Assembly (NCBI GenBank): GCA_001816585.1
Contig: MHCJ01000003.1
Coordinates: 11,013 to 75,012 of the forward strand
Direction: 5' to 3'
Length of the DNA stretch: 64,000 nt
Source: Candidatus Chisholmbacteria bacterium RIFCSPHIGHO2_01_FULL_52_32
Lineage (GTDB): Bacteria; Patescibacteriota; Microgenomatia; UBA1400; Chisholmbacteraceae
Shown here: positions 1 through 64,000 of the stretch, piece after piece
Layout: every line of letters starts with the position of its first letter
Numbering within the stretch: the first letter of the stretch is position 1
Program-made: the position numbers and the translations under genes
Notes under the pieces: generated by a model
What the model was told of the DNA's origin: nothing
What the model saw: the letters and a program-made list of their open reading frames with translations, nothing else
Database searches by the model: none

Positions 1-332
1 ACAAGGTACTTGACCCCACGTCGGCGTTCGCTTCGCAGTCCTTTTTCTCGCTTGATCTGGGTATTTATCGAGAGGTCCTGCGTTGGATTCAGGGTGCTTT
101 GGGGTTTGGCGATGAAGTCCTGCAGAGCATCTTGATGAAGTTGACCCGGAATACCCTCGCGGATGTTTTTATCCTCTCAAACGCCAAGATTACGGAGGCG
201 GTCTACATCGAACGGGGGGATGATGCCGATAGTTTCTTTGCGGGCGTTCTCCATGAGGCTTTGGCGGAACTTAAGGAACGAGAGGGACCGGTCCTTAGGA
301 TGATGGAAGAGCGGGCAGGGATGGGAGTGTAG
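1..332 (+). CDS. Hypothetical protein, 5'-truncated at window edge (C-terminal part only)
   Basis: The reading frame is open from base 3 to the stop at 330-332. The track shows only the 77-aa tail. No family recognised. Confidence 0.35.
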   Translation, partial: KVLDPTSAFASQSFFSLDLGIYREVLRWIQGALGFGDEVLQSILMKLTRNTLADVFILSNAKITEAVYIERGDDADSFFAGVLHEALAELKEREGPVLRMMEERAGMGV

Positions 333-341
333 GAAGCGCAA

Positions 342-1757
342 ATGGCACGGAACGCTTCTTTTTTTGTCTGTCAACAGTGTGGAACCACTTTTCCAAAATG
401 GTCGGGAAGGTGTAGTCAGTGTGGGGCGTGGAACAGTCTCGTCGAAACGATGGTTTCGACGAGAACGCAAAACGCAAAACGCCACGCCAACGGGCGGGCA
501 GGCAAAACGCAAAACTTGGCAGTCAAACCAATAAGGCTTTCGGAGGTCACAGGGGTTGCCGAAAAAAGGATTCCGACCGGCATTGGGGAACTGGATCGAG
601 TCTTGGGCGGAGGGATTGTTCCCGGGAGTGTGGTCTTGGTTGCGGGGGAACCGGGGATCGGGAAAAGCACACTCTTAACGCAGCTAGCGTTAAGAGTAGC
701 AAATAGCATATGGCATATGGCAAATAGCAAAAGGGGAGAAACGAAACCATCTGCTATACGCCATACGCCATCTGCCGTACTGTATGTCTGTGGGGAGGAG
801 AATCCGGGGCAGATAAAGCTTCGAGTCGGTAGACTCGAGGCAAGTTTAAAATTCAAAGTGCAAAGTGCAAAGTTGTTTTTACTGCCCGAGGTGGATGTGG
901 ATGCGGTGGTTTCTACCATTGAAAAAGAGAAGCCCGGATTGGTGATTGTTGACAGTATCCAGACGATGATGACTGGTGATTTAACATCTTCGGCAGGAAG
1001 CGTGGGGCAAGTGAGCGAATCCACCCGTCGGTTGATTTCGGTTGCCAAGGCCCTTGAGGTTCCGGTGTTCCTCGTTGGCCACGTGACCAAAGAGGGGGCG
1101 ATTGCCGGACCAAAGATTTTGGAACATATGGTTGATGTGGTTTTGGAGCTTTCTGGGGATATGCAGCATGAATTTCGCCTGCTTCGGACGACCAAGAACC
1201 GGTTTGGGACGACGGATGAAGTTGGGGTGTTCGTCATGGAGGAGGTGGGCCTTGAGGAAGTATTGAATCCGTCTGACCGTTTCCTTGAGGATCGACAGGA
1301 CAAAGTCTCGGGGAGCGCGGTGGTTTGCGTCCTTGAAGGGACACGCCCGATGCTGGTTGAGATCCAAGCCCTTGTGGTGCCCAGCCAACTCGCAATCCCG
1401 CGGCGCGTGGCAAGCGGGGTAGATTTACGGCGGGTCCAAATCCTGGTCGCGGTATTGACCAAGCGTTGCGGGCTTCGCTTGGGCGATGCTGACGTTTATG
1501 TGAATGTTGCAGGAGGTCTTACGATCCGGGAACCGGCTTCGGATTTTGGCATCGCCATGGCAATTGCCTCAAGTAATCGGAATCGGGCTCTTCCAACAAA
1601 GACCGCATTTATCGGAGAAGTCGGACTTTTAGGGGAGGTTCGGAAGGTTGGGCGACTGAACCAACGCCTCGCCGAAGCAAAGGCGCAGGGATTTTCTCGG
1701 GTAGTTTCAGCCTCCGAGTACCGTTCTTTAGCTGCGGCGGTTCGCGCACTTCTATAA
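342..1757 (+). CDS. radA: DNA repair protein RadA/Sms
   Basis: N-terminal C4 zinc finger (CQQCG...CSQCGAW), RecA-like P-loop GEPGIGKST, KNRFG motif, C-terminal Lon-protease-like domain. ATG at 342. Carries in-frame heptamer-repeat insertions. Confidence 0.9.
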   Translation: MARNASFFVCQQCGTTFPKWSGRCSQCGAWNSLVETMVSTRTQNAKRHANGRAGKTQNLAVKPIRLSEVTGVAEKRIPTGIGELDRVLGGGIVPGSVVLVAGEPGIGKSTLLTQLALRVANSIWHMANSKRGETKPSAIRHTPSAVLYVCGEENPGQIKLRVGRLEASLKFKVQSAKLFLLPEVDVDAVVSTIEKEKPGLVIVDSIQTMMTGDLTSSAGSVGQVSESTRRLISVAKALEVPVFLVGHVTKEGAIAGPKILEHMVDVVLELSGDMQHEFRLLRTTKNRFGTTDEVGVFVMEEVGLEEVLNPSDRFLEDRQDKVSGSAVVCVLEGTRPMLVEIQALVVPSQLAIPRRVASGVDLRRVQILVAVLTKRCGLRLGDADVYVNVAGGLTIREPASDFGIAMAIASSNRNRALPTKTAFIGEVGLLGEVRKVGRLNQRLAEAKAQGFSRVVSASEYRSLAAAVRALL

Positions 1758-2783
1758 CTGATTCCTCATTTCCCCCAGGTTTTCCACACCTCCATTTGAG
1801 TTTTCCACACTTACCTTTCTTGTTCTTTTTTCCGCGAGTGTGATCAGGTTTTGGTTTGTAATTATTGTTACAGGCCTTTTTGTTTTATCCAAGTTTATTC
1901 CTATAGGATTTGACAGCTGTTGACAAATGTGTTAAGTTTGGAATTGATGCGGAAAGTCCAAAGACAGATACGAACATTTTTCCGTGGCTTAAGAAGCAGA
2001 AAAGCCCGAAGAATCAACCGCGAGAAGGGAGCGGTTGCATTTGTGACGCATCAGTTGAAAGACCTTGTCCGTTTGGATCAAAAGCTGATCCTCATGGGGA
2101 AGTGAAGCAAGTTGAAAATTTAACGTTAAAAGTTTGAAGTTTTGCGAGATAAATAAGGCTCACTACCGCTTGTCTGATGGAAAAGAGCATTACTACCGCA
2201 GCACGGTGGGCTCGAATAGCAATGCTCTTTCTTAAGAGTCGGCTCGCGTTCGGACAGGTGACGCGAAACCTAAAAGACACCATAACACGGGCTTGGCACC
2301 TTGTCAATCTTTCGCATTTTGTTTGAGTACTATTAGTGGACAACATGGATATTTCAGGTTCGACTACTTGAGTGGTGGGTGATGATCGGGCCCAGCCTAC
2401 GCAACACTGCTTTTCGCAGTCCACCAGCTGGCGGACTCGTGGGCCGGTTGCTTCGGCGGGCAGGCATGCTTGGCACGTTGGCTTATTCGACCAAGTCAGA
2501 CTGGGTTCGATAGGGATTGAATTCGACTGCTTTAGTGGTGGGTGATGTGTAGGGCAGGCGCATCACCCGCCTCTTGAGTAGTTGAGTTCAAGCTGGCAGA
2601 GGCTCGCTCTTCTTTCGCTTATCGTTTCGTTCTTGACAGATCGCTGGGAACTTGAAACAATGGGGGTTGTCTTAGACCTCTAGGGTTTTTCCTCAATGTG
2701 CATGCGAAAAACGTCTTTACGATTTGATTGAACATTCCGTTTCATGGCTATTTGCTTTTTCCATTGACCTTTCTTGTTTGTCT

Positions 2784-4229
2784 ATGGCAGTTCGCTCAAC
2801 AGCCTCCCGTTCCAAAACTTATTCCAAAATTCAGAAGGTTCCGGAGCTTGCTCCTGAGGATTTCGTCGGTCGAGTAGAGGAGCCTCAGACGGAGGTACCC
2901 GCACCCGCTGAACAAGAGGTGAACAATGTTGTTCCTCCTGAAGATACACCTCCACCCGTTCAACCACCGATTCAGACCCCGGTTGGGCCCCCACAGTTTC
3001 CGGCTTCGCCCCCTCCCCAACCCCAAGCGGGCTTATCCTTTAGCGGAATGGTCGATGATCGAGTTATACCCGATGCCGGTCTTCCGACGGAAAATGTCTC
3101 CGGGATACTAGATAAGAAACAGGAAGGTCATGGGTTACTCCGCCCTCATTTTTCTCCGAGCAACATGGATGTCTATATCTCTTCTTCCCAGATACGTCGG
3201 TTTGCGCTCCGCCCGGGAGACTTGGTGGAAGGCCCGGCGCGACGGCCAAAGGAGAACGAGCGCTATTGGGGACTCCTGAAAGTGGAGATTGTGAACGGTC
3301 ATCCGATCGGAGAGTTGGGGAGGCGACCGCACTTCGACGAACTCACACCCATTTTTCCTGAGGAGCGGTTGGCACTTGAGACCGGGAAAGATCCGCTCTC
3401 GGCCCGTCTGATTGATTTGGTGGCTCCGATAGGAAAAGGTCAGCGGGGCATGATTGTGTCTCCGCCCAAGGCGGGGAAGACAACGATTCTCAAGGATATA
3501 GCCTTGGGGGTAGCGGTCAATTACCCCAAAGTCCACTTAATGGCTGTTTTGATCGGTGAGCGGCCGGAGGAAGTGACGGATATTCGTCGCCACATCGAAA
3601 AGGTAACCAAAGGAACCGGGGAAGTGGCCTCTTCCAATTTCGATGAGCCAGCCGACCAGCAGACGGAGATAGCGGAGATGGCTTTAGAGCGGGCAAAACG
3701 GCTGGTGGAGATGGGAATGGATGTGGTCATCTTGCTCGACTCCATCACCCGTTTGGCACGTGCCTACAACTTAGCCATACCCACATCCGGACGGACTCTT
3801 TCCGGAGGATTCGATCCCGCGGCGTTGTATCCACCTAAGCGATTTTTCGGCGCAGCCAGGAACTTTGAACCTTTCGAGACGTTCGAGGGTAAGGCGTCGG
3901 GGTCCTTGACGATACTGGGGACCGCCCTCATCGATACGGGGAGCCGGATGGACGATTTGATCTATGAAGAGTTTAAAGGAACGGGGAATATGGAACTTCA
4001 CTTGGACCGGCATTTGGCAGAACGGCGGATCTATCCTTCCATTGATGTCCAGCGCTCCGGAACCAGAAAAGAAGAACTGCTGTTTGACTCGACGTCTTAC
4101 CAGAGTGTGGTTGTCATGCGGCGGATGATCGATGTCCTCGGCAAGGATGAGCGGACCGAGCTTCTCTTGGATCGGTTACGGAAGACAAAAAACAACAAGG
4201 AGTTCCTCGCTTCTCTGAAAGAAGGATAA
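2784..4229 (+). CDS. rho: Transcription termination factor Rho (Pro-rich N-terminal extension)
   Basis: RNA-binding domain then ATPase core (PIGKGQRGMIVSPPKAGKTT, RecA-like), C-terminal ...RSGTRKEELL. The first ATG is at 2784; the track ORF begins at an upstream TTG (2724). Confidence 0.88.
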   Translation: MAVRSTASRSKTYSKIQKVPELAPEDFVGRVEEPQTEVPAPAEQEVNNVVPPEDTPPPVQPPIQTPVGPPQFPASPPPQPQAGLSFSGMVDDRVIPDAGLPTENVSGILDKKQEGHGLLRPHFSPSNMDVYISSSQIRRFALRPGDLVEGPARRPKENERYWGLLKVEIVNGHPIGELGRRPHFDELTPIFPEERLALETGKDPLSARLIDLVAPIGKGQRGMIVSPPKAGKTTILKDIALGVAVNYPKVHLMAVLIGERPEEVTDIRRHIEKVTKGTGEVASSNFDEPADQQTEIAEMALERAKRLVEMGMDVVILLDSITRLARAYNLAIPTSGRTLSGGFDPAALYPPKRFFGAARNFEPFETFEGKASGSLTILGTALIDTGSRMDDLIYEEFKGTGNMELHLDRHLAERRIYPSIDVQRSGTRKEELLFDSTSYQSVVVMRRMIDVLGKDERTELLLDRLRKTKNNKEFLASLKEG

Positions 4230-4230
4230 G

Positions 4231-4352
<122 letters not shown>

Positions 4353-4357
<5 letters not shown>

Positions 4358-5690
4358 CCTTCTGTGTTTTATACTTGTGTGCGTTTGATTGGAGAGTATT
4401 CGTTATCCAGGTTGTCGCCTGCTTCAGTCCTACGGAAGTTACCAGAATAAGGATGAGCAGGGTTGGAATGAGGTACCGTTCAAAACCTGGGAGCTTCACG
4501 CGGGCGTAGGCGATGTTGACGACAATCCAGAAGATGGAGAGGGAGAGCAGAGAATGGCTCTGTGGATCGTTTTTTGCTCTCCTTAAGAGGCTATACCATC
4601 CGAACAGGAGCAACAGTGTGAGGAGGCTTTGAACGATGCGATATTTTGAGATCGAGATAAATACTGTCAGGATGTAGAGCGGCATCTCGAGAAAGCTAAA
4701 CTGTCCGAACGCCCGATAGAAAAGTTCCTGCTGGAGGATTCGAGAGCCAAAGAGGGCTCCCGTGCCTCGGATGGGATCCGCCCAGATCTCCGGTTCCAAA
4801 AAGAAGAACGTGGCAAGGAAAGAAAGGGTATACCCCGCGCAGAAGAATAGGAATCTTTTCCATTGTTGTTTGGAAATTGTGCTTGGGTGGGTGAGACAAA
4901 GCAGGGAAAAGTATAACCAGGGGAAGAAGAGGAGGAAGACTCCGGGGAGTTTGATGCTCGTAGTACACGCAATGAGCATTCCCAGGACGAATGAGGAGAG
5001 AAAAATACGGCTGTTTGAAAGTCGGGGAAGCTGATGAAGTGTTGCGACAAGTGCAGTTCCACTGATGAGGAGGAAGAGGACAAAAAAGGCGTCGGCTGTG
5101 GCAATCCCAAAAGTATTCCTTATGAGCGGATGCCATGCGCTAAAGACAGCGATAGAAAAGCCGATTTTCCAGTCTCGGGTTATATTGGTAGCGATCCATG
5201 CGAGAAACAGGATGGCCAGCAAACCCGCCGCTACGGAGGCGTATCGGATGAGAAGGATCGCATCGGTCACCTCAGAACCGAGTATGATTGCGGCCTCCTC
5301 CAGCGTTTTCCCTGTCGGGAGTACGTCAGTGTGAACGATGGCGTAGAGCCGGGTGCTTGTTTCCTCATCGACCATTTTTCTCCCGGTGCTTTGCAAAAGG
5401 AAACCGATGAGGTATTTCCCGAATTGCGGCTGGTCGAGGAGGCGGCGCTTCTGTGTTTCCCACCGAAGATATTTGAAGTCTTTTGGCAGCGAAAACCGTT
5501 CCCAATTGTTGTTTCGGCGATGCGTATAGAATTGGGCATCCAAGATCCAGGGAACCTCGTCAATGGAGAGGGTTATTTTCGGGACTAGGGAAATCCACAA
5601 GCCGTAGATCCAATAAACCCCAAGCATAACCAAGGGAATTTGCCACAGAAGAGAGCGCCAATACCTCCTTTTTCGCATCGGCTTAATCAT
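4353..5690 (-). CDS. Polytopic integral membrane protein, possibly GT-C-type glycosyltransferase (PMT/ArnT-like)
   Basis: 445 aa with many predicted transmembrane helices. Weak resemblance to glycosyltransferase family 39/83 membrane enzymes; not a firm family call. Confidence 0.45.
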
Positions 5691-5724
5691 TGCACATGTA
5701 TATCTGCTGTGCTAGGATGCTTGC

Positions 5725-6852
5725 TTGTCCCTCAATTATGGGGGAAGTATGCAGAGATTGGTCCGTTTCTTCCTTGAACTCCGGGAGTTTTCCCTAGCTT
5801 TATTTTCCTTTGCCTCACACCGGCTGGGAGGCGCGTTTTGGCGGTTTGAGCGCGGGAAGGGATTTTTTGTTTCCGCGCTTTACCGAAGACGGGGGCGATA
5901 CGCTCAGCCGTTTATCCATTCGGCAATGGCTGGTTTGGTGTTTGTTGCGGTCACGTTCGGGCCGCTTTTTATTGCCCAAACCTTTCCCGGCCAGGCCTCG
6001 TCGTTTGAGGAAGCATTACCCTCCGCGATCATCTTGGGGACTACTGCTGATTATGACCCTCCGGTTACCACCCTCATTTCCGAAAAGCCAAGATCAGAAG
6101 TGATTGAATACCAGGTTCAGACAGGGGATACGGTCAGTTCGATTGCCACAAAGTTCGGGGTTTCCATTGATACGGTGCTTTGGGCGAACGGAATGACGGA
6201 AACGCAACGGATACAACCGGGACAGACTCTCAAGATCCCTCCGGTTACCGGTGTTGTTCATTCGGTGCGGAAAGGCGATACGATTTATTCGATTGCCAAG
6301 AAGTATGAGGCGGAGGCACAGGCCCTGGTTGACTTTCCTTTTAATACATTTACGAATGATGAGACGTTTGCTTTGGCTGTGGGACAGATTGTCATTGTTC
6401 CAGACGGCGTGTTACCGGAGGTGAAGCCGGTGTCACCGGAGTCGATGATTGCGAAGGTGTTGACGCCGAGCGCGGGTGCGGTTTCGGCAACCGGGAATTT
6501 CGTTTGGCCGGCGGCGGGGCGGATTACGCAGCGATACGTGTGGTACCACCGCGGCATCGACATCGCAAACAAGGATGGGGGGCCGATTTTGGCGGCTGAC
6601 AGCGGAACGGTGGTCGTTGCCGGATGGCCGGACGGTCAAGGGTATGCAAACCGGGTGATCATCGATCACGGAAACGGACTCACGACGCTGTATGCGCATA
6701 TGTCGCGGGTACGCGTGGTTGCGGGACAGACGGTCAGTCGCGGAGATGTGATCGGAGATATGGGATGTACCGGCCGCTGTACCGGGACTCACCTTCACTT
6801 TGAGATCCGGGGCGGGGGCGGTTTTATGAACCCATCGGAGTATTTGAAGTGA
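5725..6852 (+). CDS. LysM-domain M23 family metallopeptidase (peptidoglycan hydrolase)
   Basis: Two LysM repeats (YQVQTGDTVSSIATKFGVS; HSVRKGDTIYSIAKKY) followed by an M23 core (HRGIDIA ... GCTGRCTGTHLHFEIR). The start could be TTG at 5725 or ATG at 5749. Confidence 0.85.
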   Translation: MSLNYGGSMQRLVRFFLELREFSLALFSFASHRLGGAFWRFERGKGFFVSALYRRRGRYAQPFIHSAMAGLVFVAVTFGPLFIAQTFPGQASSFEEALPSAIILGTTADYDPPVTTLISEKPRSEVIEYQVQTGDTVSSIATKFGVSIDTVLWANGMTETQRIQPGQTLKIPPVTGVVHSVRKGDTIYSIAKKYEAEAQALVDFPFNTFTNDETFALAVGQIVIVPDGVLPEVKPVSPESMIAKVLTPSAGAVSATGNFVWPAAGRITQRYVWYHRGIDIANKDGGPILAADSGTVVVAGWPDGQGYANRVIIDHGNGLTTLYAHMSRVRVVAGQTVSRGDVIGDMGCTGRCTGTHLHFEIRGGGGFMNPSEYLK

Positions 6853-6920
6853 GAAATTAGCTTCTTCGCTTCTTGGCTGCGAAAATCTTGAGGGTTTAAC
6901 GAGAGAGTGCTGTCGGGGTT

Positions 6921-7166
6921 TTAGTTTCTGCAGGTAAAGATGCGGCAGCCATTTTCATCGCGGTCGATGGTCCACTCTGTCGAGCAAATTTTTCCGCGCG
7001 GGATGATTGGGGCTTCACAGTTCTTCGGGAAGTAGGCGCGCCCAAGGATGTTGGTTTGTTGGGTTAGTGCCCAGATGAGGAGAGGAATGGTTGCCAGCAT
7101 GAGAATGATGAGGAGGATGGCGAGTTTATGGTGGGAGAGAAGAATGGTTTTTGCCACTGAACTCAA
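6921..7166 (-). CDS. Small membrane protein with C-terminal Cys pairs (hypothetical)
   Basis: 81-aa track ORF with one TM helix (AILLIILMLATIPLLIW) and a CEAP...CRIFTC tail. Coordinates taken from the ORF track. Confidence 0.3.
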   Translation of the reverse strand: MSSVAKTILLSHHKLAILLIILMLATIPLLIWALTQQTNILGRAYFPKNCEAPIIPRGKICSTEWTIDRDENGCRIFTCRN

Positions 7167-7167
7167 G

Positions 7168-7277
7168 GGTAGGGAATTAGGGAAGGGAAGTCAAGAGAAA
7201 TAGCGTTTAGCGATAAGCGTCTAGCGTCTAGTTCCTCAACCCTCAACCCCCAACCCTCAACCCTCGACCCTCGACCC
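7168..7277. repeat. Heptamer repeat tract (TAGGGAA/TAGCGxx then CCTCAAC/CCTCGAC)
   Basis: gggtagggaattagggaagggaag ... agcgtttagcgataagcgtctagcgtctag ... cctcaac cctcaac ccccaac cctcaac cctcgac cctcgac. Confidence 0.75.
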
Positions 7278-7453
7278 TATTCCTTGTCTTTTCTGTACTT
7301 TGCAAACTGGCGCTCACGAGCCTGAAACTTGGCGCGGCAGATGAGGCAGAAACTCGGGGGTTTAAGACCCTTTTGGCGGTAAAAGTCCTGTTCGCCATCG
7401 GTCCAGATGAATTCGTTACCGCAGTTTTGGCAGATAAGGGTGAGGTCGGACAT
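7277..7453 (-). CDS. Small zinc-ribbon protein (58 aa); not in the ORF track because it is under 60 aa
   Basis: Reverse-complement translation gives MSDLTLICQNCGNEFIWTDGEQDFYRQKGLKPPSFCLICRAKFQAREQFAKYRKDKE*, with two CxxC pairs. ATG at 7453-7451, TAG at 7279-7277. This is more plausible than the overlapping 7243..7464 track ORF. Confidence 0.5.
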   Translation of the reverse strand: MSDLTLICQNCGNEFIWTDGEQDFYRQKGLKPPSFCLICRAKFQARERQFAKYRKDKE

Positions 7454-7531
7454 GGGTTAGGCAATAGGCACTAGGGTATAGGGTTTAGGGAAAAAGCAGT
7501 AATGGCTGATAGCGAATAGCCAGTAGCCAAT
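7454..7531. repeat. Heptamer repeat tract (TAGGCAA/TAGGGTT/TAGCGAA types)
   Basis: ggttagg caatagg cactagg gtatagg gtttagg ... gctgatagcgaatagccagtagccaa. Confidence 0.7.
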
Positions 7532-7533
7532 TG

Positions 7534-7605
7534 TGGACCGTAGCGGGATCGAACCGCTGACCTTTTGCATGCCATGCAAACGCTCTACCAGCTGAGCTAA
7601 CGGCC
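7534..7605 (-). tRNA. tRNA-Ala (anticodon GGC)
   Basis: The reverse complement GGGCCGTTAGCTCAGCTGGTAGAGCGTTTGCATGGCATGCAAAAGGTCAGCGGTTCGATCCCGCTACGGTCCA folds as a cloverleaf. It has the G3:U70 alanine identity pair and anticodon loop AT-GGC-AT. Confidence 0.8.
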
Positions 7606-7682
7606 CTGGTGGACCTAGCCGGACTCGAACCGGCCACCTCACCCATGCGAAGGGTGCGCTCTACCAGATGAGCTATAGGCCC
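7606..7682 (-). tRNA. tRNA-Ala (anticodon CGC), CCA encoded
   Basis: The reverse complement GGGCCTATAGCTCATCTGGTAGAGCGCACCCTTCGCATGGGTGAGGTGGCCGGTTCGAGTCCGGCTAGGTCCACCA has G3:U70 and anticodon loop TT-CGC-AT. Confidence 0.8.
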
Positions 7683-7765
7683 TCAGGCAGATATTTTAAC
7701 ATAGTAACTCTGTCTCTGTCCTTATTCATCTCGTAAAGGAGGAGATGGTTGGGGGAAAGAAGGTA

Positions 7766-8770
7766 TTAACGAAAATCTCTGAGTGCTGCCTCGACCTGGG
7801 GACTTCTATGGAAACTGACAAGCTCGATCGACGAGGATTGGGTTGGAATTTTTAGGATATCAAATAGGCTGATTTGATTGAGGATAGCGTTGCGTGTCTG
7901 TTCTTGAAGATCGAGCGGAGCTTGTACCTCTGCAAGTACGGAATCTGCGGTTTCCAGTGTGTATTTAGCAAAGTCGCGGATCTTTTGTTGTCTTTCACTC
8001 CGGTCTCGTAAGAGCGTTTCTGCCATGAACATATGGGCGTTTCCCATGACAATCGCTCCACTTGTTTGCCTGGGTTTTTGCAGGAGGTCGATTGCGTCCT
8101 GGGTTTTGGCGATTAACAGGGCGGTGCGGCCATCCACCCACCACAATGTTTTGGTCAAGATCGGTTTGGTGAGACGGGCAACACGCAGAAGAACGTCCCG
8201 TTGAGTTTCGCTTGGGGTAAAGGGAGCTGCGATCATTGAGGCTACCTGGCCAGCTCGACTGCCAAAGATAGCAAACGCAGCCGAGTATGCTAATGTCTTC
8301 TTGAGGAAGTCTCTGCGCGTGATTACAGGACGATTGGAGACCCCTAGTATTACACTTGAGAGTACAGATGCAGCGAATATTTCTGTTACTACACCTCCCC
8401 TCGCTTCCTTATCCAGTTGATTTGTGTCGGATAAGGCCTGTGCAACCTGTTCTTCGAGTGACCAGTTACTTTGCGTATAATCGAAGACGTCTCCCCTGAC
8501 AAGATAGATATACTCACTTTTTGTATTAATCTCATCAGGCCTGCCTGGAAAGCCTTCCGAGAGAGAAAGGGAGAATTGAAGATCGGAACCACCTTGCATG
8601 CCATCGATCGAGAGGAATTCTGGATTGTACTGCGAAAGTCTCCTGGCCATTTGTCTGTTCCAATCCGGACGGGGCGTATCCACCCTTTCATGCAATCCGG
8701 GTTCAAAGCGGAGATTGGGGTACTCTGAATTTTCCCTTTCATTCGCATGGTTCGGGCTTGATTCGATCAT
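7766..8770 (-). CDS. Hypothetical protein with an internal twin-arginine-like motif
   Basis: 334 aa. TRRDFLKKTLAYSAAFAIFGS sits at about residue 150, so the real start may be internal (the region may hold two genes or a mis-called start). No known catalytic motif. Confidence 0.35.
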   Translation of the reverse strand: MIESSPNHANERENSEYPNLRFEPGLHERVDTPRPDWNRQMARRLSQYNPEFLSIDGMQGGSDLQFSLSLSEGFPGRPDEINTKSEYIYLVRGDVFDYTQSNWSLEEQVAQALSDTNQLDKEARGGVVTEIFAASVLSSVILGVSNRPVITRRDFLKKTLAYSAAFAIFGSRAGQVASMIAAPFTPSETQRDVLLRVARLTKPILTKTLWWVDGRTALLIAKTQDAIDLLQKPRQTSGAIVMGNAHMFMAETLLRDRSERQQKIRDFAKYTLETADSVLAEVQAPLDLQEQTRNAILNQISLFDILKIPTQSSSIELVSFHRSPQVEAALRDFR

Positions 8771-8897
8771 GGGGCGGTATGGTACCAGTTTTGCGACCTT
8801 GCTGCAAGGCGTGTAGAATATTTAGGAGTAAGGAGTCATTCGGATCCTTCGACTACGCTCAGACAAGTTCGCTCAGAATAAATAAGGAGTAGGGAGA

Positions 8898-11513
8898 ATG
8901 GAGATATACGATCATCGAAAGATAGAACGTCGCTGGCAGAAGATGTGGAAAGAAGCGAGGATCTATCAGCCTGATCTTCGCAAGGCAAAGAAACCGTTCT
9001 ACAACCTGATGATGTTTCCGTATCTCTCGGCAGAAGGACTGCATGTCGGGAATATGTATGCCTTTACGGGGGCGGATATCTATGGGCGATTTAAGCGGAT
9101 GCAAGGCTATGATGTGTTCGAACCCATCGGGTTGGACGGGTTTGGGATCCACTCGGAAAATTATGCAATGAAGATCGGGAAGCATCCGGCGGAGCAGGCG
9201 AAGCTGTCTCAGAAGCGGTTCTACGCGCAACTCCATGACATCGGTAACAGTTTTTCTTGGGAGAATACCCTTGAGACTTTTGATCCTGTCTATTATCGGT
9301 GGACACAGTGGCTGTTTGTGCAGATGTTTAAACACGGACTCGCGGTGCGTAAAAAGGCGATGGTGAATTGGTGCCCTTCATGCAAGACCGTTTTGGCGGA
9401 TGAGCAGGTGGAGGGAGGGGTGTGTGAGCGGTGCGGGACACCCGTTGAGCGCCGAGAGATGGCGCAGTGGTTTTTCCGGATTACCGACTTTGCAGAGCGG
9501 TTACTTGGGAACCTTGAAACGCTCAATTGGCCGGAGAAGATCAAAATCGCACAGAGGAACTGGATTGGCAGGAGGGATGGCGCAGAGGTTGGATGGGTGG
9601 TCGATGGCACCAGAGAGGTTCTTTGGACCTTCACAACGCGTCTGGACACGATTTTTGGGGCGACGTTCCTTGTTATAGCTCCTGAGCATCCCACAGTAGC
9701 GGATCTGATGAGTTCAAAGTTTAAAGTGAAAAGTGAAAAGTTAGAAAATGTAAGAGTCTACGTCGAGGCGGCGCTCAAGAAAACGGAGCAGAAGCGGAAG
9801 ACGACAGAAAAAGAGAAGACGGGCGTTGATACCGGTTTGAGGGTGATCCATCCTCTGACCGGCGGGAAAATTCCAGTCTGGATTGCCGATTTTGTGTTGA
9901 TGGATGTGGGAACCGGTGTCGTCATGGGTGTGCCTGGACACGATCAGCGCGACGGGGACTTTGCCCGGAAGCACAATCTCCCGATTATCAAGGTCATCGA
10001 TGTTGGTGGGCGGGAGGTGCAGCAGGCAGCGGTTACGGAATTTGGCAGTTTGGTGACTTCCGGGGAATTTGACGGGCTTTCTTCTTTGGAGGCGATGGAG
10101 AGGATTCTTGAGCGTTTAGCGTCGCAAGGAACGGGAAAAAAGAAAGTTGCGTACCACCTCCGTGACTGGCTGATCTCAAGGCAGCGCTATTGGGGCCCGC
10201 CGATCCCGATGATTTTTTGTGAGCAATGTGCCAAGGAGGGAAGGGCCTTTAAAGGAGACTCCCTGAAAGGTACCCTGAAAGGTATGGCGGGGTGGTGGCC
10301 GGTTCCTGAAGGGGATTTACCGGTTGAACTTCCTTTTGTTTCAGACTACAAGCCGATTGGGGACGGAAGATCTCCTCTTGAGAGGGCGTCGGAATCCTGG
10401 CTCTACACCAAGTGCCCCAGGTGCGGGGGAAGGGCCAAAAGAGAGACGGATGTGTCGGATACCTTCCTGGACAGCTCGTGGTATTTTCTTGCCTACCCAA
10501 ATCTTGGAACGGAGGAGTGGACCCGAAAAAAAATTGCTAAATTGATCAATGGTCAAATTGCTCGTAACAATACAACAATGCAACCATTTAACAATACGGT
10601 AACCCGCCGGTGGTTGCCTGTCGATGCGTATATCGGTGGCGCGGAGCATGCGGTGTTACACCTTTTGTACAGCAGGTTCGTGACGATGGCGCTTCATGAC
10701 TGGGGTTACCTTTCCTTTGAAGAGCCTTTCCCGTTTTTGTTCAGCCACGGTTTGATCATCAAGGAAGGGGCGAAGATGAGCAAGAGCCGGGGGAATATCG
10801 TCACGCCCGATGATTATATTCGAAAGTTCGGTTCTGATACATTAAGATCTTATTTGATGTTTATAGGACCATATGATCAAGGAGGAGATTTTCGCGATAC
10901 GGGGACTCTAGGGATGTACCGCTTCCTGATGCGAGTCTGGCGACTCTATCAGGAAAGTTCGAAGTTGGGGGAGAAGACGGATCCGAACCTGGTCGGGCCG
11001 CTGCACCGTATGACCAAGCAGGTGACAGAGGATCTTGAAAAGTTCCGCTTCAATACGGCTCTGGCAAAATTGATGGAGTTTATCAATGCATGGGAGGACG
11101 GGAAAATGCTTTCTTGGGATGACGCAGGGATTTTCTTGAGACTATTGGCTCCGTTTGCGCCGCATATGAGCGAGGAATTGTGGCACAATTTGCCGAAAAA
11201 ACATACCTGCCTCGATTTGAATTGTATTCTTAAAGGGTTGCGGGGAAAGCCATTTTCTCTCTCGAGCATCCATGTGGCTCCTTGGCCGGCGTATGATGTA
11301 ACGCTGGCGGCATTTGGCGATCTCGAAATCGTGGTTGAGGTCAACGGAAGGGTGCGGGGGAAGATTTTGGTTGCGGCCGAGAAGGCGAACGATCGTTCGG
11401 AGACTATTCGTCTGGCTCAAAAGATACCAGGAGTGGCAGCTCATCTCTCGGGAAAACAGATAACAAAGACGATTTGGGTGGAGGGAAAACTGGTGAATTT
11501 CGTTGTCTCGTAG
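8898..11513 (+). CDS. leuS: Leucyl-tRNA synthetase
   Basis: HVGNMYAFTGADIYGRFKRMQGYDV (HIGH region), editing domain, KMSKS motif. SD aaggag lies upstream of the ATG at 8898. Contains an in-frame heptamer tract and a REP-like insert. Confidence 0.92.
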   Translation: MEIYDHRKIERRWQKMWKEARIYQPDLRKAKKPFYNLMMFPYLSAEGLHVGNMYAFTGADIYGRFKRMQGYDVFEPIGLDGFGIHSENYAMKIGKHPAEQAKLSQKRFYAQLHDIGNSFSWENTLETFDPVYYRWTQWLFVQMFKHGLAVRKKAMVNWCPSCKTVLADEQVEGGVCERCGTPVERREMAQWFFRITDFAERLLGNLETLNWPEKIKIAQRNWIGRRDGAEVGWVVDGTREVLWTFTTRLDTIFGATFLVIAPEHPTVADLMSSKFKVKSEKLENVRVYVEAALKKTEQKRKTTEKEKTGVDTGLRVIHPLTGGKIPVWIADFVLMDVGTGVVMGVPGHDQRDGDFARKHNLPIIKVIDVGGREVQQAAVTEFGSLVTSGEFDGLSSLEAMERILERLASQGTGKKKVAYHLRDWLISRQRYWGPPIPMIFCEQCAKEGRAFKGDSLKGTLKGMAGWWPVPEGDLPVELPFVSDYKPIGDGRSPLERASESWLYTKCPRCGGRAKRETDVSDTFLDSSWYFLAYPNLGTEEWTRKKIAKLINGQIARNNTTMQPFNNTVTRRWLPVDAYIGGAEHAVLHLLYSRFVTMALHDWGYLSFEEPFPFLFSHGLIIKEGAKMSKSRGNIVTPDDYIRKFGSDTLRSYLMFIGPYDQGGDFRDTGTLGMYRFLMRVWRLYQESSKLGEKTDPNLVGPLHRMTKQVTEDLEKFRFNTALAKLMEFINAWEDGKMLSWDDAGIFLRLLAPFAPHMSEELWHNLPKKHTCLDLNCILKGLRGKPFSLSSIHVAPWPAYDVTLAAFGDLEIVVEVNGRVRGKILVAAEKANDRSETIRLAQKIPGVAAHLSGKQITKTIWVEGKLVNFVVS

Positions 11514-11551
11514 GCGACCTTATCCGATTTGTTTGATCTTTGCTTGCCTCT

Positions 11552-12181
11552 ATGGACGCAACGTTTGACTTCCGACAGGCTTTCGAGGAGCATAAGGCGC
11601 GGTTTCTGCTGGTTTTCCTTGGCTTGTTCCTCATTGGTGTGGGAGCCCTCTCGCTGGTTGTTTTAACTTTTCAACGATCAGAACCTCAGATTGAGGTGAT
11701 TTCTTCTTCCCGGCCTTCGCCTGCGGAAGGAGGAGAAATTGTTGTCGATGTGGCTGGTGCGGTTGAGAAACCGGGGGTTTACCGGCTGGCTTCCGGGGCT
11801 CGTGTGAACGATGCGTTGCTGGTTGCCGGGGGTATATCCGCCGAGGCAGATCGGGAGTGGTTGACTAAATATATCAATCTTGCTCAAATACTTTCAGACG
11901 GTATTAAAGTGTATATTCCAAGGGTCGGAGAAATTTCCGAGGGAACGGCGCCTGTTTTGGGTAAAACCGATAGTGAAGTCATTGGACTTACGCAGGAGCA
12001 TAAAATCAATCTCAACACGGCTTCGGTTTCAGAACTCGATTCTCTTTGGGGGATCGGAGAGACGCGGGCTCAGACAATTATTGGCAATCGACCGTATTCC
12101 TCCGTTGAGGAGTTGTTGGAGAAACGGATTGTTCCCAGCAATGTCTTTGAGCGGATTAAAGATGAGGTCAGCGTTCAGTAG
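11552..12181 (+). CDS. comEA: Competence protein ComEA (SLBB + helix-hairpin-helix DNA-binding)
   Basis: N-terminal TM anchor, central SLBB-like region, C-terminal tandem HhH (INLNTASVSELDSLWGIGETRAQTIIGNRPYSSVEELL). ATG at 11552; the track starts at TTG 11540. Confidence 0.75.
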   Translation: MDATFDFRQAFEEHKARFLLVFLGLFLIGVGALSLVVLTFQRSEPQIEVISSSRPSPAEGGEIVVDVAGAVEKPGVYRLASGARVNDALLVAGGISAEADREWLTKYINLAQILSDGIKVYIPRVGEISEGTAPVLGKTDSEVIGLTQEHKINLNTASVSELDSLWGIGETRAQTIIGNRPYSSVEELLEKRIVPSNVFERIKDEVSVQ

Positions 12182-12287
12182 GAGTTTTTGGGAAGTTTGT
12201 CGAATATTACATAGCATTTCATACAAAAGCCCAAGAATTTTATTGTTTGCACGGTAAAGCTTTTTCTGTTCTTGTTGCATTATTTTG

Positions 12288-13571
12288 ATGTACTTTAATC
12301 GTTTATTATTGCTATTGATACCTCTTGTACTGGTTTGGGTTTTCCGCGTGTTTTTGATGACTCGGAACGCAGAGCGCTATCCCGATCGATCACCGGTCCG
12401 CGTTCGCGGGAGGGTGTCTTCCCAACCATATCAATATAAATCAAAGCAGATCATGGAGGTGGGGATGATTTTGGTCTATACTACGCCTTTTCCCCAGTAC
12501 TCCTATGGTGATTTCGTGGACTTGTCTGGCAGCCTCAGAAGGGAAGTGACAGGCTTCGGTAAACCAAAAATGAGTCTGATGTATCCAACAATTCGCGTTG
12601 TTGATAAAGAAGAGTTCGGGGGTGGTTTTGGTCTTATCTCCCTGCAGGCTTGGCTGAGCCGCTTGCGGAGTCGGATCCACCAGAATTTCTCAAGTTTTTT
12701 ACCGGAGCCCCAAGCCTCGCTCCTATCCGGAGTCGTGTTGGGCGCTAAAGGACGGATTCCGGATGATTTTCTGACTGCCCTTCGACGGACAGGGACGATC
12801 CATGTGGTGGTGGCCTCGGGGTATAACGTAACCATGGTTGCCGGACTTCTGTCTGCTCTTTTTTTACGGTTTCTTTCGCGTCGTTTGGCGATTCCCTGCG
12901 TGATTGTGGGGATCGCCCTCTACGCGATGCTGGCAGGCGCTGATTCACCCATTATCCGGGCCTCCATCATGGGAAGCTTGGCTTTTATCGCCCAGTATTT
13001 CGGGCGACAGTACTTGGCGGTCTGGGGGCTTGTTGCCGCATCCCTGTTGATGCTTGTGGTTTCCCCTTTCGCGTTGTTTGACGTCGGATTTGAACTTTCG
13101 GTTGCGGCGACGGCCGGAATTTTATTGGTTTCTCCGGCGATCTTGGGTTTACTAGGACGGGTCCGGTGGTTCGGTTATATTGCCGAGGAATTAGCGGTTA
13201 CCCTCGGAGCGCAACTGGCTGTTTTACCGATTCTCCTTATCTACTTCCGTCAAGCGAGTTGGCTTTCGTGGTTGGTCAACCTTTTGACGGTTCCGCTTAT
13301 CCCATTTCTCATGGTTCTTGGAGGTGTGGTGGCTGTCACAAGCTTGGTATGGCAGGAACTTGCCTTTGTGGGCGCTCTTTTATCCTGGGTGCCGTTGACC
13401 GTTTTTGTCAGTGTGGTTTCTTGGTTTGACCGGCTGCCTTTCGGGGTGTTTCAGATTTCTGCCCTCTCGTGGTGGTGGGCCATAGGTTACTATTTGGTGC
13501 TTGGCTATTTGGTTTGGCGTCAGTCTCAAAAAGGGAGGTTGACACGGGAAGACAGGCGTTTCGTCTCTTGA
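12288..13571 (+). CDS. comEC: ComEC/Rec2 DNA internalisation channel, N-terminal and transmembrane part (apparently split from the following ORF)
   Basis: Polytopic competence-domain TM region. Ends at 13571 and overlaps the next ORF, which is in another frame. Confidence 0.7.
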   Translation: MYFNRLLLLLIPLVLVWVFRVFLMTRNAERYPDRSPVRVRGRVSSQPYQYKSKQIMEVGMILVYTTPFPQYSYGDFVDLSGSLRREVTGFGKPKMSLMYPTIRVVDKEEFGGGFGLISLQAWLSRLRSRIHQNFSSFLPEPQASLLSGVVLGAKGRIPDDFLTALRRTGTIHVVVASGYNVTMVAGLLSALFLRFLSRRLAIPCVIVGIALYAMLAGADSPIIRASIMGSLAFIAQYFGRQYLAVWGLVAASLLMLVVSPFALFDVGFELSVAATAGILLVSPAILGLLGRVRWFGYIAEELAVTLGAQLAVLPILLIYFRQASWLSWLVNLLTVPLIPFLMVLGGVVAVTSLVWQELAFVGALLSWVPLTVFVSVVSWFDRLPFGVFQISALSWWWAIGYYLVLGYLVWRQSQKGRLTREDRRFVS

Positions 13572-14440
13572 GTTTGGGGTTTCTGATCGGTGTCGGACTC
13601 GTCCTTGGCGTTGGCGCTTCTCTTCCTGACGGGCGGCTGCATATGGTGGTTTGCGATGTCGGTCAGGGCGACGCTATTCTTCTGACTTTCCGATCGAGAC
13701 AGATTCTCGTGGATGGGGGGCCGGATGACCGGGTGGTTGATTGTCTGTCACGGCATATGCCGTTTTGGGACCGGGCGCTTGAAGTAATCGTCCTGACGCA
13801 CCCCCAGGCGGATCATATGAATGGCCTGGTGGATGTGTTGAGGCGATACGATGTTTCGGAAGTGTTCTTGACCGGTGCAACCAATACAACGGATGGTTTT
13901 ATGGCTTTCAAAGCGGCAGTTTTGCAGGAGGGGGCAAGCTTGCACTTTGCCCGAAGGGGAGATGAAATCCGGCTTGAACCCCTGGCCCTGACAGTGGTAT
14001 GGCCGAAAGCGGCGATCGGAACTCTTGCTTCTTTTAGGAAGGAAGCAATTGACGCAGCGGTCCTCGGTGAAACAACCGCAACGGACGTGAATGAGACATC
14101 GGTCGTTCTTCTGGCACAGTTTGGGACGTTTCGGGCTCTGATGACTGGTGATATCGGGATTGATACCGAGCAAGCACTACTCCGTTCGGGAGCGCTAAAT
14201 CGCGTGGACGTCCTAAAAGTTGCGCACCACGGGTCTAAATACGCTACTTCTTCGGATTTTCTTAGTGTCATTCGACCTCAATTGGCTTTGATTTCGGCCG
14301 GAAAGAAGAACCGTTACGGACATCCGACTAGTGATACTTTGATGCGGTTAGATAGTGTTGGGGCAGAAATTCTACGGACCGATGAGCGAGGAGATATTGA
14401 AATCATGTCGAATGGAGAGGATTATTGGGTTTTGGAGTGA
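13469..14440 (+). CDS. comEC: ComEC C-terminal part: TM helix plus metallo-beta-lactamase domain (frameshifted continuation)
   Basis: HMVVCDVGQGDAILL, VLTHPQADHMNGL, VAHHGS match the ComEC MBL nuclease-like domain. It is in a different frame and overlaps the previous ORF by about 100 bp. The junction is somewhere in 13470-13570. Confidence 0.7.
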   Translation: MVVGHRLLFGAWLFGLASVSKREVDTGRQAFRLLSLGFLIGVGLVLGVGASLPDGRLHMVVCDVGQGDAILLTFRSRQILVDGGPDDRVVDCLSRHMPFWDRALEVIVLTHPQADHMNGLVDVLRRYDVSEVFLTGATNTTDGFMAFKAAVLQEGASLHFARRGDEIRLEPLALTVVWPKAAIGTLASFRKEAIDAAVLGETTATDVNETSVVLLAQFGTFRALMTGDIGIDTEQALLRSGALNRVDVLKVAHHGSKYATSSDFLSVIRPQLALISAGKKNRYGHPTSDTLMRLDSVGAEILRTDERGDIEIMSNGEDYWVLE

Positions 14441-14610
14441 CCCGCCTATGTTCCAGATATTTCGTCTTGATCATTAGTCAAGACTCCATTCTGGGCACGA
14501 TTGCGGGCTAGTGGTGAGCGATACTGGGTAGTAAAGTAGCGTAAATATTTGCGACTGTATTTGAAGATTCATAGGCGGTTCCCGTTCTCTTAACCTGATA
14601 TACTGGGCAT

Positions 14611-16524
14611 ATGCTTGCAGAGGAGATCAAGGTTCAGGTTCAAAAGGCGCTCAAAGAGTTGGATTTTCCGGAGGTGCCGATTGTTATTGAGCATCCTAGT
14701 TCGGCAGAGCATGGGGACTATAGCTCGAATGTTGCGTTGCAACTTTTCGCTAAATCCGAAGCACGAAGCACGAAGCACGAAAAAACATCACAGCTCGCTA
14801 AGTATAAAACTCCTAGGGAAATCGCAAAGGCGATTGCTGACTATTTCGGATTTCGGATTTCGGATTTCGGATTTCTTCATAAAGTGGAGTTAGCGGGGCC
14901 GGGGTTTATCAATTTTTGGCTTTCCGAGCAGTTTTTGTCAGACACGCTTAAGCAGGCAATACATCTGGGAGACAGGTATGGGCAGAACGAAGCACTCAAA
15001 GGGAAAAAGATCATGGTGGAGTTTACCGATCCCAACCCGTTTAAAGAGTTTCACATTGGGCACCTGTACAGCAATGCGGTGGGGGAATCTTTGTCGCGAC
15101 TCTTGGATGCAAGTGGCGCCCAAGTAAAACGTGCGAACTACCAAGGAGATGTGGGGTTGCATGTCGCCAAGGCCCTTTATGGGCTCTTGGCGAAGTTAAA
15201 AGTTAAAAGTGAAAAGTTAAAAGTTAATGAGGAGAAGCTTAAGGAGCTTGAGAAGAAACAACTCGCAGAGCGGATCCGAATATTGGGTGAGGCGTATGCG
15301 GTGGGAGCTAAAGCCTATGAAGCGGATGAGAAAGCAAAAGCCCAGATCGAGGAGCTCAACCGAAAGATTTACGCACAGGAGCCGGATGTGATGGAGATAT
15401 ATGGGAAGGGCCGGGCCTGGAGTTTGGAGTACTTTGAGACGATTTACCGGCGGCTCGGAACCAAGTTTGATTTCTACTACTTCGAGTCGGAGGCGGGAAA
15501 AATCGGGCTTGAAGTGGTGAAGGGGGGCTTACGGAAAGGTGTTTTCGAAGAAAGCCAAGGGGCAATCGTTTTCTCCGGAGAAAAACACGGATTACATACG
15601 CGGGTCTTTGTCAACTCACAGGGTTTGCCAACCTATGAGGCAAAAGACTTGGGATTGGCGCCGACGAAATACAAGGATTTTCCCTATGACAAGTCCATCA
15701 TCATTACGGGTAATGAAGTTGATGCGTATTTCAGGGTGGTTTTGAAAGCACTGGCGCTTCTTTCCCCCGAGCTTGGGGAAAAGACGCAACATCTTTCCCA
15801 TGGGATGGTGCGGTTGCCAACAGGAAAGATGTCGAGCCGGACAGGTGAAGTGCTCACCGGCGAATGGCTCATCGATGAGGCGAAAAAGAGGATCTTGAGG
15901 ATAATGGAGCAGGGACCCTCCTTCGCAACTGCGACTTCGCGCAGACTGCCTGTTCGGCCGTTTCGCGAATCGGTTGCTTTGGAGGGTGATAAGCGCGATG
16001 GGGAAATTGTATCGCGCTTGTCAAAAGATGAGGTGGCGGAGATGGTTGGCATCGGGGCGGTCAAATATGCATTGCTTCGAGGGAGTATCGGACGGGATAT
16101 CATTTTTGACATTGATGAATCGGTGAACTTGGAAGGGAACAGCGGGCCGTACCTCCAATACACTTTTGCAAGATGCAAAAGTGTATTGGCAAAATCCGAA
16201 GCACGAAGCACGAAGCACGAAGCAGTTTCGAATTTCGATATTCGAGCTTCGAATTTGAATGCTGAGGATCTCAGCATTCTGCGTTGGTTGTATCGGTATC
16301 CGGAGGTGGTGGAGCAGGCAGTGAAGGGGTATGCACCATACTTGGTGTGTGCTTACCTCTATGGATTGGCGCAGCGATACAATGCCTTTTACAACAAACA
16401 CAGGATTGTTCAGACTAAGAAGGAAGAGGAGAGAAGGTTTCGTCTGATGATGACCAGTGCAATCGCCCAAATTCTTGAGAACGGACTTAAGCTCCTTGGT
16501 ATTGCAGCTCCGGAAACCATGTGA
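14611..16524 (+). CDS. argS: Arginyl-tRNA synthetase
   Basis: N-terminal Arg-tRNA-binding domain, HIGH-like FHIGHLYSNAVGESL, class I catalytic core, C-terminal DALR anticodon-binding domain. Four in-frame heptamer-repeat inserts. Confidence 0.92.
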   Translation: MLAEEIKVQVQKALKELDFPEVPIVIEHPSSAEHGDYSSNVALQLFAKSEARSTKHEKTSQLAKYKTPREIAKAIADYFGFRISDFGFLHKVELAGPGFINFWLSEQFLSDTLKQAIHLGDRYGQNEALKGKKIMVEFTDPNPFKEFHIGHLYSNAVGESLSRLLDASGAQVKRANYQGDVGLHVAKALYGLLAKLKVKSEKLKVNEEKLKELEKKQLAERIRILGEAYAVGAKAYEADEKAKAQIEELNRKIYAQEPDVMEIYGKGRAWSLEYFETIYRRLGTKFDFYYFESEAGKIGLEVVKGGLRKGVFEESQGAIVFSGEKHGLHTRVFVNSQGLPTYEAKDLGLAPTKYKDFPYDKSIIITGNEVDAYFRVVLKALALLSPELGEKTQHLSHGMVRLPTGKMSSRTGEVLTGEWLIDEAKKRILRIMEQGPSFATATSRRLPVRPFRESVALEGDKRDGEIVSRLSKDEVAEMVGIGAVKYALLRGSIGRDIIFDIDESVNLEGNSGPYLQYTFARCKSVLAKSEARSTKHEAVSNFDIRASNLNAEDLSILRWLYRYPEVVEQAVKGYAPYLVCAYLYGLAQRYNAFYNKHRIVQTKKEEERRFRLMMTSAIAQILENGLKLLGIAAPETM

Positions 16525-16695
16525 GGTTCTTTCTCTCTTTCCAGAATGCCCGTTGTCGGTATAATACGAATCATTCTATGCCAGAGTATCTTCGTGCTGG
16601 ATATGATCTGCAGAGGGGACTGACTCAAGAGCAGGTTGACTAACGGTCTCATTTCCCCTATAATAATTGGTTATAATACTTGATAGTCAGATACT

Positions 16696-17376
16696 ATGAC
16701 TGGTGAACGGCTGATTCCTGGGCTTAACGGCCAAGCGCAACTTTTACCGCAAGAAAGCGATACTTTCCTGGTGCCTGAGTTCAATACGATTGCTGAACGG
16801 TTATTGCCTTCGGAGAGTTCTGTTTTTACCTACCTTGCCCAGCGTTTTGAAGAGACCGTTGCATCAGCAGAGCTCTATCAATCGGGAATGGGATACTTTC
16901 TGATAGGAGACTGGCAGAATCATCTTCAGCAGAGTATCTTTCGGATTCGTCGTGTCCTTCCTGAAAAATTTTCCGTCTATGGACTTCATGGATTTGCTCG
17001 TTATTCCCTTGACTGGCGACGGGCGGATGGGAGCCGGTTTGTCCCAAAGGATTGGTCTCTCAGGGCGGAGGAGTTTCCGGAACCGGTACAACCGCTGATG
17101 CGTTTTTGTTACGAGGCTCGAGTCGATGATGATCGGCGACTGGCTCCGCGCTTAACGGGAATTCAACTCGGGATTATGGAAACGCTGGGAAGAGCTTATC
17201 CTAATGCCGTTGGCAACAGTGAACTTTTCCATATGGCATGGAATCATGACCCCGTTATCGTTGAATCTGAGAACGCATTACGAACACAGATTCACTACGT
17301 TCGAGGGAAAATTGGAGACTTTGACCAGGGAAGATTTGAAATCGTTTCAAGGCCAGGACAATATGCACTTGTCTGA
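16696..17376 (+). CDS. Hypothetical protein with OmpR/PhoB-type winged-helix DNA-binding C-terminus
   Basis: The C-terminal NSELFHMAWNHDPVIVESENALRTQIHYVRGKI resembles the trans_reg_C consensus (..VWG.. ..V.VHI.RLR.KL). A sigma70-like promoter TTGACT-17-TATAAT lies at about 16636-16664. Confidence 0.45.
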   Translation: MTGERLIPGLNGQAQLLPQESDTFLVPEFNTIAERLLPSESSVFTYLAQRFEETVASAELYQSGMGYFLIGDWQNHLQQSIFRIRRVLPEKFSVYGLHGFARYSLDWRRADGSRFVPKDWSLRAEEFPEPVQPLMRFCYEARVDDDRRLAPRLTGIQLGIMETLGRAYPNAVGNSELFHMAWNHDPVIVESENALRTQIHYVRGKIGDFDQGRFEIVSRPGQYALV

Positions 17377-17525
17377 GAGGAATGACCGCTACCTCTGTGG
17401 GGGTGTGTTACCGTCATAGCATGGATGAGCAGGATGGTTTTGTCTTTCTCTATGCAATGGGCCTTTGTTTTTAATACCTTGTTTGACACGGGTGGAAGGT
17501 TCGTTTATTATAAAAATTGAGTCGT

Positions 17526-18395
17526 ATGGGTACTTTATCTTCAAAGGCCGCTGTTTTTCTGTTTTCCCTTTTCGTGATTTTGACCGTTACAATCGCCATG
17601 CGGCGAAGTCAAACAACGGGAGCGAAGGCAGACGGCGTCCAGTACGAGGCGATCGTTGAACCAGACATTGCCTACGGTTCGCAAACAAAACAGCGTCTTG
17701 ATCTGTGTCGGCCCAAGAATGCGATCGGAAAGCATGGGGGTGTGATGATCATTCACGGCGGCGGCGGGGATAAATCACAGCACCGTGACCAGTGTAAGTC
17801 GTTTGCCGAGCGGGGGTTGGTGGCGATTGCCGTGAATTACCGCGAAGACCCTCCACCGACATGGAAGGTGATTTTAGGTGATAATGCCATGGCTATGGAT
17901 TGGTTATTGGCGCGGCCTGATGTCGATACCAATCGGATCGGCGCAATGGGTGCCAGCCTGGGAGGGTATGTGGCATCGTATTTTGGAACCTATGATGATC
18001 CGCGGAAGGTCGATTGTACGGAAAACAACTTCGGGCCGATGGACTTTACCGATACCAACTTTGAGGGCAGTCCGCTCTACGATGAGGCGGTTTCCAAGTT
18101 CTTCGGCGGGGTGACCTATGATGAGAATCCGCAGCTTTATGTCCGCTTATCTCCTATTTCCCATGTCACAGCGGATGATGCTCCCAAGTGGTTGTTCACC
18201 CGCAGCACGAATGATCATTTGGTGCCGCGGAGTCAATTTGAACGGATGATCGCAGCACTGAATGGTGTGGGTATTCAGACAGAATTATATGAGTACAACG
18301 GGAGCGGTGGTGGACATGCCAACAAGCTGCCGCCGCTTGAGGCTCTCAAGCTCTATCGAAAACGTATTAACTTCATGGAAACCTGTCTTCGGTAG
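17526..18395 (+). CDS. Secreted alpha/beta-hydrolase (esterase/lipase-like)
   Basis: N-terminal signal anchor, HGGGG oxyanion motif, nucleophile elbow GASLGG, C-terminal His. The -35 TTGACA and -10 TATTAT lie upstream. Confidence 0.7.
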   Translation: MGTLSSKAAVFLFSLFVILTVTIAMRRSQTTGAKADGVQYEAIVEPDIAYGSQTKQRLDLCRPKNAIGKHGGVMIIHGGGGDKSQHRDQCKSFAERGLVAIAVNYREDPPPTWKVILGDNAMAMDWLLARPDVDTNRIGAMGASLGGYVASYFGTYDDPRKVDCTENNFGPMDFTDTNFEGSPLYDEAVSKFFGGVTYDENPQLYVRLSPISHVTADDAPKWLFTRSTNDHLVPRSQFERMIAALNGVGIQTELYEYNGSGGGHANKLPPLEALKLYRKRINFMETCLR

Positions 18396-18451
18396 CGCAA
18401 ACCCCGCGCCTTTCAAGTATCACGGTTTTGCGGCCGTGTTACAATTGCGGC

Positions 18452-19777
18452 ATGGATGAACGGTACCGGAAATTCATTTTTCCTTCCGGTTTAACACTTC
18501 TGACGGTGCCGATGCCGGGGGTCGAGAGCGTGACCATTCTTGTGATGGTGCGGACCGGGAGCCGCGACGAACCTTCTGAGCTTTCGGGGATTTCCCATTT
18601 TCTCGAGCACATGGTCTTTAAGGGAACGGCGAAGTATCCTTCGGCCTTGGCGTTGACCTCGGCGATTGATTCAGTGGGAGGGGAATTCAATGCCTTTACA
18701 AGCAAGGAGTTCACCGGTTTTTACGTCAAGGTGGCAAGCGCCCATCTTGACAAAGGGATTGATGTTTTGTCTCAGATGCTCACAGCGCCGAAGCTTTTGG
18801 CGAGCGATATCGAGCGGGAGAAGGGGGTTGTGGTTGAGGAAATTAACCTTTATGAGGATTTACCAACGCACAAAGTTTCCGATGTGTTTGACCGGCTGAT
18901 GTACGGAGCCAATGGCTTGGGAAGAGAGACAGCGGGGAGCAAAGAAACAGTGAAGTCATTGTCGAGGGAAGACCTGCTCCGTTACCTTCGCGGGCGCTAC
19001 ACGGCGACGCGGACGGTGGTTGGTGTAGTCGGGGGGGTTGGTGGGATCGATGGAGAAAAGGAGATGCGAAGGATTCGGGAATCGGTCGGAAGAGCCTTTG
19101 CACCACTGGGCAAAGATCGTATATCTCGTTGGGGAAGTCCGGTTGAGCTGCCTCGTCGGTCTTCCGTTGCCCTCCATCCCAAGAAGACCAACCAGGCGCA
19201 TTTTATCTTGGGTGTTCCGGCGTTCCGGCGAGGGCATCGGGATCGGTTTGCCTTGGCGGTTTTGGCAACAATCCTTGGGGGAAACATGAGCTCGAGGCTG
19301 TTTTCGGAAGTCCGCGAGAAGCGAGGCCTGGCCTACTACGTCAAGTCCGATGTCGATATTTTCTTTGATACGGGAAGCATTTCGGTCCATACCGGGGTAG
19401 AGGTGGGTAAAATCGACGAGGCGATTCGGGTTACGCTTTTGCAACTTCGGCTTGCGGCAAACGGGAGCCGGGGACAAGGGATTTCTGCAACGGAAGTGGT
19501 TGCGGCAAAAGATTATCTCAAGGGCCAGTTTATTCTTGATCTTGAAGACAGCCATGAGGTGGCGGATCACTTTGTCCGTCGCTACCTTTTGGAGCAACGG
19601 ATTCTTACCCCAGGTGAGTTTTTGGCAATGATTGACCGGGTGCGACCCACGGATGTGGTACGGGTAGCTAAAACGCTTTTTAATGGGGATGGGCTGCGGT
19701 TGGCGGTGGTGGGACCGTACTCGGAAAAGGATAGACAGCGATGGGAGAGGATGATACAGTTAAAAGTGAAAAGTTAA
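18452..19777 (+). CDS. M16 family zinc peptidase (insulinase/pitrilysin-like)
   Basis: Inverted zinc motif HFLEH plus downstream E. Two-domain M16 architecture. The C-terminal tail ...QLKVKS is encoded by a GTGAAAA/GTTAAAA heptamer tract. Confidence 0.8.
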   Translation: MDERYRKFIFPSGLTLLTVPMPGVESVTILVMVRTGSRDEPSELSGISHFLEHMVFKGTAKYPSALALTSAIDSVGGEFNAFTSKEFTGFYVKVASAHLDKGIDVLSQMLTAPKLLASDIEREKGVVVEEINLYEDLPTHKVSDVFDRLMYGANGLGRETAGSKETVKSLSREDLLRYLRGRYTATRTVVGVVGGVGGIDGEKEMRRIRESVGRAFAPLGKDRISRWGSPVELPRRSSVALHPKKTNQAHFILGVPAFRRGHRDRFALAVLATILGGNMSSRLFSEVREKRGLAYYVKSDVDIFFDTGSISVHTGVEVGKIDEAIRVTLLQLRLAANGSRGQGISATEVVAAKDYLKGQFILDLEDSHEVADHFVRRYLLEQRILTPGEFLAMIDRVRPTDVVRVAKTLFNGDGLRLAVVGPYSEKDRQRWERMIQLKVKS

Positions 19778-19799
19778 AAGTGAAAAGTTGGGAGAAGGG

Positions 19800-20264
19800 A
19801 TGGAGCAAACGGTGGTACTCGTCAAGCCGGATGCGATGCAGCGAGGGCTTGTCGGGCAGATTATCAGTCGGTTTGAGCAAAAAGGATTGAAGCTGGTCGC
19901 CATCAAAATGATGGAGCTTTCCGATGAGGTTTTGGACGAGTGGTATGCACACCACAAGGGGAAGCCGTTTTTTGAGAATCTGAAGATCTTCATGAGGAGT
20001 GCTCCGATTATTGCCATGCTCTGGGAGGGATTGGAGGCAGTTGAGGCGGTGCGAAAGCTTTGTGGCGTTACCAAAGCCAGGGCGGCCGAGGCGGGGAGCA
20101 TCCGTGGGGACTTCGGGATGAGCCAGCAGCTTAATTTAGTCCATGCGTCTGATTCACTTGAGATGGCCAAGAAGGAGAAGGATCTCATTTTCTCCCCTGG
20201 GGAGATTTTCAGTTATGAACACGGTGCGCACCCGTTGATTTACTCCGAAGAGGAGAGGGAGTAG
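19800..20264 (+). CDS. ndk: Nucleoside diphosphate kinase
   Basis: VVLVKPDAMQRGLVGQIISRFEQKGLKLVAIKMM and the active-site region NLVHASDS. ATG at 19800. Confidence 0.9.
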   Translation: MEQTVVLVKPDAMQRGLVGQIISRFEQKGLKLVAIKMMELSDEVLDEWYAHHKGKPFFENLKIFMRSAPIIAMLWEGLEAVEAVRKLCGVTKARAAEAGSIRGDFGMSQQLNLVHASDSLEMAKKEKDLIFSPGEIFSYEHGAHPLIYSEEERE

Positions 20265-20350
20265 AGATAGGCATTAGGCACTAGGCAATAGGGTAGAGGG
20301 TAAAGGGAGAAGTCTTCGGTTTTCAGTCTTCAGTTTTTTAAGCCGAGTGA
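20265..20350. repeat. Heptamer repeat tract (TAGGCAx/TAGGGTA then TTCAGTC types)
   Basis: agatagg cattagg cactagg caatagg gtagagg gtaaagg ... cttcggt tttcagt cttcagt ttt. Confidence 0.75.
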
Positions 20351-20431
20351 GACAGACCTTTAAAGGAGGCTCCCTGCAAGGTAAGGCCTATACTTGAGTT
20401 TCCAAGAGGAAGTAGTATACTTCCTGGAATT

Positions 20432-20926
20432 ATGAGTAGAAGTGGGCCTGAAGCGCCAGGAAAAGAAGAGAAGCTAAGCTCCGCTGAGGTGTTTGTTGAG
20501 GCGAAGCGATTACTCGGGGCATTTAAAGAAAACCTGAGAACGACACCCGAGTTCTCGAACGCTGTTGTGGATGGTTATTTCAGCGAGGAGCCCTACGACA
20601 GGAGTAACTTTGGTCACGTACCGGTTGAGATCACAAGGGGTGGTTTTCGTTATTCCATTAGCTACGTCGCAGTCAAGAACATTATCGGCCGTACGGAACA
20701 TGAATTACAGATTATCCGGGAACGATCGGGAGAGAAACAGCCAGGAGATTTGACAGAGGAAATGGATTTGTTAGTGGAACCTAATTCAGCCCGTATCCGA
20801 TTTATGAGGGGAACACGAGATAGCGATGAAATTTGGAATGAAGAAGGTTTGGAGCTCCATATTTCGACGCCGACTGCGGTTGAGAATGCTGAGGCATTTC
20901 TTCGAGATCTTCAGGGAACCACTTAA
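20432..20926 (+). CDS. Hypothetical protein
   Basis: 164-aa ORF with an ATG start. No recognisable motifs. Flanked by REP palindromes. Confidence 0.35.
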   Translation: MSRSGPEAPGKEEKLSSAEVFVEAKRLLGAFKENLRTTPEFSNAVVDGYFSEEPYDRSNFGHVPVEITRGGFRYSISYVAVKNIIGRTEHELQIIRERSGEKQPGDLTEEMDLLVEPNSARIRFMRGTRDSDEIWNEEGLELHISTPTAVENAEAFLRDLQGTT

Positions 20927-20930
20927 GGAG

Positions 20931-20965
20931 ATTTAAAGACCTTGAAAGGTCTGACCTTTCAAGGT
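20931..20965. repeat. REP palindrome doublet (ACCTTGAAAGGTCTGACCTTTCAAGGT)
   Basis: Perfect inverted 12-mers ACCTTGAAAGGT / ACCTTTCAAGGT. The same element recurs at about 21447-21475, 21660-21695, 29668-29703, 39463-39493 and 51815-51852. A variant CCTTTAAAGGAGNCTCCCTGCAAGG occurs at 10252-10285, 20355-20385, 36690-36720 and 51146-51180. Confidence 0.8.
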
Positions 20966-21651
20966 CGGTCGATGGTGAGACCTGGAAGGAATGGGTCCGG
21001 CGTTTCATCCTTGGTTTCCACGAACGATTCGTAGGAGGTAAAGTCGATACTCCCGATTCTTCTTCTCGATTTGAAAAAGGCGAGGATTTCTTTCGGCTGA
21101 ATCCATGCGGTCGTTCGCAGCCCAAGATACTCCGCGTAACTTGAGTAGGGATAGTCTTTGAGCGGTTTTTCCCAAAATTTCATTGGATTTTTGTGGATGT
21201 AGCGACTGAGGTGGAGGAACTGCTCGTTGGTTTCCACAAGTACGGCTTTATACACACTCTCAAATAATGATCCTAATCTTCCGTGTGTCTTGTTGAAGTG
21301 AACAGCATACCGAGTTGCTAGGGACTGCATGAATTGTTTCATCATATTTTTTGTCTGTTGCATTACCAGGAGATGGAAGTGATTTGGCATCAGGCAGTAC
21401 GCGAGCAGCTTGAGTTTCCCGGAACAATTCTTGGGTTGATGCGGTATACCTTGAAAGGTCGAACCTTTCAAGGTGAAGGATTGGACGAGGGCTTGTGGGT
21501 TTGGCGGGGGTGAGAGCGCTGTTTTTAGGATATTTAGGAAGACCTGATAATCTTTTTTGCCGACAAAAATAGATCGTTTCTCAACACCCCGATTGTAAAT
21601 ATGGTAGTACCCACCTTCGACATTGATCTTGCGGGTGTGCTTTCGAGGCAT
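20959..21651 (-). CDS. IS200/IS605-family Y1 (HUH) transposase homolog; REP-associated tyrosine transposase (RAYT)
   Basis: MPRKHTRKINVEGGYYHIYNRG ... LLAYCLMPNHFHLLVMQ (HuH motif) ... catalytic Tyr region. REP copies lie immediately upstream (21660-21695), inside the gene (21447-21475) and downstream (20931-20965). Confidence 0.8.
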   Translation of the reverse strand: MPRKHTRKINVEGGYYHIYNRGVEKRSIFVGKKDYQVFLNILKTALSPPPNPQALVQSFTLKGSTFQGIPHQPKNCSGKLKLLAYCLMPNHFHLLVMQQTKNMMKQFMQSLATRYAVHFNKTHGRLGSLFESVYKAVLVETNEQFLHLSRYIHKNPMKFWEKPLKDYPYSSYAEYLGLRTTAWIQPKEILAFFKSRRRIGSIDFTSYESFVETKDETPDPFLPGLTIDRP

Positions 21652-21699
21652 AATATTTATCCTACCTTGAAAGGTCTGACCTTTCAAGGTTGGTGTTTG

Positions 21700-23874
21700 T
21701 TACGCTTCTTTTATTGTTCTTGAGTATCTTTCGCGGGAGACGCGCAGGACTTTTTCCCGGTTTTGGTTCTTGGAGCGGGGTAAAGGCAGGGTAATGGCAG
21801 GGAAGGGAGCGGAGGTGGCGTTATCGATCGAGAGTTTGATGACGATTTGGTACTTACCGAGGCTCACCAGCTCTTCCTGGGTGTAAACCCCGCCAAATTC
21901 CTTCATCAGGTGCTCGGCGTCTTCGGCACCGACGAGGAAGCCTACCAAGGTTCCTGCATTGCCGAAGATTGCCTTTTCGAGCTCCTCGTTAAGCTGGGCG
22001 ATGTATTGGTTGGCAAGGATGAGGTCCAGGCGGTATTTGCGTGCTTCGGAGAGGATTTTAATGAAGCTCGTTGTCGCAAAGTTCTGGAACTCGTCCACGT
22101 AGAGGTAGAAGTCGCGGCGCTGTGCCTCCGGGATGTTTATCCGGTTCATCGCGGCAAGCTGCATCTTGGTGATGAACATGGCGCCAAGTAGGGCGGCATT
22201 GTCTTCGCCGAGTTTCCCTTGGGCGAGGTTGACGATCAAGATCTTTCCGCTGTTCATGAGTTCCTCTAGGTTCAACGAAGAATGCGGATGGCTGATGATT
22301 TCTCTGATGGTCGGGCTGGTGACGAATTGGCCGACTTTGTTGAGGATGGGCGAGATGGCTTCCGAGCGAAGCTTGGGGTTCATCTGCGCGTACTCCTTGG
22401 TCCAGAACGTTTTGAGGGCATCTTCAGGGAGCCGGTCCACGATTGACTGGCGGAAGCTGTCATCGGTGAGGATCCGTGGCACGTCGACTAGGGTTGAACC
22501 GGGCCGCTGGACTAAGGTGAGGATCGAGTTTCGCAGGATATACTCAAGGCGCGGCCCCCAGGAGTAGTAGTAGAGCTTATAGAAGATGGCAACGATCCCG
22601 GAGGCGACCAGCTCGGCGTGGGCGGGATCGTCGACCTCCAAGGGATTCATCCGGATGACGTGCTTTGTGTCTGAGGGATCAAAGTAGACGACGTCGTTTA
22701 ACCGTTTTGCGGGAATATAGTCAAGCAGTATGTCACAGAGGTCGCCGTGGGGGTCGATGATGGCCAGGCCCTCGTCGTTTCGCATGTCGGCGATTGCGAG
22801 GTTTGCAATCAGGGTTGATTTTCCGGTACCGGTTTTTCCGATGATGTAAATGTGCTTTCTTCGGTCAAGCCGCTTGATGCCGAAGATTTGCATGCGGTTT
22901 TTAAACTCGGTGCGGGCGATGAAGTTGATCTCCCGCTTTTCCTCGTCGGTAAGGTCAATGGCAATCGGTAAGTTCTCCGGCGGTTCGCCGAGGAGGTTTG
23001 AGCCCCAAGCGATGTTGCGGATTTTGGCGAGGGTTAGGTTGGGAAGGTGATATAGTGTGGCTAGTTCTGATATATTCAGATAGTGTTTTGCCGGTGTATT
23101 TGCAAATGTACGGGTGGTGATTGACCTTAGAAATTCCCGTCTGAAAAGGGTGGGGGTTTTGAGCCGGAGGCTGTTTCCCTCGCCGATGGTGAAACTGCCA
23201 TACGAGCCGGCGATGTGCTTCAGGAGCTCTTGGGAGCGGGTTTTGCTGTCGGAATCAGTTACGAGCTTGATGCCTACCCGGAAACCAACCTCCGAGATTT
23301 TTCTTTCAATCAGCTCTTTTTGGGGATGGGCCTTGGTTTCTCCGGGTTGGCCGCCGACGGCTGGCACTCCTTTTTCAACGGCGCTTGCTCCTTTTGATTG
23401 CCAATTTCCAGAGGCAGGAGCCACCAAATACTGGACAAGCATCAGGTCATCGGGCTGGGCTTTTGCCATGGTTCCGAGGATGGCTGCCAACGGATCCACG
23501 TCCGTGAATTCTTTATAGGTTTTGAGGGGAAAATACGATGCTTGCGAGAGTGTGAGCAGGCCGACTGAGGGATTTTTCCACTCGTTCGGAGGCGGTAGGT
23601 ATTCTTTTACGGGGGTGATGATGATTTTCGGAAAGGAAGCGGAGAGTTGGGATTCGAGGTAACCTTGGACGTCCTTCGGGGCAACGACATAAAAGTGGGT
23701 GACTTGATTGATGGTGGCGATTTCGAGTGAGATGGGCTCCGGAATACCGAGGAGCTGTTTTAGAAAGGGCGTACGAAGGTGGGGAAGGGCGGCGAGGAAT
23801 TGGGCGGCGGCTTCGGGGGTTTCTTCGCTGTCGCGGGGAGTACGCAGTTCAAGGATGACGCGATCGGCAGTCAT
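21700..23874 (-). CDS. TraD/VirD4/TrwB-like coupling-protein-type P-loop ATPase with an unknown ~350-aa N-terminal region
   Basis: Walker A IIGKTGTGKST, IDPHGD, Walker B-like FYLYVDEFQNF, C-terminal LILANQYIAQL, consistent with the TrwB_AAD_bind / FtsK-HerA superfamily. The start could be as far upstream as 23976. Confidence 0.6.
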   Translation of the reverse strand: MTADRVILELRTPRDSEETPEAAAQFLAALPHLRTPFLKQLLGIPEPISLEIATINQVTHFYVVAPKDVQGYLESQLSASFPKIIITPVKEYLPPPNEWKNPSVGLLTLSQASYFPLKTYKEFTDVDPLAAILGTMAKAQPDDLMLVQYLVAPASGNWQSKGASAVEKGVPAVGGQPGETKAHPQKELIERKISEVGFRVGIKLVTDSDSKTRSQELLKHIAGSYGSFTIGEGNSLRLKTPTLFRREFLRSITTRTFANTPAKHYLNISELATLYHLPNLTLAKIRNIAWGSNLLGEPPENLPIAIDLTDEEKREINFIARTEFKNRMQIFGIKRLDRRKHIYIIGKTGTGKSTLIANLAIADMRNDEGLAIIDPHGDLCDILLDYIPAKRLNDVVYFDPSDTKHVIRMNPLEVDDPAHAELVASGIVAIFYKLYYYSWGPRLEYILRNSILTLVQRPGSTLVDVPRILTDDSFRQSIVDRLPEDALKTFWTKEYAQMNPKLRSEAISPILNKVGQFVTSPTIREIISHPHSSLNLEELMNSGKILIVNLAQGKLGEDNAALLGAMFITKMQLAAMNRINIPEAQRRDFYLYVDEFQNFATTSFIKILSEARKYRLDLILANQYIAQLNEELEKAIFGNAGTLVGFLVGAEDAEHLMKEFGGVYTQEELVSLGKYQIVIKLSIDNATSAPFPAITLPLPRSKNQNREKVLRVSRERYSRTIKEA

Positions 23875-23884
23875 GAGGAAATCA

Positions 23885-24100
23885 TAGCATATTCGCCCCT
23901 TTCTTTGCTTGTCCAAAGAAAGGGGCGAAAGAAAGGACACCCCAGTGAACGATCTCTCGGGAACTCGTTCGCTCATCCTTCGTCATCAAACTCCTCGGGA
24001 TAAACCCTTCGTCGAACAGTCGATGACATTTCAGCGGTATTCGCTCACTTCGTTCTCGAGTAGCTCCGTTCAAAGGGGGGGAGCATTTTATGCTTGAAGA
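23885..24100. repeat. Approximately 200-bp repeat element, copy A (second copy at 60925-61140)
   Basis: Shared blocks with copy B: CTTGTCCAAAGARRGGGG, CCCCAGTGARCGWTCTYTCGRGA, CTCGARTAGCTCCGYTCAAAGGGG. Contains the hairpin CCCCTTTCTTTG-cttgtc-CAAAGAAAGGGG. Confidence 0.5.
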
Positions 24101-24127
24101 TACGGGTATGGTACAATTTTGGCAACA

Positions 24128-24199
24128 CGGAGCGTAGTTCACCGGTAGAACGCTCGGTTCGGGACCGAGAGGTACTGGGTTCAATTCCCAGCGCTCCGA
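24128..24199 (+). tRNA. tRNA-Pro (anticodon CGG)
   Basis: CGGAGCGTAGTTCACCGGTAGAACGCTCGGTTCGGGACCGAGAGGTACTGGGTTCAATTCCCAGCGCTCCGA. Cloverleaf with anticodon loop TT-CGG-GA. Confidence 0.8.
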
Positions 24200-24209
24200 C
24201 TCTTTCCAT

Positions 24210-24281
24210 GTCCCTGTAGCTCAACGGATAGAGCAGAGGTTTCCTAAACCTCCGATAGAGGTTCAATTCCTCTCAGGGACA
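24210..24281 (+). tRNA. tRNA-Arg (anticodon CCT)
   Basis: GTCCCTGTAGCTCAACGGATAGAGCAGAGGTTTCCTAAACCTCCGATAGAGGTTCAATTCCTCTCAGGGACA. Anticodon loop TT-CCT-AA. Confidence 0.8.
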
Positions 24282-24720
24282 CTGCTTGGATAGGGAAAAT
24301 ATCTCCTCGTGAACCTTCGGAATAGGGTTTGTGTTCATCGGCACGCTTCTCCTCTTTCGCTTTTTCGGTCTGGGCATGATGATAGACGTTCCAATCCTGC
24401 TCGCTCATATCTGCGTATCCCGGAGCCGAGGCGATGTTGGCCATGGTTCCCAGGGTCCTATCGCCGATCGGGCGGTAGAAGGCGCCGACAACGATCTCCA
24501 CTTCGCGCTCGAAAACGACGATTGTGGCGTTTAACTCATCGAACGTTTGCTCAATGCCTGGCACAATGAGGAGACCGAAGACGCCATATCCTTCGGTGTC
24601 TTCCCGAGCGTGGTCGCCTTCATGGCTCACCGGTTCGTCAATAACGTGGGAAGGAGTGTCCCTTTCTGCCGCAGCTCTGGCGAGGTCGCCTAAGTTTGAA
24701 CCGACAACTTCCGTGTGCAT
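24244..24720 (-). CDS. Hypothetical acidic protein; 3' end overlaps tRNA-Arg on the opposite strand
   Basis: 158-aa ORF with an ATG at 24720. No family recognised. The 37-bp antisense overlap with the tRNA argues for caution. Confidence 0.35.
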   Translation of the reverse strand: MHTEVVGSNLGDLARAAAERDTPSHVIDEPVSHEGDHAREDTEGYGVFGLLIVPGIEQTFDELNATIVVFEREVEIVVGAFYRPIGDRTLGTMANIASAPGYADMSEQDWNVYHHAQTEKAKEEKRADEHKPYSEGSRGDIFPIQAVSLRGIEPLSEV

Positions 24721-24853
24721 TTGGTCTCTTTTCTCACACCGTGTAAAGTCGGCAGGCAGCGTTGAAAATATAAATTGAGGTTCCTGCTGGGATTACGAAT
24801 CTAAAGATTGAGGATAGTCAGGAGCCAATCCGATAGATCACCTACAATTTAGG

Positions 24854-25288
24854 TTACGGTTGTGACAATGTTTCATCTTCAGCTGCGTTCGGCTTGAGCC
24901 TCTTGTCAATCTCGGAAATCAATTCATGAATTGCTGCAGTTTCGAGTTGACGTGTCTCTAGCAATTGTTGCAAGGTGAGTCCTTGGCTCTCTAGATTAGC
25001 TAGAGTCATCTTTAAGCGTTCTCCGTACTCCGAAGTTCTGTTTGATATCTTATCTGCAACAAGCGTTACCGCGAGTAACCTGATAACTGTACGTCTGTGT
25101 TCATCAGGGACACTTTCATTGAGCCACTCAAGCCTCTTGTCTTGGTCGATACGATCAAAAGCCATTTGTGCATAGGTTGTTACGAGACCCATGTCAGCCT
25201 CGTCCAGGCTGATATCTCCGACGACGCCAAGTATATCTTGAGCTATCTGAGAGAATTTGTCTTTCCTCAACGTTTCTTTATCTGGCAT
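24854..25288 (-). CDS. Hypothetical small acidic helical protein
   Basis: 144-aa ORF, ATG start, first of three tandem small acidic proteins on the minus strand. Confidence 0.4.
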   Translation of the reverse strand: MPDKETLRKDKFSQIAQDILGVVGDISLDEADMGLVTTYAQMAFDRIDQDKRLEWLNESVPDEHRRTVIRLLAVTLVADKISNRTSEYGERLKMTLANLESQGLTLQQLLETRQLETAAIHELISEIDKRLKPNAAEDETLSQP

Positions 25289-25407
25289 ATCGTTACATTT
25301 TCAATCTTTCTCAGCGATGGACATATTGTACCGCAAGAGTCAATGTTTTGTTCGGGATTGAGAGTTGGGGCTTACTGCACGTTGAGCTTTTATGTGGACT
25401 TTGCTTA

Positions 25408-25716
25408 TTATGGGCGTGCGTTTAAGTCTTTCGATCTCTGTTTTCGTTCCTCAAGCTCACTTTGCATTCCGTTCATCGCGGTGTCGAACTCTTGCATAAA
25501 CTGATCGAATTCATCTTGGGTTGCATACTCCGCAAGGAGGTGGATAACTGGGGGAAGTATAGATTGTAGTTTCGTGAGTAATTTGTCTGCTGCCGCAGTG
25601 TCAGAAGAAATGCCGAGTATCTCTCGTAATGTTTCATCTGGTTCAGCGCTGAGCGCGCGTTGCCGCTCGTGCCAGATCGAAGCTATTGGAACCGACTTCA
25701 ACTGCCCGCATGCCAC
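25408..25716 (-). CDS. Hypothetical small acidic protein (paralogous to 25818..26135)
   Basis: 102 aa with a GTG start. Shares the IWHERQRAL / EKWQAEARQRL-type segment and a conserved 5' leader motif with neighbouring genes. Confidence 0.4.
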   Translation of the reverse strand: MACGQLKSVPIASIWHERQRALSAEPDETLREILGISSDTAAADKLLTKLQSILPPVIHLLAEYATQDEFDQFMQEFDTAMNGMQSELEERKQRSKDLNARP

Positions 25717-25817
25717 TATTCTCTCACATCGTGTAAAGTGAGAAACTGCGTATCGTAGTCAGACTCAATGAAGCTTTGTACGGGTGGAGAGTTTCACGAA
25801 TGGGCAGAATGTAGCGC

Positions 25818-26135
25818 TTAGTGTTCTTGACCAAGATATGCATTGATTTCATCTAATCGTTGTCGTGCTTCTGCCTGCCATTTTTCAATCAAATCAAGAT
25901 CCTCAGTTTCCAGTTTACCCGCAGCATCCATTTGGGGAAGTATATTGTTTAATGCCGTCGTTATTGCGTTTATTGTGATCAAATACCGTTGGATCTCGTC
26001 CGGTATGTTGATTTGTAACCACCGCTCGACTTCGGCCTCATCTCTACCTTCCGCAAACATCTGGAGCAGTGTTGAGGCGAGCCTGTCTAATTCCTGAGGA
26101 TCGGAGATGATTCTTCCTGATTCCACGGTTGGCAT
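25818..26135 (-). CDS. Hypothetical small acidic protein
   Basis: 105 aa, ATG start. Confidence 0.4.
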   Translation of the reverse strand: MPTVESGRIISDPQELDRLASTLLQMFAEGRDEAEVERWLQINIPDEIQRYLITINAITTALNNILPQMDAAGKLETEDLDLIEKWQAEARQRLDEINAYLGQEH

Positions 26136-26531
26136 AAATGGTTAGCGCTAATACGTTCAAACAAACGCTCAGCTTAGTGGAATATTTTGTGGGGGAGGGG
26201 GTTCTAGGGACTGAGGGGACTCTTCTGATTGGTGTTGTCTCGTATCTGGAACATGTCCGGGGGCAGTGAGCATCCAAAGTAAGGTATGACCGAAGCCGCG
26301 CAAGGTTCTTCCGAGCTCCTGGTGGAAGTACATCCCGAGCGGTTCTTGTTTCTGATTCGAGCTTATATCCGACTGCGGTACTTCCTGGTGGTAATTAGGT
26401 TTCGGTTCCATGATCTGATCACTCGAGCGGAAAGCCCTTGAGGGGATTCCTCTGAGTATGAGATATACAGGGGAAGTATACCAGAGCGGTCAATTTAATT
26501 ATCTTGGAAGGAGGGGCCTTGGACGGGGGGG

Positions 26532-27491
26532 CTAATTCTTCCTTCCCTTCGGAGTGAGGGAGAAGTCGAGATCGACGGTGATATTCGAATCAATAGTCGT
26601 GGTTTTGCGAATTTTCGTGAATCCTTGCGCATCAGCCTCCACATCATAACTTCCCGGATCGAGGCTGAATGTATAGTTTCCTGAAGCGTCGGTAGATGTC
26701 GTCGCAATGACTCTGGGTTTCCCTTTTGCGCCCGGAAGCATGACGGACATATTCGTTCCCGGGAGAGGATTGCCGGTTGTGGCATGGATGACGGTGCCTG
26801 TCAGCGTCCCTTTGGCTGTTGGGGGGACAGTAGGTGTTGGAGAGACAGTGGGCGTCGGGGTTGGTGGAACAGGATTGACGACTATCGTCGCAGTTTCTCC
26901 GGTAAAGCTTAAGTTTGCAGAGGTCATGTCAACCAGCTGGGTACCGACGGTGTCGAGATTAACTGTGGTTGTCTGGTTTTGCTCTTGGGTTTTCGGTCCG
27001 AATGCAACTTCGGCAAACTCAAATATGCCTGTCGGCGGGGTGGCTCTGTTTGCCGGGGAAAGACCGAGAACGATGAGAATTCTTCCGGTTGTGTTTGCAT
27101 CCGTCAGGGAGGTTTTAGTAACGACGGTACTCATAAGGTTCGTGGGGGCGATTTCTTGGGTGAGTGCAATTTTTGTTTGATCAAAGGCCAGCTCAACACG
27201 GGCAAACCCTAGTTGATTCGATTGCGCATCGAACATGAGTTTCAACGCGGTGTTCGGGGGGATGGTAGCTTGCGATGGGGTGAAATACATTTTTACCACT
27301 TGCTCCTGCGCCTTCGAGCGAAGCTCAGTTTTTCTCTGGACGAGGGAAATACTCAGCGGCATTGCCAATAACACGATTGCCAACAGTATCAATTTTTGGA
27401 AAGTCGAAGGCGGTAATTTGTACCTAAACGGCATTGACTGCGTTCCTTTGTCTGCGAAACCGCTTCCAAGTTGATTCATCCATTCGGGCAT
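26532..27491 (-). CDS. Secreted/anchored protein with a C-terminal carboxypeptidase-regulatory-like (CarboxypepD_reg) domain
   Basis: N-terminal TM anchor, PTPTPT linker, C-terminal GTLTGTVIHATTGNPLPGTNMSV...DASGNYTFSLDPGSYDVEA. The start is ambiguous (27479, 27491 or 27503). Confidence 0.5.
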   Translation of the reverse strand: MPEWMNQLGSGFADKGTQSMPFRYKLPPSTFQKLILLAIVLLAMPLSISLVQRKTELRSKAQEQVVKMYFTPSQATIPPNTALKLMFDAQSNQLGFARVELAFDQTKIALTQEIAPTNLMSTVVTKTSLTDANTTGRILIVLGLSPANRATPPTGIFEFAEVAFGPKTQEQNQTTTVNLDTVGTQLVDMTSANLSFTGETATIVVNPVPPTPTPTVSPTPTVPPTAKGTLTGTVIHATTGNPLPGTNMSVMLPGAKGKPRVIATTSTDASGNYTFSLDPGSYDVEADAQGFTKIRKTTTIDSNITVDLDFSLTPKGRKN

Positions 27492-27506
27492 AGACTTTAC
27501 CACTTT

Positions 27507-29186
27507 TTAGGTTCCGTAATGGGTTAACCAAATAACGTAGTCCATACCGTCCACCATACTGTCTCTATTGAAGTCGCCGTCTGCGGGGCCGTTTGCGGTC
27601 GTGAGGTTATAATGGGCAAACCAGATGGTATAGTCGCTCGTATCCACTTTTCCGTCACCATTGGCATCTCCCGGGATAGGCGCTGGAGTCGGAACAGCGG
27701 TAGGGGTTGGGGTTGGAGTCGGCGTTGTTCCCGTGTTGTTCGTCACAGTCACCGTATATCCGGAAGGGGTCTGGGTATTAACGGTTACTGAGATGCCGAT
27801 CGGGTCGGAGAAGGTTTCTCCAACGGTCCACATCGCACCGGCGTCTCCGGTATTTCCGTTTCCATCCGGATCCACGACATGCGCTGGGTTCATTCTGGTG
27901 GTATCCACCTTGTGAATAATAACCGCCTCTCCGGGAAGTTTGATATCGTAGCCGGCCCAACGTCTCACCTCGACTGTAAAGAAGACGGTGGAAGATCCGG
28001 CGACCGGCAGGATAATCATCTTTACGTTCGTGGTTTGCGGAAGTGTAAGTTGCTCAAGGGTTGCAGTTTGCGTGCCGGAAGAAACCGTTAGCTTTTGGGC
28101 AGCGGGAATCCACTGCAACCTGTCTTTATGGAAGGAAATCGTATGCTGACCCAAACAGCCGTAGGTAGGATCCGTGGAGCGGGAACAGTTTGACCAGGTG
28201 TCACTCATGACGTCCCATCTATTGTCGTAGGTATAACCGTAATCACCGGACGAGTGCGGCAAGCCGAAGCCATGGCCCATCTCGTGAGCCAAGACGGTTT
28301 GGTTTCCATACCCCCAAGGCGGTTCCCAGGTTGAATACCAGAATCGGCTGGCTCCATCAAGCGTTGTCCAGCGGCTTCCACCCCATGCAGAACCATCCAA
28401 CTCGCCATTCAACATGATGTTGACCCCAAGATAATTTGGAAAGAAGACGTCGGGATCGGCAGCTGCCACACAGTCATTGAATATTGTGGTTAACATCTGT
28501 GAAGTGCCCAGGGAAGTATAGTAGGCTCTGGTATTTGGGAGGATATACCAGCCGACGGCTGTGGTTCCGTCGATATTGACTAAATCGTATGAGGATTCTT
28601 TCCAATAATGATTCAGGCCAGGTTTAGTTGATGAGAACAACCCCTGGAAATACGAAGGGCTTTTCGGTTCGGTGGCAATGTCCTGATATTTACAAAGGAT
28701 ATTGATCCACGGCTGAGATCCGGTGATGGCCGCCGCTACTTCTCCTAAGACCGGAGAGCCACCAGGGTTATTGACAGGCTGAATTTGGCTGGCTTCCAGG
28801 ACCTCAGTTATTTTTCCCTGTAAGGAGAGCCGTTTCAGCTGTCCCTTGACTGAGAGGCGGCGTCTATCCAGTGCCAGAATGCCACCGCTTTGCTGCTGCA
28901 GTGCATCGTTGATCACTATTTGTGTCGGTTTTCCTGCCTCATCAGACAACGAAAATATCAGTGCCGAGCGGCCTGTTCCCGGCGGTCCGTCGCCCCAAAG
29001 CAGTGACATTTGTCCAGACTGGGATACTTCCACGCTGGCTGGTTCACCGGGAAATTGCGAGAAGACCGGATCGACGCGGGACATCAAGAAGATACCGATA
29101 ATGGGGAGCAACAAGAGGGCCGTACTTTTCCACAGCCTTTGGGCAAATAGCAGGTAGGCAGCTTTGCTTAGATTTGGCAGGTTCAC
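27507..29186 (-). CDS. Secreted metzincin-type zinc metalloprotease with a C-terminal dockerin-like repeat pair
   Basis: Signal/TM at the N-terminus, HEMGHGFGLPHS (HExxHxxGxxH), TPTPTPT linker, then GDANGDGKVDTSDY...DGDFNRDSMVDGMDY (dockerin type I-like Ca-binding repeats). Confidence 0.65.
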   Translation of the reverse strand: MNLPNLSKAAYLLFAQRLWKSTALLLLPIIGIFLMSRVDPVFSQFPGEPASVEVSQSGQMSLLWGDGPPGTGRSALIFSLSDEAGKPTQIVINDALQQQSGGILALDRRRLSVKGQLKRLSLQGKITEVLEASQIQPVNNPGGSPVLGEVAAAITGSQPWINILCKYQDIATEPKSPSYFQGLFSSTKPGLNHYWKESSYDLVNIDGTTAVGWYILPNTRAYYTSLGTSQMLTTIFNDCVAAADPDVFFPNYLGVNIMLNGELDGSAWGGSRWTTLDGASRFWYSTWEPPWGYGNQTVLAHEMGHGFGLPHSSGDYGYTYDNRWDVMSDTWSNCSRSTDPTYGCLGQHTISFHKDRLQWIPAAQKLTVSSGTQTATLEQLTLPQTTNVKMIILPVAGSSTVFFTVEVRRWAGYDIKLPGEAVIIHKVDTTRMNPAHVVDPDGNGNTGDAGAMWTVGETFSDPIGISVTVNTQTPSGYTVTVTNNTGTTPTPTPTPTAVPTPAPIPGDANGDGKVDTSDYTIWFAHYNLTTANGPADGDFNRDSMVDGMDYVIWLTHYGT

Positions 29187-29187
29187 G

Positions 29188-29580
29188 TTACTCTTCCATT
29201 AAGTCATCTGCCAACTTCAATGTCAAGACGATGATTTTATCCTGGTTTGCGGAGAGCGACGTTCCAACCACGGTGACTCTGGTGCGGTCGAGGGAAAGAG
29301 GACCACCCAGCTTTTTTATCAATATGTCATTGATGAGGAGTTCGGTTGTTCGTCCTTCGTCATCCGTAAGCAAGTATTGTGGTTCTCCGTTCCAGATTAT
29401 GGTTAACCAACCCGTCAGGGAAATTCTATCTAGATCCATGAGTAATGACGGTTCTGGCTTTGTTGGCGGAGGAACACTAGCCGTTCTATTTTGTCTCACT
29501 AATGCGATTGCTACGGTCAGAGTCAGAAAGACCAAACCGAGCAGCCATGCTTTTTTGTTTTGGTTTGCCCTTGAACTCAT
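29188..29580 (-). CDS. Hypothetical membrane-anchored protein
   Basis: The track ORF 29188..29616 starts at TTG; the ATG is at 29580. Has a signal anchor (AWLLGLVFLTLTVAIAL). Confidence 0.35.
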   Translation of the reverse strand: MSSRANQNKKAWLLGLVFLTLTVAIALVRQNRTASVPPPTKPEPSLLMDLDRISLTGWLTIIWNGEPQYLLTDDEGRTTELLINDILIKKLGGPLSLDRTRVTVVGTSLSANQDKIIVLTLKLADDLMEE

Positions 29581-29735
29581 CGTTTTGATTCTGGCAAGAA
29601 GTGTTGTGGCTGTCAAGCATATCCGGATGAATCTTCGAGCGGAATCCTGAAAAGAAGCAGGATTACCAACCTTGAAAGGTCAAACCTTGCAAGGTTGGGT
29701 GGACAGAGGGTTTGGATGGTCTGTACAATGAAGCT

Positions 29736-30392
29736 ATGGAATCTGCCCGAGGCTGGCGGCTGGCGGCTGTTTTTATCGCTCTTCTTGTCCTTATTGTCGG
29801 TGTTTGGATGGCGACCCGTTCTCGACAGCAAAAACCCCAGACGAAGGTGAATGAGGTGACCCTGACCCGTGGAGATGTGTCCATTACCGTGACTCGGGAA
29901 GGGGCGATGACGGTACGGACCCCTGAAGGGTTGTTTGAGCAGCAGTGGGATGAACAGCGCGTGCGGGCGTTTTTTGCCCAGTTTGAAAGCGAGGATTTTT
30001 CCCGTTTCCGCCGATTCGATGAAACAACAGAAGGGTATATGTTAACCCTTGTTTCTGATGGTGGGCAACGGACTACTTTTGTCGTGCCTTTTTTGGATAT
30101 ACCAATCCCTCCATCTGTTGAGGAATTGATCAAGGTTCTTGAAGAAGTGACGAGCGGGGGAGGTTTGCCGTCCCCGACGCCATTTCCTACGGTTGGCTTC
30201 TGGCCGACCCAGCCGCCTTTTCCGACCCCAACCCAAATGCCGTTTTATCAGCCCTTACCGACTCCGACCCCAACCCCGACGCAGGGCGGAAGTAGTGGAG
30301 GTACAGATCCCCGGCAACCCTTTACGTGCTCCTTTTCCGATCCGACGATTCGCCCCGACGTGCTCTCTGAGACGGTGTGCACGCCGGAGTAA
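29736..30392 (+). CDS. Hypothetical membrane-anchored protein with a Pro/Thr-rich C-terminus
   Basis: ATG at 29736. TM anchor RLAAVFIALLVLIVGVWMA and PTPTPTPTQ low-complexity tail. Confidence 0.4.
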   Translation: MESARGWRLAAVFIALLVLIVGVWMATRSRQQKPQTKVNEVTLTRGDVSITVTREGAMTVRTPEGLFEQQWDEQRVRAFFAQFESEDFSRFRRFDETTEGYMLTLVSDGGQRTTFVVPFLDIPIPPSVEELIKVLEEVTSGGGLPSPTPFPTVGFWPTQPPFPTPTQMPFYQPLPTPTPTPTQGGSSGGTDPRQPFTCSFSDPTIRPDVLSETVCTPE

Positions 30393-30396
30393 CCCA

Positions 30397-30480
30397 GGGT
30401 ATAGGTTTTAGGGTATAGGGTCTAGGGTTTAGGATAGGGACCTCAGTTTTCAGCCTTCAGTCTTCAGTTTTCAGTTTGTA
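30397..30480. repeat. Heptamer repeat tract (TAGGGTx then TTCAGTC types)
   Basis: gtatagg ttttagg gtatagg gtctagg gtttagg ... tcagttt tcagcct tcagtct tcagttt tcagttt. Confidence 0.75.
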
Positions 30481-30503
30481 GCCTGGGTATGGAAGTTCGC
30501 TTC

Positions 30504-31916
30504 CTAGAGTTCGGTCCAGGAGATGAGGTCGTAGGTCCCGAAAGAGGGGTAATAGGGCGGGGGGTTGATGGCAATGTTGGGATCGAAGGTGATGGTTCGG
30601 GTTCGGAAGCCTGAAATCGGCTCGGTGCCGAAATTCCAGTAGGATTTTTCGTATGAGATGAGGGAGCCGTAGATAGAGAGGCTGTTTCTCACGGCGCTGG
30701 GGTGGTCGCCGCAATACGAAAGATACCCGTGCCGGATGACGGCGCCTTGCTGGGCCAGGAGGGCAGCGTCGACCTCAAAATCGTCGGGAACATCACGGAC
30801 AAAGTAGATGTCATTGTTGGCGATCAGTCCCAACGCGTGGTTCCCATCTTTGGCGAGGTACTTGAGATTGTCAGTAATCCAGACGTCGGTCTTTGCGGTT
30901 TGGATGGGGAATTTGGCAGCGACGACCGTAGTTCTGCCGTTGACTGTCCCGCTTATCCAGGTGAAATCTTCGAGGAAGATGACCGGGGCATCCGAGAGGC
31001 TGTAGGTGGCAAGTAAGGTTTGGTTCTGGATGGTCTGGCGGCGGTTGGCGCAACCGTCGTTCACGGCCCAGCCGTGCTCGCGTTTGGCCGAGATCACCTG
31101 GTAGATGTCCACGGTTCCGTTGTCCTTAAAGATCAAATTATATCCGTAGTAGCCAGACGGACCATAGTAGACCCCATTGGCTTGGGCTTCACTTTTGAGT
31201 TTTCCAAAATCGTAAGAAATTGCATTAAAGTCAATGAGCGTGACAGGAAATTTCCACAGACTCTGGTCCACTCCCGTTCCCCACACTCCCGGTTTATCTT
31301 CCGGAGGGCTACAGCCCGTTTCCTTGCCGCAGACGTAGGTTTCCTGGGCGCTGGTGATGAGGGAGGTGTTGACCCCATCCTGGCGAATGCCGGTGTTCGT
31401 ATGGGCTCTGCCGTTGACCGTCATACCTGAACCTAACCAGAGGCTGGCGTTCGAGAGGAAGGCGAAACTCGCGTAGGAGGTTTGTCCGAGGCGCACGGTT
31501 ATCGACCGCTGAATGGTCGGATAGCGGAGGGTCCGGCCTGTGGATTTGATGGTGACGATGGTCGAACCCTCTCCCGGAGGTGTGATTTCCAGGCTGAAGT
31601 TTCCTATCGGAGCACCTTGGGGGTCACGGTACTCATGTTCATACGGCCCCGGACCTCCGGTGCCGTCGGAAAAGTCGGTCGGAGCTTGGAAGAGGTGCCA
31701 GCGGTAGTAGTTGATGCCTGCCTCCGCGATATGGTATGCCTGATCGCCGGCGACTTGGCGGAAGGTGAAGTCAAATTGAGTGGCGATAACCGCCAAAAGC
31801 GAGTAAATGACGATGGAGAAGATCGCCGCGGTGATGAGAAGGGAGATGAGAATAGAACCGTTCTGGGCGTAGAGCGTAGAGCGTAGAGCGTAGAGTTTAG
31901 AGCTGTGTAGTTTCAT
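30504..31916 (-). CDS. Pilin/pseudopilin-like protein (type IV pilus or T2SS minor pilin-like) with a repeat-encoded leader
   Basis: Leader MKLHSSKLYALRSTLYAQNG then a hydrophobic SILISLLITAAIFSIVIYSL (class III signal-like, Ser at +5). The leader is encoded by CGTAGAG x4 (31867-31905). Confidence 0.5.
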   Translation of the reverse strand: MKLHSSKLYALRSTLYAQNGSILISLLITAAIFSIVIYSLLAVIATQFDFTFRQVAGDQAYHIAEAGINYYRWHLFQAPTDFSDGTGGPGPYEHEYRDPQGAPIGNFSLEITPPGEGSTIVTIKSTGRTLRYPTIQRSITVRLGQTSYASFAFLSNASLWLGSGMTVNGRAHTNTGIRQDGVNTSLITSAQETYVCGKETGCSPPEDKPGVWGTGVDQSLWKFPVTLIDFNAISYDFGKLKSEAQANGVYYGPSGYYGYNLIFKDNGTVDIYQVISAKREHGWAVNDGCANRRQTIQNQTLLATYSLSDAPVIFLEDFTWISGTVNGRTTVVAAKFPIQTAKTDVWITDNLKYLAKDGNHALGLIANNDIYFVRDVPDDFEVDAALLAQQGAVIRHGYLSYCGDHPSAVRNSLSIYGSLISYEKSYWNFGTEPISGFRTRTITFDPNIAINPPPYYPSFGTYDLISWTEL

Positions 31917-32608
31917 AGATTGGTTTTAAGCGATCGGATTTGGACGAAGGGTTCCAGGCTAAACTCCGACTCCGGATGGGTAGGGTCGGCATTGACGCGA
32001 ACGGAAACTTTCACGAGCGTTACCGCATTGAGGGGGGCCGGTGTAGACAGCGGATTGGTGGTGGTTTCCACCGGCCAATCTTGGTTGTAGTAGGAGAAGA
32101 CGGGCGATGCTCCGTTTCTGATGTCCTCGGCAACGGTTTTTACCTGTTCGTTCTCCGAGGGATAGGAGACGGGAAAGCCGGTCGGTTGGACCGTTCCCTT
32201 CTTTAGCTCCGTTCCGTCAAGGTAATAGCGGACGTGCTCGATTTGCGGATCCGAGTCGACGTTGGCATAAAAAATAATTTCCTGCGCATCGGCCTTTTCA
32301 AGCGGAAAGGAGCCTGCCTCGGATGGGCGACTGCTTCGAAGCTCGTCGGTGAGCGTTCGCAGGGAAGCATTGGCGTTCTCAATCGTAAAGATCGTCCGGA
32401 GGGAAAAATTCTCGCTCGTTCCTAAGGATGACTGGAGGGCAACCACCGTGCCAAGGAGAGCGACGAAAATCGACATACCGATAAGAATTTCGATCATGGT
32501 AAACCCGGCTCGCCCTTGGCGAGAGTTAAAAGTTAAAAGTGCAAAGTTAAAAGTTGAAGATCGGGTTATACTGTCTTGGAGTTTTGTACTCAATTTTGAA
32601 TTTTTCAT
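31913..32608 (-). CDS. Type IV prepilin-like protein (canonical N-methylation motif)
   Basis: ...QGRAG|FTMIEILIGMSIFVALLG (G-F-T-x-I-E consensus). Best start is ATG at 32608 (MKNSKLSTKLQDSITRSSTFNFALLTFNSR...), not the track's 32863. The leader contains a GTTAAAA heptamer tract. Confidence 0.65.
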   Translation of the reverse strand: MKNSKLSTKLQDSITRSSTFNFALLTFNSRQGRAGFTMIEILIGMSIFVALLGTVVALQSSLGTSENFSLRTIFTIENANASLRTLTDELRSSRPSEAGSFPLEKADAQEIIFYANVDSDPQIEHVRYYLDGTELKKGTVQPTGFPVSYPSENEQVKTVAEDIRNGASPVFSYYNQDWPVETTTNPLSTPAPLNAVTLVKVSVRVNADPTHPESEFSLEPFVQIRSLKTNL

Positions 32609-32627
32609 TTTGACTTTTGTACTTAAT

Positions 32628-33965
32628 TTACAGCGAATCGAGTTGGATGGTGCTTTCGGTTTGGCCGGAGACTTCGATCGTATCGGATTTCGGCATGAAG
32701 CCTTCCTTAGTGATCTGGGCGGTGAAGTTTCCGGAGGAGAGGGGGCTGAAAAAGGCCTGGCCGAAATCCGGAACATTCGCTTCGCCGGTGAATATGGTTT
32801 CATCGAAGTTTCCCGGACCCGTGAGATGGGCGCTGGCGCTGGCGATGGCCGATCCCGAGGCATCGGTCACGGCCAGGAGCAGGGAATCGGGGCTATGGAC
32901 TGCGGAGGCAAATGCCAAATCCAGAGAAGTATTCGGATAGAGGACGACGGGTCGGAGCGGGTTGGTTCCTGCAAGGTCCCAGGCACCGGGAGGGATAGTC
33001 AGTTGGTAGCTATCCCACTCCATGCCGGAAAGGCTGAGCGTGCCAGTCGGAGCAGTCTGGAGCTGTTTGTTGTACTTCGGAACGGGATCACCCAGACTGT
33101 CGAAACCTATGGTTTTTCCGCCCCTGAGGGTGAAGATTTGGTTCGGGAGGGTTCCGTAGCTGAAGTCCCGATCCCTCTTTGAGAAAATTATGAGGGTCGA
33201 GGTGTGATCGATTGCAAAGCTTACTTCCGTTACCTGGCCTTCGATCAGGGTGGCATGGGGCTTTGCCGGATTTGTCACTTCGAGGCTTGAGTACGTGCGG
33301 TCGGTCGAAAAGTCGGTTTTGGTTGCGGTAATCTGGTAACAATTGGTACATGTTGGGGCTCCGGGGAGGATGATGCGGCCATCATCGGCGGTCTGAAGGG
33401 TGAGGTTTACTGGCGGGGAAACCTCGTTATTGACGATTGTTACATCGGCTTGTGAAACAGGCTGGGCGCTTGAGTCGAACACGAGGATTGCGAGCGTGCC
33501 CCCTCCTGCCGCGGCATTCGAGGCAATGTCGGTCACGAGGGTGACCGACTCTCCGGCAACAAATCTCCCTGTCCAGGAAACATCTACCCGGATGCGTTTG
33601 TAGTCGGCAGGACTAAGGTCGGACGGAGCTACCTGATCAAAGGGGTCATCGATGTAGATCACTGCGGTTCGCACTGTGTACGTCAGCCCGTTTCTGTCGA
33701 CACTTTCTTGTTGGGGAATTACTCCTTGGGGGATTCCGCCGACCACACCGAGTGAAGCATAGGGAAGGTTGTGCAGTTGTTCAATTTTTTCATTTCCCAA
33801 CTGCCTTGCGGTGATGCGGGTTCGAGAATTTCCGAGAAGATCGTAGGCGGCGATAATGAGGCTTCCGAACGCATGAAAGAGGATGATGAGGATCCCAAGA
33901 CCAACGAGGGCTTCGATGAGGCTTTGACCATGCTCTGAATATCGGTGGGGCAGAGCGGACTTCAT
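32628..33965 (-). CDS. Pilin/pseudopilin-like large protein
   Basis: N-terminal ...EHGQSLIEALVGLGILIILF (prepilin-like G-x-x-L-I-E plus a hydrophobic helix), then a 400-aa beta-rich extracellular region. Confidence 0.5.
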   Translation of the reverse strand: MKSALPHRYSEHGQSLIEALVGLGILIILFHAFGSLIIAAYDLLGNSRTRITARQLGNEKIEQLHNLPYASLGVVGGIPQGVIPQQESVDRNGLTYTVRTAVIYIDDPFDQVAPSDLSPADYKRIRVDVSWTGRFVAGESVTLVTDIASNAAAGGGTLAILVFDSSAQPVSQADVTIVNNEVSPPVNLTLQTADDGRIILPGAPTCTNCYQITATKTDFSTDRTYSSLEVTNPAKPHATLIEGQVTEVSFAIDHTSTLIIFSKRDRDFSYGTLPNQIFTLRGGKTIGFDSLGDPVPKYNKQLQTAPTGTLSLSGMEWDSYQLTIPPGAWDLAGTNPLRPVVLYPNTSLDLAFASAVHSPDSLLLAVTDASGSAIASASAHLTGPGNFDETIFTGEANVPDFGQAFFSPLSSGNFTAQITKEGFMPKSDTIEVSGQTESTIQLDSL

Positions 33966-34078
33966 TGCTGTTTTCAGTATAGCAAATGGCCGATGGCTGA
34001 TGGCAAATGGCTGATGGCTAATGGCAGATAGCAGAGACCTAAACCCTAACCCTAAACCCTAGACCCTAGACCCTTCTT
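33966..34078. repeat. Heptamer repeat tract (ATGGCTG/ATGGCAA then CCTAAAC/CCTAGAC types)
   Basis: aatggcc gatggct gatggca aatggct gatggct aatggca gatagca ... cctaaac cctaacc ctaaacc ctagacc ctagacc. Confidence 0.75.
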
Positions 34079-35164
34079 TCACCTTGGGAGGTCGACCTTG
34101 CTCATGTCGGAGACGGTGAGGCGATATGCGGGATTCACCGAGCGTGTTCCCTGGATCGTGGCATCTTTCCCGATCATTGAGGCCTCGATTCTTACCGGGA
34201 CATCGGCAATATCTGCGTCTTCCATTACGATTGAGTACTCAATGGCGGTGTTGGTCACCTCGCACCCTGAGCCAATTGAGGTGTAGGGACCGATGTGGCT
34301 GTCTTTGATGCGGACATGATCGCCGATTGAAATGGGGCCGACCAGACGGCTGTTTTGGATGGTTGAATGGAGGCCGACTGTGACGTTGCCGCTTAATTTT
34401 GATTGCTTGTCAACTTTTCCTTTGACGTCGAGCTTGCAGTTGAGTTCCAGAAGGAGGCGATTTGCCTCGAGTGAGTCGTCAAACTTTCCCGGGTCGAGCC
34501 ACTTCCCTTCAATTTTCTTGAATTCAACCTTATATCCGTTTTTAAGCATGTAGTTGTAGATCTCGGTTATTTCATATTCGCCGCGGGCGGATGGCTTGAT
34601 TGCCCCTTTCCCGCTGAAGGCTTTATGGACTTCGCGGGTGAAGAAGTACAGACCCGGCATACCGAGTTTATTGGGAGGATTTTTCGGTTTTTCTACCACC
34701 TTCACCAGCTTACCGTCCTTGAAGAAGGGTACGCCAAGACGGAAATTCTCTTCGTGTTCGACCATCGTCAGGAGGGCGTTGGCTTTGGTTTTGAGAAAGT
34801 GCTCGAACGGGCCCTTAATTCCTCTGGTGAAGATGTTGTCTCCCAGGATGTAGACAAACGGCTCGTTTCCGAGGAATTGGCGGGCTACTCTGATGACATG
34901 GCCGACGCCCAGGGGCTCAGCTTGGTTTATGTAGGTGAATTTTACTCCCCACTTCGAACCATCCCCGAGGACGCTTTCGACGGCAGATCGACTTTCGTTG
35001 ACCACAACCCCAATGTCTTTGATGCCGAGTGAAATCAATGACCCGAGGGGATACAGAAGGAGGGGTTTGTTCGCAATCGGGATGAGATGTTTGTTTGAGG
35101 TAAAGGTGAGCGGCCGGAGCCTGGTCCCTTTTCCCCCTGCAGCGATGAGGCCTTTGATTTGCAT
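34079..35164 (-). CDS. Sugar-phosphate nucleotidyltransferase (glucose-1-phosphate thymidylyl/uridylyltransferase-like) with a C-terminal left-handed beta-helix
   Basis: MQIKGLIAAGGKGTRLRPLTFTSNKHLIPIANKPLL (G-x-G-T-R-L NTP-transferase motif). Hexapeptide repeats in the C-terminal 120 aa. ATG at 35164. Confidence 0.75.
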   Translation of the reverse strand: MQIKGLIAAGGKGTRLRPLTFTSNKHLIPIANKPLLLYPLGSLISLGIKDIGVVVNESRSAVESVLGDGSKWGVKFTYINQAEPLGVGHVIRVARQFLGNEPFVYILGDNIFTRGIKGPFEHFLKTKANALLTMVEHEENFRLGVPFFKDGKLVKVVEKPKNPPNKLGMPGLYFFTREVHKAFSGKGAIKPSARGEYEITEIYNYMLKNGYKVEFKKIEGKWLDPGKFDDSLEANRLLLELNCKLDVKGKVDKQSKLSGNVTVGLHSTIQNSRLVGPISIGDHVRIKDSHIGPYTSIGSGCEVTNTAIEYSIVMEDADIADVPVRIEASMIGKDATIQGTRSVNPAYRLTVSDMSKVDLPR

Positions 35165-35384
35165 AGGACGTTGTCGCAGATTTCTATTGTAACACACACG
35201 AGTTTCGCGTTCTTTTTGAGATCGCGGAACAGAAATTTACTTGATCGCAAAAGGTTTGAAACGAGAATGAGAAATAGATTGCTTATCTAGCCAGACGAAT
35301 AGTCTGGCCTAGCGACCAGCGTAAATTTGTTCCGCGCTCTCATCGGGAAATGCTTGAGTGCGAAACTCGTGTTAGACTAAAGAT

Positions 35385-36695
35385 ATGGAGACACTTTTGA
35401 CCGAGAGTTTGTGGGGGGATGAGAGCTTTTCTGCGATGGCGGTGAAGCTGCCGTTTGGGGAAACGATGGGGGTGGTGATGCGGGACACCGCGCCGCCTTT
35501 ATTCTATTTTGTCGGTTGGATCTGGGGAAGGGTGTTTGGTTTTTCTGAAGTGGCGCTGAGGAGCTCGTCTCTGCTTCTCATGATAGGAGCTGCCGTCTTT
35601 GCCTACGCAATCGTCAAACGGATTGGGAAGGACAGGTTTGCGGCAATCGGAGCGGGTTTCCTCTCACTGTTGAGTCCATTTCTCGTTCCGTTTGCTTTTG
35701 AGTTTCGAATGTACGCGCTGTTTGCCTTTCTGGTCGTCGGATCGGTGTACTTTTTTATCGCGAGGAAATGGCGAAGCTATGTCGTGTTTACGGTGGCTGC
35801 GCTTTACAGCCACCATTACGCATTGTTTACCGTTTTCGGGCAGTTTGTCTGGTTTTTGGTGACGGAGTTTCATTGGAAAAGTTGGCGGACCTTCCCTCGA
35901 CAGCTCTGGCCGTTCGTTTTGATCGGCGCGCTTTACATCCCTTGGCTTTATCCGTTTTACCTGCAGATTGCCCGGGTGAAGGGAGCGGGTTTTTGGCTTC
36001 AGGCGCCCGGAGTGTGGGAAATCTTAGGGACCTTGGGTCGTTTTGCAACGGGGGGGGTTCCCGCCGGCTTTGTGTTGCCGACGGCTTTTTTGGTGGGAGG
36101 GCTTCTTCTTGGTAAAGATTGGAAGCGGATCGGCAAACGGTGGCTCGAGCTGTTTGTGATTTTCCTGATGCCGGTTGCGGTAGCGGTTGGGATTTCCCAT
36201 GTTCTGACGCCAATTTTCTACGACCGTTACCTGTTGTCGGTGGCGATCGGGACGGTTATCTTAACCACTCTGGGTATCCGGGGACGGTTTCGGGCGGGTC
36301 TCTTTATGCTTCTGGTTCTGTATGGCTATGTCAGTTTTACGCTCTTTACGCATCCGACGAAGCGACCGTTCCGGGAATTGGCGGCGTACGTTCATTCGGA
36401 ACAACTCGAGGGTGATTTCTTCATTAATTACAACGGGCGGGCCCATCATTTATGGGAATCGAAGTATTACGGGATTTCCGCACCGATCTACACTCCTGCC
36501 GGACCGCTGCCTTTATATGTCGGCACCGCCCAAATGACAGCGGAGGATACCGTGGCGAAATTGCCGGAACAGGCTTTGCGACTTGGGGTCATCACCAGCG
36601 ACCCGGCAGAGACAATTGTTTTGCCCGGAGGCTTCAGGCGCGCCGGTATAAAGGAGTTTGGGGAGTTGAAGGTAGTGTGGTTCTCACACCTTTAA
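35385..36695 (+). CDS. Polytopic membrane protein, GT-C-like glycosyltransferase candidate (ArnT/PMT-like)
   Basis: 12 or more predicted TM helices and a first-loop WGDE acidic motif, typical of the GT-C fold. The family call is tentative. Confidence 0.45.
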   Translation: METLLTESLWGDESFSAMAVKLPFGETMGVVMRDTAPPLFYFVGWIWGRVFGFSEVALRSSSLLLMIGAAVFAYAIVKRIGKDRFAAIGAGFLSLLSPFLVPFAFEFRMYALFAFLVVGSVYFFIARKWRSYVVFTVAALYSHHYALFTVFGQFVWFLVTEFHWKSWRTFPRQLWPFVLIGALYIPWLYPFYLQIARVKGAGFWLQAPGVWEILGTLGRFATGGVPAGFVLPTAFLVGGLLLGKDWKRIGKRWLELFVIFLMPVAVAVGISHVLTPIFYDRYLLSVAIGTVILTTLGIRGRFRAGLFMLLVLYGYVSFTLFTHPTKRPFRELAAYVHSEQLEGDFFINYNGRAHHLWESKYYGISAPIYTPAGPLPLYVGTAQMTAEDTVAKLPEQALRLGVITSDPAETIVLPGGFRRAGIKEFGELKVVWFSHL

Positions 36696-36719
36696 AGGAG
36701 ACTCCCTGCAAGGTTGGTG

Positions 36720-38093
36720 TTACTTCAGGTTGATGGCGTAGAGGTTGGCGGGAAGCTCTGACTGGGGGTTGAGGTTTGTAAGAATCAATAGCTTTGACCC
36801 ATCCGGCCAGGAGTAGGCGAATCGGTCCAAGAGGGAGCCGGCATAGACCGCCGCCCGATTGGTGCCATCGTATTCAAGAATGGTGATTTTGTCTTCTTCG
36901 GTTTGGATGAGGTGGTTTGAATCGGGGAACCACTGGAGTTGTCCCGCAGAGATCGGTGCGTACTGGGCAGCGAATTCGCTTATGGTGCTTTGGGTTGTTT
37001 CTTTCTGAAGTTTTGTGTAGGCACTCGGCGATGCTTCCTCAATAAACGGAAGGTTTTGCGTGATTCGATCGACGAGAAGGATTTTCTGACGGAGCGTCCC
37101 CAGTTCAGCGGGCGGTTCTTGTCTTTGGGCAATCAGGAAGTTCCTATCTTCCTTGAGGTCATAGACGTAAACGTTTCCGGGCTCGAGAAGACGCTGTTCC
37201 TGTTGTGTGCTTGAGGCAGGGAGAGGAGGGATGAGTTTTTCGGGAATCTCCGCTTCATTGGTGGCTGTTAAGAGAAGCTTCTCTTCGTCCGGAGAAAAGT
37301 AGAGATTTGTCGCGGAGCCGGTCGCGATGTTTTGCATTTCACTTGGCAAGGTGAGCAGCTGATCGTTTAACTTATGCGCAAGTTGCTCTTCCCATTGGGA
37401 GAAGATTACCGGGAGTCTTGCCGTTGCATCACGAAGTGCCTCCTCCCGGTTTAAGCCGCCGGCATCAAGGAGGATGTTGGTTTCGGATACCACGGTTTTC
37501 TCTCCTTCCGGAAAGTGGGCAAGGAGTTGGGCGGAGTCCGGCGACCACAAGAGTGTTGCGTTGCCGAAATCGAGATTTTCCGTGTTACGGACAATCTGGA
37601 TGGGGTCTTTGGAGAGCGAGAACGGCCTGGTAACCATGTCGAGGACCCAAACGCCTTTTTTTACGTCTTCACTTGAGGCGGTTACCACATAGGCGATTTT
37701 TTGGCCATCGGGACTCGGGGTAAGATTCTCGGCTCCGGTGAAGGTAAGCGGGCGAAGATCCGTGACGGATGGAAAGAGGCGGGCAATGGCTTGGGTGACG
37801 AGTTCCTCTTCAATTTTCAGGGTCTTTTTCCAGGAAATGTAGCCATCTTTCTTGATCTCTACCTCGTACTCTCCCGGAGGAAGGTTGGTCGTGTCGTTGG
37901 TGGCTGTCGTGAGTTTTCCATTGAGAAAGACTTGGGCACCGATAGGGACGGAGTTTGTCACCAAGAGGCCGGTGCCGCGGATTTCTCGTTTCCGAAGATC
38001 CGGGCGGTAACCTTTCGCGAACTGGATGGCGATGTAGGTACCCGCAACCAGAATAACCGCGGTGGCGATGGCGACGATGAGTTTACGATTCAT
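36720..38093 (-). CDS. Membrane-anchored protein with a PEGA-like domain and beta-propeller-like repeats
   Basis: N-terminal TM (LIVAIATAVILVAGTYIAI), a PEGA-like segment (GAQVFLNGKLTTATNDTTNLPPGEYEVEIKKDGY), then a long beta-rich region. Confidence 0.4.
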   Translation of the reverse strand: MNRKLIVAIATAVILVAGTYIAIQFAKGYRPDLRKREIRGTGLLVTNSVPIGAQVFLNGKLTTATNDTTNLPPGEYEVEIKKDGYISWKKTLKIEEELVTQAIARLFPSVTDLRPLTFTGAENLTPSPDGQKIAYVVTASSEDVKKGVWVLDMVTRPFSLSKDPIQIVRNTENLDFGNATLLWSPDSAQLLAHFPEGEKTVVSETNILLDAGGLNREEALRDATARLPVIFSQWEEQLAHKLNDQLLTLPSEMQNIATGSATNLYFSPDEEKLLLTATNEAEIPEKLIPPLPASSTQQEQRLLEPGNVYVYDLKEDRNFLIAQRQEPPAELGTLRQKILLVDRITQNLPFIEEASPSAYTKLQKETTQSTISEFAAQYAPISAGQLQWFPDSNHLIQTEEDKITILEYDGTNRAAVYAGSLLDRFAYSWPDGSKLLILTNLNPQSELPANLYAINLK

Positions 38094-38183
38094 TCGGAAG
38101 TGAAGTCATTATAGCAGAAGGCAGAGAGCGGAGGGCGGAGAGGGTGTGATATACTTTTGCCGCCTCAAAGGAGAATCTTTACA

Positions 38184-39188
38184 ATGTTTGCGAAAAGACT
38201 TGGCATAGACTTAGGGACGGCCAATTCCGTTGTCTGGCTTGCAGGAAAGGGTATCGTTCTTAACGAGCCGACGGTGGTCGCGGTATCGATTGAAGATAAC
38301 CGGGTGGTAGCAGTTGGGAACGAGGCGCGCGAGATGCTGGGACGGACTCCCGGCAACATCGTTGCCAGCCGGCCGCTTCGGGATGGGGTGATTGCAGACT
38401 ATGCGGTCACCGAGGCGATGCTTCGGTTTTTCATCCAGCGCGTGGTGGGGAGGGCTTTCCTGTTTAAACCCGAGGTAATGATCTGTGTTCCCGCAGGATG
38501 CACCCAGGTTGAACGGCGGGCGGTTTTGGATGCGACCCTTTCCGCGGGAGCGCGGCATGCGTATCTCATCGATGAGCCGCTGGTCGCCGCAATCGGAGCC
38601 CAAGTCCCGATTGCACAAGCTTCGGGAAACATGATTGTGGATATCGGGGGAGGAGCGGCTGAAGCTGCGGTCATCTCACTTGGAGGTGTCGTGGTCCACA
38701 AGAGTGTTCGGATCGCGGGGAACAAAATTGATGAGGCGATTGCTTCGTTTATCCGTCGCAGCCACAACCTTATCGTCGGTGATCAGACCGCGGAGATGAT
38801 AAAGATTAAGATCGGATCTGCGACCCGGCTTGCGGAGGAAGAGAAGCTTGCGGTGAAGGGGAGGGATTCCATTGCCGGGCTTCCGAGAACCGTCACTATC
38901 ACGAGTACTGAGGTAACCGAGGCAATCCACCGGCCGCTTATGGCGATCATCGGAGCGGTGAAGGGCGTTTTGGAGCAGGTGCCGCCGGAATTGGCCTCGG
39001 ATATTATTGATAAGGGGATTGTGATGGCCGGTGGAACCAGTTTGCTCCGGAATTTGGATCTCCTGATGACCGAGGAAACGGGCGTGCCTTGCCATGTGTG
39101 TGAAGAACCCATGCTTGCGGTGGCGAAAGGGACGGGGATTGCCTTGGAGAATTTGGATTTGTACAAACGAAGCATTACGAGGAGATAA
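38184..39188 (+). CDS. mreB: Rod shape-determining actin homolog MreB
   Basis: MFAKRLGIDLGTANSVVW...EPTVVAV...IVDIGGGAAEAAVISLGG (actin fold phosphate 1/2 motifs). SD aaaggaga lies upstream of the ATG at 38184. Confidence 0.9.
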   Translation: MFAKRLGIDLGTANSVVWLAGKGIVLNEPTVVAVSIEDNRVVAVGNEAREMLGRTPGNIVASRPLRDGVIADYAVTEAMLRFFIQRVVGRAFLFKPEVMICVPAGCTQVERRAVLDATLSAGARHAYLIDEPLVAAIGAQVPIAQASGNMIVDIGGGAAEAAVISLGGVVVHKSVRIAGNKIDEAIASFIRRSHNLIVGDQTAEMIKIKIGSATRLAEEEKLAVKGRDSIAGLPRTVTITSTEVTEAIHRPLMAIIGAVKGVLEQVPPELASDIIDKGIVMAGGTSLLRNLDLLMTEETGVPCHVCEEPMLAVAKGTGIALENLDLYKRSITRR

Positions 39189-39328
39189 GAGTAGGGTATA
39201 GGGCTTAGGATTTAGCTTATTGGCTTGTAGCTTCTTAGTTTAATTAGCCTCTAAGCACCTCGTTTTTCCTGACTACTGAATACTGAATACCCTGCCTGCA
39301 ATTTGCAGACTCCTGCTATCATAGCCTC

Positions 39329-40477
39329 ATGAATGTTGGCATTGACGCCTCAAGGGCATTTGTTTCAGAGCGAACCGGGACGGAGAAATACTCCTTAAAG
39401 CTTCTTGAGGCGTTGGGGAAGGTAGACGATAGGAATCGGTATATCATGTATACTCGTACCTTGAAAGGTCTGACCTTGCAAGGTGGGTCTGGTGGGCGGT
39501 TTGCTGTGCGGGAGATCGGGTGGCCGAGGCTGTGGACCCAAGGAGGCCTGGCCGCCCGCACGTGGGTTGACCGCTTAGATGTTCTTTTTATTCCGGCGCA
39601 CACCCTGCCGGTTCTGCGGCGGCCACGGCTTAAGACGGTCGTCACTATTCATGGGCTCGAGTATGAATATCTGCCGCAGTATTACCAGTTTCCCCAAAAA
39701 GTGTACCTCACGTGGTCCACACGCTATGCCGTGCGGTCTGCTACGCGACTGATTGCGGTTTCCCGCTTCACCGCTTCGGAGCTGGTTTCTCGGATGGGAG
39801 CTGATTCTTCAAAAATCCGTGTGATTCATGAAGGTGTTGATGCACTAGGTTATAGTAAATCATATAGCGATAATGTAAAGCATAGTGTTTTGGAGGGCTT
39901 TGGCGTTCGGAAACCCTACGTTCTGTTTGTCGGAGTGGTTCAGCCGAGGAAGAACCTTGTGCGGCTGGTTGAGGCGTTTTCGCTTACTGTGAACAGACTT
40001 TTGGGAGAAAGAAAGGGGTTTCCGGATCTTACCTTGGTCATTGCCGGAAAGCTTGGGTGGATGGTTGAGGAGACACTAAAGGCCCCGCAAAAGTTCGGGG
40101 TGGCGGATCGGGTGAAGTTTTTGGGCTTTGTGGAGGATAAGCATTTACCTTTTCTTATGCAGGAAGCGGAGCTTTTAGTGCAACCAAGCCTCACCGAGGG
40201 CTTTGGGTTACCGGTTTTAGAGGCAATGGCCGCCGGCACGCCGGTTGTGGCTGCTCGGGCGGGGGCATTGCCTGAGGTCTGCGGGGATGCAGCAATTCTC
40301 GTCGATCCTGTTGACGTTGTTAATATTGCAGATGGTCTGTTTCAAGGGCTGACTCACAAGGAGATGAGAAGAAGGCTGACGAAACTGGGTCTCGAGAGGG
40401 TGAAACAGTTTACTTGGGAAAAGGCGGCACAAAAGACACTTGAAGTGTTGGAAGAAGCGGTGGGGGAATCGAGGTAA
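39329..40477 (+). CDS. Glycosyltransferase family 1 (GT4-type, GT-B fold)
   Basis: The C-terminal EGFGLPVLEAMAAGTPVVA is the signature E-x7-E region of retaining GT4 enzymes. An in-frame REP palindrome at 39463-39493 encodes TLKGLTLQGG. Confidence 0.8.
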   Translation: MNVGIDASRAFVSERTGTEKYSLKLLEALGKVDDRNRYIMYTRTLKGLTLQGGSGGRFAVREIGWPRLWTQGGLAARTWVDRLDVLFIPAHTLPVLRRPRLKTVVTIHGLEYEYLPQYYQFPQKVYLTWSTRYAVRSATRLIAVSRFTASELVSRMGADSSKIRVIHEGVDALGYSKSYSDNVKHSVLEGFGVRKPYVLFVGVVQPRKNLVRLVEAFSLTVNRLLGERKGFPDLTLVIAGKLGWMVEETLKAPQKFGVADRVKFLGFVEDKHLPFLMQEAELLVQPSLTEGFGLPVLEAMAAGTPVVAARAGALPEVCGDAAILVDPVDVVNIADGLFQGLTHKEMRRRLTKLGLERVKQFTWEKAAQKTLEVLEEAVGESR

Positions 40478-40600
40478 TAGGCATTAGGGTATAGGGTTTA
40501 GGCTAAGGCAGAAAGATTCATGATTTACGATTGATGAATCATGAACTGCTGAAAACTGAATACTGAATACTGAATTCTGAATTCATAATACTGTCCTGAA
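40478..40600. repeat. Heptamer repeat tract (TAGGGTA/TAGGCTA and CTGAATA types)
   Basis: taggcat tagggta tagggtt taggcta agg ... ctgaaaa ctgaata ctgaata ctgaatt ctgaatt. Confidence 0.7.
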
Positions 40601-41103
40601 GAACAATGCTATATTTTCAACGATTTACGAGTGTTTTTCCAGATGTTCAATGGGGAAAGTTACCAGAGTAATACTGAGTATAGAAGCTGTGCAATGTGGG
40701 CGATTATTGCTATGATTTTGGAAATGAATAGTCTTATAGTATCATCCTCTTTGTCTTATTGAGGCGGACGATAGAGCAGCAACGACACAAAACTTAGATA
40801 CCCTCAACCACTATTCTTGGCGTTCGTGTTTCGCGGGTGTCCAAGCGGGAGACTCTGACCTGGATCACGGGGGAATCACGAAAGGGGAGAGAAAACTGGT
40901 GCTAACACCTAACCCGGAGCAGGTAATGATGGCTCAAAAGGATTGGTCCTTCCGACAAATCCTGAGTAAGGCCGACTTAGCACTCTCCGACGGGGTTGGC
41001 TCGCTGTAGTAGGAGTACTGTTTTCACGATTGACTGTTACGGTACAATGAGGGTTGTATTTAGATTGGTGAATCGATTACTTTCTCAACGCTGAAAGGGT
41101 GGG

Positions 41104-42759
41104 ATGAGTCCAAGATACGGCGGCAGGGAATTGTCTCCGGAATACCGGGCGGCAGGTGGTTTGGTGGTGTTGGGGTTGGCTTTGTCAGCCTGTACCACTG
41201 AGGCGCAAGCGACCATCACACCAGAACAATTCCCCACGCAGCCAAGATCGACCGAGGTATTACCGAGCCCGACACCTGAATTCAGTGTGGGGCGGACGCA
41301 GAGTCAAGAGGATATTCGGGTTGGTTTGGGGCGGGCAGTGGGAGCAGGTGGACCGGAGAGTTTTCAACGATTCGAGCAGATACACAACAACTCCTTACTT
41401 CAAGATGCGCTAAACCGTGTGGGGTTAAACCCTTGGATTGGCGAACTATTGAATGGGCGGAGCATTTTGACCCAAGTCGGGACTCACTCCGATGGGAGAC
41501 GGACCTGTTTCCCAACGATGCCTGAGCTCATCTATAATCCCGATGTTCCTGCGCGCCCCGGGCAGGAGTCCGGCCAAGATGATTGGCTATCCACAAACAA
41601 CTTTGTGGTTTCTTACGGGGATGGGGTGACTCGGTCAGAGAGACTTAAGGCAATTTCAGCTGTGACGCTGCGGAATACAACGGAAGATGTTATTTGTGTG
41701 AATACTTATGTCAGCAGGGATAGACCGAACCCATATGGGAAAAAACCCGGGACGCTCCTCAATGTCCTTATCAACCGGCAAACGGGGAGGATCTACGGGA
41801 CACTCCGAGCGGCATATGCCCAAACTGATCAAGTCGAGTTTGATGCGCGGACTGGTTCCGTCTTTGTCAACGGGGTAGAGACTTGGTATGAGGGGGAGGG
41901 GATGGCGGATCTGGTTATTCCCCCTGATCCCATGGAGCTCGGCAGACAGCTTCCCGGGGTTACCGAAGTCCTCAAACTTGGGGATGAGACGTTGGCCTAT
42001 GGGCGCCCCGGCCAGATGCCTTTGTTTAAGTTCAATACCGACACCGGAGAATGGGCGACGTTTGTGAGGGACACGGGATTTGCGCTAGTAAAGGAGTGGA
42101 TGAATATTCCGGAGAGCATGCTCAAGCCGCTGTCCGTGGAACGCACCCAGTCCATGCGGTTTGTGGACGGACAGGGAGATCCGCTGCCCTACGGCTATAT
42201 TGGGTACATGAGGCAGGGTATGTTGGCTTTGGATGGGATCCATAAAACGTGGTACCTCAGTGATCCGGTTGTTTCGGGCGATGAGGGTGTTAATGTTCTG
42301 CTCCATGGTAGATTACGTGGTGTTCTTGCTGATCTTCATCAGCTACCTCCGGGATTTAACCCCGACTATACAACTCGATGGGCTATCCTTGAGTTTCCCA
42401 TCGAGCGGGTTGACCCGGCTACCGGGGATTTGCGCTGGACCGGTGATTCGCAGTTTGCAGCCGTCGGGCTCCAGTACGGTCCAGGAAATGATATTATCCG
42501 CATTCCCGTCCGTTTCCTTGAGGGGAGAAACATCGAAAACCAGAAGGTTCTTGGGAGAACGCCCACTACCATTACGGACATCATTCAACAGATGCCCGAG
42601 GGTGCATCGGTCATCCTTGGGGTTCCGACTAGTTTCCGTAGTCGGGGGAGCGATCATGCCGCAAGTGTGTTTGATGCCTTCAGGAGAGGCGAGCTTATCA
42701 CCGATTCAATCCCATTTGATACTCTTGTTCAGATAATAGATTCTTCGTTTTCTGACTAG
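41104..42759 (+). CDS. Predicted lipoprotein, large hypothetical
   Basis: Lipobox-like LALSAC at residues 23-28. No enzymatic motif recognised. Confidence 0.4.
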   Translation: MSPRYGGRELSPEYRAAGGLVVLGLALSACTTEAQATITPEQFPTQPRSTEVLPSPTPEFSVGRTQSQEDIRVGLGRAVGAGGPESFQRFEQIHNNSLLQDALNRVGLNPWIGELLNGRSILTQVGTHSDGRRTCFPTMPELIYNPDVPARPGQESGQDDWLSTNNFVVSYGDGVTRSERLKAISAVTLRNTTEDVICVNTYVSRDRPNPYGKKPGTLLNVLINRQTGRIYGTLRAAYAQTDQVEFDARTGSVFVNGVETWYEGEGMADLVIPPDPMELGRQLPGVTEVLKLGDETLAYGRPGQMPLFKFNTDTGEWATFVRDTGFALVKEWMNIPESMLKPLSVERTQSMRFVDGQGDPLPYGYIGYMRQGMLALDGIHKTWYLSDPVVSGDEGVNVLLHGRLRGVLADLHQLPPGFNPDYTTRWAILEFPIERVDPATGDLRWTGDSQFAAVGLQYGPGNDIIRIPVRFLEGRNIENQKVLGRTPTTITDIIQQMPEGASVILGVPTSFRSRGSDHAASVFDAFRRGELITDSIPFDTLVQIIDSSFSD

Positions 42760-42852
42760 CCTTGGAATTTCTCAACCCCCCCCGTTTAGGGTATTGTTCG
42801 TCTTGCATCCATTGCATCTTTTCGGTAGTCTGGTTCTTAGGATGTTTTTGGT

Positions 42853-43491
42853 ATGAATAGAATGCTGTCCTTCTTGAGAGAGCGATCTTCGGCAATCGCC
42901 GGTGTTTTGTTGCTGGTTCTGCTGGTGGGGCTTGCAGTTTTTTTGTACTTTCGCACCCGCGTACTTGAGGTTCCGCCTCCGGAACCGTCAGCTGAACCGG
43001 CAGTCACGAGTATCCTAAACCAGCCAAATAATCCAATTCAGAAGTATCCCGGTGCAGATAAGCGGAGCTTTCTCTATAAGCTCGAGGGGAGCTTCGTCGG
43101 AACAATTGCGCAGGATCAGTTCCGTGAGGATAAAGCATGGGTTGGGAAATTCGTCCTGCGTGGTGACTCCTTGAAACGAGAAATTCCCCTTCTTATTGGA
43201 ATACCGGAAGACACCGTGTTATTCGGTATTTTTGAGGGCACATTATCCGGCGACTCAACCTGGAAGATTCGGGGGATGGCTGATGTAGCAATCGAGCTCA
43301 AGCCCGGAGAACTGGTATTGATCCAATCCGAGCAGAAGCTCCCGCCTGACCTTGCCGTTGTTCCTGACTATTTCAGGTCAAATCAGCAAGTGTTAGATAC
43401 ACTGGCCGGAGAGTTTAATACCAAGGAATTTGGGTACACTATTCCGTCTGATTATACATTGATTGTTACCGGCATTGGTGTCGCGCGATGA
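42853..43491 (+). CDS. Hypothetical membrane-anchored protein
   Basis: N-terminal TM (IAGVLLLVLLVGLAVFLYF). The stop overlaps the next start (ATGA), suggesting translational coupling. Confidence 0.35.
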   Translation: MNRMLSFLRERSSAIAGVLLLVLLVGLAVFLYFRTRVLEVPPPEPSAEPAVTSILNQPNNPIQKYPGADKRSFLYKLEGSFVGTIAQDQFREDKAWVGKFVLRGDSLKREIPLLIGIPEDTVLFGIFEGTLSGDSTWKIRGMADVAIELKPGELVLIQSEQKLPPDLAVVPDYFRSNQQVLDTLAGEFNTKEFGYTIPSDYTLIVTGIGVAR

Positions 43492-45908
43492 GACAGAAAT
43501 TCTTACTGCTCTCAATATCTATTTTGATCCTGGTTGGCGGAATGTTCTTTCTACTTCGAGAACAGAAAGCCTACGGTCAAATCATTGACGGCCATCCGGC
43601 GTGTGGAGGTTCGAAGCCCGCTTGTTGGTCGACAAGAACAGCTGAACGATGGGCCTGTTCCGCTTGTCCTTCCACTGCATTACGTTGTCAGGGCCATATT
43701 TCCTGGGGATGTGCGAGATGCTCAAACTTCCCTGATGCTGCTTGTAGCTCTGACGCTGACTGTGACTTCGGACCCTATTATCCAGCTGGGACATGTGGGG
43801 CATCAAATGCCGCTTGTGCTGGACAAGGTCCGTGTATCTACGTGTGTGTGAATTCACCCTACCCAACGTCCCAGTGTGAAAACTTTTCCGATAATCTGGC
43901 ATGTAATAACGTTTCTGGGTCATCTTGTAATTGGCAGGGATATCTTGAGAATTGTACTTCTTCAGTTGATTCGTGCGATCTTGACCTGACTTGGACTACA
44001 TTGAGCTGTTGTGGTCCGGGTTCGAGCTCGCCGACTCCGACACCGGTTCCACCCACCCCTGCTCCAACTCCCATACCGACTCCGACACCGATTCCCGGGT
44101 GTACAGCAACTGCACCAACCAATTTGACCACCCCTGGGATAACAGGCAGCGGGGCTACCCTACAGTGGACACCCGGAACAGGAGGGACCAAGCAGCAGGT
44201 GATGCTCGGAACCGTACTCTCTGAAGTGTCCGCGGGGTGTCCTTCCGGGTTCGGAGGTACTTGTCTTATAATTGCCGACAATCTGTCTACCACGAAGAAC
44301 TTCTTTAGCACTGACCTTGATGACCGAGGGGATGGCAGCGGTCCTGCGGTGCTTTCACCCAATACCCTTTACTATTGGAGAGTGGTGAACTACCTGGATG
44401 CAGCTTGTTCCGCCTCGGCCGTCTCTTCCTTTACGACGGCGATTCCGGTTTGTTCCGCACCCTTGAATCTCACGGGAACCACCGCTTGCGATGCCAGCGA
44501 CAGCCTTTTAGATATCACCTGGAGGTGGAATGTGGTAACTGGGGCGACGCAATACCTTTTCCAGGCAGATAACACCTCAAATCTCTTCCCGAGCCCTGAA
44601 GTGAGTAATGGTCTTGATGCCAGCGCTGTCTGCAGCGGGGCAACCTGTACCTATATCACTAATAACATCACGCCGGGTACCTGGTACGGCCGCGTCAAGG
44701 TGTTGGTATCGGATGGGAGCTGTGACTATTCTAATCCGCCTTGGAGCTTGGTAACTTCCGTCACGAATACGTGTACGGCGGCGTTCACGGGAACGGTGTA
44801 TAACGATCTTGCGCTTGATGCCTATCTGTCGGGAGGCGTCTGCGTCAATCCTACCCCAGACAGCGGAACACAGCCAGGGGCGAGTTCGCGGGTTCGGGTG
44901 AATGACAGCCTGGGTGGGCTGGAGACCGGGCCTGTCGGAGGCGGCGGTGCGTATACGGTTTCCGGGGTTCCGATCAGCCTGACGGGGAACCAACCTCTGC
45001 TTGAGAATATGGATGCGGGGTGGGTCTGCAAGTGTCCGGCCGGCTGTGCCTATGGGGCAAACTTTGCCTCGCCTGCTTCCGGGGTCAATTTCTTTGTGAC
45101 GCAGCGCCAAGGCGGGTGGGCCCAGACCGTAGGCGGAGATGTCATGGTAGGGGCGGATCCTTTAGCCTCTGGCGATATCAGCATTCCGATTCCCGGAACA
45201 TGTTCTTCTTTCCCGACCTGTACACCGCAATTCTCGCTTGCCGGTACGGATTCCGTGGGTGTTGTCCAAGCCACAGGGACGGTCAGCTTTGACCCGAGTG
45301 GTGCGGTTTCTTCAACGGGCTGGCAGGCAGCTAGCGGGTACTCCGGCCCCCAGTTCCGCCATGCCTTTTGGCGGAAGGAAGCCAGAACCGTGGTTCCGAT
45401 TGCGAATCTGACCACTCGTCCTGCTGCCGGTGGCCCCACCTTTGAAGTCCAAAGCGCAACAGACATCACCCTGACAGGGGCGAATTGGCAAAATATTCCA
45501 CAGCCTTTAACCATCTTTGTCACCTTCACGGACCCGAATCCCTTGAACCGAACCCTGACGATCAACCCCGATCAGCACGAAATCACCATGAATCCTCTTG
45601 GGATGCTGACCATCATCACCAACGGGAATATCCAGGCGGCTGATACACTCACCCGGCTTGAAGGTGTCTATCTTACCGATGGTCAGTTTCGCACCTGCGC
45701 TTCGGCGACCTGCGGAACTACCCTTGCGGATCAATTCAGGTTCCGCGGATCGGTTATTGCCTGGGGTGGAGTTGAGCTCGCCCGTGATTTGGATCTGGAC
45801 AATCGAATGGCCCCGGCGGAGCTGTTTACCTACGAACCGGAGTTTTTATCACGGCTTCCCGATTTCATCCAACGTTCCATCTTCTCCTGGCATGAAGTAG
45901 CTCCGTAG
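43488..45908 (+). CDS. Large Cys-rich extracellular protein with a Pro/Thr linker and FN3-like segments
   Basis: Signal anchor, about 30 Cys in the first 200 aa (CGGSKPACW...CSACP...CARC...), PTPTPVPPTPAPTPIPTPTPIP linker, then a beta-rich region to the C-terminus. Confidence 0.45.
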   Translation: MRQKFLLLSISILILVGGMFFLLREQKAYGQIIDGHPACGGSKPACWSTRTAERWACSACPSTALRCQGHISWGCARCSNFPDAACSSDADCDFGPYYPAGTCGASNAACAGQGPCIYVCVNSPYPTSQCENFSDNLACNNVSGSSCNWQGYLENCTSSVDSCDLDLTWTTLSCCGPGSSSPTPTPVPPTPAPTPIPTPTPIPGCTATAPTNLTTPGITGSGATLQWTPGTGGTKQQVMLGTVLSEVSAGCPSGFGGTCLIIADNLSTTKNFFSTDLDDRGDGSGPAVLSPNTLYYWRVVNYLDAACSASAVSSFTTAIPVCSAPLNLTGTTACDASDSLLDITWRWNVVTGATQYLFQADNTSNLFPSPEVSNGLDASAVCSGATCTYITNNITPGTWYGRVKVLVSDGSCDYSNPPWSLVTSVTNTCTAAFTGTVYNDLALDAYLSGGVCVNPTPDSGTQPGASSRVRVNDSLGGLETGPVGGGGAYTVSGVPISLTGNQPLLENMDAGWVCKCPAGCAYGANFASPASGVNFFVTQRQGGWAQTVGGDVMVGADPLASGDISIPIPGTCSSFPTCTPQFSLAGTDSVGVVQATGTVSFDPSGAVSSTGWQAASGYSGPQFRHAFWRKEARTVVPIANLTTRPAAGGPTFEVQSATDITLTGANWQNIPQPLTIFVTFTDPNPLNRTLTINPDQHEITMNPLGMLTIITNGNIQAADTLTRLEGVYLTDGQFRTCASATCGTTLADQFRFRGSVIAWGGVELARDLDLDNRMAPAELFTYEPEFLSRLPDFIQRSIFSWHEVAP

Positions 45909-46030
45909 AGATAGGGGATAGGGTTTAGGGTTTAGGGTTTAGCATTCATTTTCAATCATCAGTCTTCAGTTCTCAGTCATCAGCCATTAGCTATTGGCCA
46001 TCTACTATCTGCCATACGCCATTTGCACTC
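45909..46030. repeat. Heptamer repeat tract (TAGGGTT x3 then CAGTCTT/CAGCCAT/CTGCCAT types)
   Basis: gatagggtttagggtttagggtttagc ... cagtctt cagttct cagtcat cagccat tagctat tggccat ctactat ctgccat acgccat ttgcact. Confidence 0.8.
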
Positions 46031-46091
46031 ATAACCCCTTACAGCATACTTCTTACTCCATACTTCTCCCTGTGTTATACTCGACCGTAGC

Positions 46092-47615
46092 ATGCCGAAA
46101 CGGAGACTTAGGATTTTTATTGTTGCGGCGGAGGTGGCGCCGTTTTCTTCGGTCGGAGGACTTTCGCAGGTCATGTACTTTCTCCCGAAAGCCTTGGCAA
46201 ACTTAGGCCATGAGGTACGCGTCCTGACTCCGAAATACGGAACCTTGGACGAGAAACGTTATCCGCTCTCCGTGGTGTATAAAGGCCTGCGCGTCCCGAC
46301 CGGGGAACGGGAGGGAACCACGGAGCTGGTGTGCAACATCAAAGCTTCCCGAAAAGGGGCCCGGGATCCTCAAGTGCTTTTTCTTGAGAACATGGAGTAT
46401 TACGAACAGCGGAGTAACGTCTACGGCTACAACGATGACCACATTCGCTTTGCCCTCCTTTCCAGGGGGGCAGTTGCGTTTTTACTGAAGGACAAGTGGA
46501 TCCCCGATATCATCCATACGAACGACTGGCATACCGCTTATCTTGTCAACGATCTCCGAACACGTTATGCAGGAGACCCTAAGCTTTCGAAGGTGGCAAC
46601 GCTTCTCTCCATGCACAACCTCCACCAAGGCTGGTTTGATTTTTCCAATGCCTCCGATCTGGATTTTGACGACGGCAAGGGGCCGCTGGCTAGTTTTTTT
46701 TCCGATCGCCTGTTTAAGCAAAATTCCCTCAAAAGAGGGATCATCTACTCCGATGCAGTCAATACGGTTTCGGAGACCTATGCCCGCGAAATCATGACGG
46801 AGGAGTTCGGAGCCGGCCTTGAGAACCTCATTAAAGAGGTGAGAACCAAGGTTTTCGGGATCCTCAACGGGATTGATTACACGGATTTCAATCCCTCAAC
46901 CGATCCGCTCATCAAGAAGAACTTTTCTTTGTCAACCCTTGCGGATCGGGTGGAGAACAAGGTTGACCTCCAGAAAGAGTTTGATTTGACCGTTGATCCT
47001 TCGATTCCGATCCTTTCCATTATGGGGAGGCTTGATACCCAGAAGGGATTGAACTTGGTCATGGATGTGCTTCCGTTTGTCCTTGATGAATACAATGTGC
47101 AGTTCATCGCCATGGGGGGTGGAGACCCCCAGTATCGGGATTTTTTCCTTGACCTTGAGAAGCGGTACCCGAAGCGCGTCGGAACTCACCTGATGCCGAA
47201 TTTCACGCTTCCGAGAAAGATTTTTGCCGGGACCGACTTACTCCTCCTGCCAAGCCGGTGGGAGCCGGGCGGAATCGTGGCGATTGAGGGTATGCGGTAT
47301 GGGGCGGTTCCGCTCGTTAGGACAACCGGGGGCTTGGCGGATTCCGTTTCGGAGTTCGATCTTGTCAGCGGGAAGGGGACCGGGTTTACCTTCGAGCATT
47401 TCCATTCGTTGGCGTTCATGGGGGCGTTGACGCGAGCCCTGGTGCTTTTTTCGCAAGCGAAGCTTTGGAAGAAGCTGGTCCGAAACTGCATGCTGGCGGA
47501 TTTCTCCTGGAAGAAGGCGGCAAAGCGGTACGAGGAGATGTATTTTCGGGCGATTGATTTTCGATCAAAGCAGCTGAAGAAAAACCCGGGCGAAGCGTAT
47601 CAGGTGGAATATTAA
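46092..47615 (+). CDS. glgA: Glycogen/starch synthase (GT5, ADP-glucose type), paralog 1
   Basis: MPKRRLRIFIVAAEVAPFSSVGGLSQVMYFLPKALANLGHEV (K-x-G-G-L motif region). GT-B C-terminal domain. Confidence 0.85.
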   Translation: MPKRRLRIFIVAAEVAPFSSVGGLSQVMYFLPKALANLGHEVRVLTPKYGTLDEKRYPLSVVYKGLRVPTGEREGTTELVCNIKASRKGARDPQVLFLENMEYYEQRSNVYGYNDDHIRFALLSRGAVAFLLKDKWIPDIIHTNDWHTAYLVNDLRTRYAGDPKLSKVATLLSMHNLHQGWFDFSNASDLDFDDGKGPLASFFSDRLFKQNSLKRGIIYSDAVNTVSETYAREIMTEEFGAGLENLIKEVRTKVFGILNGIDYTDFNPSTDPLIKKNFSLSTLADRVENKVDLQKEFDLTVDPSIPILSIMGRLDTQKGLNLVMDVLPFVLDEYNVQFIAMGGGDPQYRDFFLDLEKRYPKRVGTHLMPNFTLPRKIFAGTDLLLLPSRWEPGGIVAIEGMRYGAVPLVRTTGGLADSVSEFDLVSGKGTGFTFEHFHSLAFMGALTRALVLFSQAKLWKKLVRNCMLADFSWKKAAKRYEEMYFRAIDFRSKQLKKNPGEAYQVEY

Positions 47616-47714
47616 AACATAGGGTATAGGGTTTAGGGTATAGGGTTTAAGTGGCATGTGACGTTTTCGTTTTCACTTTTGACTTTTGAGATTTGACTTT
47701 TGCGTATATTACCC

Positions 47715-48863
47715 ATGTATCTAGCTTTGGTTCTTCACATCTATCAGCCGCCGACGCAGTACCCGGAGATGGTGCGGCGGATTACCGAGCAGTCGTATAC
47801 GAAGATTGTTGATTTGCTGGAACGGTTTCCAAAGGCTAAGATTACCCTGAATATTCCCGGTTCGCTGTCAGGACAGTTACTTGAAATGGATTATGAGGCG
47901 CTTTTGGGACGGATCCGGCGTCTTAGTGAGCGTGGGCAAGTGGAGCTGACCGGGACTGCGGCCTATCATCCCATTCTTCCTCATCTTCCCAAGACGGAGA
48001 TCGTCCGCCAAATCAAGATCAACACGAGCATCAATACCTCTTTCTTTGGCAGTTCGTATCAGCCGAGGGGATTCTTTCCTCCTGAGCTTGGGTATAGCAA
48101 GGGTGTTGGGGAGGTGTTGGAAGAGCTTGGTTTTCAGTGGGTTTTGGTTGACGGGACGGCTCTGGCGGACTGGCAGAAGTTTTTAGCGTTTGTTTACGTG
48201 CGGAAGGGGGGAAGGCTTTTTGCATTTCCCCGTGAAGATACCTTGAGTTGGCGGATCGCCTTCGGCAGGCTGAGAACTTTGGTTGGTCTGCGGCGGGCGA
48301 TTGGGAGAGGGGAACTTGCCAAACAACAATACGCGGTAGTGGCAATGGACGGAGAGACGTTCGGACATCATCAGCCTCGGCAGCTTGAATTACTCGAACA
48401 ACTGTTTTCCCGATCGGATACTGACGGCGGAGTTCCGCTGGTTTCCGTTTCGGAGCTGGTTACGCTTTTCTCAAGAAGGAAGGAGGTCGATGTGGCTCTG
48501 TCCACTTGGGGGTACACGGAGTGGGTTGACGGAGAACGGGTGTGGGTTCGTTGGCGGAATCCCCAAAATCCCCTTCACACGCTTCTTAAGAAGTTTCAGG
48601 AGCTTTCCTTTCGGTCCGTCACCGAGAATGATGCCAAATCCAGGCAGATTCTTGACCGGGCGCTGTGTTCGGATACCTTCTGGTGGGCTTCCGGCCGTCC
48701 GTATAAGCATCCCGGGATGGTAGAGCGCGGATCACGCCTTTTTCTGGATGCCATTCTTTCGAGCGAGAGCGCGACCACCTTTCAGAAGCAGGAGGCGAGG
48801 GAGCTTCACCATACAATTTCGCGGATGGGGTATCGGGTACCCGGGAAACGCAAGAGAGGATGA
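47715..48863 (+). CDS. Glycoside hydrolase family 57 protein (alpha-glucan branching/transferase-like), paralog 1
   Basis: N-terminal HIYQPP, AAYHPILPHLP, and the nucleophile region AMDGETFGHHQ match GH57 conserved regions. ATG at 47715. Confidence 0.7.
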   Translation: MYLALVLHIYQPPTQYPEMVRRITEQSYTKIVDLLERFPKAKITLNIPGSLSGQLLEMDYEALLGRIRRLSERGQVELTGTAAYHPILPHLPKTEIVRQIKINTSINTSFFGSSYQPRGFFPPELGYSKGVGEVLEELGFQWVLVDGTALADWQKFLAFVYVRKGGRLFAFPREDTLSWRIAFGRLRTLVGLRRAIGRGELAKQQYAVVAMDGETFGHHQPRQLELLEQLFSRSDTDGGVPLVSVSELVTLFSRRKEVDVALSTWGYTEWVDGERVWVRWRNPQNPLHTLLKKFQELSFRSVTENDAKSRQILDRALCSDTFWWASGRPYKHPGMVERGSRLFLDAILSSESATTFQKQEARELHHTISRMGYRVPGKRKRG

Positions 48864-49046
48864 GGGAGGAAAATATGAATTACGAATTATGAGTTATGAA
48901 TTATGAATTATGAATAAAGCACTAAAGGAATAGAGAGAGGGAAGAGGGCGATTTGGAATTTACGATTCAACATTGATAATTGATGAATTTTTGGCTAACG
49001 GATGCTATATGCTTAATTCTTGATTCATTATTCTTGATTCTCTCCT

Positions 49047-50384
49047 ATGCTTTGGGCAAACTTCATGCACATCTACCAGCCTCCGGATCAAAAGCGGTTC
49101 ATCATAGATGCAGTGGTGCGCGAAGCCTATCGGCCGATTATCTCCATTTTGATGGATAATCCTCAGGCGCGGATAACGATGTCGATCGTCGGTTTATTGC
49201 TTAAGAAGCTTGATACCGAGGGGTATCGGGATGTGATTGATGGATTGAAAACTCTGGTTTCGCGTGGGCAGATCGAACTTACCGCAGGAACGATGTACCA
49301 TCCCTTTCTGCCGAAACTACCTGATAGTGAAATAGTCCGTCAAATCAATCTGAATAACGAGAGTCAGCACTTTTACTTCGGGAGTGCTTATCAGCCGCAG
49401 GGATTCTATAGCCCAGAGGCGGGGTACAGTTACCGGGTGATGGAGATTGCGCATTCGTTCGGATACCGATGGACGATTGTCGATGAGATTGCGTACTCCG
49501 GATTCTTAAGCCGGAGAGGGTATGATTTCCAGCACACTCCGGGGTTTTACAGCGGCGGATTGGACCTCGAGCGGATCGTCGGAACAGTCAGCGGAGCGGG
49601 GAAGGGGAAAACGGAGAAGCGGCGGTTTGTCGATTACAGCAAGCTCTATAGCATTCGGGGACTTCATGGCTTTTTGGTCAATTTCCGGGAACGGGTGATC
49701 TCCGATGCTTTAGCTTCAGGGCAAATCACGACTCCGGAACAATTTCTTGAGGTGCTTAAACCCGAAATGACAAAAAAGCGGTATCTTTTAACCGGCACGG
49801 ATGGGGAAGCGTACGGGCATCACCAGAAGGGATTGGATCATGTTTTAGGACAGCTCTACTGGCGGAAAGCTTTGGAGACGGTCACGATTTCCGAGCTTCC
49901 GCAGCATTTCCCGGTTGCTGAGGAGGTGGAGCCGATACCCTCGACTTGGGGGACGAGTGAGGAGGAGGTTGCGGCTCGCAACTACTATGCCCGATGGCAC
50001 CACATTGACAACGAACTTCACGATAAGCAGTGGGCGCTCACCGATTTGGCGATCCATGCAGTCACTTCTGGTACGGCGAAGCGGAAGACGGTTTCAGCCG
50101 AGGCACGGAAGATGCTTGATGAGGCGCTGTACTCATGTCACTACTGGTGGGCGTCGGCGCGGCCTTGGTGGTCGATAGAGCTTATCGAGCGGGGGGCACG
50201 AAGCCTAGCGGACGTCGTTGCGGTCGCAGAGGGGTACACGGGAGGGATTCGGGAGGTGGAAAAAAAGAAGGAAGACAAAGGGCGAGCGGGAAAGGCCCTA
50301 CGGCTGTATCAGGACATCGTCTTCACCGCGTTTGATTGGCTGAGGACGGAGAAGGTGTGGGACCTCTCCCATCTCCACAAGTGA
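49047..50384 (+). CDS. Glycoside hydrolase family 57 protein, paralog 2
   Basis: MHIYQPP, TMYHPFLPKLP, GTDGEAYGHHQ. Collinear with 47715..48863. Confidence 0.7.
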   Translation: MLWANFMHIYQPPDQKRFIIDAVVREAYRPIISILMDNPQARITMSIVGLLLKKLDTEGYRDVIDGLKTLVSRGQIELTAGTMYHPFLPKLPDSEIVRQINLNNESQHFYFGSAYQPQGFYSPEAGYSYRVMEIAHSFGYRWTIVDEIAYSGFLSRRGYDFQHTPGFYSGGLDLERIVGTVSGAGKGKTEKRRFVDYSKLYSIRGLHGFLVNFRERVISDALASGQITTPEQFLEVLKPEMTKKRYLLTGTDGEAYGHHQKGLDHVLGQLYWRKALETVTISELPQHFPVAEEVEPIPSTWGTSEEEVAARNYYARWHHIDNELHDKQWALTDLAIHAVTSGTAKRKTVSAEARKMLDEALYSCHYWWASARPWWSIELIERGARSLADVVAVAEGYTGGIREVEKKKEDKGRAGKALRLYQDIVFTAFDWLRTEKVWDLSHLHK

Positions 50385-50404
50385 GCTTGAGGTTCTTTTT
50401 CCTA

Positions 50405-51145
50405 TCAGTCAACCGAGATTAATCCACGTGCTTGTGAGATCAAACGGGCGACGCTCGCATATTGAGACAGCTTATCATCGGGAATCAACTGACGAAGAGT
50501 CACGGCTTCTTGGGCTAACTGTTGGAGAGGGGGGTCTTCTCTTTTCTGCTTTGATCCTTGATTAAAGTATGTGTTGAGAAGATTCAGCGGAACGATACGA
50601 AGGAGACGTGGGACGTGTTGTATTCCGGTTTGGAAGCTATGTTCAAGTTCATCGATGAGTGTGACGCTCATTCCCTGAGTGATTTCTTTTTTTATGGTCG
50701 ACAATTGGGGGTTTTCGGCGGAAGTTTGTGTCGTTGAGAATTCGTTGGCCGTGCCTCTAGACGGAAAGAGCAAGCTGAAAACAGCTACAGTGTCTGGATG
50801 AATTACGATATGGTTGTTGATCGTGTCGTAGTGACCGCTCTGGAAGCCAAATTTTCTGAGTATCGAATTGTCGGAAACAGCCACTATATCTTCGAGTACT
50901 CCCTCATCGCTATCGAGATTGTAGGCCAGGGGAAGAAAACGGCGAGATACATATTCCCTTTCGCCAAGAACCAAGCCACCACGAATGATAATCCGATCGA
51001 GTCTCGACTGTCGACCCTGACCTAGCTCTGACATGAGCTGCGCCATAGCCTGGGGCTGAAATTCAAGGTCGAACCACTGGGGCGGATATTTCTCGTCGTG
51101 AAGCACTTCCGGAATCGTGAATGGAGTTGGGGCTTCAGGAGTCAT
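50405..51145 (-). CDS. Hypothetical protein (first gene of the REP-flanked cassette)
   Basis: 246 aa, ATG start, no recognisable motif. Confidence 0.35.
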   Translation of the reverse strand: MTPEAPTPFTIPEVLHDEKYPPQWFDLEFQPQAMAQLMSELGQGRQSRLDRIIIRGGLVLGEREYVSRRFLPLAYNLDSDEGVLEDIVAVSDNSILRKFGFQSGHYDTINNHIVIHPDTVAVFSLLFPSRGTANEFSTTQTSAENPQLSTIKKEITQGMSVTLIDELEHSFQTGIQHVPRLLRIVPLNLLNTYFNQGSKQKREDPPLQQLAQEAVTLRQLIPDDKLSQYASVARLISQARGLISVD

Positions 51146-51180
51146 AGATTACCTTTAAGGGAGTCTCCTTTAAAGGTGGG
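51146..51180. repeat. REP variant with a shared GGTGGGTTAGCCGC tail (left copy flanking gene 51181..51810)
   Basis: cctttaagggagtctcctttaaaggtgggttagccgc. The same tail follows the REP at 51815-51858. Confidence 0.7.
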
Positions 51181-51810
51181 TTAGCCGCTGATGTAGCGGG
51201 CGTGGTTTCTGACATTGGGTTCCAGAAGCGCATTGGCCTTTCGAATCTCTTGGCAGACGGTCTCTACAGGTTTATTCTCTGCGTCGATGAGGATTTGTGT
51301 ACGGAAGCGGTTCCATCCGCCATCGCCAACATAAACAAAGAAACGAGGGAGAGTAAGCGACTCAAGTTTGAACTGTGGCTCTCCCCAGGCTTGAATGTAG
51401 ATGTCTGGCCGGAGTGACCCGGTGAATCGTTGGACAGTTTGGTCGTATCTCTTGACGAGGTAGACCGCAAATTGAAGGGCGACATTTGGTGTCCAGTCGC
51501 GGCGGGTAATTTTCCCAGGTCTGGCAAAAGACATGTCATAATCATAAGATCTACTGACCGGGTAAACTGATTCTTCTGAATGAAGTACGTTGAGAAGGTA
51601 GGCATATGCCATGTCGGGCGGTCCTGGGTTGGGACGCATATTCTCAGGATATTCGATTTTTTTGGAGACTAGAGCGAGTGGCTCGGATCCGAAACGGGCG
51701 TAGAAATCCTGGGCAAAGCAAGAGAACACACTTTTAAGGAATGGGTCGTATTCAGCCCGTGAGCGTTCAATGGTGTTGCGGAGTTGGTTTCGTTCGGCGG
51801 GAGTAGTCAT
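51181..51810 (-). CDS. Hypothetical protein bracketed by direct REP copies
   Basis: 209 aa, ATG start. Direct repeats ...AAGGTGGGTTAGCCGC sit immediately at both ends. Confidence 0.35.
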   Translation of the reverse strand: MTTPAERNQLRNTIERSRAEYDPFLKSVFSCFAQDFYARFGSEPLALVSKKIEYPENMRPNPGPPDMAYAYLLNVLHSEESVYPVSRSYDYDMSFARPGKITRRDWTPNVALQFAVYLVKRYDQTVQRFTGSLRPDIYIQAWGEPQFKLESLTLPRFFVYVGDGGWNRFRTQILIDAENKPVETVCQEIRKANALLEPNVRNHARYISG

Positions 51811-51814
51811 GTCA

Positions 51815-51858
51815 GAGTTATCGACCTTGAAAGGTTCGACCTTACAAGGTGGGTTAGC
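51815..51858. repeat. REP palindrome with the GGTGGGTTAGCCGC tail (right copy)
   Basis: gaccttgaaaggttcgaccttacaaggtgggttagccgcggg. Confidence 0.7.
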
Positions 51859-51998
51859 CGCGGGCGCGGGTGATGGCCGCCCCGCACAACTCCTGCCTGA
51901 TCTACGGCGTACCGCCTGTACTCTAAGGCACGTCGTATGCGGGGCAGGCTCGAGAATTTGTCAGATCTTGCCATCGCGAATCCTGCGCGGTAATCGGA

Positions 51999-52625
51999 TT
52001 ATCCTCGAGCTCTTGTAATTGCCGCGATGATGAGGATGATGACGAAGAGGACGACAGCCACAATGACGCCGGCTCGGCGTACTCCGGAGAAGAACCCGCC
52101 TGTTTGGGGAGCGATGGTTGGGCTGGCTTCCGGCTGTTCGACAATCTCTCCGAAGCTTTGGGCTGGGGTAGTTCTGGCTGTCGGCGCGGTCGGTTGGGGA
52201 GTTCCCTCGAGGAAACGGATGGATTGGACTGCCCCTTGCATGACGATATCAGCAGAAGGGGTCCTGGCCCGGTTGCCGCGTTCCCTGGTGACAAGGAGGC
52301 TTGAGAAAGCGGTCTTCGTCTTGAACTGCGCTTTTCCGACCCCAAGGTCACCGAGTTTGGCTGCATTTCCGCCGGTGGTCGGATTAGTCCAGAGCGTATA
52401 GGTGAATTCCTCTGGAGTCGCAGGGTAGATCAGGTCACGACAGCTGACGACGACCTGGTAGTTGTAGTCGGGCATGAGTACCGAGGCGGCAAAGCAGCGG
52501 GCGGCTTGGCCCGTGGTCGAACGAAGCTCGGCGGTACCTTCAGAGGCATGCACGGCACGCGCTCCAGAAAGGAACAGCGCTGCGGCTACAAAAAAAGCGG
52601 CGGACAGAAGCCGTAATGATTTCAT
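51999..52625 (-). CDS. Secreted protein with a C-terminal TM anchor (hypothetical)
   Basis: Signal peptide MKSLRLLSAAFFVAAALFLSGARAVHA. C-terminal AGVIVAVVLFVIILIIAAIT. Confidence 0.4.
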   Translation of the reverse strand: MKSLRLLSAAFFVAAALFLSGARAVHASEGTAELRSTTGQAARCFAASVLMPDYNYQVVVSCRDLIYPATPEEFTYTLWTNPTTGGNAAKLGDLGVGKAQFKTKTAFSSLLVTRERGNRARTPSADIVMQGAVQSIRFLEGTPQPTAPTARTTPAQSFGEIVEQPEASPTIAPQTGGFFSGVRRAGVIVAVVLFVIILIIAAITRARG

Positions 52626-52734
52626 ACAAGAGTATTATAGGGTATATTTTAAAAAATGCAAGTACCAGAGCGATGTCTGACTTCTAATGGTGAGTGGGAA
52701 TGGTTCTTATCGAAGGCAGTTTACGGTCGGACCA

Positions 52735-53208
52735 TCATTGGAGGATCCTTAGCCTGCCTTTTGCCCACTGCTGAACTTGGGCAAGTGAATCTTCTGGTCG
52801 GATACCGACGATTGAGAAGAGGATGACAACTTCCTTCCCTTCGCTTTCGGATTCGCCAAAGCCGAGGACAATCTTGGGTAAAGACTGTTTAACGACATGG
52901 GCTTCCATCATGGTTCGTAGCTCAAGATCTTTCTCTACCGGTAACAACTTTACCCTCTCGGGGACATCCAAACTGAGGATTTTTTCGTAGATCGTTCGGA
53001 TCTCTTGGGTTTTATGCAACTGTATCAAAGCATAGAATTCTCCCAGAGGACTCGTTGCGGGAAAGACGCCGACAAGTGTATTAATCTCTGAGGGAACATC
53101 GATCAGACCTCTGAGTACGAAGTTATTCACTCCCTGTTCGGGTGTAAGGCGGGAGAATCGATCGATACTTTCATAGAGAAGGTGGGGAAAGGGTACTTCG
53201 GCTGGCAT
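52735..53208 (-). CDS. Hypothetical protein
   Basis: 157 aa, ATG start. Confidence 0.35.
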   Translation of the reverse strand: MPAEVPFPHLLYESIDRFSRLTPEQGVNNFVLRGLIDVPSEINTLVGVFPATSPLGEFYALIQLHKTQEIRTIYEKILSLDVPERVKLLPVEKDLELRTMMEAHVVKQSLPKIVLGFGESESEGKEVVILFSIVGIRPEDSLAQVQQWAKGRLRILQ

Positions 53209-53345
53209 ACGATCATATTATAGGCTTTCCTGCCGAGGAGTCAAATGCGGTTCTTGGGTAGTATAGGGAATATGATCTATCTTATCCTTGAGACCAAGAT
53301 TTTAGGGCGGCTCAGCGCGCAGGTCCTGAAGTATTGACGGAGGGA

Positions 53346-53768
53346 TTAGGTCGGCTGAACTTCGGTTGGTGCGCTTTCCCGGGAGGCGAAGTAGGCTTGG
53401 ATGCCAGACAGAATTTGGTCCCCGATAATTTCAAGTGGTTTAAGGCCCCTTTCGTGTTGGCCGATGAGGTTAATGGTTGTGTTCTGGAGTTCCTGTCCGC
53501 GCTTTCTTTTTTCCTGGGCTTTGCGGTGGGAAGAGGTGATGCCAAAGGGAACGATCCCCGCGGCGGTTTCCACCAGATAATGGATGCCTTTGCTACGTTC
53601 TTCGGGTGACGCGGTTTCCCACCAGAGGATTTGTCCAAAATCTTCAAGGAGTGCCAGGGCTGACTCGAATTGACGCTCGTATTGGGTCCTTTTTCTCCTA
53701 TCCTGAATTGCTTCTCGGTTTACTTGACTTAGCCTATCAGTCTGGTGGTTCGGCGCTTCTGCTGACAT
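53346..53768 (-). CDS. Hypothetical protein
   Basis: 140 aa, ATG start. Confidence 0.35.
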   Translation of the reverse strand: MSAEAPNHQTDRLSQVNREAIQDRRKRTQYERQFESALALLEDFGQILWWETASPEERSKGIHYLVETAAGIVPFGITSSHRKAQEKRKRGQELQNTTINLIGQHERGLKPLEIIGDQILSGIQAYFASRESAPTEVQPT

Positions 53769-53817
53769 CGATCAGCGTGATTGTATCATAGAGGATTTTT
53801 CGGAGTCCATGAGGAGG

Positions 53818-53859
53818 TTTCTTGATTTTGGTTGGGAAAATTGTAGAATTGCGGGCAAG
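53818..53859 (+). promoter_or_regulatory. Conserved promoter/5' region, copy 1 (TTGATT-17-TAGAAT then TGCGGGCAAG ATG)
   Basis: cttgattttggttgggaaaattgtagaattgcgggcaagATG. Near-identical blocks precede the ATGs at 54755 and 55953. Confidence 0.5.
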
Positions 53860-54636
53860 ATGGGTGATCTTGAGGAGGCTAAACAAAGATATCTTGCAAG
53901 GAAGCAGGCCGAAGAAGCTGAGCAGCGAGCTGTGGAGACAGAGAGGAAAGCGGCTCTGGATTTGAAGTCCACGCAAGTGGCTGAGGAGTGGCGTCACCAT
54001 GAAGCAACATTCAAGGATCAGATTCTTCCAGCTCTTGTAGGTATTGAAGATGATTTCTGGAAGAATCATCTTTCTCCTCAAGTATTGGGTCTCTTTGATG
54101 ATGCGGCTAAAGAAATTGCAAGGAGAGAGCAAATAGCAATGAATAGGAGGATATATTTTGATCATGGAGTTGATCTCAGGGTGGAGCGAGCTCCTGATGT
54201 TACAACTGCTTACCAACGATATAAGCGTGACATGACATTGTTAGGACATTACTTGTACGGAAATTATGAGTTCAAAGAAAGACTTGATCTGAAGCATTTG
54301 ATCTCACTTTGGGAAAGTGGTGAGCTTATGCATCTCCCGGTTACCATGCTGGTTAGCTTTGGGAAAGTAGGGAGGCCGATACCCCCAACTATCGATATAG
54401 TCGGTGGGGGCTCAACATTTGAGGTAAGTTTTAGGGTTGAAAGGGATGGGGTTGTTCGTTGGGGTTGGGGAGATCTTTCTGATGAGTTAGGGGAGAGGAA
54501 GTTTCAGGAGTATAACGGAGATTTCCATACGCTCGCCGACCAATTGTGGGCTGGTATTGAAAAACGGATTTATATGAAAACATATAATATTCGAGGAGGA
54601 GTAGCACGTGATGGTGATGAGCAGGGATGGGCATGA
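53860..54636 (+). CDS. Hypothetical protein, paralog A of a three-member tandem family
   Basis: Starts MGDLEEAKQRYLARKQAEEAEQRA (charged coiled-coil-like) and shares the motif IEDDFWKNHLSP with paralogs B and C. The track ORF begins at an upstream TTG (53809), before the promoter. Confidence 0.45.
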   Translation: MGDLEEAKQRYLARKQAEEAEQRAVETERKAALDLKSTQVAEEWRHHEATFKDQILPALVGIEDDFWKNHLSPQVLGLFDDAAKEIARREQIAMNRRIYFDHGVDLRVERAPDVTTAYQRYKRDMTLLGHYLYGNYEFKERLDLKHLISLWESGELMHLPVTMLVSFGKVGRPIPPTIDIVGGGSTFEVSFRVERDGVVRWGWGDLSDELGERKFQEYNGDFHTLADQLWAGIEKRIYMKTYNIRGGVARDGDEQGWA

Positions 54637-54699
54637 GTGCGGGTTATGGGTCCCAAGGTGACCACGGTTCAGGAGCGGATAAGGGATGATGAAGATTGT

Positions 54700-54754
54700 C
54701 TAAAGATAGAGGTTTGTTGATTTTAGTGCAGAAAATTGTAGAATTGCGGGCAAA
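54700..54754 (+). promoter_or_regulatory. Conserved promoter/5' region, copy 2
   Basis: ttgattttagtgcagaaaattgtagaattgcgggcaaaATG, preceded by the conserved ggataagggatgatgaagattgtctaaagatag. Confidence 0.5.
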
Positions 54755-55888
54755 ATGGCTTGGAATCAAGAATCAGAGAGAATGAGGGTCAGGGAGAGAG
54801 AGGTTGATGAGGTCTTAATTACTCACACCGTCGAGCACGTAGTCCGGCTGACTACAGGAGCTGAGTCTGTTGATCCAATATCACGATGGGATGTTCTTCA
54901 GGAACTTGTGATTCCTATCCTAGAGCTTGATTATTGGAGAAGAAACATCACTCCAGAGATTGAAGTCTTACTTCGAAATAATGCGCTTGATCTTCAGGCC
55001 AGAGAGCGCCGTAAGTATGGAGAGACGCTGGAACTCTTGCCTCGATATTTTTCAGCAACAGCGACGGTCCTAGATGAGAGAGACAAAGTAACACTTTTAT
55101 CACGGCTTCAAAATCCCTACCGAGATATGAACCCCTCACAAATAGTTGATTTGTTATCACGAAAGAGAGGATGGGTAATGGAACAATTGGATGAGATGTT
55201 TACTGTCGGGAGAGGGTTTGTTTTTTCTCATGAGAGGTTGCTGGAAGGATTACCGCCCGAAGAATTGCCAGGAACAAGGAGGGTTTGGTGTGTAGGAGTT
55301 CAAGCTGTTGGCGACAGGATGAAAGCCTTTATAGGAAGTGAGGAGACTGACTTTAACCGTCACGTTGCGGCAAATAAAAAATGGGATAGCGCTGGTCTTT
55401 CACGGTGGTTTTCGGAGCATATTCAATCTGGAAAAAAGGGGCATACTTTTTTCCCACTTCAGTGGGATGAAATATATCGAGGAGGCTGGTATTGGAATAT
55501 TGATCAGCCCTCTATTAATAAACCAGTCGAGTTCATAGCAGCGATCTCCCATATAGGATCGTTTTCAGAACTTCTTGTACTTCTTGCAGAGAAAGACAGG
55601 TTTATCACCAAGCCAAAGGTGGTTGTTGTCAAGCCTGAAGAGCAAGAAGCGAAGCAGACACTCACGCAAACTATCTATACCCCAGAATTTGGTCTATCGG
55701 AACCGCCACTCATTTCAGATCCAAGGTTGGCTTTAAATCCTCGAGCACAGATGTTGGCGGCACAAGGGTTTCCGGAATGGAAGATACGGGCAATGTTTGA
55801 TGAGGAGGAGATGGAAATGCGTAAGCGTTCTAGTGGAGATCGCTATCTCCGAGGAGGAGATCACGCGTCGGGAGCGGATAGGGGATGA
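54755..55888 (+). CDS. Hypothetical protein, paralog B
   Basis: 377 aa. Shares LELDYWRRNITP with A and C. Ends ...GADRG, followed by the conserved GATAGGGGATGATGAAGATT block. Confidence 0.45.
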   Translation: MAWNQESERMRVREREVDEVLITHTVEHVVRLTTGAESVDPISRWDVLQELVIPILELDYWRRNITPEIEVLLRNNALDLQARERRKYGETLELLPRYFSATATVLDERDKVTLLSRLQNPYRDMNPSQIVDLLSRKRGWVMEQLDEMFTVGRGFVFSHERLLEGLPPEELPGTRRVWCVGVQAVGDRMKAFIGSEETDFNRHVAANKKWDSAGLSRWFSEHIQSGKKGHTFFPLQWDEIYRGGWYWNIDQPSINKPVEFIAAISHIGSFSELLVLLAEKDRFITKPKVVVVKPEEQEAKQTLTQTIYTPEFGLSEPPLISDPRLALNPRAQMLAAQGFPEWKIRAMFDEEEMEMRKRSSGDRYLRGGDHASGADRG

Positions 55889-55899
55889 TGAAGATTCTT

Positions 55900-55952
55900 T
55901 AAGATAGGGATCTCTTGACTTTAAACAAAGGAAATGTAGAATTGCGGGCAAT
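55900..55952 (+). promoter_or_regulatory. Conserved promoter/5' region, copy 3 (TTGACT-17-TAGAAT)
   Basis: cttgactttaaacaaaggaaatgtagaattgcgggcaatATG. Confidence 0.5.
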
Positions 55953-56681
55953 ATGAGTAGACTTGAGGAAGCGAGAGCTAGAATTGCAGCTCAAGAACAT
56001 GCGGCACAGGAAGCCAGGGAGAAATGGGAGCAAGAGGAAGAGCTACGTAAAAGAGACTTTGAGTCTCTCAAGCCTGAGCTGGAAAGAATTGAGCTCGAAT
56101 TCTGGCGGGCACATGTCCCAGTCCAACTTACTGATCTCTATTCGGAAGTGCGAAGAACAATTGAAGAGAAAGAAGGATTTCAGATGGATGAAGTCATCAG
56201 ATTTTACTATGGGGAGTATTCACTGCATCATGAGGTTGTACGTTACTCTTCTGGTAAACAAGAGAATCGATGGGATAAAATGTATGGTCTCCGAGATGAT
56301 GCGGTTGGATTATGGAGGGAAGGGAAATTAGCCCAGATTCCTTTGCGGAGCGTGTCACTTGAATATATTCATAGCAAGAGAGCTGGCGACTCTGAAACTG
56401 TCAACAGAATACACTTTGAAGTTGGTCAGGATGATAAAGCCACTTGGACTGTGGGTGACGGAAAAAAATATTTCTTTGATCCAGAAAGGGGAATACATGG
56501 GAACTTTGACAGAGATGGACATGGTAAATGTGGAACTTCCAATTCTGATATAGATTTACTCGCGGAGCTTATGATCCCGTTTATTAATGGAAGACAATAC
56601 CATTACGGGATTGATCATTCTCCTGGTCCAAAAGACCGAGCTGGTGATGATGGGAGCTCTGGTGGTCCTGGCGGGCATTAG
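55953..56681 (+). CDS. Hypothetical protein, paralog C
   Basis: MSRLEEARARIAAQEHAAQEAREKWEQEEELRKRDFESLKPELERIELEFWRAHVPVQL; Gly/Asp-rich C-terminus. Confidence 0.45.
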   Translation: MSRLEEARARIAAQEHAAQEAREKWEQEEELRKRDFESLKPELERIELEFWRAHVPVQLTDLYSEVRRTIEEKEGFQMDEVIRFYYGEYSLHHEVVRYSSGKQENRWDKMYGLRDDAVGLWREGKLAQIPLRSVSLEYIHSKRAGDSETVNRIHFEVGQDDKATWTVGDGKKYFFDPERGIHGNFDRDGHGKCGTSNSDIDLLAELMIPFINGRQYHYGIDHSPGPKDRAGDDGSSGGPGGH

Positions 56682-56786
56682 GTAACTTGAGGATCAGCCA
56701 TAGGCTTGATCTGAGCAGAGGATGTCTTCCTTGTTAGATTCCCCTTATCGTTGTCTTCTTTCTCCATCTCGCATATAGTTAATTTT

Positions 56787-56855
56787 ATGCGTGTGCTTTT
56801 TGTTGCCGCGGAGGCGGCGCCTTTAGTCAAGGTCGGGGGTTTGTCGCAGTCTTAA
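56787..56855 (+). pseudogene. Truncated remnant of a glycogen synthase (glgA) 5' end
   Basis: atgcgtgtgctttttgttgccgcggaggcggcgcctttagtcaaggtcgggggtttgtcgcagtcttaa encodes MRVLFVAAEAAPLVKVGGLSQS*. The 5' part matches glgA-2 (57831) and the GGLSQ part matches glgA-1 (46092). Confidence 0.55.
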
Positions 56856-56897
56856 GGAAATGATCAGGAGTTTATTCCAAGCGCTGGTTTACTATCG

Positions 56898-57539
56898 TTA
56901 AACAGCTCGTACTACTTCCGGATCTCCTTGACTAAACCGAGAAAGCTCTTGTTTTATGGCTTCGGGGTTGCTATTCGCCCTTATTAGAGGACCCATCGTT
57001 TCGGATAGCCATTTACCGTCGATTGTTTGCTGGGAATCACGCAAGATTCTCCTGCCGTCACTGGCCAGTAAAGACCAGGCTACCCCGCTTGATAATGCGT
57101 GCTGTCGTTCGTTGGGTCCTCTGGAGGTGTTGAGAAGCTCACGGATATAGGTTGCAAGCAGCCAGCGCTGGGCTCCTGCCGCTCTTTCGGATCCCAACTC
57201 CCTATAGTGTGAATAGTTGGGTAGATTTCTTATTCTTTCTACAAGAGCTTCTCTTGTCCGATCGAAGAAAGAATCCGCAACGCCGCTATTGCCGGAAAGA
57301 TACAGACGCATTGAAGATACTTCAAGTTTCACCTGTTGTCGTAATAAGCCTTTTATGATTTTGTCCGCAGCCTCCAGTCCACTTTTTGTTGAATCAAACT
57401 CGGCAAACCTTTCTAGTGCATCAAAGACGCTGCGTATTCCATCCTCAGTCTTCCTCTTTACTTCTGCGAGGAGGGTTTCTTTTTTCTCGGTTGGCGTTTG
57501 TTCTTGAGGGATTCCTTCTTCCTCGGGAGGTTGTTCCAT
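56898..57539 (-). CDS. Hypothetical protein
   Basis: 213 aa, ATG start, acidic N-terminus. Confidence 0.35.
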   Translation of the reverse strand: MEQPPEEEGIPQEQTPTEKKETLLAEVKRKTEDGIRSVFDALERFAEFDSTKSGLEAADKIIKGLLRQQVKLEVSSMRLYLSGNSGVADSFFDRTREALVERIRNLPNYSHYRELGSERAAGAQRWLLATYIRELLNTSRGPNERQHALSSGVAWSLLASDGRRILRDSQQTIDGKWLSETMGPLIRANSNPEAIKQELSRFSQGDPEVVRAV

Positions 57540-57738
57540 AGCCTTCTTGTTGTAGAGGACTGAAGATAGTGTACTACAAAAAGGACAGTATAAACATTCC
57601 TTGCGAGGTAGTCTTGAGAAGTCATTGGGGAACCAGAGCGGTTCCTTCGTGGACGCTCTTCTTGAAACGAAAGGCGTGCGAGGAGAATTATCTGAAGGTG
57701 GGACATAATTCCTAGGTTCTTTGACAACTTGTCACGTA

Positions 57739-57772
57739 GAGGTCGGACCTCTGCACAGAGGTCCGACCTCTT
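57739..57772. promoter_or_regulatory. Perfect 15-bp inverted repeat (AGAGGTCGGACCTCT gcac AGAGGTCCGACCTCT) in a divergent intergenic region
   Basis: Read directly in sequence. Lies between the minus-strand gene 56898..57539 and glgA-2. A related GGTCCGACG-tta-CGTCGGACC hairpin occurs at about 61041-61065. Confidence 0.45.
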
Positions 57773-57830
57773 AAGGCTCCTATTTTTCATGAGTCTTTGC
57801 CATAAGAAGAATTCATAGTACACTTAAGCA

Positions 57831-59159
57831 ATGCGCGTCTTATATGTTGCTGCGGAGGCGGCGCCGATTGTCAAGGTCGGGGGTCTTGGGGATGTAGCGG
57901 GAAGCCTTCCTTTGGCTTTGAAGCGGCTAGGGGTGGATGTGCGGGTGGCTATCCCCTGGTATCCGGAGATCGATGCTTTGCGATGGCAAGTTCAGGAGAA
58001 CGGTGGGGTGGGGGTGACGAGGCTTGGCGAGAGCGAGGTGCCAGTCTATCTTCTGGCTCGGGATGTGTTTGCCGATGCCGGGCCTCATAAGGCGATCGCG
58101 GGGACGAAGGCAGAGGAAACCTGGTTCTCCGGTTTCTGCGATGCGGTCGTAACGTTTCTGAAAGACTCCGAATGGAAGCCGGAAGTCTTGCACGGGAACG
58201 ATTGGCATGTGGCACGGGCCTTGTCCTTTGTTGAGAGAACCTCTCGTGAGACCTTCAGCCAGTGGGGATTTACCCATAAGAACCTGGCGACCATCCTCAC
58301 CATTCATAACCTCAGCTACCACCCAAAAATGATGAAAGAGGCTATTCTTGCTGCGGATGTGATCAACGCGGTTTCACCGACCTATGCGAAAGAAATTCTT
58401 ACTTCAGATTATTGCGAGGGACTCTGTGAAGAGCTCAATGCACGGAAAGCAGATCTTTACGGGATCTTAAACGGGATTGATTACGGAGTTTGGAGTCCGG
58501 AGACGGATGCGCGTGTCTCGACTAAGTACAGCACGGTAACTTGGAAGACGGGAAAAGCGGGAAACAAGATGGCTTTGCGGCAGAAGCTCGGTCTTGCAAA
58601 AGAGGGGGGAATGCTTCTCGGGTTTGTCGGCAGGATCGACGCCAACCAGAAGGGCATCGGGATTTTGGCTGAGGCCATGGACCGGTTGGTGGCGTTGGGT
58701 AGCCAGGTGGTCGTACTGGGGACCGGTGACCCGAAATATGAGAAACGACTGGCCTTGGTGGCTGCCCGTTATCCGAAGAACGTCGCATGTATTTTGCGCT
58801 ACGATGAAGATTTGGCGCACCTTATCTATGCGGGGGCGGATGCGCTGCTTATTCCGAGCAAATTTGAACCCTGCGGATTGATCCAATTGATCGGCATGCG
58901 GTATGGAACTCTCCCAATTGCGCGGGCAACCGGGGGACTTTCCGATACTATTCGGGACGGTGAAACCGGGTTTCTGTTTACCGCATATTCTTCTCAAGGG
59001 TTGGTCGGGGCCGTTGAGCGGGCCCGGGACATGTTCGCGGCCGAACCGGTTTCATGGGAAGTGTTGGTCGGAACCGGCATGCGCGAGGATTTTTCCTGGG
59101 ACCGTTCGGCTGAAGAATATCTTAGGCTGTATGAGCGCGCGCTTGCAAAAAGTGGGTAG
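57831..59159 (+). CDS. glgA: Glycogen/starch synthase (GT5), paralog 2
   Basis: MRVLYVAAEAAPIVKVGGLGDVAGSLPLAL (canonical K-V-G-G-L-G-D-V). GT-B C-terminal domain. Confidence 0.85.
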   Translation: MRVLYVAAEAAPIVKVGGLGDVAGSLPLALKRLGVDVRVAIPWYPEIDALRWQVQENGGVGVTRLGESEVPVYLLARDVFADAGPHKAIAGTKAEETWFSGFCDAVVTFLKDSEWKPEVLHGNDWHVARALSFVERTSRETFSQWGFTHKNLATILTIHNLSYHPKMMKEAILAADVINAVSPTYAKEILTSDYCEGLCEELNARKADLYGILNGIDYGVWSPETDARVSTKYSTVTWKTGKAGNKMALRQKLGLAKEGGMLLGFVGRIDANQKGIGILAEAMDRLVALGSQVVVLGTGDPKYEKRLALVAARYPKNVACILRYDEDLAHLIYAGADALLIPSKFEPCGLIQLIGMRYGTLPIARATGGLSDTIRDGETGFLFTAYSSQGLVGAVERARDMFAAEPVSWEVLVGTGMREDFSWDRSAEEYLRLYERALAKSG

Positions 59160-59355
59160 CTTTTCTCCTGTTTATCCTCCTTTCTTGTTCTTGATCAAGG
59201 TTATTCCTCTTGTGACTTGTGTGCCGCTATGTTTTTATTGAATCGATTCATTGAAATAACTGTGGAGGATCTGGGAAAGGAGGTGAGAGTTTCTGACCCA
59301 AGTTTCAAAGCGCATTCTTTCTGATGGAGAATGGAGAGTCCTCTGGGAGCGATTT

Positions 59356-59712
59356 TTGGACGTCATCGGAAAAACACAAGGTCGTTCAACGCTTTCGATG
59401 GTGTTCCGCGGCTTCCTAACGCCTACCGAGCAGGTAATGCTTTCAAAGCGTGTTATGGCGGGGTTTTTGATCCTGTCCGATTGGGACGCGTATGCGATAT
59501 CCAGTGTGCTTAAGCTTTCGGTTTCAACCGTCTATAAGTTGAAGCATTATCTTGAGTTGAGCAAAGACTACCGGAAGTTTTTGGAAAAACTTTTACCTAA
59601 GAAAATTCCCTTCCAACCGCAAAAAGGTCCGTCGGCCATACCGCCATTGGTCAAGTTACTTGAGAACATCTTTGAGGGCTACAGGCATCGGTCAAGACTG
59701 CTCTACAGCTAA
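59356..59712 (+). CDS. Hypothetical protein
   Basis: TTG start in the track. The frame stays open upstream to about 59287 without an ATG. No motif recognised. Confidence 0.3.
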   Translation: MDVIGKTQGRSTLSMVFRGFLTPTEQVMLSKRVMAGFLILSDWDAYAISSVLKLSVSTVYKLKHYLELSKDYRKFLEKLLPKKIPFQPQKGPSAIPPLVKLLENIFEGYRHRSRLLYS

Positions 59713-60000
59713 CATGAGTAGCATGGTAGTGAGGTAGTAAGGTAGTAAGAATCTCTTTTACCTGCCTTATCACAAATGAATGAATCGATTGATCGATTCA
59801 TTGTAATGAACAAGAGGGTTGCAATTGAAATATTGAAGGTCGAGTTAGGCAAGCGGGGTGAGATTAGATAAAGAGATGGGTGGCTTCTTTCAGGTATTAG
59901 GGTTGGTTGATTAAGGTGAGAGGCTAGTGAACTGGAGTGTAGATGGACTTCTGATTTCGCAATAGGTTATAGTAGAAATGAAAGATACGGAGGATTTTGC

Positions 60001-60912
60001 ATGGCAAAGTTTGTTCCTGATGTGAATACGAGACGGTGGGTGGTGATTGCCCCTTCCCGCAGCAGCAGGCCGAAGGATAAGGATCATGACATCAATCACG
60101 GAGCGACGCCCGCGCCTGAGCCTCAAGTGGAACTTCCCAAGCGGAACGGCTACAGCTTTAATGAAACCTGCCCGTTTTGCTATGGAAACGAGAAGAGCAC
60201 GCCCCCGGAAATATACCGATGGGGGAGGAAAGATCCCCACGACCCGGATTGGGTGGTTCGGGTGGTTCCCAACAAGTATCCGATTACCGATATCCACGAA
60301 GTGATCATCCATTCTCCGGATCATCTGACCGATATTGACGATTTCCCTCAGGAACATGTGGAAATTATCCTGCGCGTTTACCGCGAGCGGTACAATGCCC
60401 TGCGGAAAAGGGGCCAGGTCATTATTTTTGTAAATGTCGGACCGCAAAGCGGTGCCTCGCTGCAGCATCCACACTCCCAAGTTGTCGTGGTGCCGCATCA
60501 GATCAATTTGGATGTGCTCGCGATTGAGCCTGTCGGTAATGTCATTGAGGAAGGGGAACACTTCATCGCCTGGTCGCCCGATTTTTCCCAATGGCCGTGG
60601 GAGGTGTGGATCGCTCCAAAAATCTGTTGTCAGCGGGAGCACGAGAAGGGAGAGCAGTGCTTTTTTGGCGGTATCCGTGACGAGCAGATTCCGGAGCTTT
60701 CCAGGCTTCTTCAGGCTATGCTGCAACGGCTGCTCGTTCGTTTTCCTGAGATGAGCTACAATTTCTATATTTTTCCGGGAGAATGTTGGTATCTCCGCTT
60801 GATCCCCAGGCTCGTCCACCGTGCGGGTTTTGAGCTCGGAACCGGGCTTTCGGTGAACATCGCCGATCCGACGACGGTAGCAGGGGAGCTGAAGAAGAAC
60901 GGCTCGGCTTAG
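60001..60912 (+). CDS. galT: Galactose-1-phosphate uridylyltransferase-like (HIT superfamily, GalT family)
   Basis: Zn-binding CPFCYGNE near the N-terminus and active-site GASLQHPHSQVV (H-P-H-x-Q). SD acggagg lies upstream. Confidence 0.75.
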   Translation: MAKFVPDVNTRRWVVIAPSRSSRPKDKDHDINHGATPAPEPQVELPKRNGYSFNETCPFCYGNEKSTPPEIYRWGRKDPHDPDWVVRVVPNKYPITDIHEVIIHSPDHLTDIDDFPQEHVEIILRVYRERYNALRKRGQVIIFVNVGPQSGASLQHPHSQVVVVPHQINLDVLAIEPVGNVIEEGEHFIAWSPDFSQWPWEVWIAPKICCQREHEKGEQCFFGGIRDEQIPELSRLLQAMLQRLLVRFPEMSYNFYIFPGECWYLRLIPRLVHRAGFELGTGLSVNIADPTTVAGELKKNGSA

Positions 60913-60924
60913 ATATTCTTCTTT

Positions 60925-61140
60925 ACTTGTCCAAAGAGGGGGTTACTTTCTTACTCGTCTAAGAAAGTAACCAAAGAATGACGCCCCAGTGAGCGTTCTT
61001 TCGAGAGCTTGCTTGCTTATTTTATGCGACCAAAGGTCCGACGTTACGTCGGACCGCTGGAACGCGCTCTGGTCGCATCCTATAGGTATTCGCGCGCTAC
61101 GCTCTCGAATAGCTCCGCTCAAAGGGGATATTTAGGAGAG
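60925..61140. repeat. Approximately 200-bp repeat element, copy B (direct orientation relative to copy A at 23885-24100)
   Basis: ACTTGTCCAAAGAGGGGG, CCCCAGTGAGCGTTCTTTCGAGA, CTCGAATAGCTCCGCTCAAAGGGGA; internal hairpins GGTTACTTTCTTA-ctcgtc-TAAGAAAGTAACC and GGTCCGACG-tta-CGTCGGACC. Confidence 0.5.
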
Positions 61141-61223
61141 TGTCTTTTTTGGGCTATTCTTGAATTGTTGCGTTCAAAGGGGAACTAGAGAGTAAAGATG
61201 CTACAAGCTAGAAAGCTATGAAG

Positions 61224-61481
61224 CTATGTTGATGGGGATTCTTTCGGAGTCATACCGAGAACCCAGAGGACGGATTCTTTCCGGTAGCGGCGGTCGCCGC
61301 GGGAATTGATGCGGATTGCCGGAAGCTTGCCCCGTTTCCCCCAGCGCTTGATGGTGAGGGGGGAGACTCTCAAGAGTTCTGCAACTTCTCGTACCGTCAG
61401 AAGATCGGGAAGATTGTCCAACGAGAGGTATCGTTTTCCGCTCAGGCTCTTCGCCGCGCTTCCTACATCACTCAATTCCAT
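61224..61481 (-). CDS. Small helix-turn-helix DNA-binding protein, excisionase/MerR-like (Xis/AlpA-type HTH)
   Basis: LLTVREVAELLRVSPLTIKRWGKRGKLPAIRI matches the excisionase-family HTH_17 pattern. ATG at 61481 (MELSDVG...); the track starts at GTG 61493. Confidence 0.55.
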   Translation of the reverse strand: MELSDVGSAAKSLSGKRYLSLDNLPDLLTVREVAELLRVSPLTIKRWGKRGKLPAIRINSRGDRRYRKESVLWVLGMTPKESPST

Positions 61482-61671
61482 ACCACTACGCACTATATCA
61501 GAGCGTTTCGCTTCGTGTCAACAGGAGATTTTCCGTATCAGTTTCCGACGGCTCAGGTTTCACTTCAGCTCAACTTGCGCTTCCCGAAAAAATTCCAGTT
61601 TGCTCGCTCGATCATACTGTCGTGCTTCGCATTCTGGAATTTAACGGGACGGCTCAGGTGGAGTTTCAGAG

Positions 61672-62100
61672 TTACTTCAACTCCACTTGAGCGCCTGCTT
61701 CTTCTAATTTTTTCTTAGCCTCTTGGGCCTCTTCCTTTTTGGCTCGCTCAAGGAGTTTTTGCGGAGTCTTTTCGACGAGTTCTTTGGCTTCCTTGAGACC
61801 CAGATCCTGTCTGATTTCGCGGACAGCCTTGATGACACCGATTTTGTTTGCACCCGAAGAGGCGAGGATGACATCGAACTCGCTTTGTTCCGGTACTGCT
61901 GGTTGGCCTGCAGCGGGAGCTCCGGGAGCTTGGGCCGCCGGCGCTTGAGCCATTGCCATCGGTTGAGCGGATACTCCGAACTTCTCTTCCAAAACCTTTA
62001 CCAGGTCTGAAAGATCGACGACGGTAAGCTTCTCAATTTCCTCGACGATCTTCTGAACGCTTCCGGCAAGTTTTTTCACTGCTTTTGGTTTGTCTGCCAT
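61672..62100 (-). CDS. rplL: 50S ribosomal protein L7/L12
   Basis: N-terminal dimerisation helix, Ala/Pro-rich hinge, C-terminal ...[24 protein letters not shown]. Confidence 0.92.
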
Positions 62101-62149
62101 AATTAACTCACCCCCTTTATGATTAGCGTCTAGCGTTTAGTGTCTCTGT

Positions 62150-62689
62150 TTAGTTTGCGGGTTTAGCTTCTTTTATTGCTTTAAGAACAAAGACGAGTTT
62201 TTTGTAGTTTCCCGAAAGGACATGGACAAGGCGTGATATCGGTGTGTTCAGCGAGCCGATGAGCTGGGATCGGAGTTGGTCTTTGGTCGGAAGCTCGGCG
62301 AGCTCGTTAATCTCTTCTTCGGACAGCAGTCTCTCCGACGGTTTTAGCCAGATACCAAGCTTGGATTTTGGCAACTCATGTTCCTTGGAAAATTCAATGA
62401 GTGCCTTGATCGGAGCGATCTCGTCCTCAAAGGCAAAAAGGAAGGCTGTTGGACCCCGCAAAACGTCTTCGACGTCGCGGGGCAAGCCCTTTCTCTTCTC
62501 TTGAAATGCGAGCTTAAAGAGCGTGTTCTTGGCAACGAGGAATTGGCCACCGGTTTGGGTTATTTTTTCCCTGAGATCCCGTTGGAGATTCACCGGAAGG
62601 CCCGAATAATCTGAAAGGATGACCAGCTTTGCACGGGAGAGCTTGTCTGAAAGGTCCCGGACGGCAGTGATGTTTTGTTGGGAAGGCAT
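62150..62689 (-). CDS. rplJ: 50S ribosomal protein L10
   Basis: MPSQQNITAVRDLSDKLSRAKLVILSDYSGLPVNLQRDLREKI, located immediately upstream of rplL. ATG at 62689; the track ORF extends to 62779 through the repeat tract. Confidence 0.88.
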   Translation of the reverse strand: MPSQQNITAVRDLSDKLSRAKLVILSDYSGLPVNLQRDLREKITQTGGQFLVAKNTLFKLAFQEKRKGLPRDVEDVLRGPTAFLFAFEDEIAPIKALIEFSKEHELPKSKLGIWLKPSERLLSEEEINELAELPTKDQLRSQLIGSLNTPISRLVHVLSGNYKKLVFVLKAIKEAKPAN

Positions 62690-62745
62690 ACAGATAGGGT
62701 TTAGGGTATAGGGTCTAGGGTTTAGTGTCTCGAATAAAAGAAAGC
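62690..62745. repeat. Heptamer repeat tract (TAGGGTx) in the rplJ leader
   Basis: cagatagggtttagggtatagggtctagggtttagtgtctcg. Confidence 0.75.
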
Positions 62746-62916
62746 AGAAATAAAAAACTTCTCCGCGGGGAGAAGTCACAAAAAAAAGACTTTTTCTCCT
62801 CGGCAGGACTTACGTTATGCCTGCTGTCTTCGGACGAATCAGATTGTAGGGGTTTGGGGAAGGCTTGTCAAGCCTTGTCATTGTTTGTTCGTTTGGAAAA
62901 CCGCAAACTTGTAGGC

Positions 62917-63723
62917 TTAGGCGATCGGGAAGCGTTGCGGGCTTGAGTCTGGGCTGTCCGGAGGGAGGGGCAGAGTCTGCTCGAGCGGAACGGCGGAGAG
63001 AATCTCAACCCATTCCGGGATAAATACTGTACCGAGTTGCGTGGGGAAGGTAGCTCGAATTTCTCTTCCGTCTTGACCGCTTACTGTGTACGAGAGGGTG
63101 TCGGGTGCACCGTCGGCTTGGTCGGTCCATATTTTTGTCAGTCCGATCCAGTTGACCTTGCAGGAAGCGTTGACCTGGTCAAAAATTTGTTCCGTTGTAA
63201 CGAGACGAATGACTTCTTGTTTTCTGAACGATTGGTCAAGGATTATGGCGGAAGGGTCGTCCGGATACGGGCCAGTGGTTTCGCTGGGGAAAGGCGGGAG
63301 AACGACCGCGGCGGTCAGAATAGGCAGCTGTCTGGGTAGGCGGAGATCTTGCTTCCGGACAGCCTCGGCTGCTTCAGGGGAAAAGGAGGAACGCGCCTTT
63401 TTGGCATCGCTCGATGACCAAGGAAGCGCGATTGCGATCTTTCTATCCAAAGGGGAATCGAGTCGGGGGAGATAGGACACTTCTCTGGCAATCTCTGGGT
63501 TGCGATAAAGCTGAGCGAAGCGATAGTCTTTTTCGGGATTGAACATGTCGCGGTAGAGGTCAAGGAGTTCTGTTTCAGAAATGCTGACAGGAGCATTTGA
63601 TTCGGTTCCCATCCGCTCGCCTGCAATGTCGGAGAGTGCGATAACGGTTCCTCCCACGATTCCGAATCCTACGCCTGCACCCAGAAACTTTCCGGAAAGC
63701 TCAAGAAATTCGCGACGGGTCAT
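62917..63723 (-). CDS. Twin-arginine signal-bearing hypothetical protein
   Basis: MTRREFLELSGKFLGAGVGFGIVGG (Tat motif T-R-R-x-F-L-x). ATG at 63723; the track begins 12 codons upstream. Confidence 0.4.
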   Translation of the reverse strand: MTRREFLELSGKFLGAGVGFGIVGGTVIALSDIAGERMGTESNAPVSISETELLDLYRDMFNPEKDYRFAQLYRNPEIAREVSYLPRLDSPLDRKIAIALPWSSSDAKKARSSFSPEAAEAVRKQDLRLPRQLPILTAAVVLPPFPSETTGPYPDDPSAIILDQSFRKQEVIRLVTTEQIFDQVNASCKVNWIGLTKIWTDQADGAPDTLSYTVSGQDGREIRATFPTQLGTVFIPEWVEILSAVPLEQTLPLPPDSPDSSPQRFPIA

Positions 63724-63880
63724 TCCTTTGGGATGTCGGGCGGTTTCACTTACTGCCATTGGCCCATATTACCCTATAGCGCATGGCCTGTCAATGGTAT
63801 ACAGGCTATGTTTTTTTACCACAACTGCCGCAGTAGGAATCTCCACTGAGATTTCTGTATACTGTTCATGAAAGGAGTAT

Positions 63881-64000
63881 ATGCCTGATACAAACACACA
63901 GGAAACCAAAGAGCAGGATCCGGTTGAAGGCATCCGTAGCGCCTTAAACCAGGCCATGGGATTCTTAAAGAGGCTATTGGGTCAAGAGGAGGGTGAACTT
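63881..64000 (+). CDS. Hypothetical protein, 3'-truncated at window edge
   Basis: A strong SD (aaaggagtat) lies 7 nt upstream of the ATG at 63881. MPDTNTQETKEQDPVEGIRSALNQAMGFLKRLLGQEEGEL... Confidence 0.4.
   Translation, partial: MPDTNTQETKEQDPVEGIRSALNQAMGFLKRLLGQEEGEL

Follow-up and report, generated by a model that had tools for sequence, protein, structure and literature searches.

How can tandem arrays of a seven-base unit come to lie inside the reading frames of essential genes? The question is raised by three genes in the 64,000-nt stretch of a Candidatus Chisholmbacteria (CPR/Microgenomates) genome analyzed here (the window):

342–1757, + strand: radA, 471 aa (ORF list, translation; E = 8e-116 against S. 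pneumoniae RadA, 5lkm); TRF arrays at 464–482, 697–731, 756–771 and 854–873
8898–11513, + strand: leuS, 871 aa (ORF list; E = 2e-200 against T. thermophilus LeuRS, 1h3n); TRF array at 9711–9743
14611–16524, + strand: argS, 637 aa (ORF list, translation), its product 100% identical to ArgRS of Candidatus Chisholmbacteria RIFCSPLOWO2_01_FULL_50_28; TRF arrays at 14757–14781, 14843–14875, 15193–15227, 16197–16224 and 16226–16260

A sequence-only reading of the window had described in-frame heptamer tracts in these genes. Tandem Repeats Finder (TRF), the source of the array coordinates, confirmed ten coding arrays at the positions reported, and all peptides quoted by that reading occur in the translations.

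Heptamer arrays within and between genes

The window contains about 36 period-7 tandem arrays, compared with none in shuffled sequence and 0–2 at other periods. Exact period-7 runs number 18 (0 in shuffles) and exact runs at other periods among 4–15 number 0–3; lenient detection gives 27 period-7 arrays as against 0–2 at periods 5–12. Such arrays pervade this genome and CPR genomes generally. They occupy about 10% of intergenic DNA and 0.8% of ORF DNA, or 102 versus 7.7 nt per kb, a roughly 13-fold difference computed on a crude ORF map (longest ORFs). Three genes in the window's first 16 kb harbor ten of the arrays.

Most arrays start within about 10 nt of a stop codon. Representative intergenic arrangements are:

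4231–4354, unstranded: array pair between convergent genes, (ATAGCRA)x9 and (CCCTCAA)x5.6 (TRF), the second reading as (TTGAGGG)n directly past the stop codon of the minus-strand gene
30396–30477, + strand: recurrent layout of stop codon, (TAGGGTN)n and (TCAGTTT)n (TRF), found also at 20267–20337, 45919–45987 and 47619–47702
32524–32619, + strand: hairpin pair of (AGTTAAA)n, spacer and (ACTTTTG-like)n (fold z = -3.5 on the + strand)

Coding tracts of radA, leuS and argS

464–515, + strand: radA, AACGCAA array in the linker past the zinc finger (TRF)
693–782, + strand: radA, hairpin segment encoding ANSIWHMANSKRGETKPSAIRHTPSA (fold, TRF, structure alignment)
854–873, + strand: radA, (CAAAGTG)x2.9 array encoding FKVQSAK (TRF)
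9711–9743, + strand: leuS, (AAAGTKA)x4.7 array encoding SSKFKVKSEKL (TRF)
10244–10283, + strand: leuS, in-frame REP-like palindrome CCTTTAAAGG..CCCTGAAAGGT encoding FKGDSLKGTLKG
14752–14900, + strand: argS segment 1, hairpin pair with about 25 nt beyond its 3' arm (fold; sequence comparison)
15193–15227, + strand: argS, (AAGTTAA/AAGTGAA)x5 array encoding AKLKVKSEKLKV (TRF)
16186–16260, + strand: argS segment 2, AAATCC(GAAGCAC)x4 joined directly to (TTTCGAA-like)x5 (TRF, fold)

The first radA tract had been read as five copies of AACGCAA; the array is there, as 2.7 perfect copies, 21 nt of degenerate GC-rich sequence and a further 1.7 copies. Compared with CPR relatives, it adds about 8 aa. In 21 other RadA homologues, all of one lineage, linker residues 40–48 read ARSTKHEAR, the peptide that a (GAAGCAC)n array encodes. 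In the radA hairpin segment, a 5' arm of (TAGCAAA/TGGCATA)x5 at 697–731 is followed by a 17-nt loop and a 3' arm of GCTATAC/GCCATAC/GCCATCT/GCCGTAC units at about 750–780. The segment corresponds to a gap of about 21 aa in 5lkm, directly after the Walker-A helix.

The leuS array is matched in a relative, L001, by a segment of equal length, NSKFKIQSSKLRE. Here and at the orthologous argS site, the unit is AAAGTKA in the window and AAATTCA in L001. The 5' arm of argS segment 1, AAATCC(GAAGCAC)x3.6 at 14752–14781, is separated from its 3' arm, (ATTTCGG)x4.7 at 14843–14875, by a 61-nt loop of native ArgRS coding sequence that encodes a native helix. As noted in the initial reading, the peptide AKSEARSTKHE occurs twice in ArgS (residues 47–57 and 527–537). 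Both copies are encoded by a 36-nt direct repeat (94% identity, spacing 1440 nt or 480 codons) that links the segment 1 arm to segment 2.

The tracts had been taken for additions to conserved proteins. This holds in part: alignment with RadA opens gaps of about 7, 21 and 6 residues in 5lkm, and the leuS tract adds 6 aa relative to 1h3n. The tracts at argS 14843–14875 and 16197–16260, however, replace native segments of similar length (the latter by comparison with P. horikoshii ArgRS), and the place of radA 854–873 is taken in relatives by a same-length non-repeat segment, identity there being 32–38%.

Partial complementarity joins six of the ten coding arrays into three pairs, each folding as a long imperfect hairpin in which every 7-nt module contributes about 5 base pairs and a 2x2 mismatch; the other four arrays are without partner. 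The radA hairpin gives z = -3.6 to -3.9 on the + strand and -43.6 kcal/mol (z = -7.9) on the - strand, argS segment 1 gives -39.7 kcal/mol (z = -4.6) on the + strand only, and argS segment 2 gives z = -2.5 on the + strand and -3.3 on the - strand.

Reading frame and loop sites

Coding arrays are 16–35 nt long. The expectation that their lengths would be multiples of 3 failed for most of them; it is only the net indel that must be. None of the coding tracts contains an in-frame stop, while off-frame stops number 5 in the leuS tract, 6 in argS 15187–15234 and 3 in radA 693–737. TGG stands for TAG, and GAA for TAA, exactly at the units where the consensus would stop in frame; the single G-variant unit of argS 15193–15227 marks the position of a would-be in-frame TAA. 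Variant units placed exactly where the consensus gives in-frame TAG, TAA or TGA show that the coding tracts are read by ribosomes.

AlphaFold models, which covered the RadA and ArgS sites, bear out the expectation of surface loops: all three RadA sites and three of the four ArgS sites have pLDDT < 50 or lack secondary structure. In RadA, residues 38–74 and 123–142 have pLDDT < 50 and residues 169–177 are a loop without secondary structure; in ArgS, residues 533–538 have pLDDT < 50 and residues 196–206 lack secondary structure at pLDDT 68–75. On these models the coding copies are shown to lie at a few permissive loop sites, mostly predicted to be disordered.

Peptides of perfect heptamer arrays are present in 43 of 120 ArgS homologues and 33 of 119 RadA homologues, compared with 0 for period 5 and 0–1 for period 8. 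In ArgS homologues they cluster at residues 45–105, 135–220 and 450–540, and the 15193–15227 site is a hotspot across CPR ArgRS. Loci from Levy-, Roizman- and Wildermuthbacteria have arrays within leuS, argS or ileS. The same loop sites are thus shown to be hotspots for many different heptamers across CPR, and translated seven-base repeats are a CPR-wide phenomenon.

Array-bearing segments common to distant lineages

The tracts were expected to be lineage-specific. They do differ between lineages, but the argS 14757/14843 pair, the radA 697–780 pair and the leuS tract are common to other lineages. Two array-bearing segments of 110–150 nt, argS segment 1 and the radA hairpin, have a history unlike that of their genes. 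Segment 1 is 87–91% identical to its counterparts in L001 and L130, whose 5' flanks are 61–64% identical to the window's (for L130, 90.6% in the segment and 61% in the flank). Conversely, L131 and L130 are 97.7% identical in the 5' flank and 48% in the segment; L129 and L131 (88% and 98% identical to L130 in the flank) are unalignable in segment 1, and L131 has no array there. Third-codon-position identity to L001 is 0.75–0.95 within the segment and 0.3–0.5 elsewhere, and such islands mark both exchanged segments. In radA, the window and L006 are 89% identical in the segment and 69–78% in the flanks, whereas identity between L006 and its sister L132 falls from 98–100% in the flanks to 54.5% in the segment. 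The shared radA tract extends into about 25 nt of flanking gene sequence.

At the two sites compared, the alignments show the exchanged segments to differ wholly between near-identical strains while being common to distant lineages. Alleles about 90% identical across distant lineages and unalignable between close strains indicate short-patch recombination. Since alleles can differ completely between strains whose flanks are 98–100% identical, turnover is recent, in agreement with the recent origin first suggested. The anticipated copy-number differences between strains did not materialize: four samples of the relative, compared over 21.8 kb, and 16 population variants of RadA, LeuS and ArgS showed none, so the arrays are not hypermutable on that timescale.

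Origin of the arrays

The tracts are probably heptanucleotide simple-repeat arrays of the LSSR/STRR type, overwhelmingly intergenic, whose coding copies are a minority tolerated by selection. Slipped-strand or unequal-recombination events favoring 7 nt would create and lengthen them; a slippage model has been proposed in the literature. As growth by one unit would frameshift an essential gene, coding copies would have to expand in three-unit steps or be imported as pre-formed alleles. Conversion between dispersed arrays may homogenize them within a genome: a 36-nt copy occupies two argS sites, and orthologous sites carry AAAGTKA in one genome and AAATTCA in another. Short-patch homologous recombination may have moved the shared segments, and natural transformation could supply the DNA (comEA, comEC and radA are present in the genome). 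The tract peptides would be mostly neutral, disordered loop filler.

Slippage alone leaves the complementary arm pairs unexplained. In addition, at least 119 loci contain (CGAAGCA)3, and the same few unit families recur over different genes, lineages and even phyla; this is unlike random seeds and hints at a sequence-specific source. The paired arrays might be miniature mobile palindromic elements (RPE/MITE/REPIN-like), inserted for instance by a Y1 (HUH) transposase acting on single-stranded hairpins, with only in-frame loop insertions surviving. Besides the three coding hairpin pairs, this idea draws on the composite (CGAAGCA)n-spacer-(TTTCGRA)n, found twice in the window's argS, in L001 leuS (5309–5377), in L005 radA and in Gemmata, Parcubacteria, Saccharibacteria and Desulfobacterales loci. 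An in-phase partner array is present in 10 of 119 loci versus 3 of 1951 control windows, and a non-repeat core, AAATGTTCAAAATTCAAAA, is common to L005, L093 and L083. The window also encodes a RAYT-like Y1 transposase (20959–21687), and L001 carries a REP-like palindrome at exactly the place of argS segment 2.

We nevertheless consider such elements an unlikely source. The sequence flanking the RAYT-like gene, a 27-nt double palindrome, belongs to a different family, distinct from the heptamer arrays; its copies are dispersed in the genome and also lie in frame within leuS, the RAYT-like gene and a gene for a glycosyltransferase. The leuS palindrome, of a REP-like family different from the arrays, lies inside a 20-aa insertion relative to 1h3n and recurs in L001 leuS (5042–5066). 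In a metagenome scan the radA hairpin loop was found only in radA, in two lineages; the loop of argS segment 1 is native sequence; the exchanged radA tract takes in flanking gene sequence, which fits homologous recombination and not precise insertion; no target-site duplications were seen; and four coding arrays lack a partner.

Slightly less probable still is that the tracts are kept because they are useful, either as RNA or DNA structures (regulation, pausing, recombination signals) or as Lys/Ser/Glu-rich disordered peptides aiding nucleic-acid-binding enzymes. Synonymous-site conservation is strong across both hairpin segments, Lys-rich peptides are common among the tracts, and the radA hairpin has nearly the same energy in the window and L006 (-43.6 and -43.3 kcal/mol). 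The stop-removing TAG to TGG change in its 5' arm is mirrored in the 3' arm (GCTAT to GCCAT), and 5 of 7 differences from L006 at paired positions retain the pair. This last figure, however, is near the expectation for transitions, and no double compensatory changes were seen in that comparison. Moreover, near-identical strains carry unrelated alleles or, in L131, no array; the preferred folding strand varies (antisense in radA, sense at argS site 1); the L001 copy of the argS segment does not fold significantly (z = 0.3); and the peptides are very heterogeneous (FGFRISDFGF, NSIWHMAN, KVKSEK).

The mechanism first suggested, a mutational process that targets coding DNA and inserts blocks of 21–63 nt, appears highly improbable: the clustering of ten arrays in three genes would suit it, but the 13-fold intergenic excess already contradicts it, several tracts substitute for native sequence instead of adding to it, and the same unit families also lie between genes. 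An assembly or sequencing artefact, in favor of which nothing was found, can practically be dismissed, as the three proteins have the same lengths and unaltered tracts in independent NCBI, JGI, ENA, Logan and SRA-derived assemblies (up to 13 contigs), and the relative's four independent assemblies agree over 21.8 kb.

Relation to known repeat systems

Ogata et al. reportedly described, in 2000, Rickettsia palindromic elements (RPE), hairpin-forming sequences lying in frame in essential genes including those for aminoacyl-tRNA synthetases. RPE are dispersed 100–150 bp copies of a conserved sequence, tolerated through their surface-loop position. The window's paired arrays are likewise in-frame, hairpin-forming repeats in loops of essential genes. 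They differ from RPE in that short heptamer arrays make up the arms and native coding sequence can serve as the loop. The radA element is confined to radA, and spread in general resembles allelic recombination and not transposition. RPE are reviewed in PMC10969869.

The RAYT-like gene and its dispersed flanking palindrome recall REP/RAYT systems (REPINs, PMC3116915), although, unlike classical REPs, the palindrome also lies in frame inside genes. Borg tandem repeats in ORFs, which are recent and add or replace intrinsically disordered segments (PMC9879509), resemble the coding tracts in affecting disordered regions. Their in-gene units are divisible by 3, whereas the 7-nt unit is translated in all three frames and a single-unit change shifts the frame.

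The (TAGGGTN)n arrays come after stop codons, as do the G-rich Xanthomonas and Nostoc repeats GGGAATC and GGGGAYT, which occupy the sense strand at a distance of up to about 50 nt from stop codons, typically in about four units, and may form G-quadruplexes (PMC4692102). The window's unit differs (TAGGGTT, that is, a TTTAGGG repeat), and the parallel covers intergenic arrays only, not coding tracts. The TCAGTTT/TCAGTCT arrays resemble TCAGTTA, the reverse complement of the TAACTGA direct repeats that occur in distant phyla (marine Beggiatoaceae, cyanobacteria, Bacteroidetes) with no known transfer mechanism and whose coding-strand use is limited by stop codons in the unit (PMC4679880). Those genomes have a single dominant unit upstream of start codons; the window has many, after stops and inside genes.

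The closest relatives are the cyanobacterial STRR and the LSSR of Mrazek 2007. As relayed in PMC4679880 and PMC4692102, that work found that in many bacteria heptanucleotide repeats outnumber every other class of long SSR, and proposed a polymerase-footprint slippage model for them. Literature searches found no CPR report of translated, paired or exchanged heptamer arrays. Going by the relayed account, the common features are head-to-tail 7-nt arrays, several unit families per genome, strong over-representation of period 7 and a mostly intergenic location; the differences are the CPR host, other units, the many arrays translated in essential genes, the complementary pairing of some arrays and the exchange of two array-bearing segments between lineages. 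Heptanucleotide repeats are thus already known; their occurrence as exchangeable loop cassettes, translated within essential genes of CPR, is a new form of them.

Heptamer arrays in intact genes

Ten period-7 arrays lie in the coding DNA of three genes, each an intact ORF:

342-1757, radA, strong match to a solved RadA structure
8898-11513, leuS, strong match to a solved LeuRS structure
14611-16524, argS, strong match to a solved ArgRS structure

The protein product of argS matches the arginine--tRNA ligase of Candidatus Chisholmbacteria bacterium RIFCSPLOWO2_01_FULL_50_28 at 100% identity; the latter belongs to a CPR/Microgenomates genome with a longest contig of 1.16 Mb. The arrays of the window were resolved by Tandem Repeats Finder (TRF) as head-to-tail 7-nt units in 2.3-9.3 copies with 75-100% matches, and an array was reported at every position where a sequence-only reading had placed a tract. 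The peptides quoted in that reading are correct on translation, and the peptide AKSEARSTKHE, which it had seen twice in ArgS, reflects a 36-nt direct repeat, 94% identical and spaced by exactly 480 codons. Its sole overstatement of fact concerned "AACGCAA x5" in radA, where the array is genuine but has 2.7 copies and then, past a degenerate stretch, 1.7 more. Exact period-7 runs number 18 in the window and 0 in shuffles, with almost none at other periods; a lenient scan yielded 27 period-7 arrays as against 0-2 for periods 5-12. The excess of period 7 is likewise present in relatives. An Rfam scan of the window returned 4 tRNAs and the ribosomal protein L10 leader only, and no family on any tract.

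The tracts recur in independent assemblies, which yield proteins of identical length with the tracts unchanged, so they are not an artefact. Variation in copy number between strains was not found, tract lengths being the same in 16 population variants of RadA, LeuS and ArgS and in four assemblies (L001-L004) of a relative carrying leuS and argS. With copy number constant in both sets, the arrays do not, at this level of assembled sequence, resemble phase-variable contingency loci, in which changes of copy number switch the reading frame. The only indel among the four assemblies across 21.8 kb is a 37-bp non-heptamer direct duplication in the M16 peptidase gene of L004 (about 14390-14427), which splits the ORF, is absent from L001-L003 and may be a true variant of that strain or an error of assembly.

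Reading frame and position in the proteins

No in-frame stop occurs in the coding tracts although their units contain stop triplets. Off-frame stops number five in the leuS tract, six at argS 15187-15234 and three at radA 693-737. Variant units fall exactly where the consensus unit would yield an in-frame stop: the third radA unit has TGG in place of TAG, the third argS unit has GAA in place of TAA, and leuS has TTA at the position where TGA would be. Stop avoidance at such exact positions is, at the level of sequence, evidence of translation and selection. Divisibility of tract lengths by 3 was also checked and is uninformative for the coding tracts.

The view that the tracts are insertions holds for some of them. 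Aligned with S. pneumoniae RadA, the RadA tracts correspond to gaps of about 7, 21 and 6 residues, and the LeuS tract adds 6 residues relative to T. thermophilus LeuRS. It fails for argS 14843-14875, argS 16197-16260 (judged against P. horikoshii ArgRS) and radA 854-873, which replace native segments of about equal length. The tracts lie in frame at surface positions of conserved protein genes. In the AlphaFold model of RadA, pLDDT is below 50 at residues 38-74 and 123-142, and residues 169-177 form a loop; in that of ArgS, residues 56-58 and 533-538 are of low confidence, residues 196-206 lack secondary structure, and FGFRISDFGF (residues 78-88) falls in a confident helix/strand region. ArgS also carries, at residues about 434-470 (window 15900-16010), a 30-aa insertion, FATATSRRLPVRPFRESVALEGDKRDGEIVS, which is non-heptamer, unique to this ArgRS and modelled with pLDDT below 50. 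At the 5' end of radA (342-452), the NCBI call of 435 aa starts at Met37, just upstream of the AACGCAA tract, and so lacks the conserved zinc finger at the N-terminus; in the ENA, Logan and SRA-derived sets the call is 471 aa.

Arrays are concentrated between genes

A mutational process targeting coding DNA, as had been proposed, is contradicted by the distribution of the arrays. Arrays take up 102 nt of each intergenic kb and 7.7 nt of each kb of ORF sequence, a 13-fold bias on a gene map of longest ORFs that was Pfam-checked in part. Those in genes thus represent a minority that is tolerated rather than what the process targets. For most intergenic arrays, the distance from their start to a stop codon is about 10 nt or less. 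A layout recurs on either strand, in the sense of the upstream gene, in which the stop codon is followed by (TAGGGTN)3-5 and then by a second T-rich array.

(TAGGGTN)3-5 arrays a few bases past stop codons
20267, plus strand
30396, plus strand
39193, plus strand
40480, plus strand
45912, plus strand
47619, plus strand
4316-4354, minus-strand sense
7234-7278, minus-strand sense
34038-34074, minus-strand sense

Arrays of (TAGGGTN)n place TAG in all three frames, and those past stop codons may serve in termination, in protection of the 3' end or as backup stops. The TAGGGTT form is the TTTAGGG plant telomere-type repeat, and arrays of this type could form G-quadruplexes. Telomerase-like templated addition, suggested by that unit, was set aside because the unit families present together number at least eight and the roughly 45 window proteins scanned included no reverse transcriptase.

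Three further arrays are of note for their position. A (TAGGGTN) array at 62694-62730 adjoins the L10 leader (62742-62851, minus strand; Rfam RF00557, 46.9 bits) and sits between it and the downstream ORF. At 19758-19789, the M16 peptidase gene has its last codons and its TAA stop within a single (AGTTAAA/AGTGAAA) array, which extends to the start of ndk; the array therefore supplies both the stop codon and a short intergenic spacer. In L001 (3557-3608), (GGAGTAA)x7.4 lies just upstream of the leuS start codon and runs into it, presenting seven tandem Shine-Dalgarno-like GGAG motifs with TAA after each. Across the window, 31 of the 32 2-kb bins have positive GC skew (range -0.01 to 0.26) without a switch, and AT skew is mostly negative; this is consistent with one replichore under strongly strand-asymmetric mutation.

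Paired arrays and predicted hairpins

Of the ten coding arrays, six are arranged in three pairs with partly complementary units: UUUCG is the counterpart of CGAAG, and GCUAU/GCCAU that of AUAGC/AUGGC, with a 2x2 mismatch in every 7-nt module. The predicted folds greatly exceed shuffles in stability: that of radA 690-785 has z = -3.6 to -3.9 in sense and z = -7.9 (-43.6 kcal/mol) in antisense; the values are -4.6 for argS 14750-14882, and -2.5 and -3.3 for argS 16190-16266. The three pairs thus span -2.5 to -7.9, compared with -1.1 to +1.0 for the four single arrays. Hairpin formation does not extend to all tract pairs: the intergenic pairs (TAGGGTN)n + (TCAGTTT)n and (ATAGCRA)n + (CCCTCAA)n gave z between -0.1 and +2.1. 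Compensatory evolution was sought in the radA hairpin; five one-sided changes that keep pairing, two breaks and no double changes were counted, which is not significant.

The combination of arms (paired arrays) found in the window's argS recurs in the leuS gene of L001 and in another radA locus (L005). More widely, an in-phase (TTCGNNN) array of at least three units lies within 220 nt at 10 of 119 (CGAAGCA)3 loci, versus 3 of 1951 control windows. The argS copies at sites 1 and 2 have in common only the 36-nt arm, their loops being unrelated or native coding sequence.

Probable exchange of array-bearing segments

Codon alignments of the window with its relatives revealed islands of third-position identity (0.75-0.95) in a near-saturated background (0.2-0.5). 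These islands coincide exactly with the argS site-1 segment (14752-14900) and the radA hairpin segment (693-782), and are explained by DNA alignments of several strains. In the argS 5' flank, the relatives L001, L130 and L131 are 94.5-97.7% identical to one another and L129 is 87.5% identical to each; in the segment, identities among the four fall to 40-48%, except for L001/L130 (92%). L129 has a different array there, and L131 has none. The window's argS is 87-91% identical to L001/L130 in the segment and only 61-64% in the 5' flank. At radA, identity between L006 and L132 drops from 98-100% in the flanks to 54.5% in the segment, where L133 carries a third allele; the segment allele of the window is 89% identical to that of L006, against 69-78% for the flanks.

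The shared radA tract takes in about 25 nt of upstream coding sequence, and a metagenome scan found the loop sequence of the hairpin, and the hairpin itself, in radA only, with no sign of a dispersed mobile element. The upstream sequence and the confinement of the loop to radA fit short-patch homologous recombination better than transposition. The genes comEA, comEC and radA all lie within the window. Arrays also seem to be homogenised within a genome; orthologous leuS and argS sites have AAAGTKA units in the window and AAATTCA in L001, and the two argS 5' arms have common non-array flanking bases.

Breadth across CPR and other phyla

In alignments, other Microgenomates show different heptamer-like peptides at the same ArgS and RadA sites. 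A scan of homologous proteins for 7-aa periodicity was dropped as too insensitive, since coding arrays are at most 35 nt long, and was replaced by a search for all 8-residue peptides that perfect repetition of a unit of given length can encode. Period-7 peptides are present in 43 of 120 ArgS and 33 of 119 RadA homologues; period 5 gave none in either protein, and period 8, with a four-fold larger peptide set, none in ArgS and one in RadA. The ArgS matches concentrate in three hotspots, identical with the sites in the window. The RadA matches, 21 of them from one lineage, lie in the linker after the zinc finger and after the Walker-A helix. The underlying units are mostly A-rich (AAAAGTC, AAAATTC, AAATCTC, AAATCCG, AAGCACG). 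Arrays within leuS, argS or ileS were also found at loci of Levy-, Roizman- and Wildermuthbacteria.

A scan of genome contigs located the exact 21-mer (CGAAGCA)3 at no fewer than 119 loci in many phyla, including Streptomyces, Planctomycetes, Verrucomicrobia, Acidobacteria, Bacteroidetes and CPR, among others; because of this spread it was rejected as a CPR-specific family marker. One Rifle Alphaproteobacteria MAG has at least nine such loci, some with perfect inverted arrays. Four of the loci (L083, L093, L097 and L104) contain long hairpins of 7-nt periodicity with the common core AAATGTTCAAAATTCAAAA.

A separate family of palindromes and a RAYT-like gene

The window also contains a REP-like palindrome (CCTTNAAAGG-type, often a 27-nt double unit), with 31 matches where 1.1 are expected, and a RAYT-like gene that dispersed copies of the double unit flank:

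20959-21687, minus strand, RAYT-like Y1/HUH transposase gene (Pfam Y1_Tnp, E = 5e-10; motifs NHFHLL and RYIHKNP)
20939-20965, double palindrome ACCTTGAAAGGT-CTG-ACCTTTCAAGGT (27 nt)
21448-21474, same
21664-21690, same
29669-29695, same
39458-39484, same
51824-51850, same
10244-10283, CCTTTAAAGG-type palindrome in leuS, translated in frame (FKG..LKG motifs)
L001 5042-5066, same type, in leuS
L001 about 11496-11520, same type, in argS

The Y1 protein scores 45 bits against NCBIfam REP_Tyr_transpos, under the cut-off of 80. One palindrome copy lies in frame within the transposase ORF (FTLKGSTFQG) and another within a GT4 glycosyltransferase gene. The argS palindrome of L001 occupies the ArgS site at which the window has a heptamer hairpin (16186-16260), from which it follows that these loops can accommodate hairpin-forming repeats of several kinds. 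Assignment of the heptamer arrays themselves to a REP/RAYT (REPIN) system was rejected, as it is only the separate 27-nt family, and not the arrays, that flanks the Y1 gene. In a Levybacteria locus (L126, 6572-7276), a Y1_Tnp gene adjoins comEC/MBL genes in the syntenic leuS-argS neighbourhood, so RAYT-like genes may be conserved residents of Microgenomates genomes.

Interpretation

The sequence-only reading is thus sound as an observation and right in part as an interpretation. Simple-repeat arrays are probably tolerated in permissive loops, the segments that bear them being shuffled between lineages by recombination. How the arrays are generated, and why the unit is 7 nt, we can infer at most. 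It is conceivable, though unlikely, that heptamer-array hairpin segments form a distinct recombinogenic, possibly selfish class of CPR DNA. On this view, paired arrays would make a site fragile or prone to pairing and promote their own transfer from lineage to lineage, through short-patch recombination of taken-up DNA or a putative sequence-specific enzyme. Surface loops of essential proteins would be remodelled again and again in the process, and the return of the same units and arm pairs in separate phyla would point to a common molecular mechanism and not to chance.

The essential proteins of CPR bacteria, whose genomes are tiny, are assumed to be under tight constraint. About a third of the sampled CPR ArgRS and RadA sequences nonetheless contain peptides written by non-triplet 7-nt DNA repeats, and strains otherwise about 98-100% identical carry unrelated alleles at two sites. 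Tolerance of arrays together with recombination offers a concrete route by which simple-repeat DNA can create and replace disordered protein loops. It also calls for caution in CPR alignment, phylogeny, gene calling and strain typing, the NCBI RadA without its zinc finger being one example.

Comparison with known systems

Literature searches turned up no account of heptamer arrays being translated, or exchanged, in CPR. Rickettsia has in-frame palindromic repeats in essential genes. In-frame surface insertion in conserved genes is a likeness between the window's tracts and these or MITE-like elements; such elements, however, exist as many dispersed copies with a common full-length sequence, which the window arrays do not. 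We consider an origin of the paired arrays from mobile elements quite improbable. Borg-type intragenic tandem repeats, which make disordered regions (PMC9879509), have units divisible by 3 inside ORFs, unlike the 7-nt unit seen here.

The window arrays have the properties of heptanucleotide LSSR/STRR-type repeats: tandem 7-nt units, an excess over chance and over other periods, and a mainly intergenic location. They are not STRRs in the strict sense, a class of heterocystous cyanobacteria (STRR1-3 units), the host being a Candidatus Chisholmbacteria; to our knowledge, no TRF array unit in the window matches the published STRR units. A bacterial excess of heptanucleotides, G-rich heptamers past stop codons, heptamers common to several phyla and the idea of slippage set by a polymerase footprint are all described in earlier reports (PMC4692102, PMC4679880). 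Why bacteria favour 7 nt as the unit of long repeats is an old question, for which the arrays of the window offer a natural test.

Follow-up and report, generated by a model that had tools for sequence, protein, structure and literature searches.

The window, i.e., the whole 64-kb stretch of Candidatus Chisholmbacteria DNA analysed here, harbors one gene for a RAYT-like Y1/HUH transposase. The palindrome ACCTTGAAAGGT-N3-ACCTTTCAAGGT occurs three times at this gene (20939-20965, 21448-21474 within the open reading frame, and 21664-21690), and related elements, called REPs below, are dispersed over the window. They fall into two sub-families, A and B. The features are as follows.

20959..21651, minus strand: coding sequence of the RAYT-like Y1/HUH transposase, an intact open reading frame of 230 aa with its ATG at 21649-21651
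20959-20961, minus strand: TGA stop codon of the transposase gene, which falls within the downstream REP
21664..21690, no strand assigned: upstream REP, family A (ACCTTGAAAGGTCTGACCTTTCAAGGT), ending 12 nt before the transposase ATG
21448..21474, no strand assigned: internal REP in the transposase coding sequence, encoding T-L-K-G-S-T-F-Q-G (residues 60-68)
20939..20965, no strand assigned: downstream REP, family A, which gives the transposase stop codon and lies between convergent gene ends
29669..29695, no strand assigned: dispersed family A REP, intergenic, palindrome lengthened to CCAACC...GGTTGG
39458..39484, no strand assigned: family A REP in the GT4 glycosyltransferase gene, in-frame, encoding TLKGLTLQG
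51824..51850, no strand assigned: dispersed family A REP, intergenic, with tandem minus-strand genes on either side
10245..10283, no strand assigned: family B REP in leuS, in-frame, encoding AFKGDSLKGTLKG
20356..20382, no strand assigned: family B REP, intergenic, between ndk and the next gene
36688..36714, no strand assigned: solo family B REP between convergent genes, giving the TAA stop of the open reading frame 35385-36695
51151..51177, no strand assigned: family B-like REP (ACCTTTAAGGGAGTCTCCTTTAAAGGT), intergenic, 3 nt from the stop of the gene at 51181-51810

The upstream REP adjoins a Shine-Dalgarno-like AGGA and forms a DNA hairpin of -11.4 kcal/mol. The family B copy at 20356..20382 is situated directly past arrays of heptamer repeats.

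The transposase scores 40.2 bits against the Pfam family Y1_Tnp (PF01797), for which the cut-off is 23. Its HUH motif (H91-F-H93) and catalytic tyrosine (Y151), whose loss the sequence-only reading had named as grounds for giving up the assignment, are in place and invariant in an alignment of 68 homologues, as are N155 and P156. When the AlphaFold2 model (pLDDT 87.7, pTM 0.84) was submitted to Foldseek, the best PDB match was 4ER8_A (E = 4.9e-7, TM 0.66 on the target), the structure of E. coli TnpA-REP in complex with a REP hairpin; the TnpA proteins of ISDra2 and IS608 came next. With phmmer, the segment YIxxNP...PYSSY aligns with 4ER8. The score against the NCBIfam equivalog NF047646 (REP_Tyr_transpos) is 45.2 bits, below the curated cut-off of 80, and the alignment is limited to profile positions 45-146. 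Databases contain more than 7,800 homologues at E <= 1e-5; the ones that were named or traced in this analysis come from CPR bacteria. The open reading frame, the Pfam match, and the copy positions uphold the initial description of a Y1/HUH transposase with cognate palindromes around its gene and dispersed copies.

The dyads were searched with a relaxed pattern of two CCTTNNAAGG half-sites 15 nt apart. Exactly 10 elements of 27 nt each were found in the 64 kb covered of a 1.16-Mb contig (starting at 10245, 20356, 20939, 21448, 21664, 29669, 36688, 39458, 51151, and 51824), in agreement with the "about ten" estimated beforehand, vs none in 300 simulated first-order Markov sequences. Half-sites are likewise enriched (25 in the window vs 5.4 +/- 2.5 expected), and a 12-mer search allowing up to two mismatches gave 35 matches vs 5.7 expected. 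Seven of the dyads are intergenic, though open reading frames cover 85% of the window (binomial p = 1.4e-4), and three lie in the open reading frames of the transposase, leuS, and the GT4 glycosyltransferase. The sequence-only reading had these three and their translated sequences right (FTLKGSTFQGIP, TLKGLTLQGGSG, FKGDSLKGTLKG); its coordinates for the leuS and glycosyltransferase copies were a few bases off, the true ones being 10245-10283 and 39458-39484. All ten copies are single 27-nt dyads, none of them part of a REPIN doublet. As DNA hairpins, family A elements reach -7.7 to -11.4 kcal/mol and family B elements are weak (-2 to -7 kcal/mol). Directly 5' of the element, ACCN is found at 7 of 10 copies on the minus strand vs 1 of 10 on the plus strand; the copy inside the transposase gene does not have this flank of other copies. 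The GC skew is positive throughout on the plus strand. No GTAG tag (or CGTC) was detected at the palindrome, with GTAG in 0 of 65 element flanks, and ACCN may be the counterpart of that tetranucleotide. A scan for the 27-mer in a genome collection without the source genome returned one match only, in an unrelated gammaproteobacterial MAG.

Such palindromes might serve as host regulatory hairpins, e.g., terminators, mRNA stabilisers, or sites for host proteins, their proximity to a transposase being incidental. Most copies are indeed located just past stop codons or between convergent genes, and the half-site is itself a dyad, as in operators. In a consensus scan, however, only the 21664 copy was terminator-like and promoter-like matches stayed at chance level; most copies have no T-run after them, and no Rfam family was matched at any copy. 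Elements within coding sequences, in several frames, also speak against host hairpins, as do the exact copying of 27 nt from a transposase flank to a gene interior (locus L054, see below) and the co-variation of palindrome type and spacer with the linked transposase gene in 15 loci. A purely host-regulatory origin is considered very improbable. A regulatory side-role, as known for the REPs of E. coli, is possible.

The closest described counterparts are the REPtron or REP-RAYT (TnpA-REP) systems of Enterobacteria and Pseudomonas (Nunvar 2010, PMC2817692; Bertels & Rainey 2011, PMC3116915; Corneloup 2021, PMC8266576). Both comprise a Y1/HUH enzyme with HUH and Tyr, 4ER8 being the best structural match here, and in both short palindromes bracket the gene and are also scattered, in the 64 kb covered here mostly in intergenic positions. 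Palindrome type evolves together with enzyme type, and there is apparently one gene copy, as far as the window shows. In contrast, the present system has no GTAG tag and falls below the NCBIfam equivalog cut-off, both of which are defining traits of classical RAYT/REP; it has about 65 more residues than 4ER8, and its copies are 27-nt singlets, not REPIN doublets or BIMEs. It also differs by frequent in-frame copies in genes and by a third palindrome in the transposase coding sequence; E. coli rayT, examined as a control, has REPs at its flanks and none within. Finally, its host is a member of the CPR/Microgenomates with a genome of about 1 Mb. The locus is probably a REP-RAYT ("REPtron"-like) system of Candidatus Chisholmbacteria (CPR), belonging to a large, hitherto uncharacterised clade of RAYT-like Y1/HUH enzymes.

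The IS200/IS605 elements (IS608, ISDra2, IS200) share the Y1 TnpA fold and subterminal hairpins at both gene ends on one strand, and the upstream hairpin of IS200 adjoins the ribosome-binding site, as it does here. By analogy, single-strand, strand-specific chemistry would be expected. The arrangement might be an autonomous IS of this type that moves as a whole, and the dispersed palindromes might be solo ends left by deletion between the flanks. The hairpin-gene-hairpin layout and the structural matches to the TnpA of ISDra2 and IS608 would fit. The position of the gene and its neighborhood vary among related genomes; in L054, REP-RAYT-REP occupies the site at which the window has the solo family B REP at 36688..36714, so that the gene is present or absent at one REP site. 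Many of the carrier metagenomic contigs are just 1-2 kb long, as if assemblies had broken at repeats. However, gene-less hairpins outnumber the gene: the 64 kb hold one transposase gene vs seven palindromes without it, no second copy or remnant was found in them by tblastn, and in each assembly the exact protein has a single location. Unlike in IS200/IS605, both ends carry the same palindrome and a further hairpin lies inside the coding sequence. In-frame copies in the essential leuS and in GT4, FolD, and PCMT genes cannot be scars of a 0.75-kb IS. The glycosyltransferase gene of L054 contains a REP identical in 27 of 27 positions to the one beside the L054 transposase, without IS sequence around it. 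Whole-element movement is regarded as improbable.

The L054 pair also defines what is copied within the REP-RAYT system. The identity ends at the 27-nt borders and no flank common to both copies was found beyond them; the copied unit is exactly the single 27-nt palindrome. In L057 and L058, dispersed copies bear the spacer specific to their locus. Family B corresponds to the motif inside the genes of a different RAYT lineage, and its solo copy at 36688..36714 marks the site at which L054 has a RAYT. The sequence-only reading had treated this palindrome as a mere variant; the family B REPs would rather stem from, or serve as substrates for, a second RAYT lineage, of which the window has no member.

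The palindrome inside the transposase gene had been taken for a tolerated insertion, which does not hold. The corresponding peptide (codons ~60-68) is encoded by 104 of the 120 closest homologues within the motif F-T-[LF]-[KQ]-G-x-[TS]-F-[KQ]-G-[IV]-P-R-Q-P-K. Fifteen RAYT loci, with a GC content of 31-51% and identities of 49-100%, were compared. The upstream copy is present in 15/15 (the position known from the window is occupied in 14 further loci, in L009 partly cut by the contig start), the internal copy in 15/15 (L052 and L059 with an alternative palindrome), and the downstream copy in 12/15 (L010 and L045 have none, and L051 is unreadable as the contig ends inside the gene). Among loci fetched through the protein alone, 8 of 9 have an intact internal palindrome and matching flanks. 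The distance between internal and flanking spacers is 0.375 within loci vs 3.02 between loci, and 0 of 20,000 permutations were as extreme. Stem pairing is kept in 90.3% of stem cells, with double changes at three pairs. In L064, TTG>ATG and CAA>CAT occur in both arms of all three copies. L052 and L059 have the unrelated palindrome GACAGGGGTNACCCCTGTC at all three positions. In AT-rich loci, the flanks read TTGTAA/TTACAA, an in-frame stop if translated, and the internal copy has CAA/AAA. The internal copy is thus conserved in this RAYT clade, and its DNA tracks the flanks in spacer, compensatory stem changes, and replacement of the whole palindrome.

This conservation might concern the protein only. 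The internal "REP" would then be a needed beta-hairpin, its DNA likeness to the flanks would stem from gene conversion or gene-derived flanks, and it would have no role as nucleic acid. Residues 60-68 form a confident beta-hairpin in the AlphaFold2 model, conservation runs past the palindrome (GIPRQPKN), and the gene of L063 is still open with its internal palindrome half decayed. The codons ACC (Thr, 20/43) and GGT (Gly, 12/34) are not rare outside the motif in these genes, and the support from codon choice is modest for this reason; the argument therefore relies on co-variation. The internal peptide of L052 and L059 is swapped whole for TGVTPVRP where the flanks have the other palindrome, that of L064 shows L>M and Q>H changes just as required by base pairing and flank match, and the spacer residue follows the flank spacer. 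Thus, the specific peptide is not the conserved thing. Furthermore, classical RAYTs function with a fold that has no such hairpin. A role in the protein only is regarded as rather unlikely. Nonetheless, the flank match could come from passive gene conversion between copies ~200-500 nt apart, without any function. Since L063 keeps its flanking REPs beside the half-decayed internal copy, the hairpin in the gene is not an absolute requirement.

The internal REP was also considered as the seam at which N- and C-terminal modules had recombined. This was rejected, as the identities of residues 6-57 and 70-200 in 2,278 homologue pairs showed no discordance beyond sampling noise (SD 0.059).

In line with the insertions presumed by the sequence-only reading, the copies in the other two genes lie in segments that many orthologues do not have. 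In leuS (8898-11513, plus strand), the REP contains a 12-nt tandem duplication (CCCTGAAAGGTA x2) and falls, in the orthologue alignment, in a hypervariable loop after the first CxxC. REP-like peptides were found in the orthologues P0123, P0124, and P0126 and are missing in P0122, P0125, P0127, and P0128; copies at the DNA level were seen in L056. The locus of the closest leuS relative (L060, 71% identity), which stops short of the RAYT site, has no such palindromes. In the GT4 gene (39329-40477, plus strand), the REP is identical to the RAYT-flanking copies in 26 of 27 positions and is again placed in a variable loop, with REP-like peptides in P0242-P0246, P0251, P0254, and P0256 and none in P0247, P0273, and others. 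The copies of both genes recur in orthologues of 57-72% identity, and both are in variable surface loops. On related CPR contigs, the element was found inside genes for FolD, PCMT, an M20 peptidase, PMT_2, a DNA-alkylation repair protein, and a SpeE-like methyltransferase. The copied unit of 27 nt equals nine codons, so that a copy within a gene preserves the reading frame and results in an added or exchanged short peptide.

According to the sequence-only reading, in-gene copies are always translated in one frame. This is true of all three copies in the window, an agreement expected about one time in four. It is weak evidence because the palindrome gives the same peptide from either strand and has a TGA in one of the three frames. 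On related CPR contigs, real genes contain the element in three or more frames, and the notion of "one specific frame" thus has no meaning. From that reading as a whole, the REP-RAYT assignment and the in-frame copies are retained; tolerated insertion, single frame, and mere variant are not.

Rickettsia palindromic elements (RPE) were reportedly introduced by Ogata et al. in 2000. They are not known to have a dedicated transposase. As interspersed repeats, they occur both between genes and within protein-coding sequence (PMC1779305). Like RPE, the elements studied here are tolerated in-frame, also in essential genes, as extra surface peptides, and the repeat lies in intact genes in a segment missing from orthologues (leuS, GT4). 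Unlike RPE, which measure 100-150 bp, they comprise 27 nt (nine codons) and have a cognate Y1 enzyme whose gene itself hosts a copy.

By analogy with IS200/IS605 TnpA and E. coli TnpA-REP, the enzyme would bind the palindrome as a single-stranded DNA hairpin and would cut and rejoin beside it. REPs would so be copied strand-specifically to new sites, often beside resident REPs. The internal hairpin may be a cis-acting site at which the enzyme binds the gene that encodes it, or the transcript of that gene. Its preferred role would be autoregulation and/or that of a substrate master copy, keeping enzyme and substrate co-evolving. A stronger version is put forward tentatively, as possible but doubtful: the internal hairpin would be an obligatory cis element (an autoregulatory site and/or a protected master copy from which REPs are renewed), and the 27-nt element, with its open frames on both strands, would be "coding-compatible" by design. 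If so, the enzyme gene would carry its own substrate, translated as a beta-hairpin, and enzyme specificity and substrate sequence would be locked together in a self-referential replicator. In gene-dense CPR genomes, a coding-compatible element could then spread into loops on the surface of essential proteins.

Text searches of Nunvar 2010, Bertels 2017, and Quentin 2018 yielded neither a REP lying within a RAYT gene nor REPs in CPR. In the library searched, literature on REP or Y1 transposases with CPR or Patescibacteria likewise yielded neither feature, although such absence is no proof of novelty. In these sources, no such system was found described in which related loci carry the palindrome as part of the transposase coding sequence itself.

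REP-RAYT systems are the best-known example of a domesticated bacterial transposase, and the spread of REPs and the persistence of the pair are questions not yet settled (PMC8266576). The present clade is a natural experiment in this respect. The substrate hairpin is written in the enzyme gene and changes with the flanking and dispersed copies, including a full swap of type; therefore, enzyme-substrate co-evolution can be read from sequence. The in-step change suggests a regulatory or templating role of the internal copy. Moreover, a nine-codon palindrome can live in essential genes (LeuRS, FolD) of very compact genomes, which is of relevance to protein-loop evolution, the annotation of CPR genomes, and metagenome assembly, as contigs appear to break at these repeats.

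The region 20931-21700 contains a single long open reading frame (ORF), which runs on the minus strand from an ATG at 21651 to a TGA at 20959-20961 and encodes 230 aa. Three copies of the palindrome ACCTTGAAAGGT-N3-ACCTTTCAAGGT were found within the same region, all of them belonging to family A, one of two palindrome sub-families in the window. The locus is arranged as follows:

21664-21690, upstream REP, family A, ending 12 nt upstream of the RAYT ATG
20959-21651, minus strand, RAYT (Y1/HUH transposase) gene
21448-21474, internal REP, family A, inside the RAYT ORF
20939-20965, downstream REP, family A, overlapping the RAYT stop codon

The gene product is named "hypothetical protein" or "Transposase IS200-like domain-containing protein" in public records. 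An identical protein is encoded on NCBI contig MHCM01000003.1 (assembly GCA_001816955.1), and the database holds more than 7,800 homologues at E <= 1e-5. Pfam Y1_Tnp (PF01797) matches the RAYT with E = 4e-10 (40.2 bits vs. a cut-off of 23), the match being confined to the C-terminal two-thirds. H91 and H93 of the HUH motif (within LMPNHFHLL) and Y151, N155 and P156 (within SRYIHKNP) are invariant in an alignment of 68 sequences. Careful alignment thus bears out both the HUH motif and the catalytic Tyr assumed in the sequence-only reading. The AlphaFold2 model is confident (pLDDT 87.7, pTM 0.84), and its top PDB match is 4ER8_A, E. coli TnpA-REP with the REP hairpin bound (E = 4.9e-7), followed by the TnpA proteins of ISDra2, IS608 and IS200. 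The Tyr segment also aligns to 4ER8 in phmmer. The NCBIfam profile REP_Tyr_transpos stays below threshold at 45.2 bits (cut-off 80), its alignment starting at profile position 45. Judged by its model and by analogy with TnpA-REP, the protein has a RAYT-like fold and is predicted to work like a RAYT, yet it is outside the curated classical family.

Directly upstream, on the same minus strand, lies a gene for a DUF87/TraG-TrwB-like ATPase (21700-23976). Its product of 758 aa (724 aa as called) is of the type IV coupling-protein kind according to Pfam matches, and the gene ends 10 nt from the upstream REP. No functional link to the RAYT is implied, because RAYT neighbours differ between genomes. 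A sigma-70-like match at 21659-21687 on the minus strand (TTGAAA, 17 nt, TAGGAT), with the upstream REP as -35 box, is of a quality at chance level for the region.

With a relaxed dyad pattern of two CCTTNNAAGG half-sites 15 nt apart, exactly ten elements were found in the 64-kb window and none in 300 Markov simulations. Six belong to family A (starting at 20939, 21448, 21664, 29669, 39458 and 51824) and four to family B (ACCTTTAAAGGAGNCTCCCTGCAAGGT; 10245, 20356, 36688 and 51151). Family B hairpins are weaker (-2 to -7 kcal/mol) than those of family A (-7.7 to -11.4). Seven of the ten are intergenic despite an ORF coverage of 85% (p = 1.4e-4); the other three lie in the RAYT itself, in leuS (8898-11513) and in a GT4 glycosyltransferase gene (39329-40477). 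The sequence-only reading, a RAYT with palindromes around and inside it, about ten copies in the window and three in ORFs, was therefore right on every main point. REPs supply the stop codons of two genes, a TAA in CCTTTAAAGG (36693-36695; gene 35385-36695) and a TGA in CCTTGAAAGG (20959-20961; RAYT), so that REP insertion reshaped both C-termini. The same 11 nt, GGGTTAGCCGC, follow the REPs at 51151 and 51824 (51178-51188 and 51851-51861). At 51181 they hold the stop and final codons of a minus-strand gene. No long ORF ends at 51854; this points to a gene end that was co-duplicated, or to a piece of a pseudogene.

The internal copy had been taken for a tolerated insertion. It proved instead to be conserved in the clade, with a DNA sequence that tracks the flanking copies. 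The motif F-T-[LF]-[KQ]-G-x-[TSP]-F-[KQ]-G-[IV]-P occurs at residues ~59-70 in 104 of the 120 closest homologues (of more than 7,800), nearly all of which are 218-246 aa long. The DNA half-site CCTT-NN-AAGG varies at its two central bases, and the alternatives L/F and K/Q in the motif correspond exactly to these. Nine loci (the window and the relatives L052, L053, L054, L057, L058, L059, L063 and L064) were fetched via the protein alone, so this set is not biased by the DNA pattern; eight of them carry upstream, internal and downstream copies of one palindrome. When loci found via the DNA pattern are added (15 loci, GC 31-51%, 49-100% protein identity), the upstream and internal copies are present in 15/15 and the downstream copy also in 12/15. 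It is missing from L010 and L045, and the L051 contig stops inside the gene. In the control, E. coli rayT, REPs lie on either side and none within the coding sequence.

Co-variation between the copies is extensive. The 5-nt spacer varies among loci and is common to the internal and flanking copies of each locus, sometimes inverted; internal and flanking spacers lie at a mean distance of 0.375 within a locus vs. 3.02 across loci, a difference reached by none of 20,000 permutations. In L064, both stem arms are altered together (TTG>ATG, CAA>CAT) in all three copies, and through these paired changes the internal peptide becomes TMKGYSFHG. L052 and L059 have, in place of the CCTT-type palindrome, the unrelated GACAGGGGT-N-ACCCCTGTC at all three positions, the internal peptide being TGVTPVRP. 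In AT-rich loci, the flanking copies read TTGTAA/TTACAA, which would give an in-frame stop, and the internal copy has the closest stop-free alternatives. Among 12 internal-copy stems, 90.3% of positions pair, and three pairs are changed on both sides. One exception is L063, where the internal copy is half decayed and both flanking copies are kept. A passive origin of this agreement is less likely but possible: a REP that entered the gene in frame long ago would have been kept uniform by conversion with its neighbours ~200-500 nt away. The spacer match, the compensatory changes, the palindrome swap and the coding limits argue that nucleic-acid sequence is kept and not the peptide. Taken at the level of sequence comparison, they show the internal palindrome as a conserved feature of this RAYT clade, apparently constrained as DNA. 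The AlphaFold2 model folds the nine residues that it encodes into a beta-hairpin (strands 57-61 and 64-68), an insertion that separates helix alpha-1 from the HUH-bearing strands; this modelled insertion would explain why the N-terminus is left unaligned by the profiles.

The leuS and GT4 copies, in contrast, are insertions relative to many orthologues, as had been proposed: the segments are missing or unrelated in several of them. The leuS element follows directly on the first CxxC of LeuRS, where Microgenomates have a hypervariable loop. The orthologues P0125, P0127 and P0128 have no insert there (C-GWQxVPE), many have ~15 residues, some have up to ~200 (P0160), and the insert of the closest, P0122 (71% identity), is unrelated. 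P0123, P0124 and P0126 carry REP-like peptides, P0126 twice, and the DNA of P0126 (L056, GC 40%) contains two full 27-nt dyads. This loop at the first zinc knuckle (window 10200-10300; orthologues P0122-P0160) is an insertion hot spot in Microgenomates; in P0160 it holds a whole extra domain, with PF06821 among the precomputed Pfam matches. Within the leuS REP, a perfect 12-nt tandem duplication (CCCTGAAAGGTA twice; 10261-10283) adds four residues (TLKG). The GT4 element occupies a variable loop ahead of the conserved WPRLWTQ motif. REP-like peptides are found in the orthologues P0242-P0246, P0251, P0254 and P0256 (57-72% identity), with two each in P0251 and P0254, and are absent from P0247, P0273 and others in the alignment. 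Both sites are read from these alignments as old REP sites with sequence turnover. The window GT4 copy, for instance, belongs to family A (26/27 identity with the RAYT-flanking copies), and its orthologous copy in the related locus L054 is family-B-like. The second REP in the L054 glycosyltransferase gene matches the REP beside the L054 RAYT at 27/27 positions, the clearest evidence, in sequence, of recent REP copying. Since this identity ends exactly at the 27-nt borders, the copied unit is 27 nt, or nine codons, and its insertion therefore never shifts the reading frame.

All three in-gene copies of the window share one frame, as had been observed, and the idea of one specific frame does not hold as a rule. 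A REP, being palindromic, encodes the same peptides from either strand, and one of its three frames contains TGA; for these reasons, three of three copies in one frame are expected about 1 time in 4. In related CPR contigs, the element occurs in real genes in three frames:

frame TLKGxTLQG: FolD, DNA-alkylation repair protein
frame xPCKxxPFKV: PMT_2 glycosyltransferase, M20 peptidase
frame HLxRxxLSRx: SpeE-like methyltransferase (two orthologues), PCMT

With a REP, the proteins of L048 (PCMT), L015 and L043 (SpeE-like methyltransferase) and L049 (FolD) are no longer than what we take to be the family consensus. The REPs in these three protein families seem to replace a native segment of like length and character, e.g., the helix before a glycine-rich turn.

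Family B points to another transposase. Its reverse complement encodes TLQGVSFKG, the internal motif of the RAYT homologue P0009, whose locus (L053) has flanking copies matching that motif. In L054, from a related genome, a REP-flanked RAYT (P0005) lies between gene X and a PEGA-domain gene, at the exact position of the solo family-B REP of the window (36688-36714). At the left junction, the window aligns with the sequence on the left, and at the right junction with that on the right. Family B is best read as the REPs of a second RAYT lineage, whose gene would either have been lost from this site or lie elsewhere in the genome.

A GTAG tag was present in 0/65 element flanks examined. ACCN stands immediately 5' of the element in 7/10 window copies on the minus strand vs. 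1/10 on the plus strand; both RAYT-flanking copies have it and the internal copy does not. The plus-strand GC skew is positive throughout the window. IS200/IS605 chemistry is strand-specific and replication-coupled, and the one-strand orientation of these ten copies would fit chemistry of this type, a lead at this small number of copies.

Other repeats were also noted. Short tandem heptamer arrays (TAGGGTA/TAGGGTT, TAGCAAA/TGGCAAA, AGTTAAA/AGTGAAA, CCCTCAA, TTTTCAG) make up many intergenic spacers, often beginning directly after a stop codon, and are probably the heptamer phenomenon alluded to in the sequence-only reading. The spacer between ndk and the next gene has two arrays, then a family-B REP.

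697-775, 4234-4376, 7226-7300, 7458-7532, 9711-9747, 15194-15244, 19758-19794, 20268-20341, 30395-30475, 32524-32619, 33977-34074, 39192-39215, 40471-40580, 45912-46026, 47613-47702, 62702-62743: heptamer arrays
53814-53863, 54709-54758, 55907-55956: 48-50-nt repeat, three copies
54656-54703, 55855-55902: 48-50-nt repeat, two copies
62742-62851, minus strand: ribosomal protein L10 leader (Rfam, 46.9 bits vs. gathering score 44)

The adjacent plus-strand ORFs 53809-54636, 54755-55888 and 55953-56681 have the 48-50-nt repeats shortly before their starts and at their ends, and resemble an array of tandem paralogues whose 5' regions are conserved. RAYT-carrying metagenome contigs are very often just 0.9-2 kb long and begin or end at palindromes (L022, L053, L059, L063, L064), which suggests that REPs interrupt the assembly of CPR genomes.

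Among known systems, REPtrons and IS200/IS605 elements come closest, and the coding insertions are most like Rickettsia palindromic elements (PMC1779305). The window system differs from these in the hairpin internal to the transposase coding sequence, the nine-codon singlet as copied unit, the absence of a GTAG tag, a CPR host (a Microgenomates metagenome-assembled genome) and the divergence of the RAYT from the curated family; no description of these five features was found in the literature searched. The locus anatomy, the way its three copies co-vary, the copying of a 27-nt unit, copies within genes and presence or absence of the gene at a REP site are established. From the biochemistry of TnpA-REP and IS200/IS605 (PMC8266576), the RAYT would bind the folded single-stranded palindrome, then cleave and rejoin DNA beside it. 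The internal copy, without an ACCN flank, may, speculatively, be bound and left uncut, and might serve autoregulation, as a protected master copy, or both. By such cleavage and rejoining, the 27-mers would spread in these genomes, preferentially at or beside resident REPs.

Follow-up and report, generated by a model that had tools for sequence, protein, structure and literature searches.

The window, i.e. the whole stretch of 64,000 nucleotides (64 kb) that was analysed, encodes on its minus strand the Microgenomatia-type ortholog of a Patescibacteria-wide chromosomal ATPase, previously counted among the 'VirD4-type T4CP homologues'. Its gene integrity, phyletic spread and genomic contexts are established, as is its domain architecture from sequence and a predicted structure. 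The protein consists of two modules, a ~300-aa DUF8128 domain and a TrwB/VirB4-like RecA-type motor with an all-α insert and a basic tail. What is new is the predicted VirB4-NTD-like fold of its 'unknown' N-terminal half; the rest is that of an ordinary member of a catalogued family. We propose, with a probability of about 0.5, that it serves the chromosomal T4SS as a soluble ATPase of coupling type.

Gene and domain architecture

The minus-strand ORF 21700..23976 consists of 758 codons without interruption, in which the four motifs picked out by an earlier note on this DNA (GKTGTGKST, IDPHGD, FYLYVDEFQNF and LILANQ) all read exactly as claimed. Although the gene extent given there (21700-23976) holds as an intact ORF, the start is probably at 23874. 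The ~120 listed close homologs are 717-730 aa long and align over just 95% of the 758-aa query, database entry P0001, which is 99% identical to the window protein, has 724 aa, and a promoter-like TGGACA-18-TATGCT (a consensus match only) lies at 23915-23886, within the putative 5′ extension. The true start is therefore most likely Met35 (ATG at 23874), yielding a 724-aa CDS (21700-23874). Residues of domains and motifs are numbered from this corrected start, Met35 of the original ORF.

21700..23874, minus strand: corrected CDS, DUF8128-type T4CP-like ATPase, 724 aa plus stop (homolog lengths, P0001, alignment)
23875..23976, minus strand: in-frame 5′ extension of 34 codons, probably untranslated (homologs begin at the Met35 equivalent)
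22960..23874, minus strand: N-terminal domain, residues 1-305, DUF8128/PF26449 (β-α-β repeats, no TM helix)
22960..23091, minus strand: extended linker, residues 262-305, ELATLYHLP ... IRNIAWG ... GEPPENLPIA, highly conserved (57-homolog alignment)
21775..22929, minus strand: RecA-like nucleotide-binding domain (NBD), residues 316-700, with the all-α insert inside
22813..22839, minus strand: Walker A/P-loop GKTGTGKST, residues 346-354 (aligns with the TrwB P-loop)
22252-22626, minus strand: all-α insert, residues 417-541 (helical block in the structure model)
22078..22110, minus strand: Walker B FYLYVDEFQNF, residues 589-599, with D594 and E595 (aligns with TrwB LWLFIDELASL)
22003..22050, minus strand: SEARKYR (R612, arginine-finger position) and LILANQY (Q623, sensor) (align with TrwB TKGRKAG and VAGLQS)
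21703..21774, minus strand: basic C-terminal tail, residues 701-724, conserved, with helix NQNREKVLRVSRERYSRT (alignment and model)

Alignment of 57 homologs revealed invariant residues in the linker (H276, P278, N287, W290, E297, P299, L302 and P303) and in Walker A (G346, K347, G349, G351, K352 and T354). Equally invariant are the Walker B residues D594/E595, R612 at the arginine-finger position with the adjacent K613, and the sensor Gln Q623 with N622; the aligned TrwB residues in TKGRKAG and VAGLQS are presumably its arginine finger and sensor, respectively. Judged by sequence, the catalytic residues are thus all intact, and the ATPase assignment, against which a missing Walker B or arginine finger had been named as evidence, stands. 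The linker's ELATL..HLP aligns with the segment ahead of Walker A in a Patescibacteria VirB4, and in Paceibacteria-type relatives (L062, L063, L065, L077, L081 and L083) the gene is present as two ORFs, with the break exactly past the linker motif. In the basic tail, N703, N705, K708, S713, E715, R716 and Y717 are invariant or near-invariant in the alignment, and residues 706-717 form a helix in the model; the tail is a candidate partner- or nucleic-acid-binding element.

A VirD4-like motor

The earlier identification of a TraD/VirD4-like ATPase of the FtsK-HerA superfamily was borne out by four Pfam models, all scoring above their gathering cut-offs: TrwB_AAD_bind (40.4 bits, cut-off 20.5), DUF87 (37.5), T4SS-DNA_transf (29.9) and TraG-D_C (26.8). 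When the family profile was searched against PDB sequences, TrwB was the sole match (E 2e-4). The RecA-like NBD, with its Walker A/B, arginine finger and sensor Gln, is common to the window protein and VirD4-type T4CPs (TrwB/TraD/TraG), and the all-α insert is shared with TrwB, of which 361 of 420 residues align. On the other hand, NCBIfam T4CP models for VirD4-type T4CPs (TrwB of R388, TraD, TraG and PcfC) score far under their cut-offs on the window protein, and no NCBIfam model exceeds its cut-off for this protein, its paralog, a Saccharimonadia ortholog or the Bacillus plasmid homologs. Whereas VirD4-type T4CPs have an N-terminal TM domain and are encoded with relaxase and/or mating-pair-formation genes, the window protein has instead the ~300-aa predicted VirB4-NTD-like domain, and its gene has neither kind of neighbor in the 64 kb. 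The evidence suggests that the DUF8128 family is not a canonical T4CP. A phage origin was considered and rejected, with just three partial matches among 2.9 million viral contigs (IMG/VR).

A predicted VirB4-like N-terminal domain

The N-terminal ~350 aa had been described as matching nothing, which is true of the local Pfam, NCBIfam and PADLOC copies but not of current Pfam, in which PF26449 is DUF8128. The domain is therefore already catalogued rather than novel, as had been supposed. All 120 listed homologs, including P0001, display PF26449 followed by PF10412 and/or PF01935, and it is on this annotation of homologs, including the 99%-identical P0001, that the DUF8128 assignment of the window protein rests. 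At E ≤ 1e-3, the N-terminal domain is found in 1,370 clusters (50% identity); no PDB sequence matched it when the family profile served as query. In the structure model, it is composed of α/β (β-α-β) units that match the VirB4 NTD and not HerA, so DUF8128 is predicted to have a VirB4-N-terminal-domain-like fold.

In VirB4, the N-terminal domain docks the ATPase on VirB3/VirB8 at the membrane. Although this type of N-terminal domain is, by predicted structure, shared by the window protein and VirB4 (TrwK of R388 and T. pseudethanolicus VirB4), the window protein can be told apart from VirB4. TIGR00929 scores 19.9 bits on it against a cut-off of 643.1, and AAA_10 and CagE_TrbE_VirB give no match. 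Genuine Patescibacteria VirB4 is a separate 633-aa gene in relatives, with profile similarity (E 2e-4) over 85 columns only, confined to the linker and P-loop, and when the family profile was set against that of the Patescibacteria TrsD/TraC-like protein, no similarity emerged. Moreover, VirB4 is encoded beside VirB3/PrgI in the apparatus cluster, whereas the window gene is not.

No TM helix is predicted in the window protein, whose 19-residue Kyte-Doolittle maximum over the whole length is 1.16. Microgenomatia orthologs start directly at DUF8128 and lack an N-terminal membrane helix, so their recruitment must be via protein-protein contacts. Orthologs outside Microgenomatia are mostly membrane-anchored by an N-terminal helix, and those of Saccharimonadia have an N-terminal hydrophobic helix together with a C-terminal extension.

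Phyletic spread and distance from T4SS genes

Full-length orthologs are present in at least 598 Patescibacteria species (Microgenomatia, Saccharimonadia, Gracilibacteria, Peregrinibacteria, Berkelbacteria, Moran- and Buchananbacteria), with 37-60% identity across classes. Orphan T4CPs in Patescibacteria are a phenomenon published earlier (PMC12102498, 2025). In that survey, VirD4-type homologs were found in 2,918 of 3,035 Patescibacteria genomes (96%) and VirB4 in 2,417, relaxases in just 103 of the 3,035, and only 148 of 5,713 T4CP homologs lay within 20 CDS of virB4. By rough estimate, this last proportion (~2.6%) is no more than expected from random placement in a ~900-gene genome. Table S3 of the same study includes genomes with a single t4cp1 match, hundreds of genes away from virB4/trsD. 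We dropped the idea of two DUF8128 copies per genome (5,713 matches in 2,918 genomes), because that count mixes t4cp1 and t4cp2 (TcpA-type) profiles (Table S3).

Among 85 related loci, T4SS genes adjoin the ortholog in only five, so homologs are not always embedded in conjugative T4SS clusters; had they been, this would have spoken against the original claim. These five loci, three of whose records are named Gottesmanbacteria, belong to one set of relatives that share 52-57% identity with the window protein; PrgI is followed by TraC-like/TrsD and then VirB4, beside dnaA, with the ortholog as divergent neighbor. No Replic_Relax-type relaxase is near the gene at any of the 85 loci. Distance from apparatus genes is the norm for this family.

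The same applies to the window, where the earlier statement that no T4SS components are nearby holds for all 64 kb. When five T4SS-cluster proteins of the related genome L002 (PrgI, TraC-like/TrsD, VirB4 and two associated ones) were compared by phmmer with all window ORFs, there was no match, and Pfam scans of the large window ORFs identified solely housekeeping, competence and envelope genes. A suspected VirB4/PrgI cluster (a 637-aa ORF at 14611-16524 and a T-rich stretch at 12-14 kb) proved to be ArgRS and ComEC/MBL.

Local neighborhood

The ATPase gene adjoins a RAYT gene and tRNA genes at the positions originally reported. A Y1_Tnp/RAYT ORF (20959-21687, minus strand) lies on the same strand ~12 nt downstream, whereas tRNA-Pro (24128-24200) and tRNA-Arg (24210-24282) are on the plus strand. 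This adjacency is incidental; in the syntenic relative L001, the RAYT position is occupied by an inositol-phosphatase gene. RAYT is beside the ortholog in this window only, and one other locus has RAYT 7 kb off. Ten nt past the stop codon of the ATPase gene there is a hairpin.

21664..21690, no strand assigned: perfect hairpin, 27 nt, ACCTTGAAAGGTCTGACCTTTCAAGGT (stem-loop search)

This hairpin is among the six REP-like copies that the window contains (none would be expected by chance) and belongs to the neighboring RAYT element, but may also serve as terminator hairpin for the ATPase gene.

Homologs on Bacillaceae plasmids

Small plasmids of Bacillaceae encode full-length homologs annotated as 'DUF87 domain-containing protein' (e.g. 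B. subtilis MH-1 WP_121549396.1 and Shouchella clausii ENTPro WP_248290882.1), with 95% coverage (query 4-691, including the DUF8128 region), 24-26% identity and E values of 1e-36 to 1e-41; the N-terminal part on its own gives E 1e-7. Like the window protein, they have no TM helix, but they have ~170 additional C-terminal residues and are plasmid-borne rather than chromosomal. Each opens a Tcp/ICEBs1-like conjugation operon in which the gene for a Replic_Relax relaxase comes immediately next, and then those for TcpC, TcpE and an AAA_10 VirB4-like ATPase; this order places the homolog in the coupling-protein slot. The T4CP of pLS20 itself was rejected as a family member, being a canonical 2-TM protein outside the DUF8128 family. 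Streptomyces and Halorubrum plasmid contexts were also inspected and were uninformative.

The probable ortholog in Southlakia

The sole relative with phenotype data is SEML1_0293 of Southlakia epibionticum ML1, a probable ortholog of 921 aa (compared with 724 aa for the window protein), whose gene comes immediately after a sigma-like one, the very arrangement of the Saccharimonadia loci compared here. Tn-seq classes SEML1_0293 as non-essential but the T4SS cluster as essential; comEC, like SEML1_0293, is dispensable for epibiotic growth. According to Wang et al., the Southlakia T4SS has no recognizable coupling protein. SEML1_0142, a probable paralog of SEML1_0293 with 1,019 aa, is essential; its residues 51-70 read as a putative TM helix, and it resembles a separate TM-anchored paralog clade.

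Proposed role and alternative explanations

An MPF-FATA-type chromosomal T4SS apparatus is present in most Patescibacteria. The protein would most likely assemble into a ring ATPase, as do its structural relatives, and would dock peripherally, via its VirB4-like domain, on the cytoplasmic face of this monoderm-type (MPF-FATA) T4SS. ATP hydrolysis would then serve to recruit or feed a substrate, DNA or protein, in the role of a coupling protein. This reading draws on the intact catalytic residues, the T4CP-like Pfam scores and TrwB match, the place of the Bacillaceae homologs in the coupling-protein slot, the five loci with PrgI, TraC-like/TrsD and VirB4 beside the ortholog, the conservation in at least 598 species with housekeeping synteny, and the published survey of VirD4-type homologs. 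Several observations speak against a T4SS role, namely the contrast between non-essential SEML1_0293 and an essential T4SS cluster in a species whose T4SS has no recognizable coupling protein, the few T4CP homologs near virB4, the rarity of relaxases and the lack of a canonical T4CP membrane domain. The absence of VirB4, PrgI and TrsD genes from the 64-kb window is a further one.

Of the other roles that could be envisaged, it is unlikely, although worth weighing, that the protein is an exapted DNA motor independent of T4SS, which translocates or remodels DNA in the cytoplasm, e.g. in transformation with DprA and topoisomerase I, in recombination or in segregation. This would fit the conserved order dprA, topA, a gene for a Sigma70_r4+HARE-HTH protein and the ortholog in Saccharimonadia, the presence of TopA no more than ~6 kb away at 16 of the 85 loci (six of these, in Microgenomatia, are arranged differently) and of DprA at 10, and an HTH gene of the same orientation that lies immediately or almost immediately upstream at 16 loci, some of them in Saccharibacteria, Moranibacteria and Buchananbacteria records. 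Also compatible with it are the dispensability of both the ortholog and comEC for epibiotic growth in Southlakia and a weak NCBIfam match to CedD, an archaeal DNA-translocating ATPase, and exaptation of Patescibacteria T4CP homologs is left possible in PMC12102498. Yet TopA, DprA and HTH genes are all absent from the 64-kb window. Elsewhere, since dprA-topA adjacency is common across bacteria, their linkage to the ortholog may be inherited synteny. At none of the 85 loci is ComEC or ComEA encoded within 10 kb of the ortholog, and the earlier suggestion of DNA uptake together with these proteins finds no backing in gene context; their 7-kb distance in the window is incidental. Finally, the N-terminal domain resembles one that docks on a membrane complex and orthologs outside Microgenomatia are mostly anchored, so an envelope machine fits better than a cytoplasmic DNA enzyme.

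An anti-phage or anti-plasmid ATPase of the HerA/DptH/Mad8 kind, sensing or translocating foreign DNA, is much less probable still. HerA-type defence ATPases (HerA-NurA, SIR2-HerA, DUF4297-HerA, DptH/DndH and MADS Mad8) have an effector partner and a HAS-barrel, whereas the window protein has neither and its N-terminal domain is modelled as VirB4-like. No nuclease, SIR2, methyltransferase or other effector gene recurs as a neighbor in the 85 loci, PADLOC finds nothing in the flanking ORFs, and viral contigs yielded only the three partial matches mentioned above. Whereas mobile defence islands are patchy, this family is near-universal across the phylum, with housekeeping synteny and 37-60% cross-class identity, at odds with the HerA-like defence module once suggested. 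The least credible alternative is that the gene is part of a mobile element, either a relic of a conjugative element or a partner of RAYT, with the HUH nuclease acting as relaxase and REP hairpins as transfer origins. The same-strand RAYT ORF ~12 nt after the ATPase gene, the REP-like hairpins on its flanks and the Bacillaceae plasmid homolog directly preceding a relaxase would be in keeping with this. It is largely refuted by comparative context: RAYT is next to the ortholog in this window alone and is missing in the closest syntenic relative, no integrase, relaxase or T4SS genes are nearby, and the gene has conserved housekeeping synteny (NDK, M16 peptidase and ArgRS) with unremarkable GC content and GC skew.

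Implications

The coupling-type role for the chromosomal T4SS can be taken further, tentatively and with less confidence than the role itself. DUF8128 proteins may represent a third, hitherto unrecognised class of T4SS ATPase, a living VirB4/VirD4 intermediate that combines a VirB4-type N-terminal docking domain with a VirD4-type motor, all-α domain included, serving as coupling proteins in Tcp plasmids and domesticated in Patescibacteria as T4SS substrate receptor. If true, monoderm Tcp-type plasmids would use DUF8128 proteins as soluble or single-pass coupling proteins, and as domesticated core chromosomal genes these proteins would fill the vacant place of substrate receptor in the Patescibacteria T4SS. 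A set of Bacillaceae plasmids typed 'non-mobilizable' is also flagged, which have a complete conjugation operon with a DUF8128-type protein in the coupling slot. The predicted likeness to the VirB4 NTD bears on the divergence of VirB4 and VirD4 and leads to a testable hypothesis of docking with VirB3/PrgI-type partners. To our knowledge, no T4SS other than that of Patescibacteria (in Southlakia) has yet proved essential for its own bacterium to grow. With a chromosomal T4SS essential for the epibiotic life of the sole genetically tractable Patescibacterium, this near-universal ATPase family is an obvious candidate for its substrate receptor.

Reannotation of the ATPase gene and its motor half

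The ATPase ORF is unbroken (21700-23976, minus strand, 758 codons) and contains all the motifs quoted from it in the earlier note, which had also correctly placed it beside RAYT and tRNA genes. The CDS most likely starts at Met35, from which we number residues, because the nearest database homologs, some 120 with lengths of 717-730 aa, span just 95% of the 758-aa query, all N termini in a 57-sequence alignment line up with Met35, and a promoter-like TGGACA-18-TATGCT is located within the putative first 34 codons. The 99%-identical database entry has 724 aa.

Predicted ATPase CDS and immediate neighbours
21700-23874 (-), ATPase, 724 aa
20959-21687 (-), Y1_Tnp/RAYT-type ORF, directly downstream
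tRNA-Pro and tRNA-Arg genes, upstream, divergent

Residues 316-700 exceed the Pfam gathering thresholds of TrwB_AAD_bind, T4SS-DNA_transf, TraG-D_C and DUF87, and TrwB is the sole solved structure retrieved by sequence for the ATPase. Walker A (G346, K347, G349, G351, K352 and T354), IDPHG, Walker B (D594 and E595), R612/K613 and N622/Q623 are all invariant across 57 homologs and align with their TrwB counterparts. Walker B and the arginine finger, whose absence the earlier note would have taken as evidence against its assignment, are therefore both present. The gene is securely the Microgenomatia ortholog of a family of T4CP-like ATPases defined by an N-terminal DUF8128.

DUF8128 is predicted to resemble the VirB4 N-terminal domain

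Residues 1-305 have no match in our local copies of Pfam, NCBIfam and PADLOC. The region is not novel as had been thought, since the precomputed annotation of every homolog includes DUF8128 (PF26449). No paper found by our literature search mentions this domain. Only ∼30 residues of the N-terminal query that matched VirB4 come from the motor domain, so the match must be to the VirB4 N-terminal domain, which the DUF8128 region is predicted to resemble in fold. This domain is the part of VirB4 that contacts VirB3/VirB8 in R388 structures. Sequence similarity to Patescibacteria VirB4 is confined to the linker and P-loop, and none was detected between the family and the Patescibacteria TrsD protein.

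The extended linker between the two halves is strongly conserved (ELATL.HLP ... IKNIAWG ... GEPPENLPI in the 57-sequence alignment). Six Paceibacteria-type loci have two ORFs in place of the single gene, the break falling exactly behind this motif at the DUF8128/ATPase boundary (...SNLPI* / M..EITFFAKTNF...), which independently supports a two-module architecture. In several of these loci, the N-terminal ORF encodes a hydrophobic segment at its N terminus, with 19-residue hydropathy values of up to 2.2; in others the segment is weaker.

Split orthologs in Paceibacteria-type loci
L062 4241-7471
L063 9854-12808
L065 9821-13120
L077 9815-13141
L081 1829-5260
L083 9806-13192

In other classes, the orthologs are extended at the N terminus by 40-60 residues, which in most cases include a strongly hydrophobic helix. 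Microgenomatia orthologs, window copy included, begin directly at DUF8128, and the window ATPase has no hydrophobic segment able to span a membrane.

Distribution in Patescibacteria and on plasmids

A pattern scan in which each species was represented by one genome confirmed at least 598 relatives, the best 80 of which are full-length matches (37-60% identity) from Microgenomatia, Saccharimonadia, Gracilibacteria, Peregrinibacteria, Berkelbacteria, and Moran- and Buchananbacteria. The N-terminal domain alone retrieved 1,370 clusters at 50% identity. Many MAG records titled 'uncultured Gammaproteobacteria' or 'Pseudomonadales' (L006, L009, L010, L014, L015, L017, L020-L023 and others) encode full-length, 50-60%-identical orthologs, and L009 also has a Patescibacteria-type T4SS cluster; their record-title taxonomy therefore looks wrong.

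A separate clade consists of TM-anchored paralogs (∼820-866 aa), with one N-terminal helix followed by DUF8128 and the ATPase. The paralog is directly upstream of the ortholog or at most two genes away in four loci and ∼6 kb away in L083; the 64-kb window has none.

TM-anchored paralogs
L059 6778-9294
L060 5627-8191
L061 1217-3676
L073 1092-3584
L083 1374-3971

By tblastn, 413 plasmid records matched, 81 with at least 80% coverage; 334 of the 413 are typed non-mobilizable. Small Bacillaceae plasmids encode an 883-886-aa 'DUF87 domain-containing protein', with no TM helix, that matches residues 4-691 (24-26% identity, E 1e-36 to 1e-41). It heads a conjugation operon and is directly followed by a Replic_Relax relaxase, then TcpC, TcpE and an AAA_10 VirB4-like ATPase, and hence holds the coupling-protein slot. 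The T4CP of pLS20, in contrast, is a canonical 2-TM protein of a different family. Searches with only the N-terminal domain recover the Bacillaceae proteins at E 1e-7, along with a protein from a haloarchaeal plasmid. On Halorubrum salinarum pHAR01 (L092 8809-16032), a 2,407-aa protein annotated as T4SS DNA-binding opens with a region like DUF8128 that matches the N-terminal domain of the window ATPase at E 8e-5.

Plasmids with a DUF8128-type operon
L089, B. subtilis MH-1, NZ_CP032854.1
L090, Shouchella clausii, NZ_CP012476.1

Both plasmids also encode a 784-aa membrane protein in the conjugation-type operon. Despite a seemingly complete Tcp/ICEBs1-like operon, MOB-suite types them 'non-mobilizable'; from gene content, they are probably conjugative.

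Genomic context of the orthologs

VirB4, PrgI, TrsD, TopA and DprA are absent from the 64-kb window, which bears out the earlier view that no other T4SS components are nearby. Among 85 loci retrieved around relatives, a divergent PrgI, TraC-like/TrsD, VirB4 and M23-peptidase cluster neighbours the ortholog in five. These five belong to a single set of close relatives, of which three carry the name Gottesmanbacteria. In L002, the only one of these with called genes, the cluster adjoins dnaA and dnaN.

In Saccharimonadia loci, dprA, topA, a Sigma70_r4+HARE-HTH gene and the ortholog follow one another in conserved order. TopA is also close in six Microgenomatia loci, in a different arrangement. 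In 16 loci, Saccharibacteria, Moranibacteria and Buchananbacteria records among them, the HTH protein (∼350 aa, N-terminal Sigma70_r4-like HTH, C-terminal HARE-HTH) is encoded just upstream of the ortholog and in the same orientation.

Loci with the HTH gene upstream
Saccharimonadia-type: L064, L072, L075, L078, L080, L082, L084, L085
Also: L060, L062, L063, L065, L077, L081, L083

In Southlakia, too, the probable ortholog SEML1_0293 lies just downstream of a sigma-like gene; the counterpart of the HTH protein there is SEML1_0294, annotated 'RpoS' and essential (Wang et al. 2023, PMC10633639). SEML1_0293 is non-essential, with TrwB_AAD_bind at 402-719 and 360 N-terminal residues without structural assignment; the T4SS cluster, by contrast, cannot be lost and is described as one that 'lacks recognizable coupling and relaxase proteins' (PMC10633639). 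SEML1_0142, also essential, has a P-loop domain at 381-800 and a segment at residues 51-70 (PMC10633639), in our reading a TM helix, a layout that by residue ranges alone resembles the TM-anchored paralog.

Other features of the window

A 27-nt near-perfect hairpin, ACCTTGAAAGGTCTGACCTTTCAAGGT, occurs six times in the window, with none expected by chance. Two copies flank the RAYT ORF and one lies within its 5' extension, as is classic for REP-RAYT elements, here in a Patescibacterium. Translation of the RAYT probably starts downstream of 21448.

Hairpin copies
20939-20965
21448-21474
21664-21690
29669-29695
39458-39484
51824-51850

ComEC is represented by two overlapping ORFs in different frames, 12285-13571 (+) with the Competence domain (428 aa) and 13469-14440 (+) with the metallo-beta-lactamase domain (323 aa), which could reflect a frameshift, a sequencing error or a genuine split. 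Small ORFs of 144, 102 and 105 aa that follow one another at 24300-26450 (-) encode acidic, helical products and have no match in any library searched; GC is lower there (0.478), with a GC skew of 0.019 versus 0.13-0.21 in most of the remaining window. A 158-aa ORF (24244-24720) that overlaps tRNA-Arg may be spurious. Two tRNA-Ala genes (anticodons GGC and CGC, 7533-7682, minus strand) abut at 7606/7607 without a spacer.

Possible roles of the DUF8128-type ATPase

The role with most support, to which we give a probability of about 0.5, is that of a ring ATPase that would use its VirB4-like N-terminal domain to dock on the chromosomal MPF-FATA-type T4SS, serving there as a motor for coupling or substrate feeding. 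In Microgenomatia, the ATPase would be soluble and recruited through protein contacts. This reading is supported by homology to coupling-type ATPases, the coupling slot taken in Bacillaceae plasmids, T4SS adjacency in one group of close relatives and the predicted N-terminal fold. In a survey of 3,035 Patescibacteria genomes, VirB4 is found in 2,417 and T4CP homologs (5,713) in 2,918 (Quinonero-Coronel et al. 2025, PMC12102498). Many genomes have a single t4cp1 hit hundreds of genes from virB4/trsD (Table S3), and the authors allow exaptation as a possibility (PMC12102498). Against the coupling role, T4CP homologs show no enrichment around virB4, with only 148 of them near it. In addition, few Patescibacteria have relaxases and none is close to the gene, with neither Replic_Relax nor Tcp genes in the 85 loci, and the probable Southlakia ortholog is dispensable although the T4SS there is not.

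The main alternative, DNA handling independent of any T4SS, is suggested by the dprA-topA-HTH synteny; we consider it unlikely, though ahead of the others. Neither ComEA nor ComEC, which the earlier note proposed as partners, is encoded within 10 kb of the ortholog in any of the 85 loci. The defence role it also raised is poorly supported and quite improbable, and no nuclease or SIR2 partner recurs among these loci. A function tied to the RAYT or another mobile element, equally short of support, is less credible still. The closest large contig (72% identity) shares NDK, M16 peptidase and ArgRS with the window and has an inositol-phosphatase gene at the RAYT position, so the RAYT is a local insertion.

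Orphan VirD4-like ATPases in small-genome bacteria are a kind already published. Unreported in the literature we found are the predicted resemblance of DUF8128 to the VirB4 N-terminal domain, the absence through loss of a membrane helix from Microgenomatia orthologs, the gene split into two ORFs and the plasmid-borne relatives adjoining a relaxase. These points rest on predicted structure and context, and on their account the DUF8128 family is of modest interest as a target for T4SS specialists.
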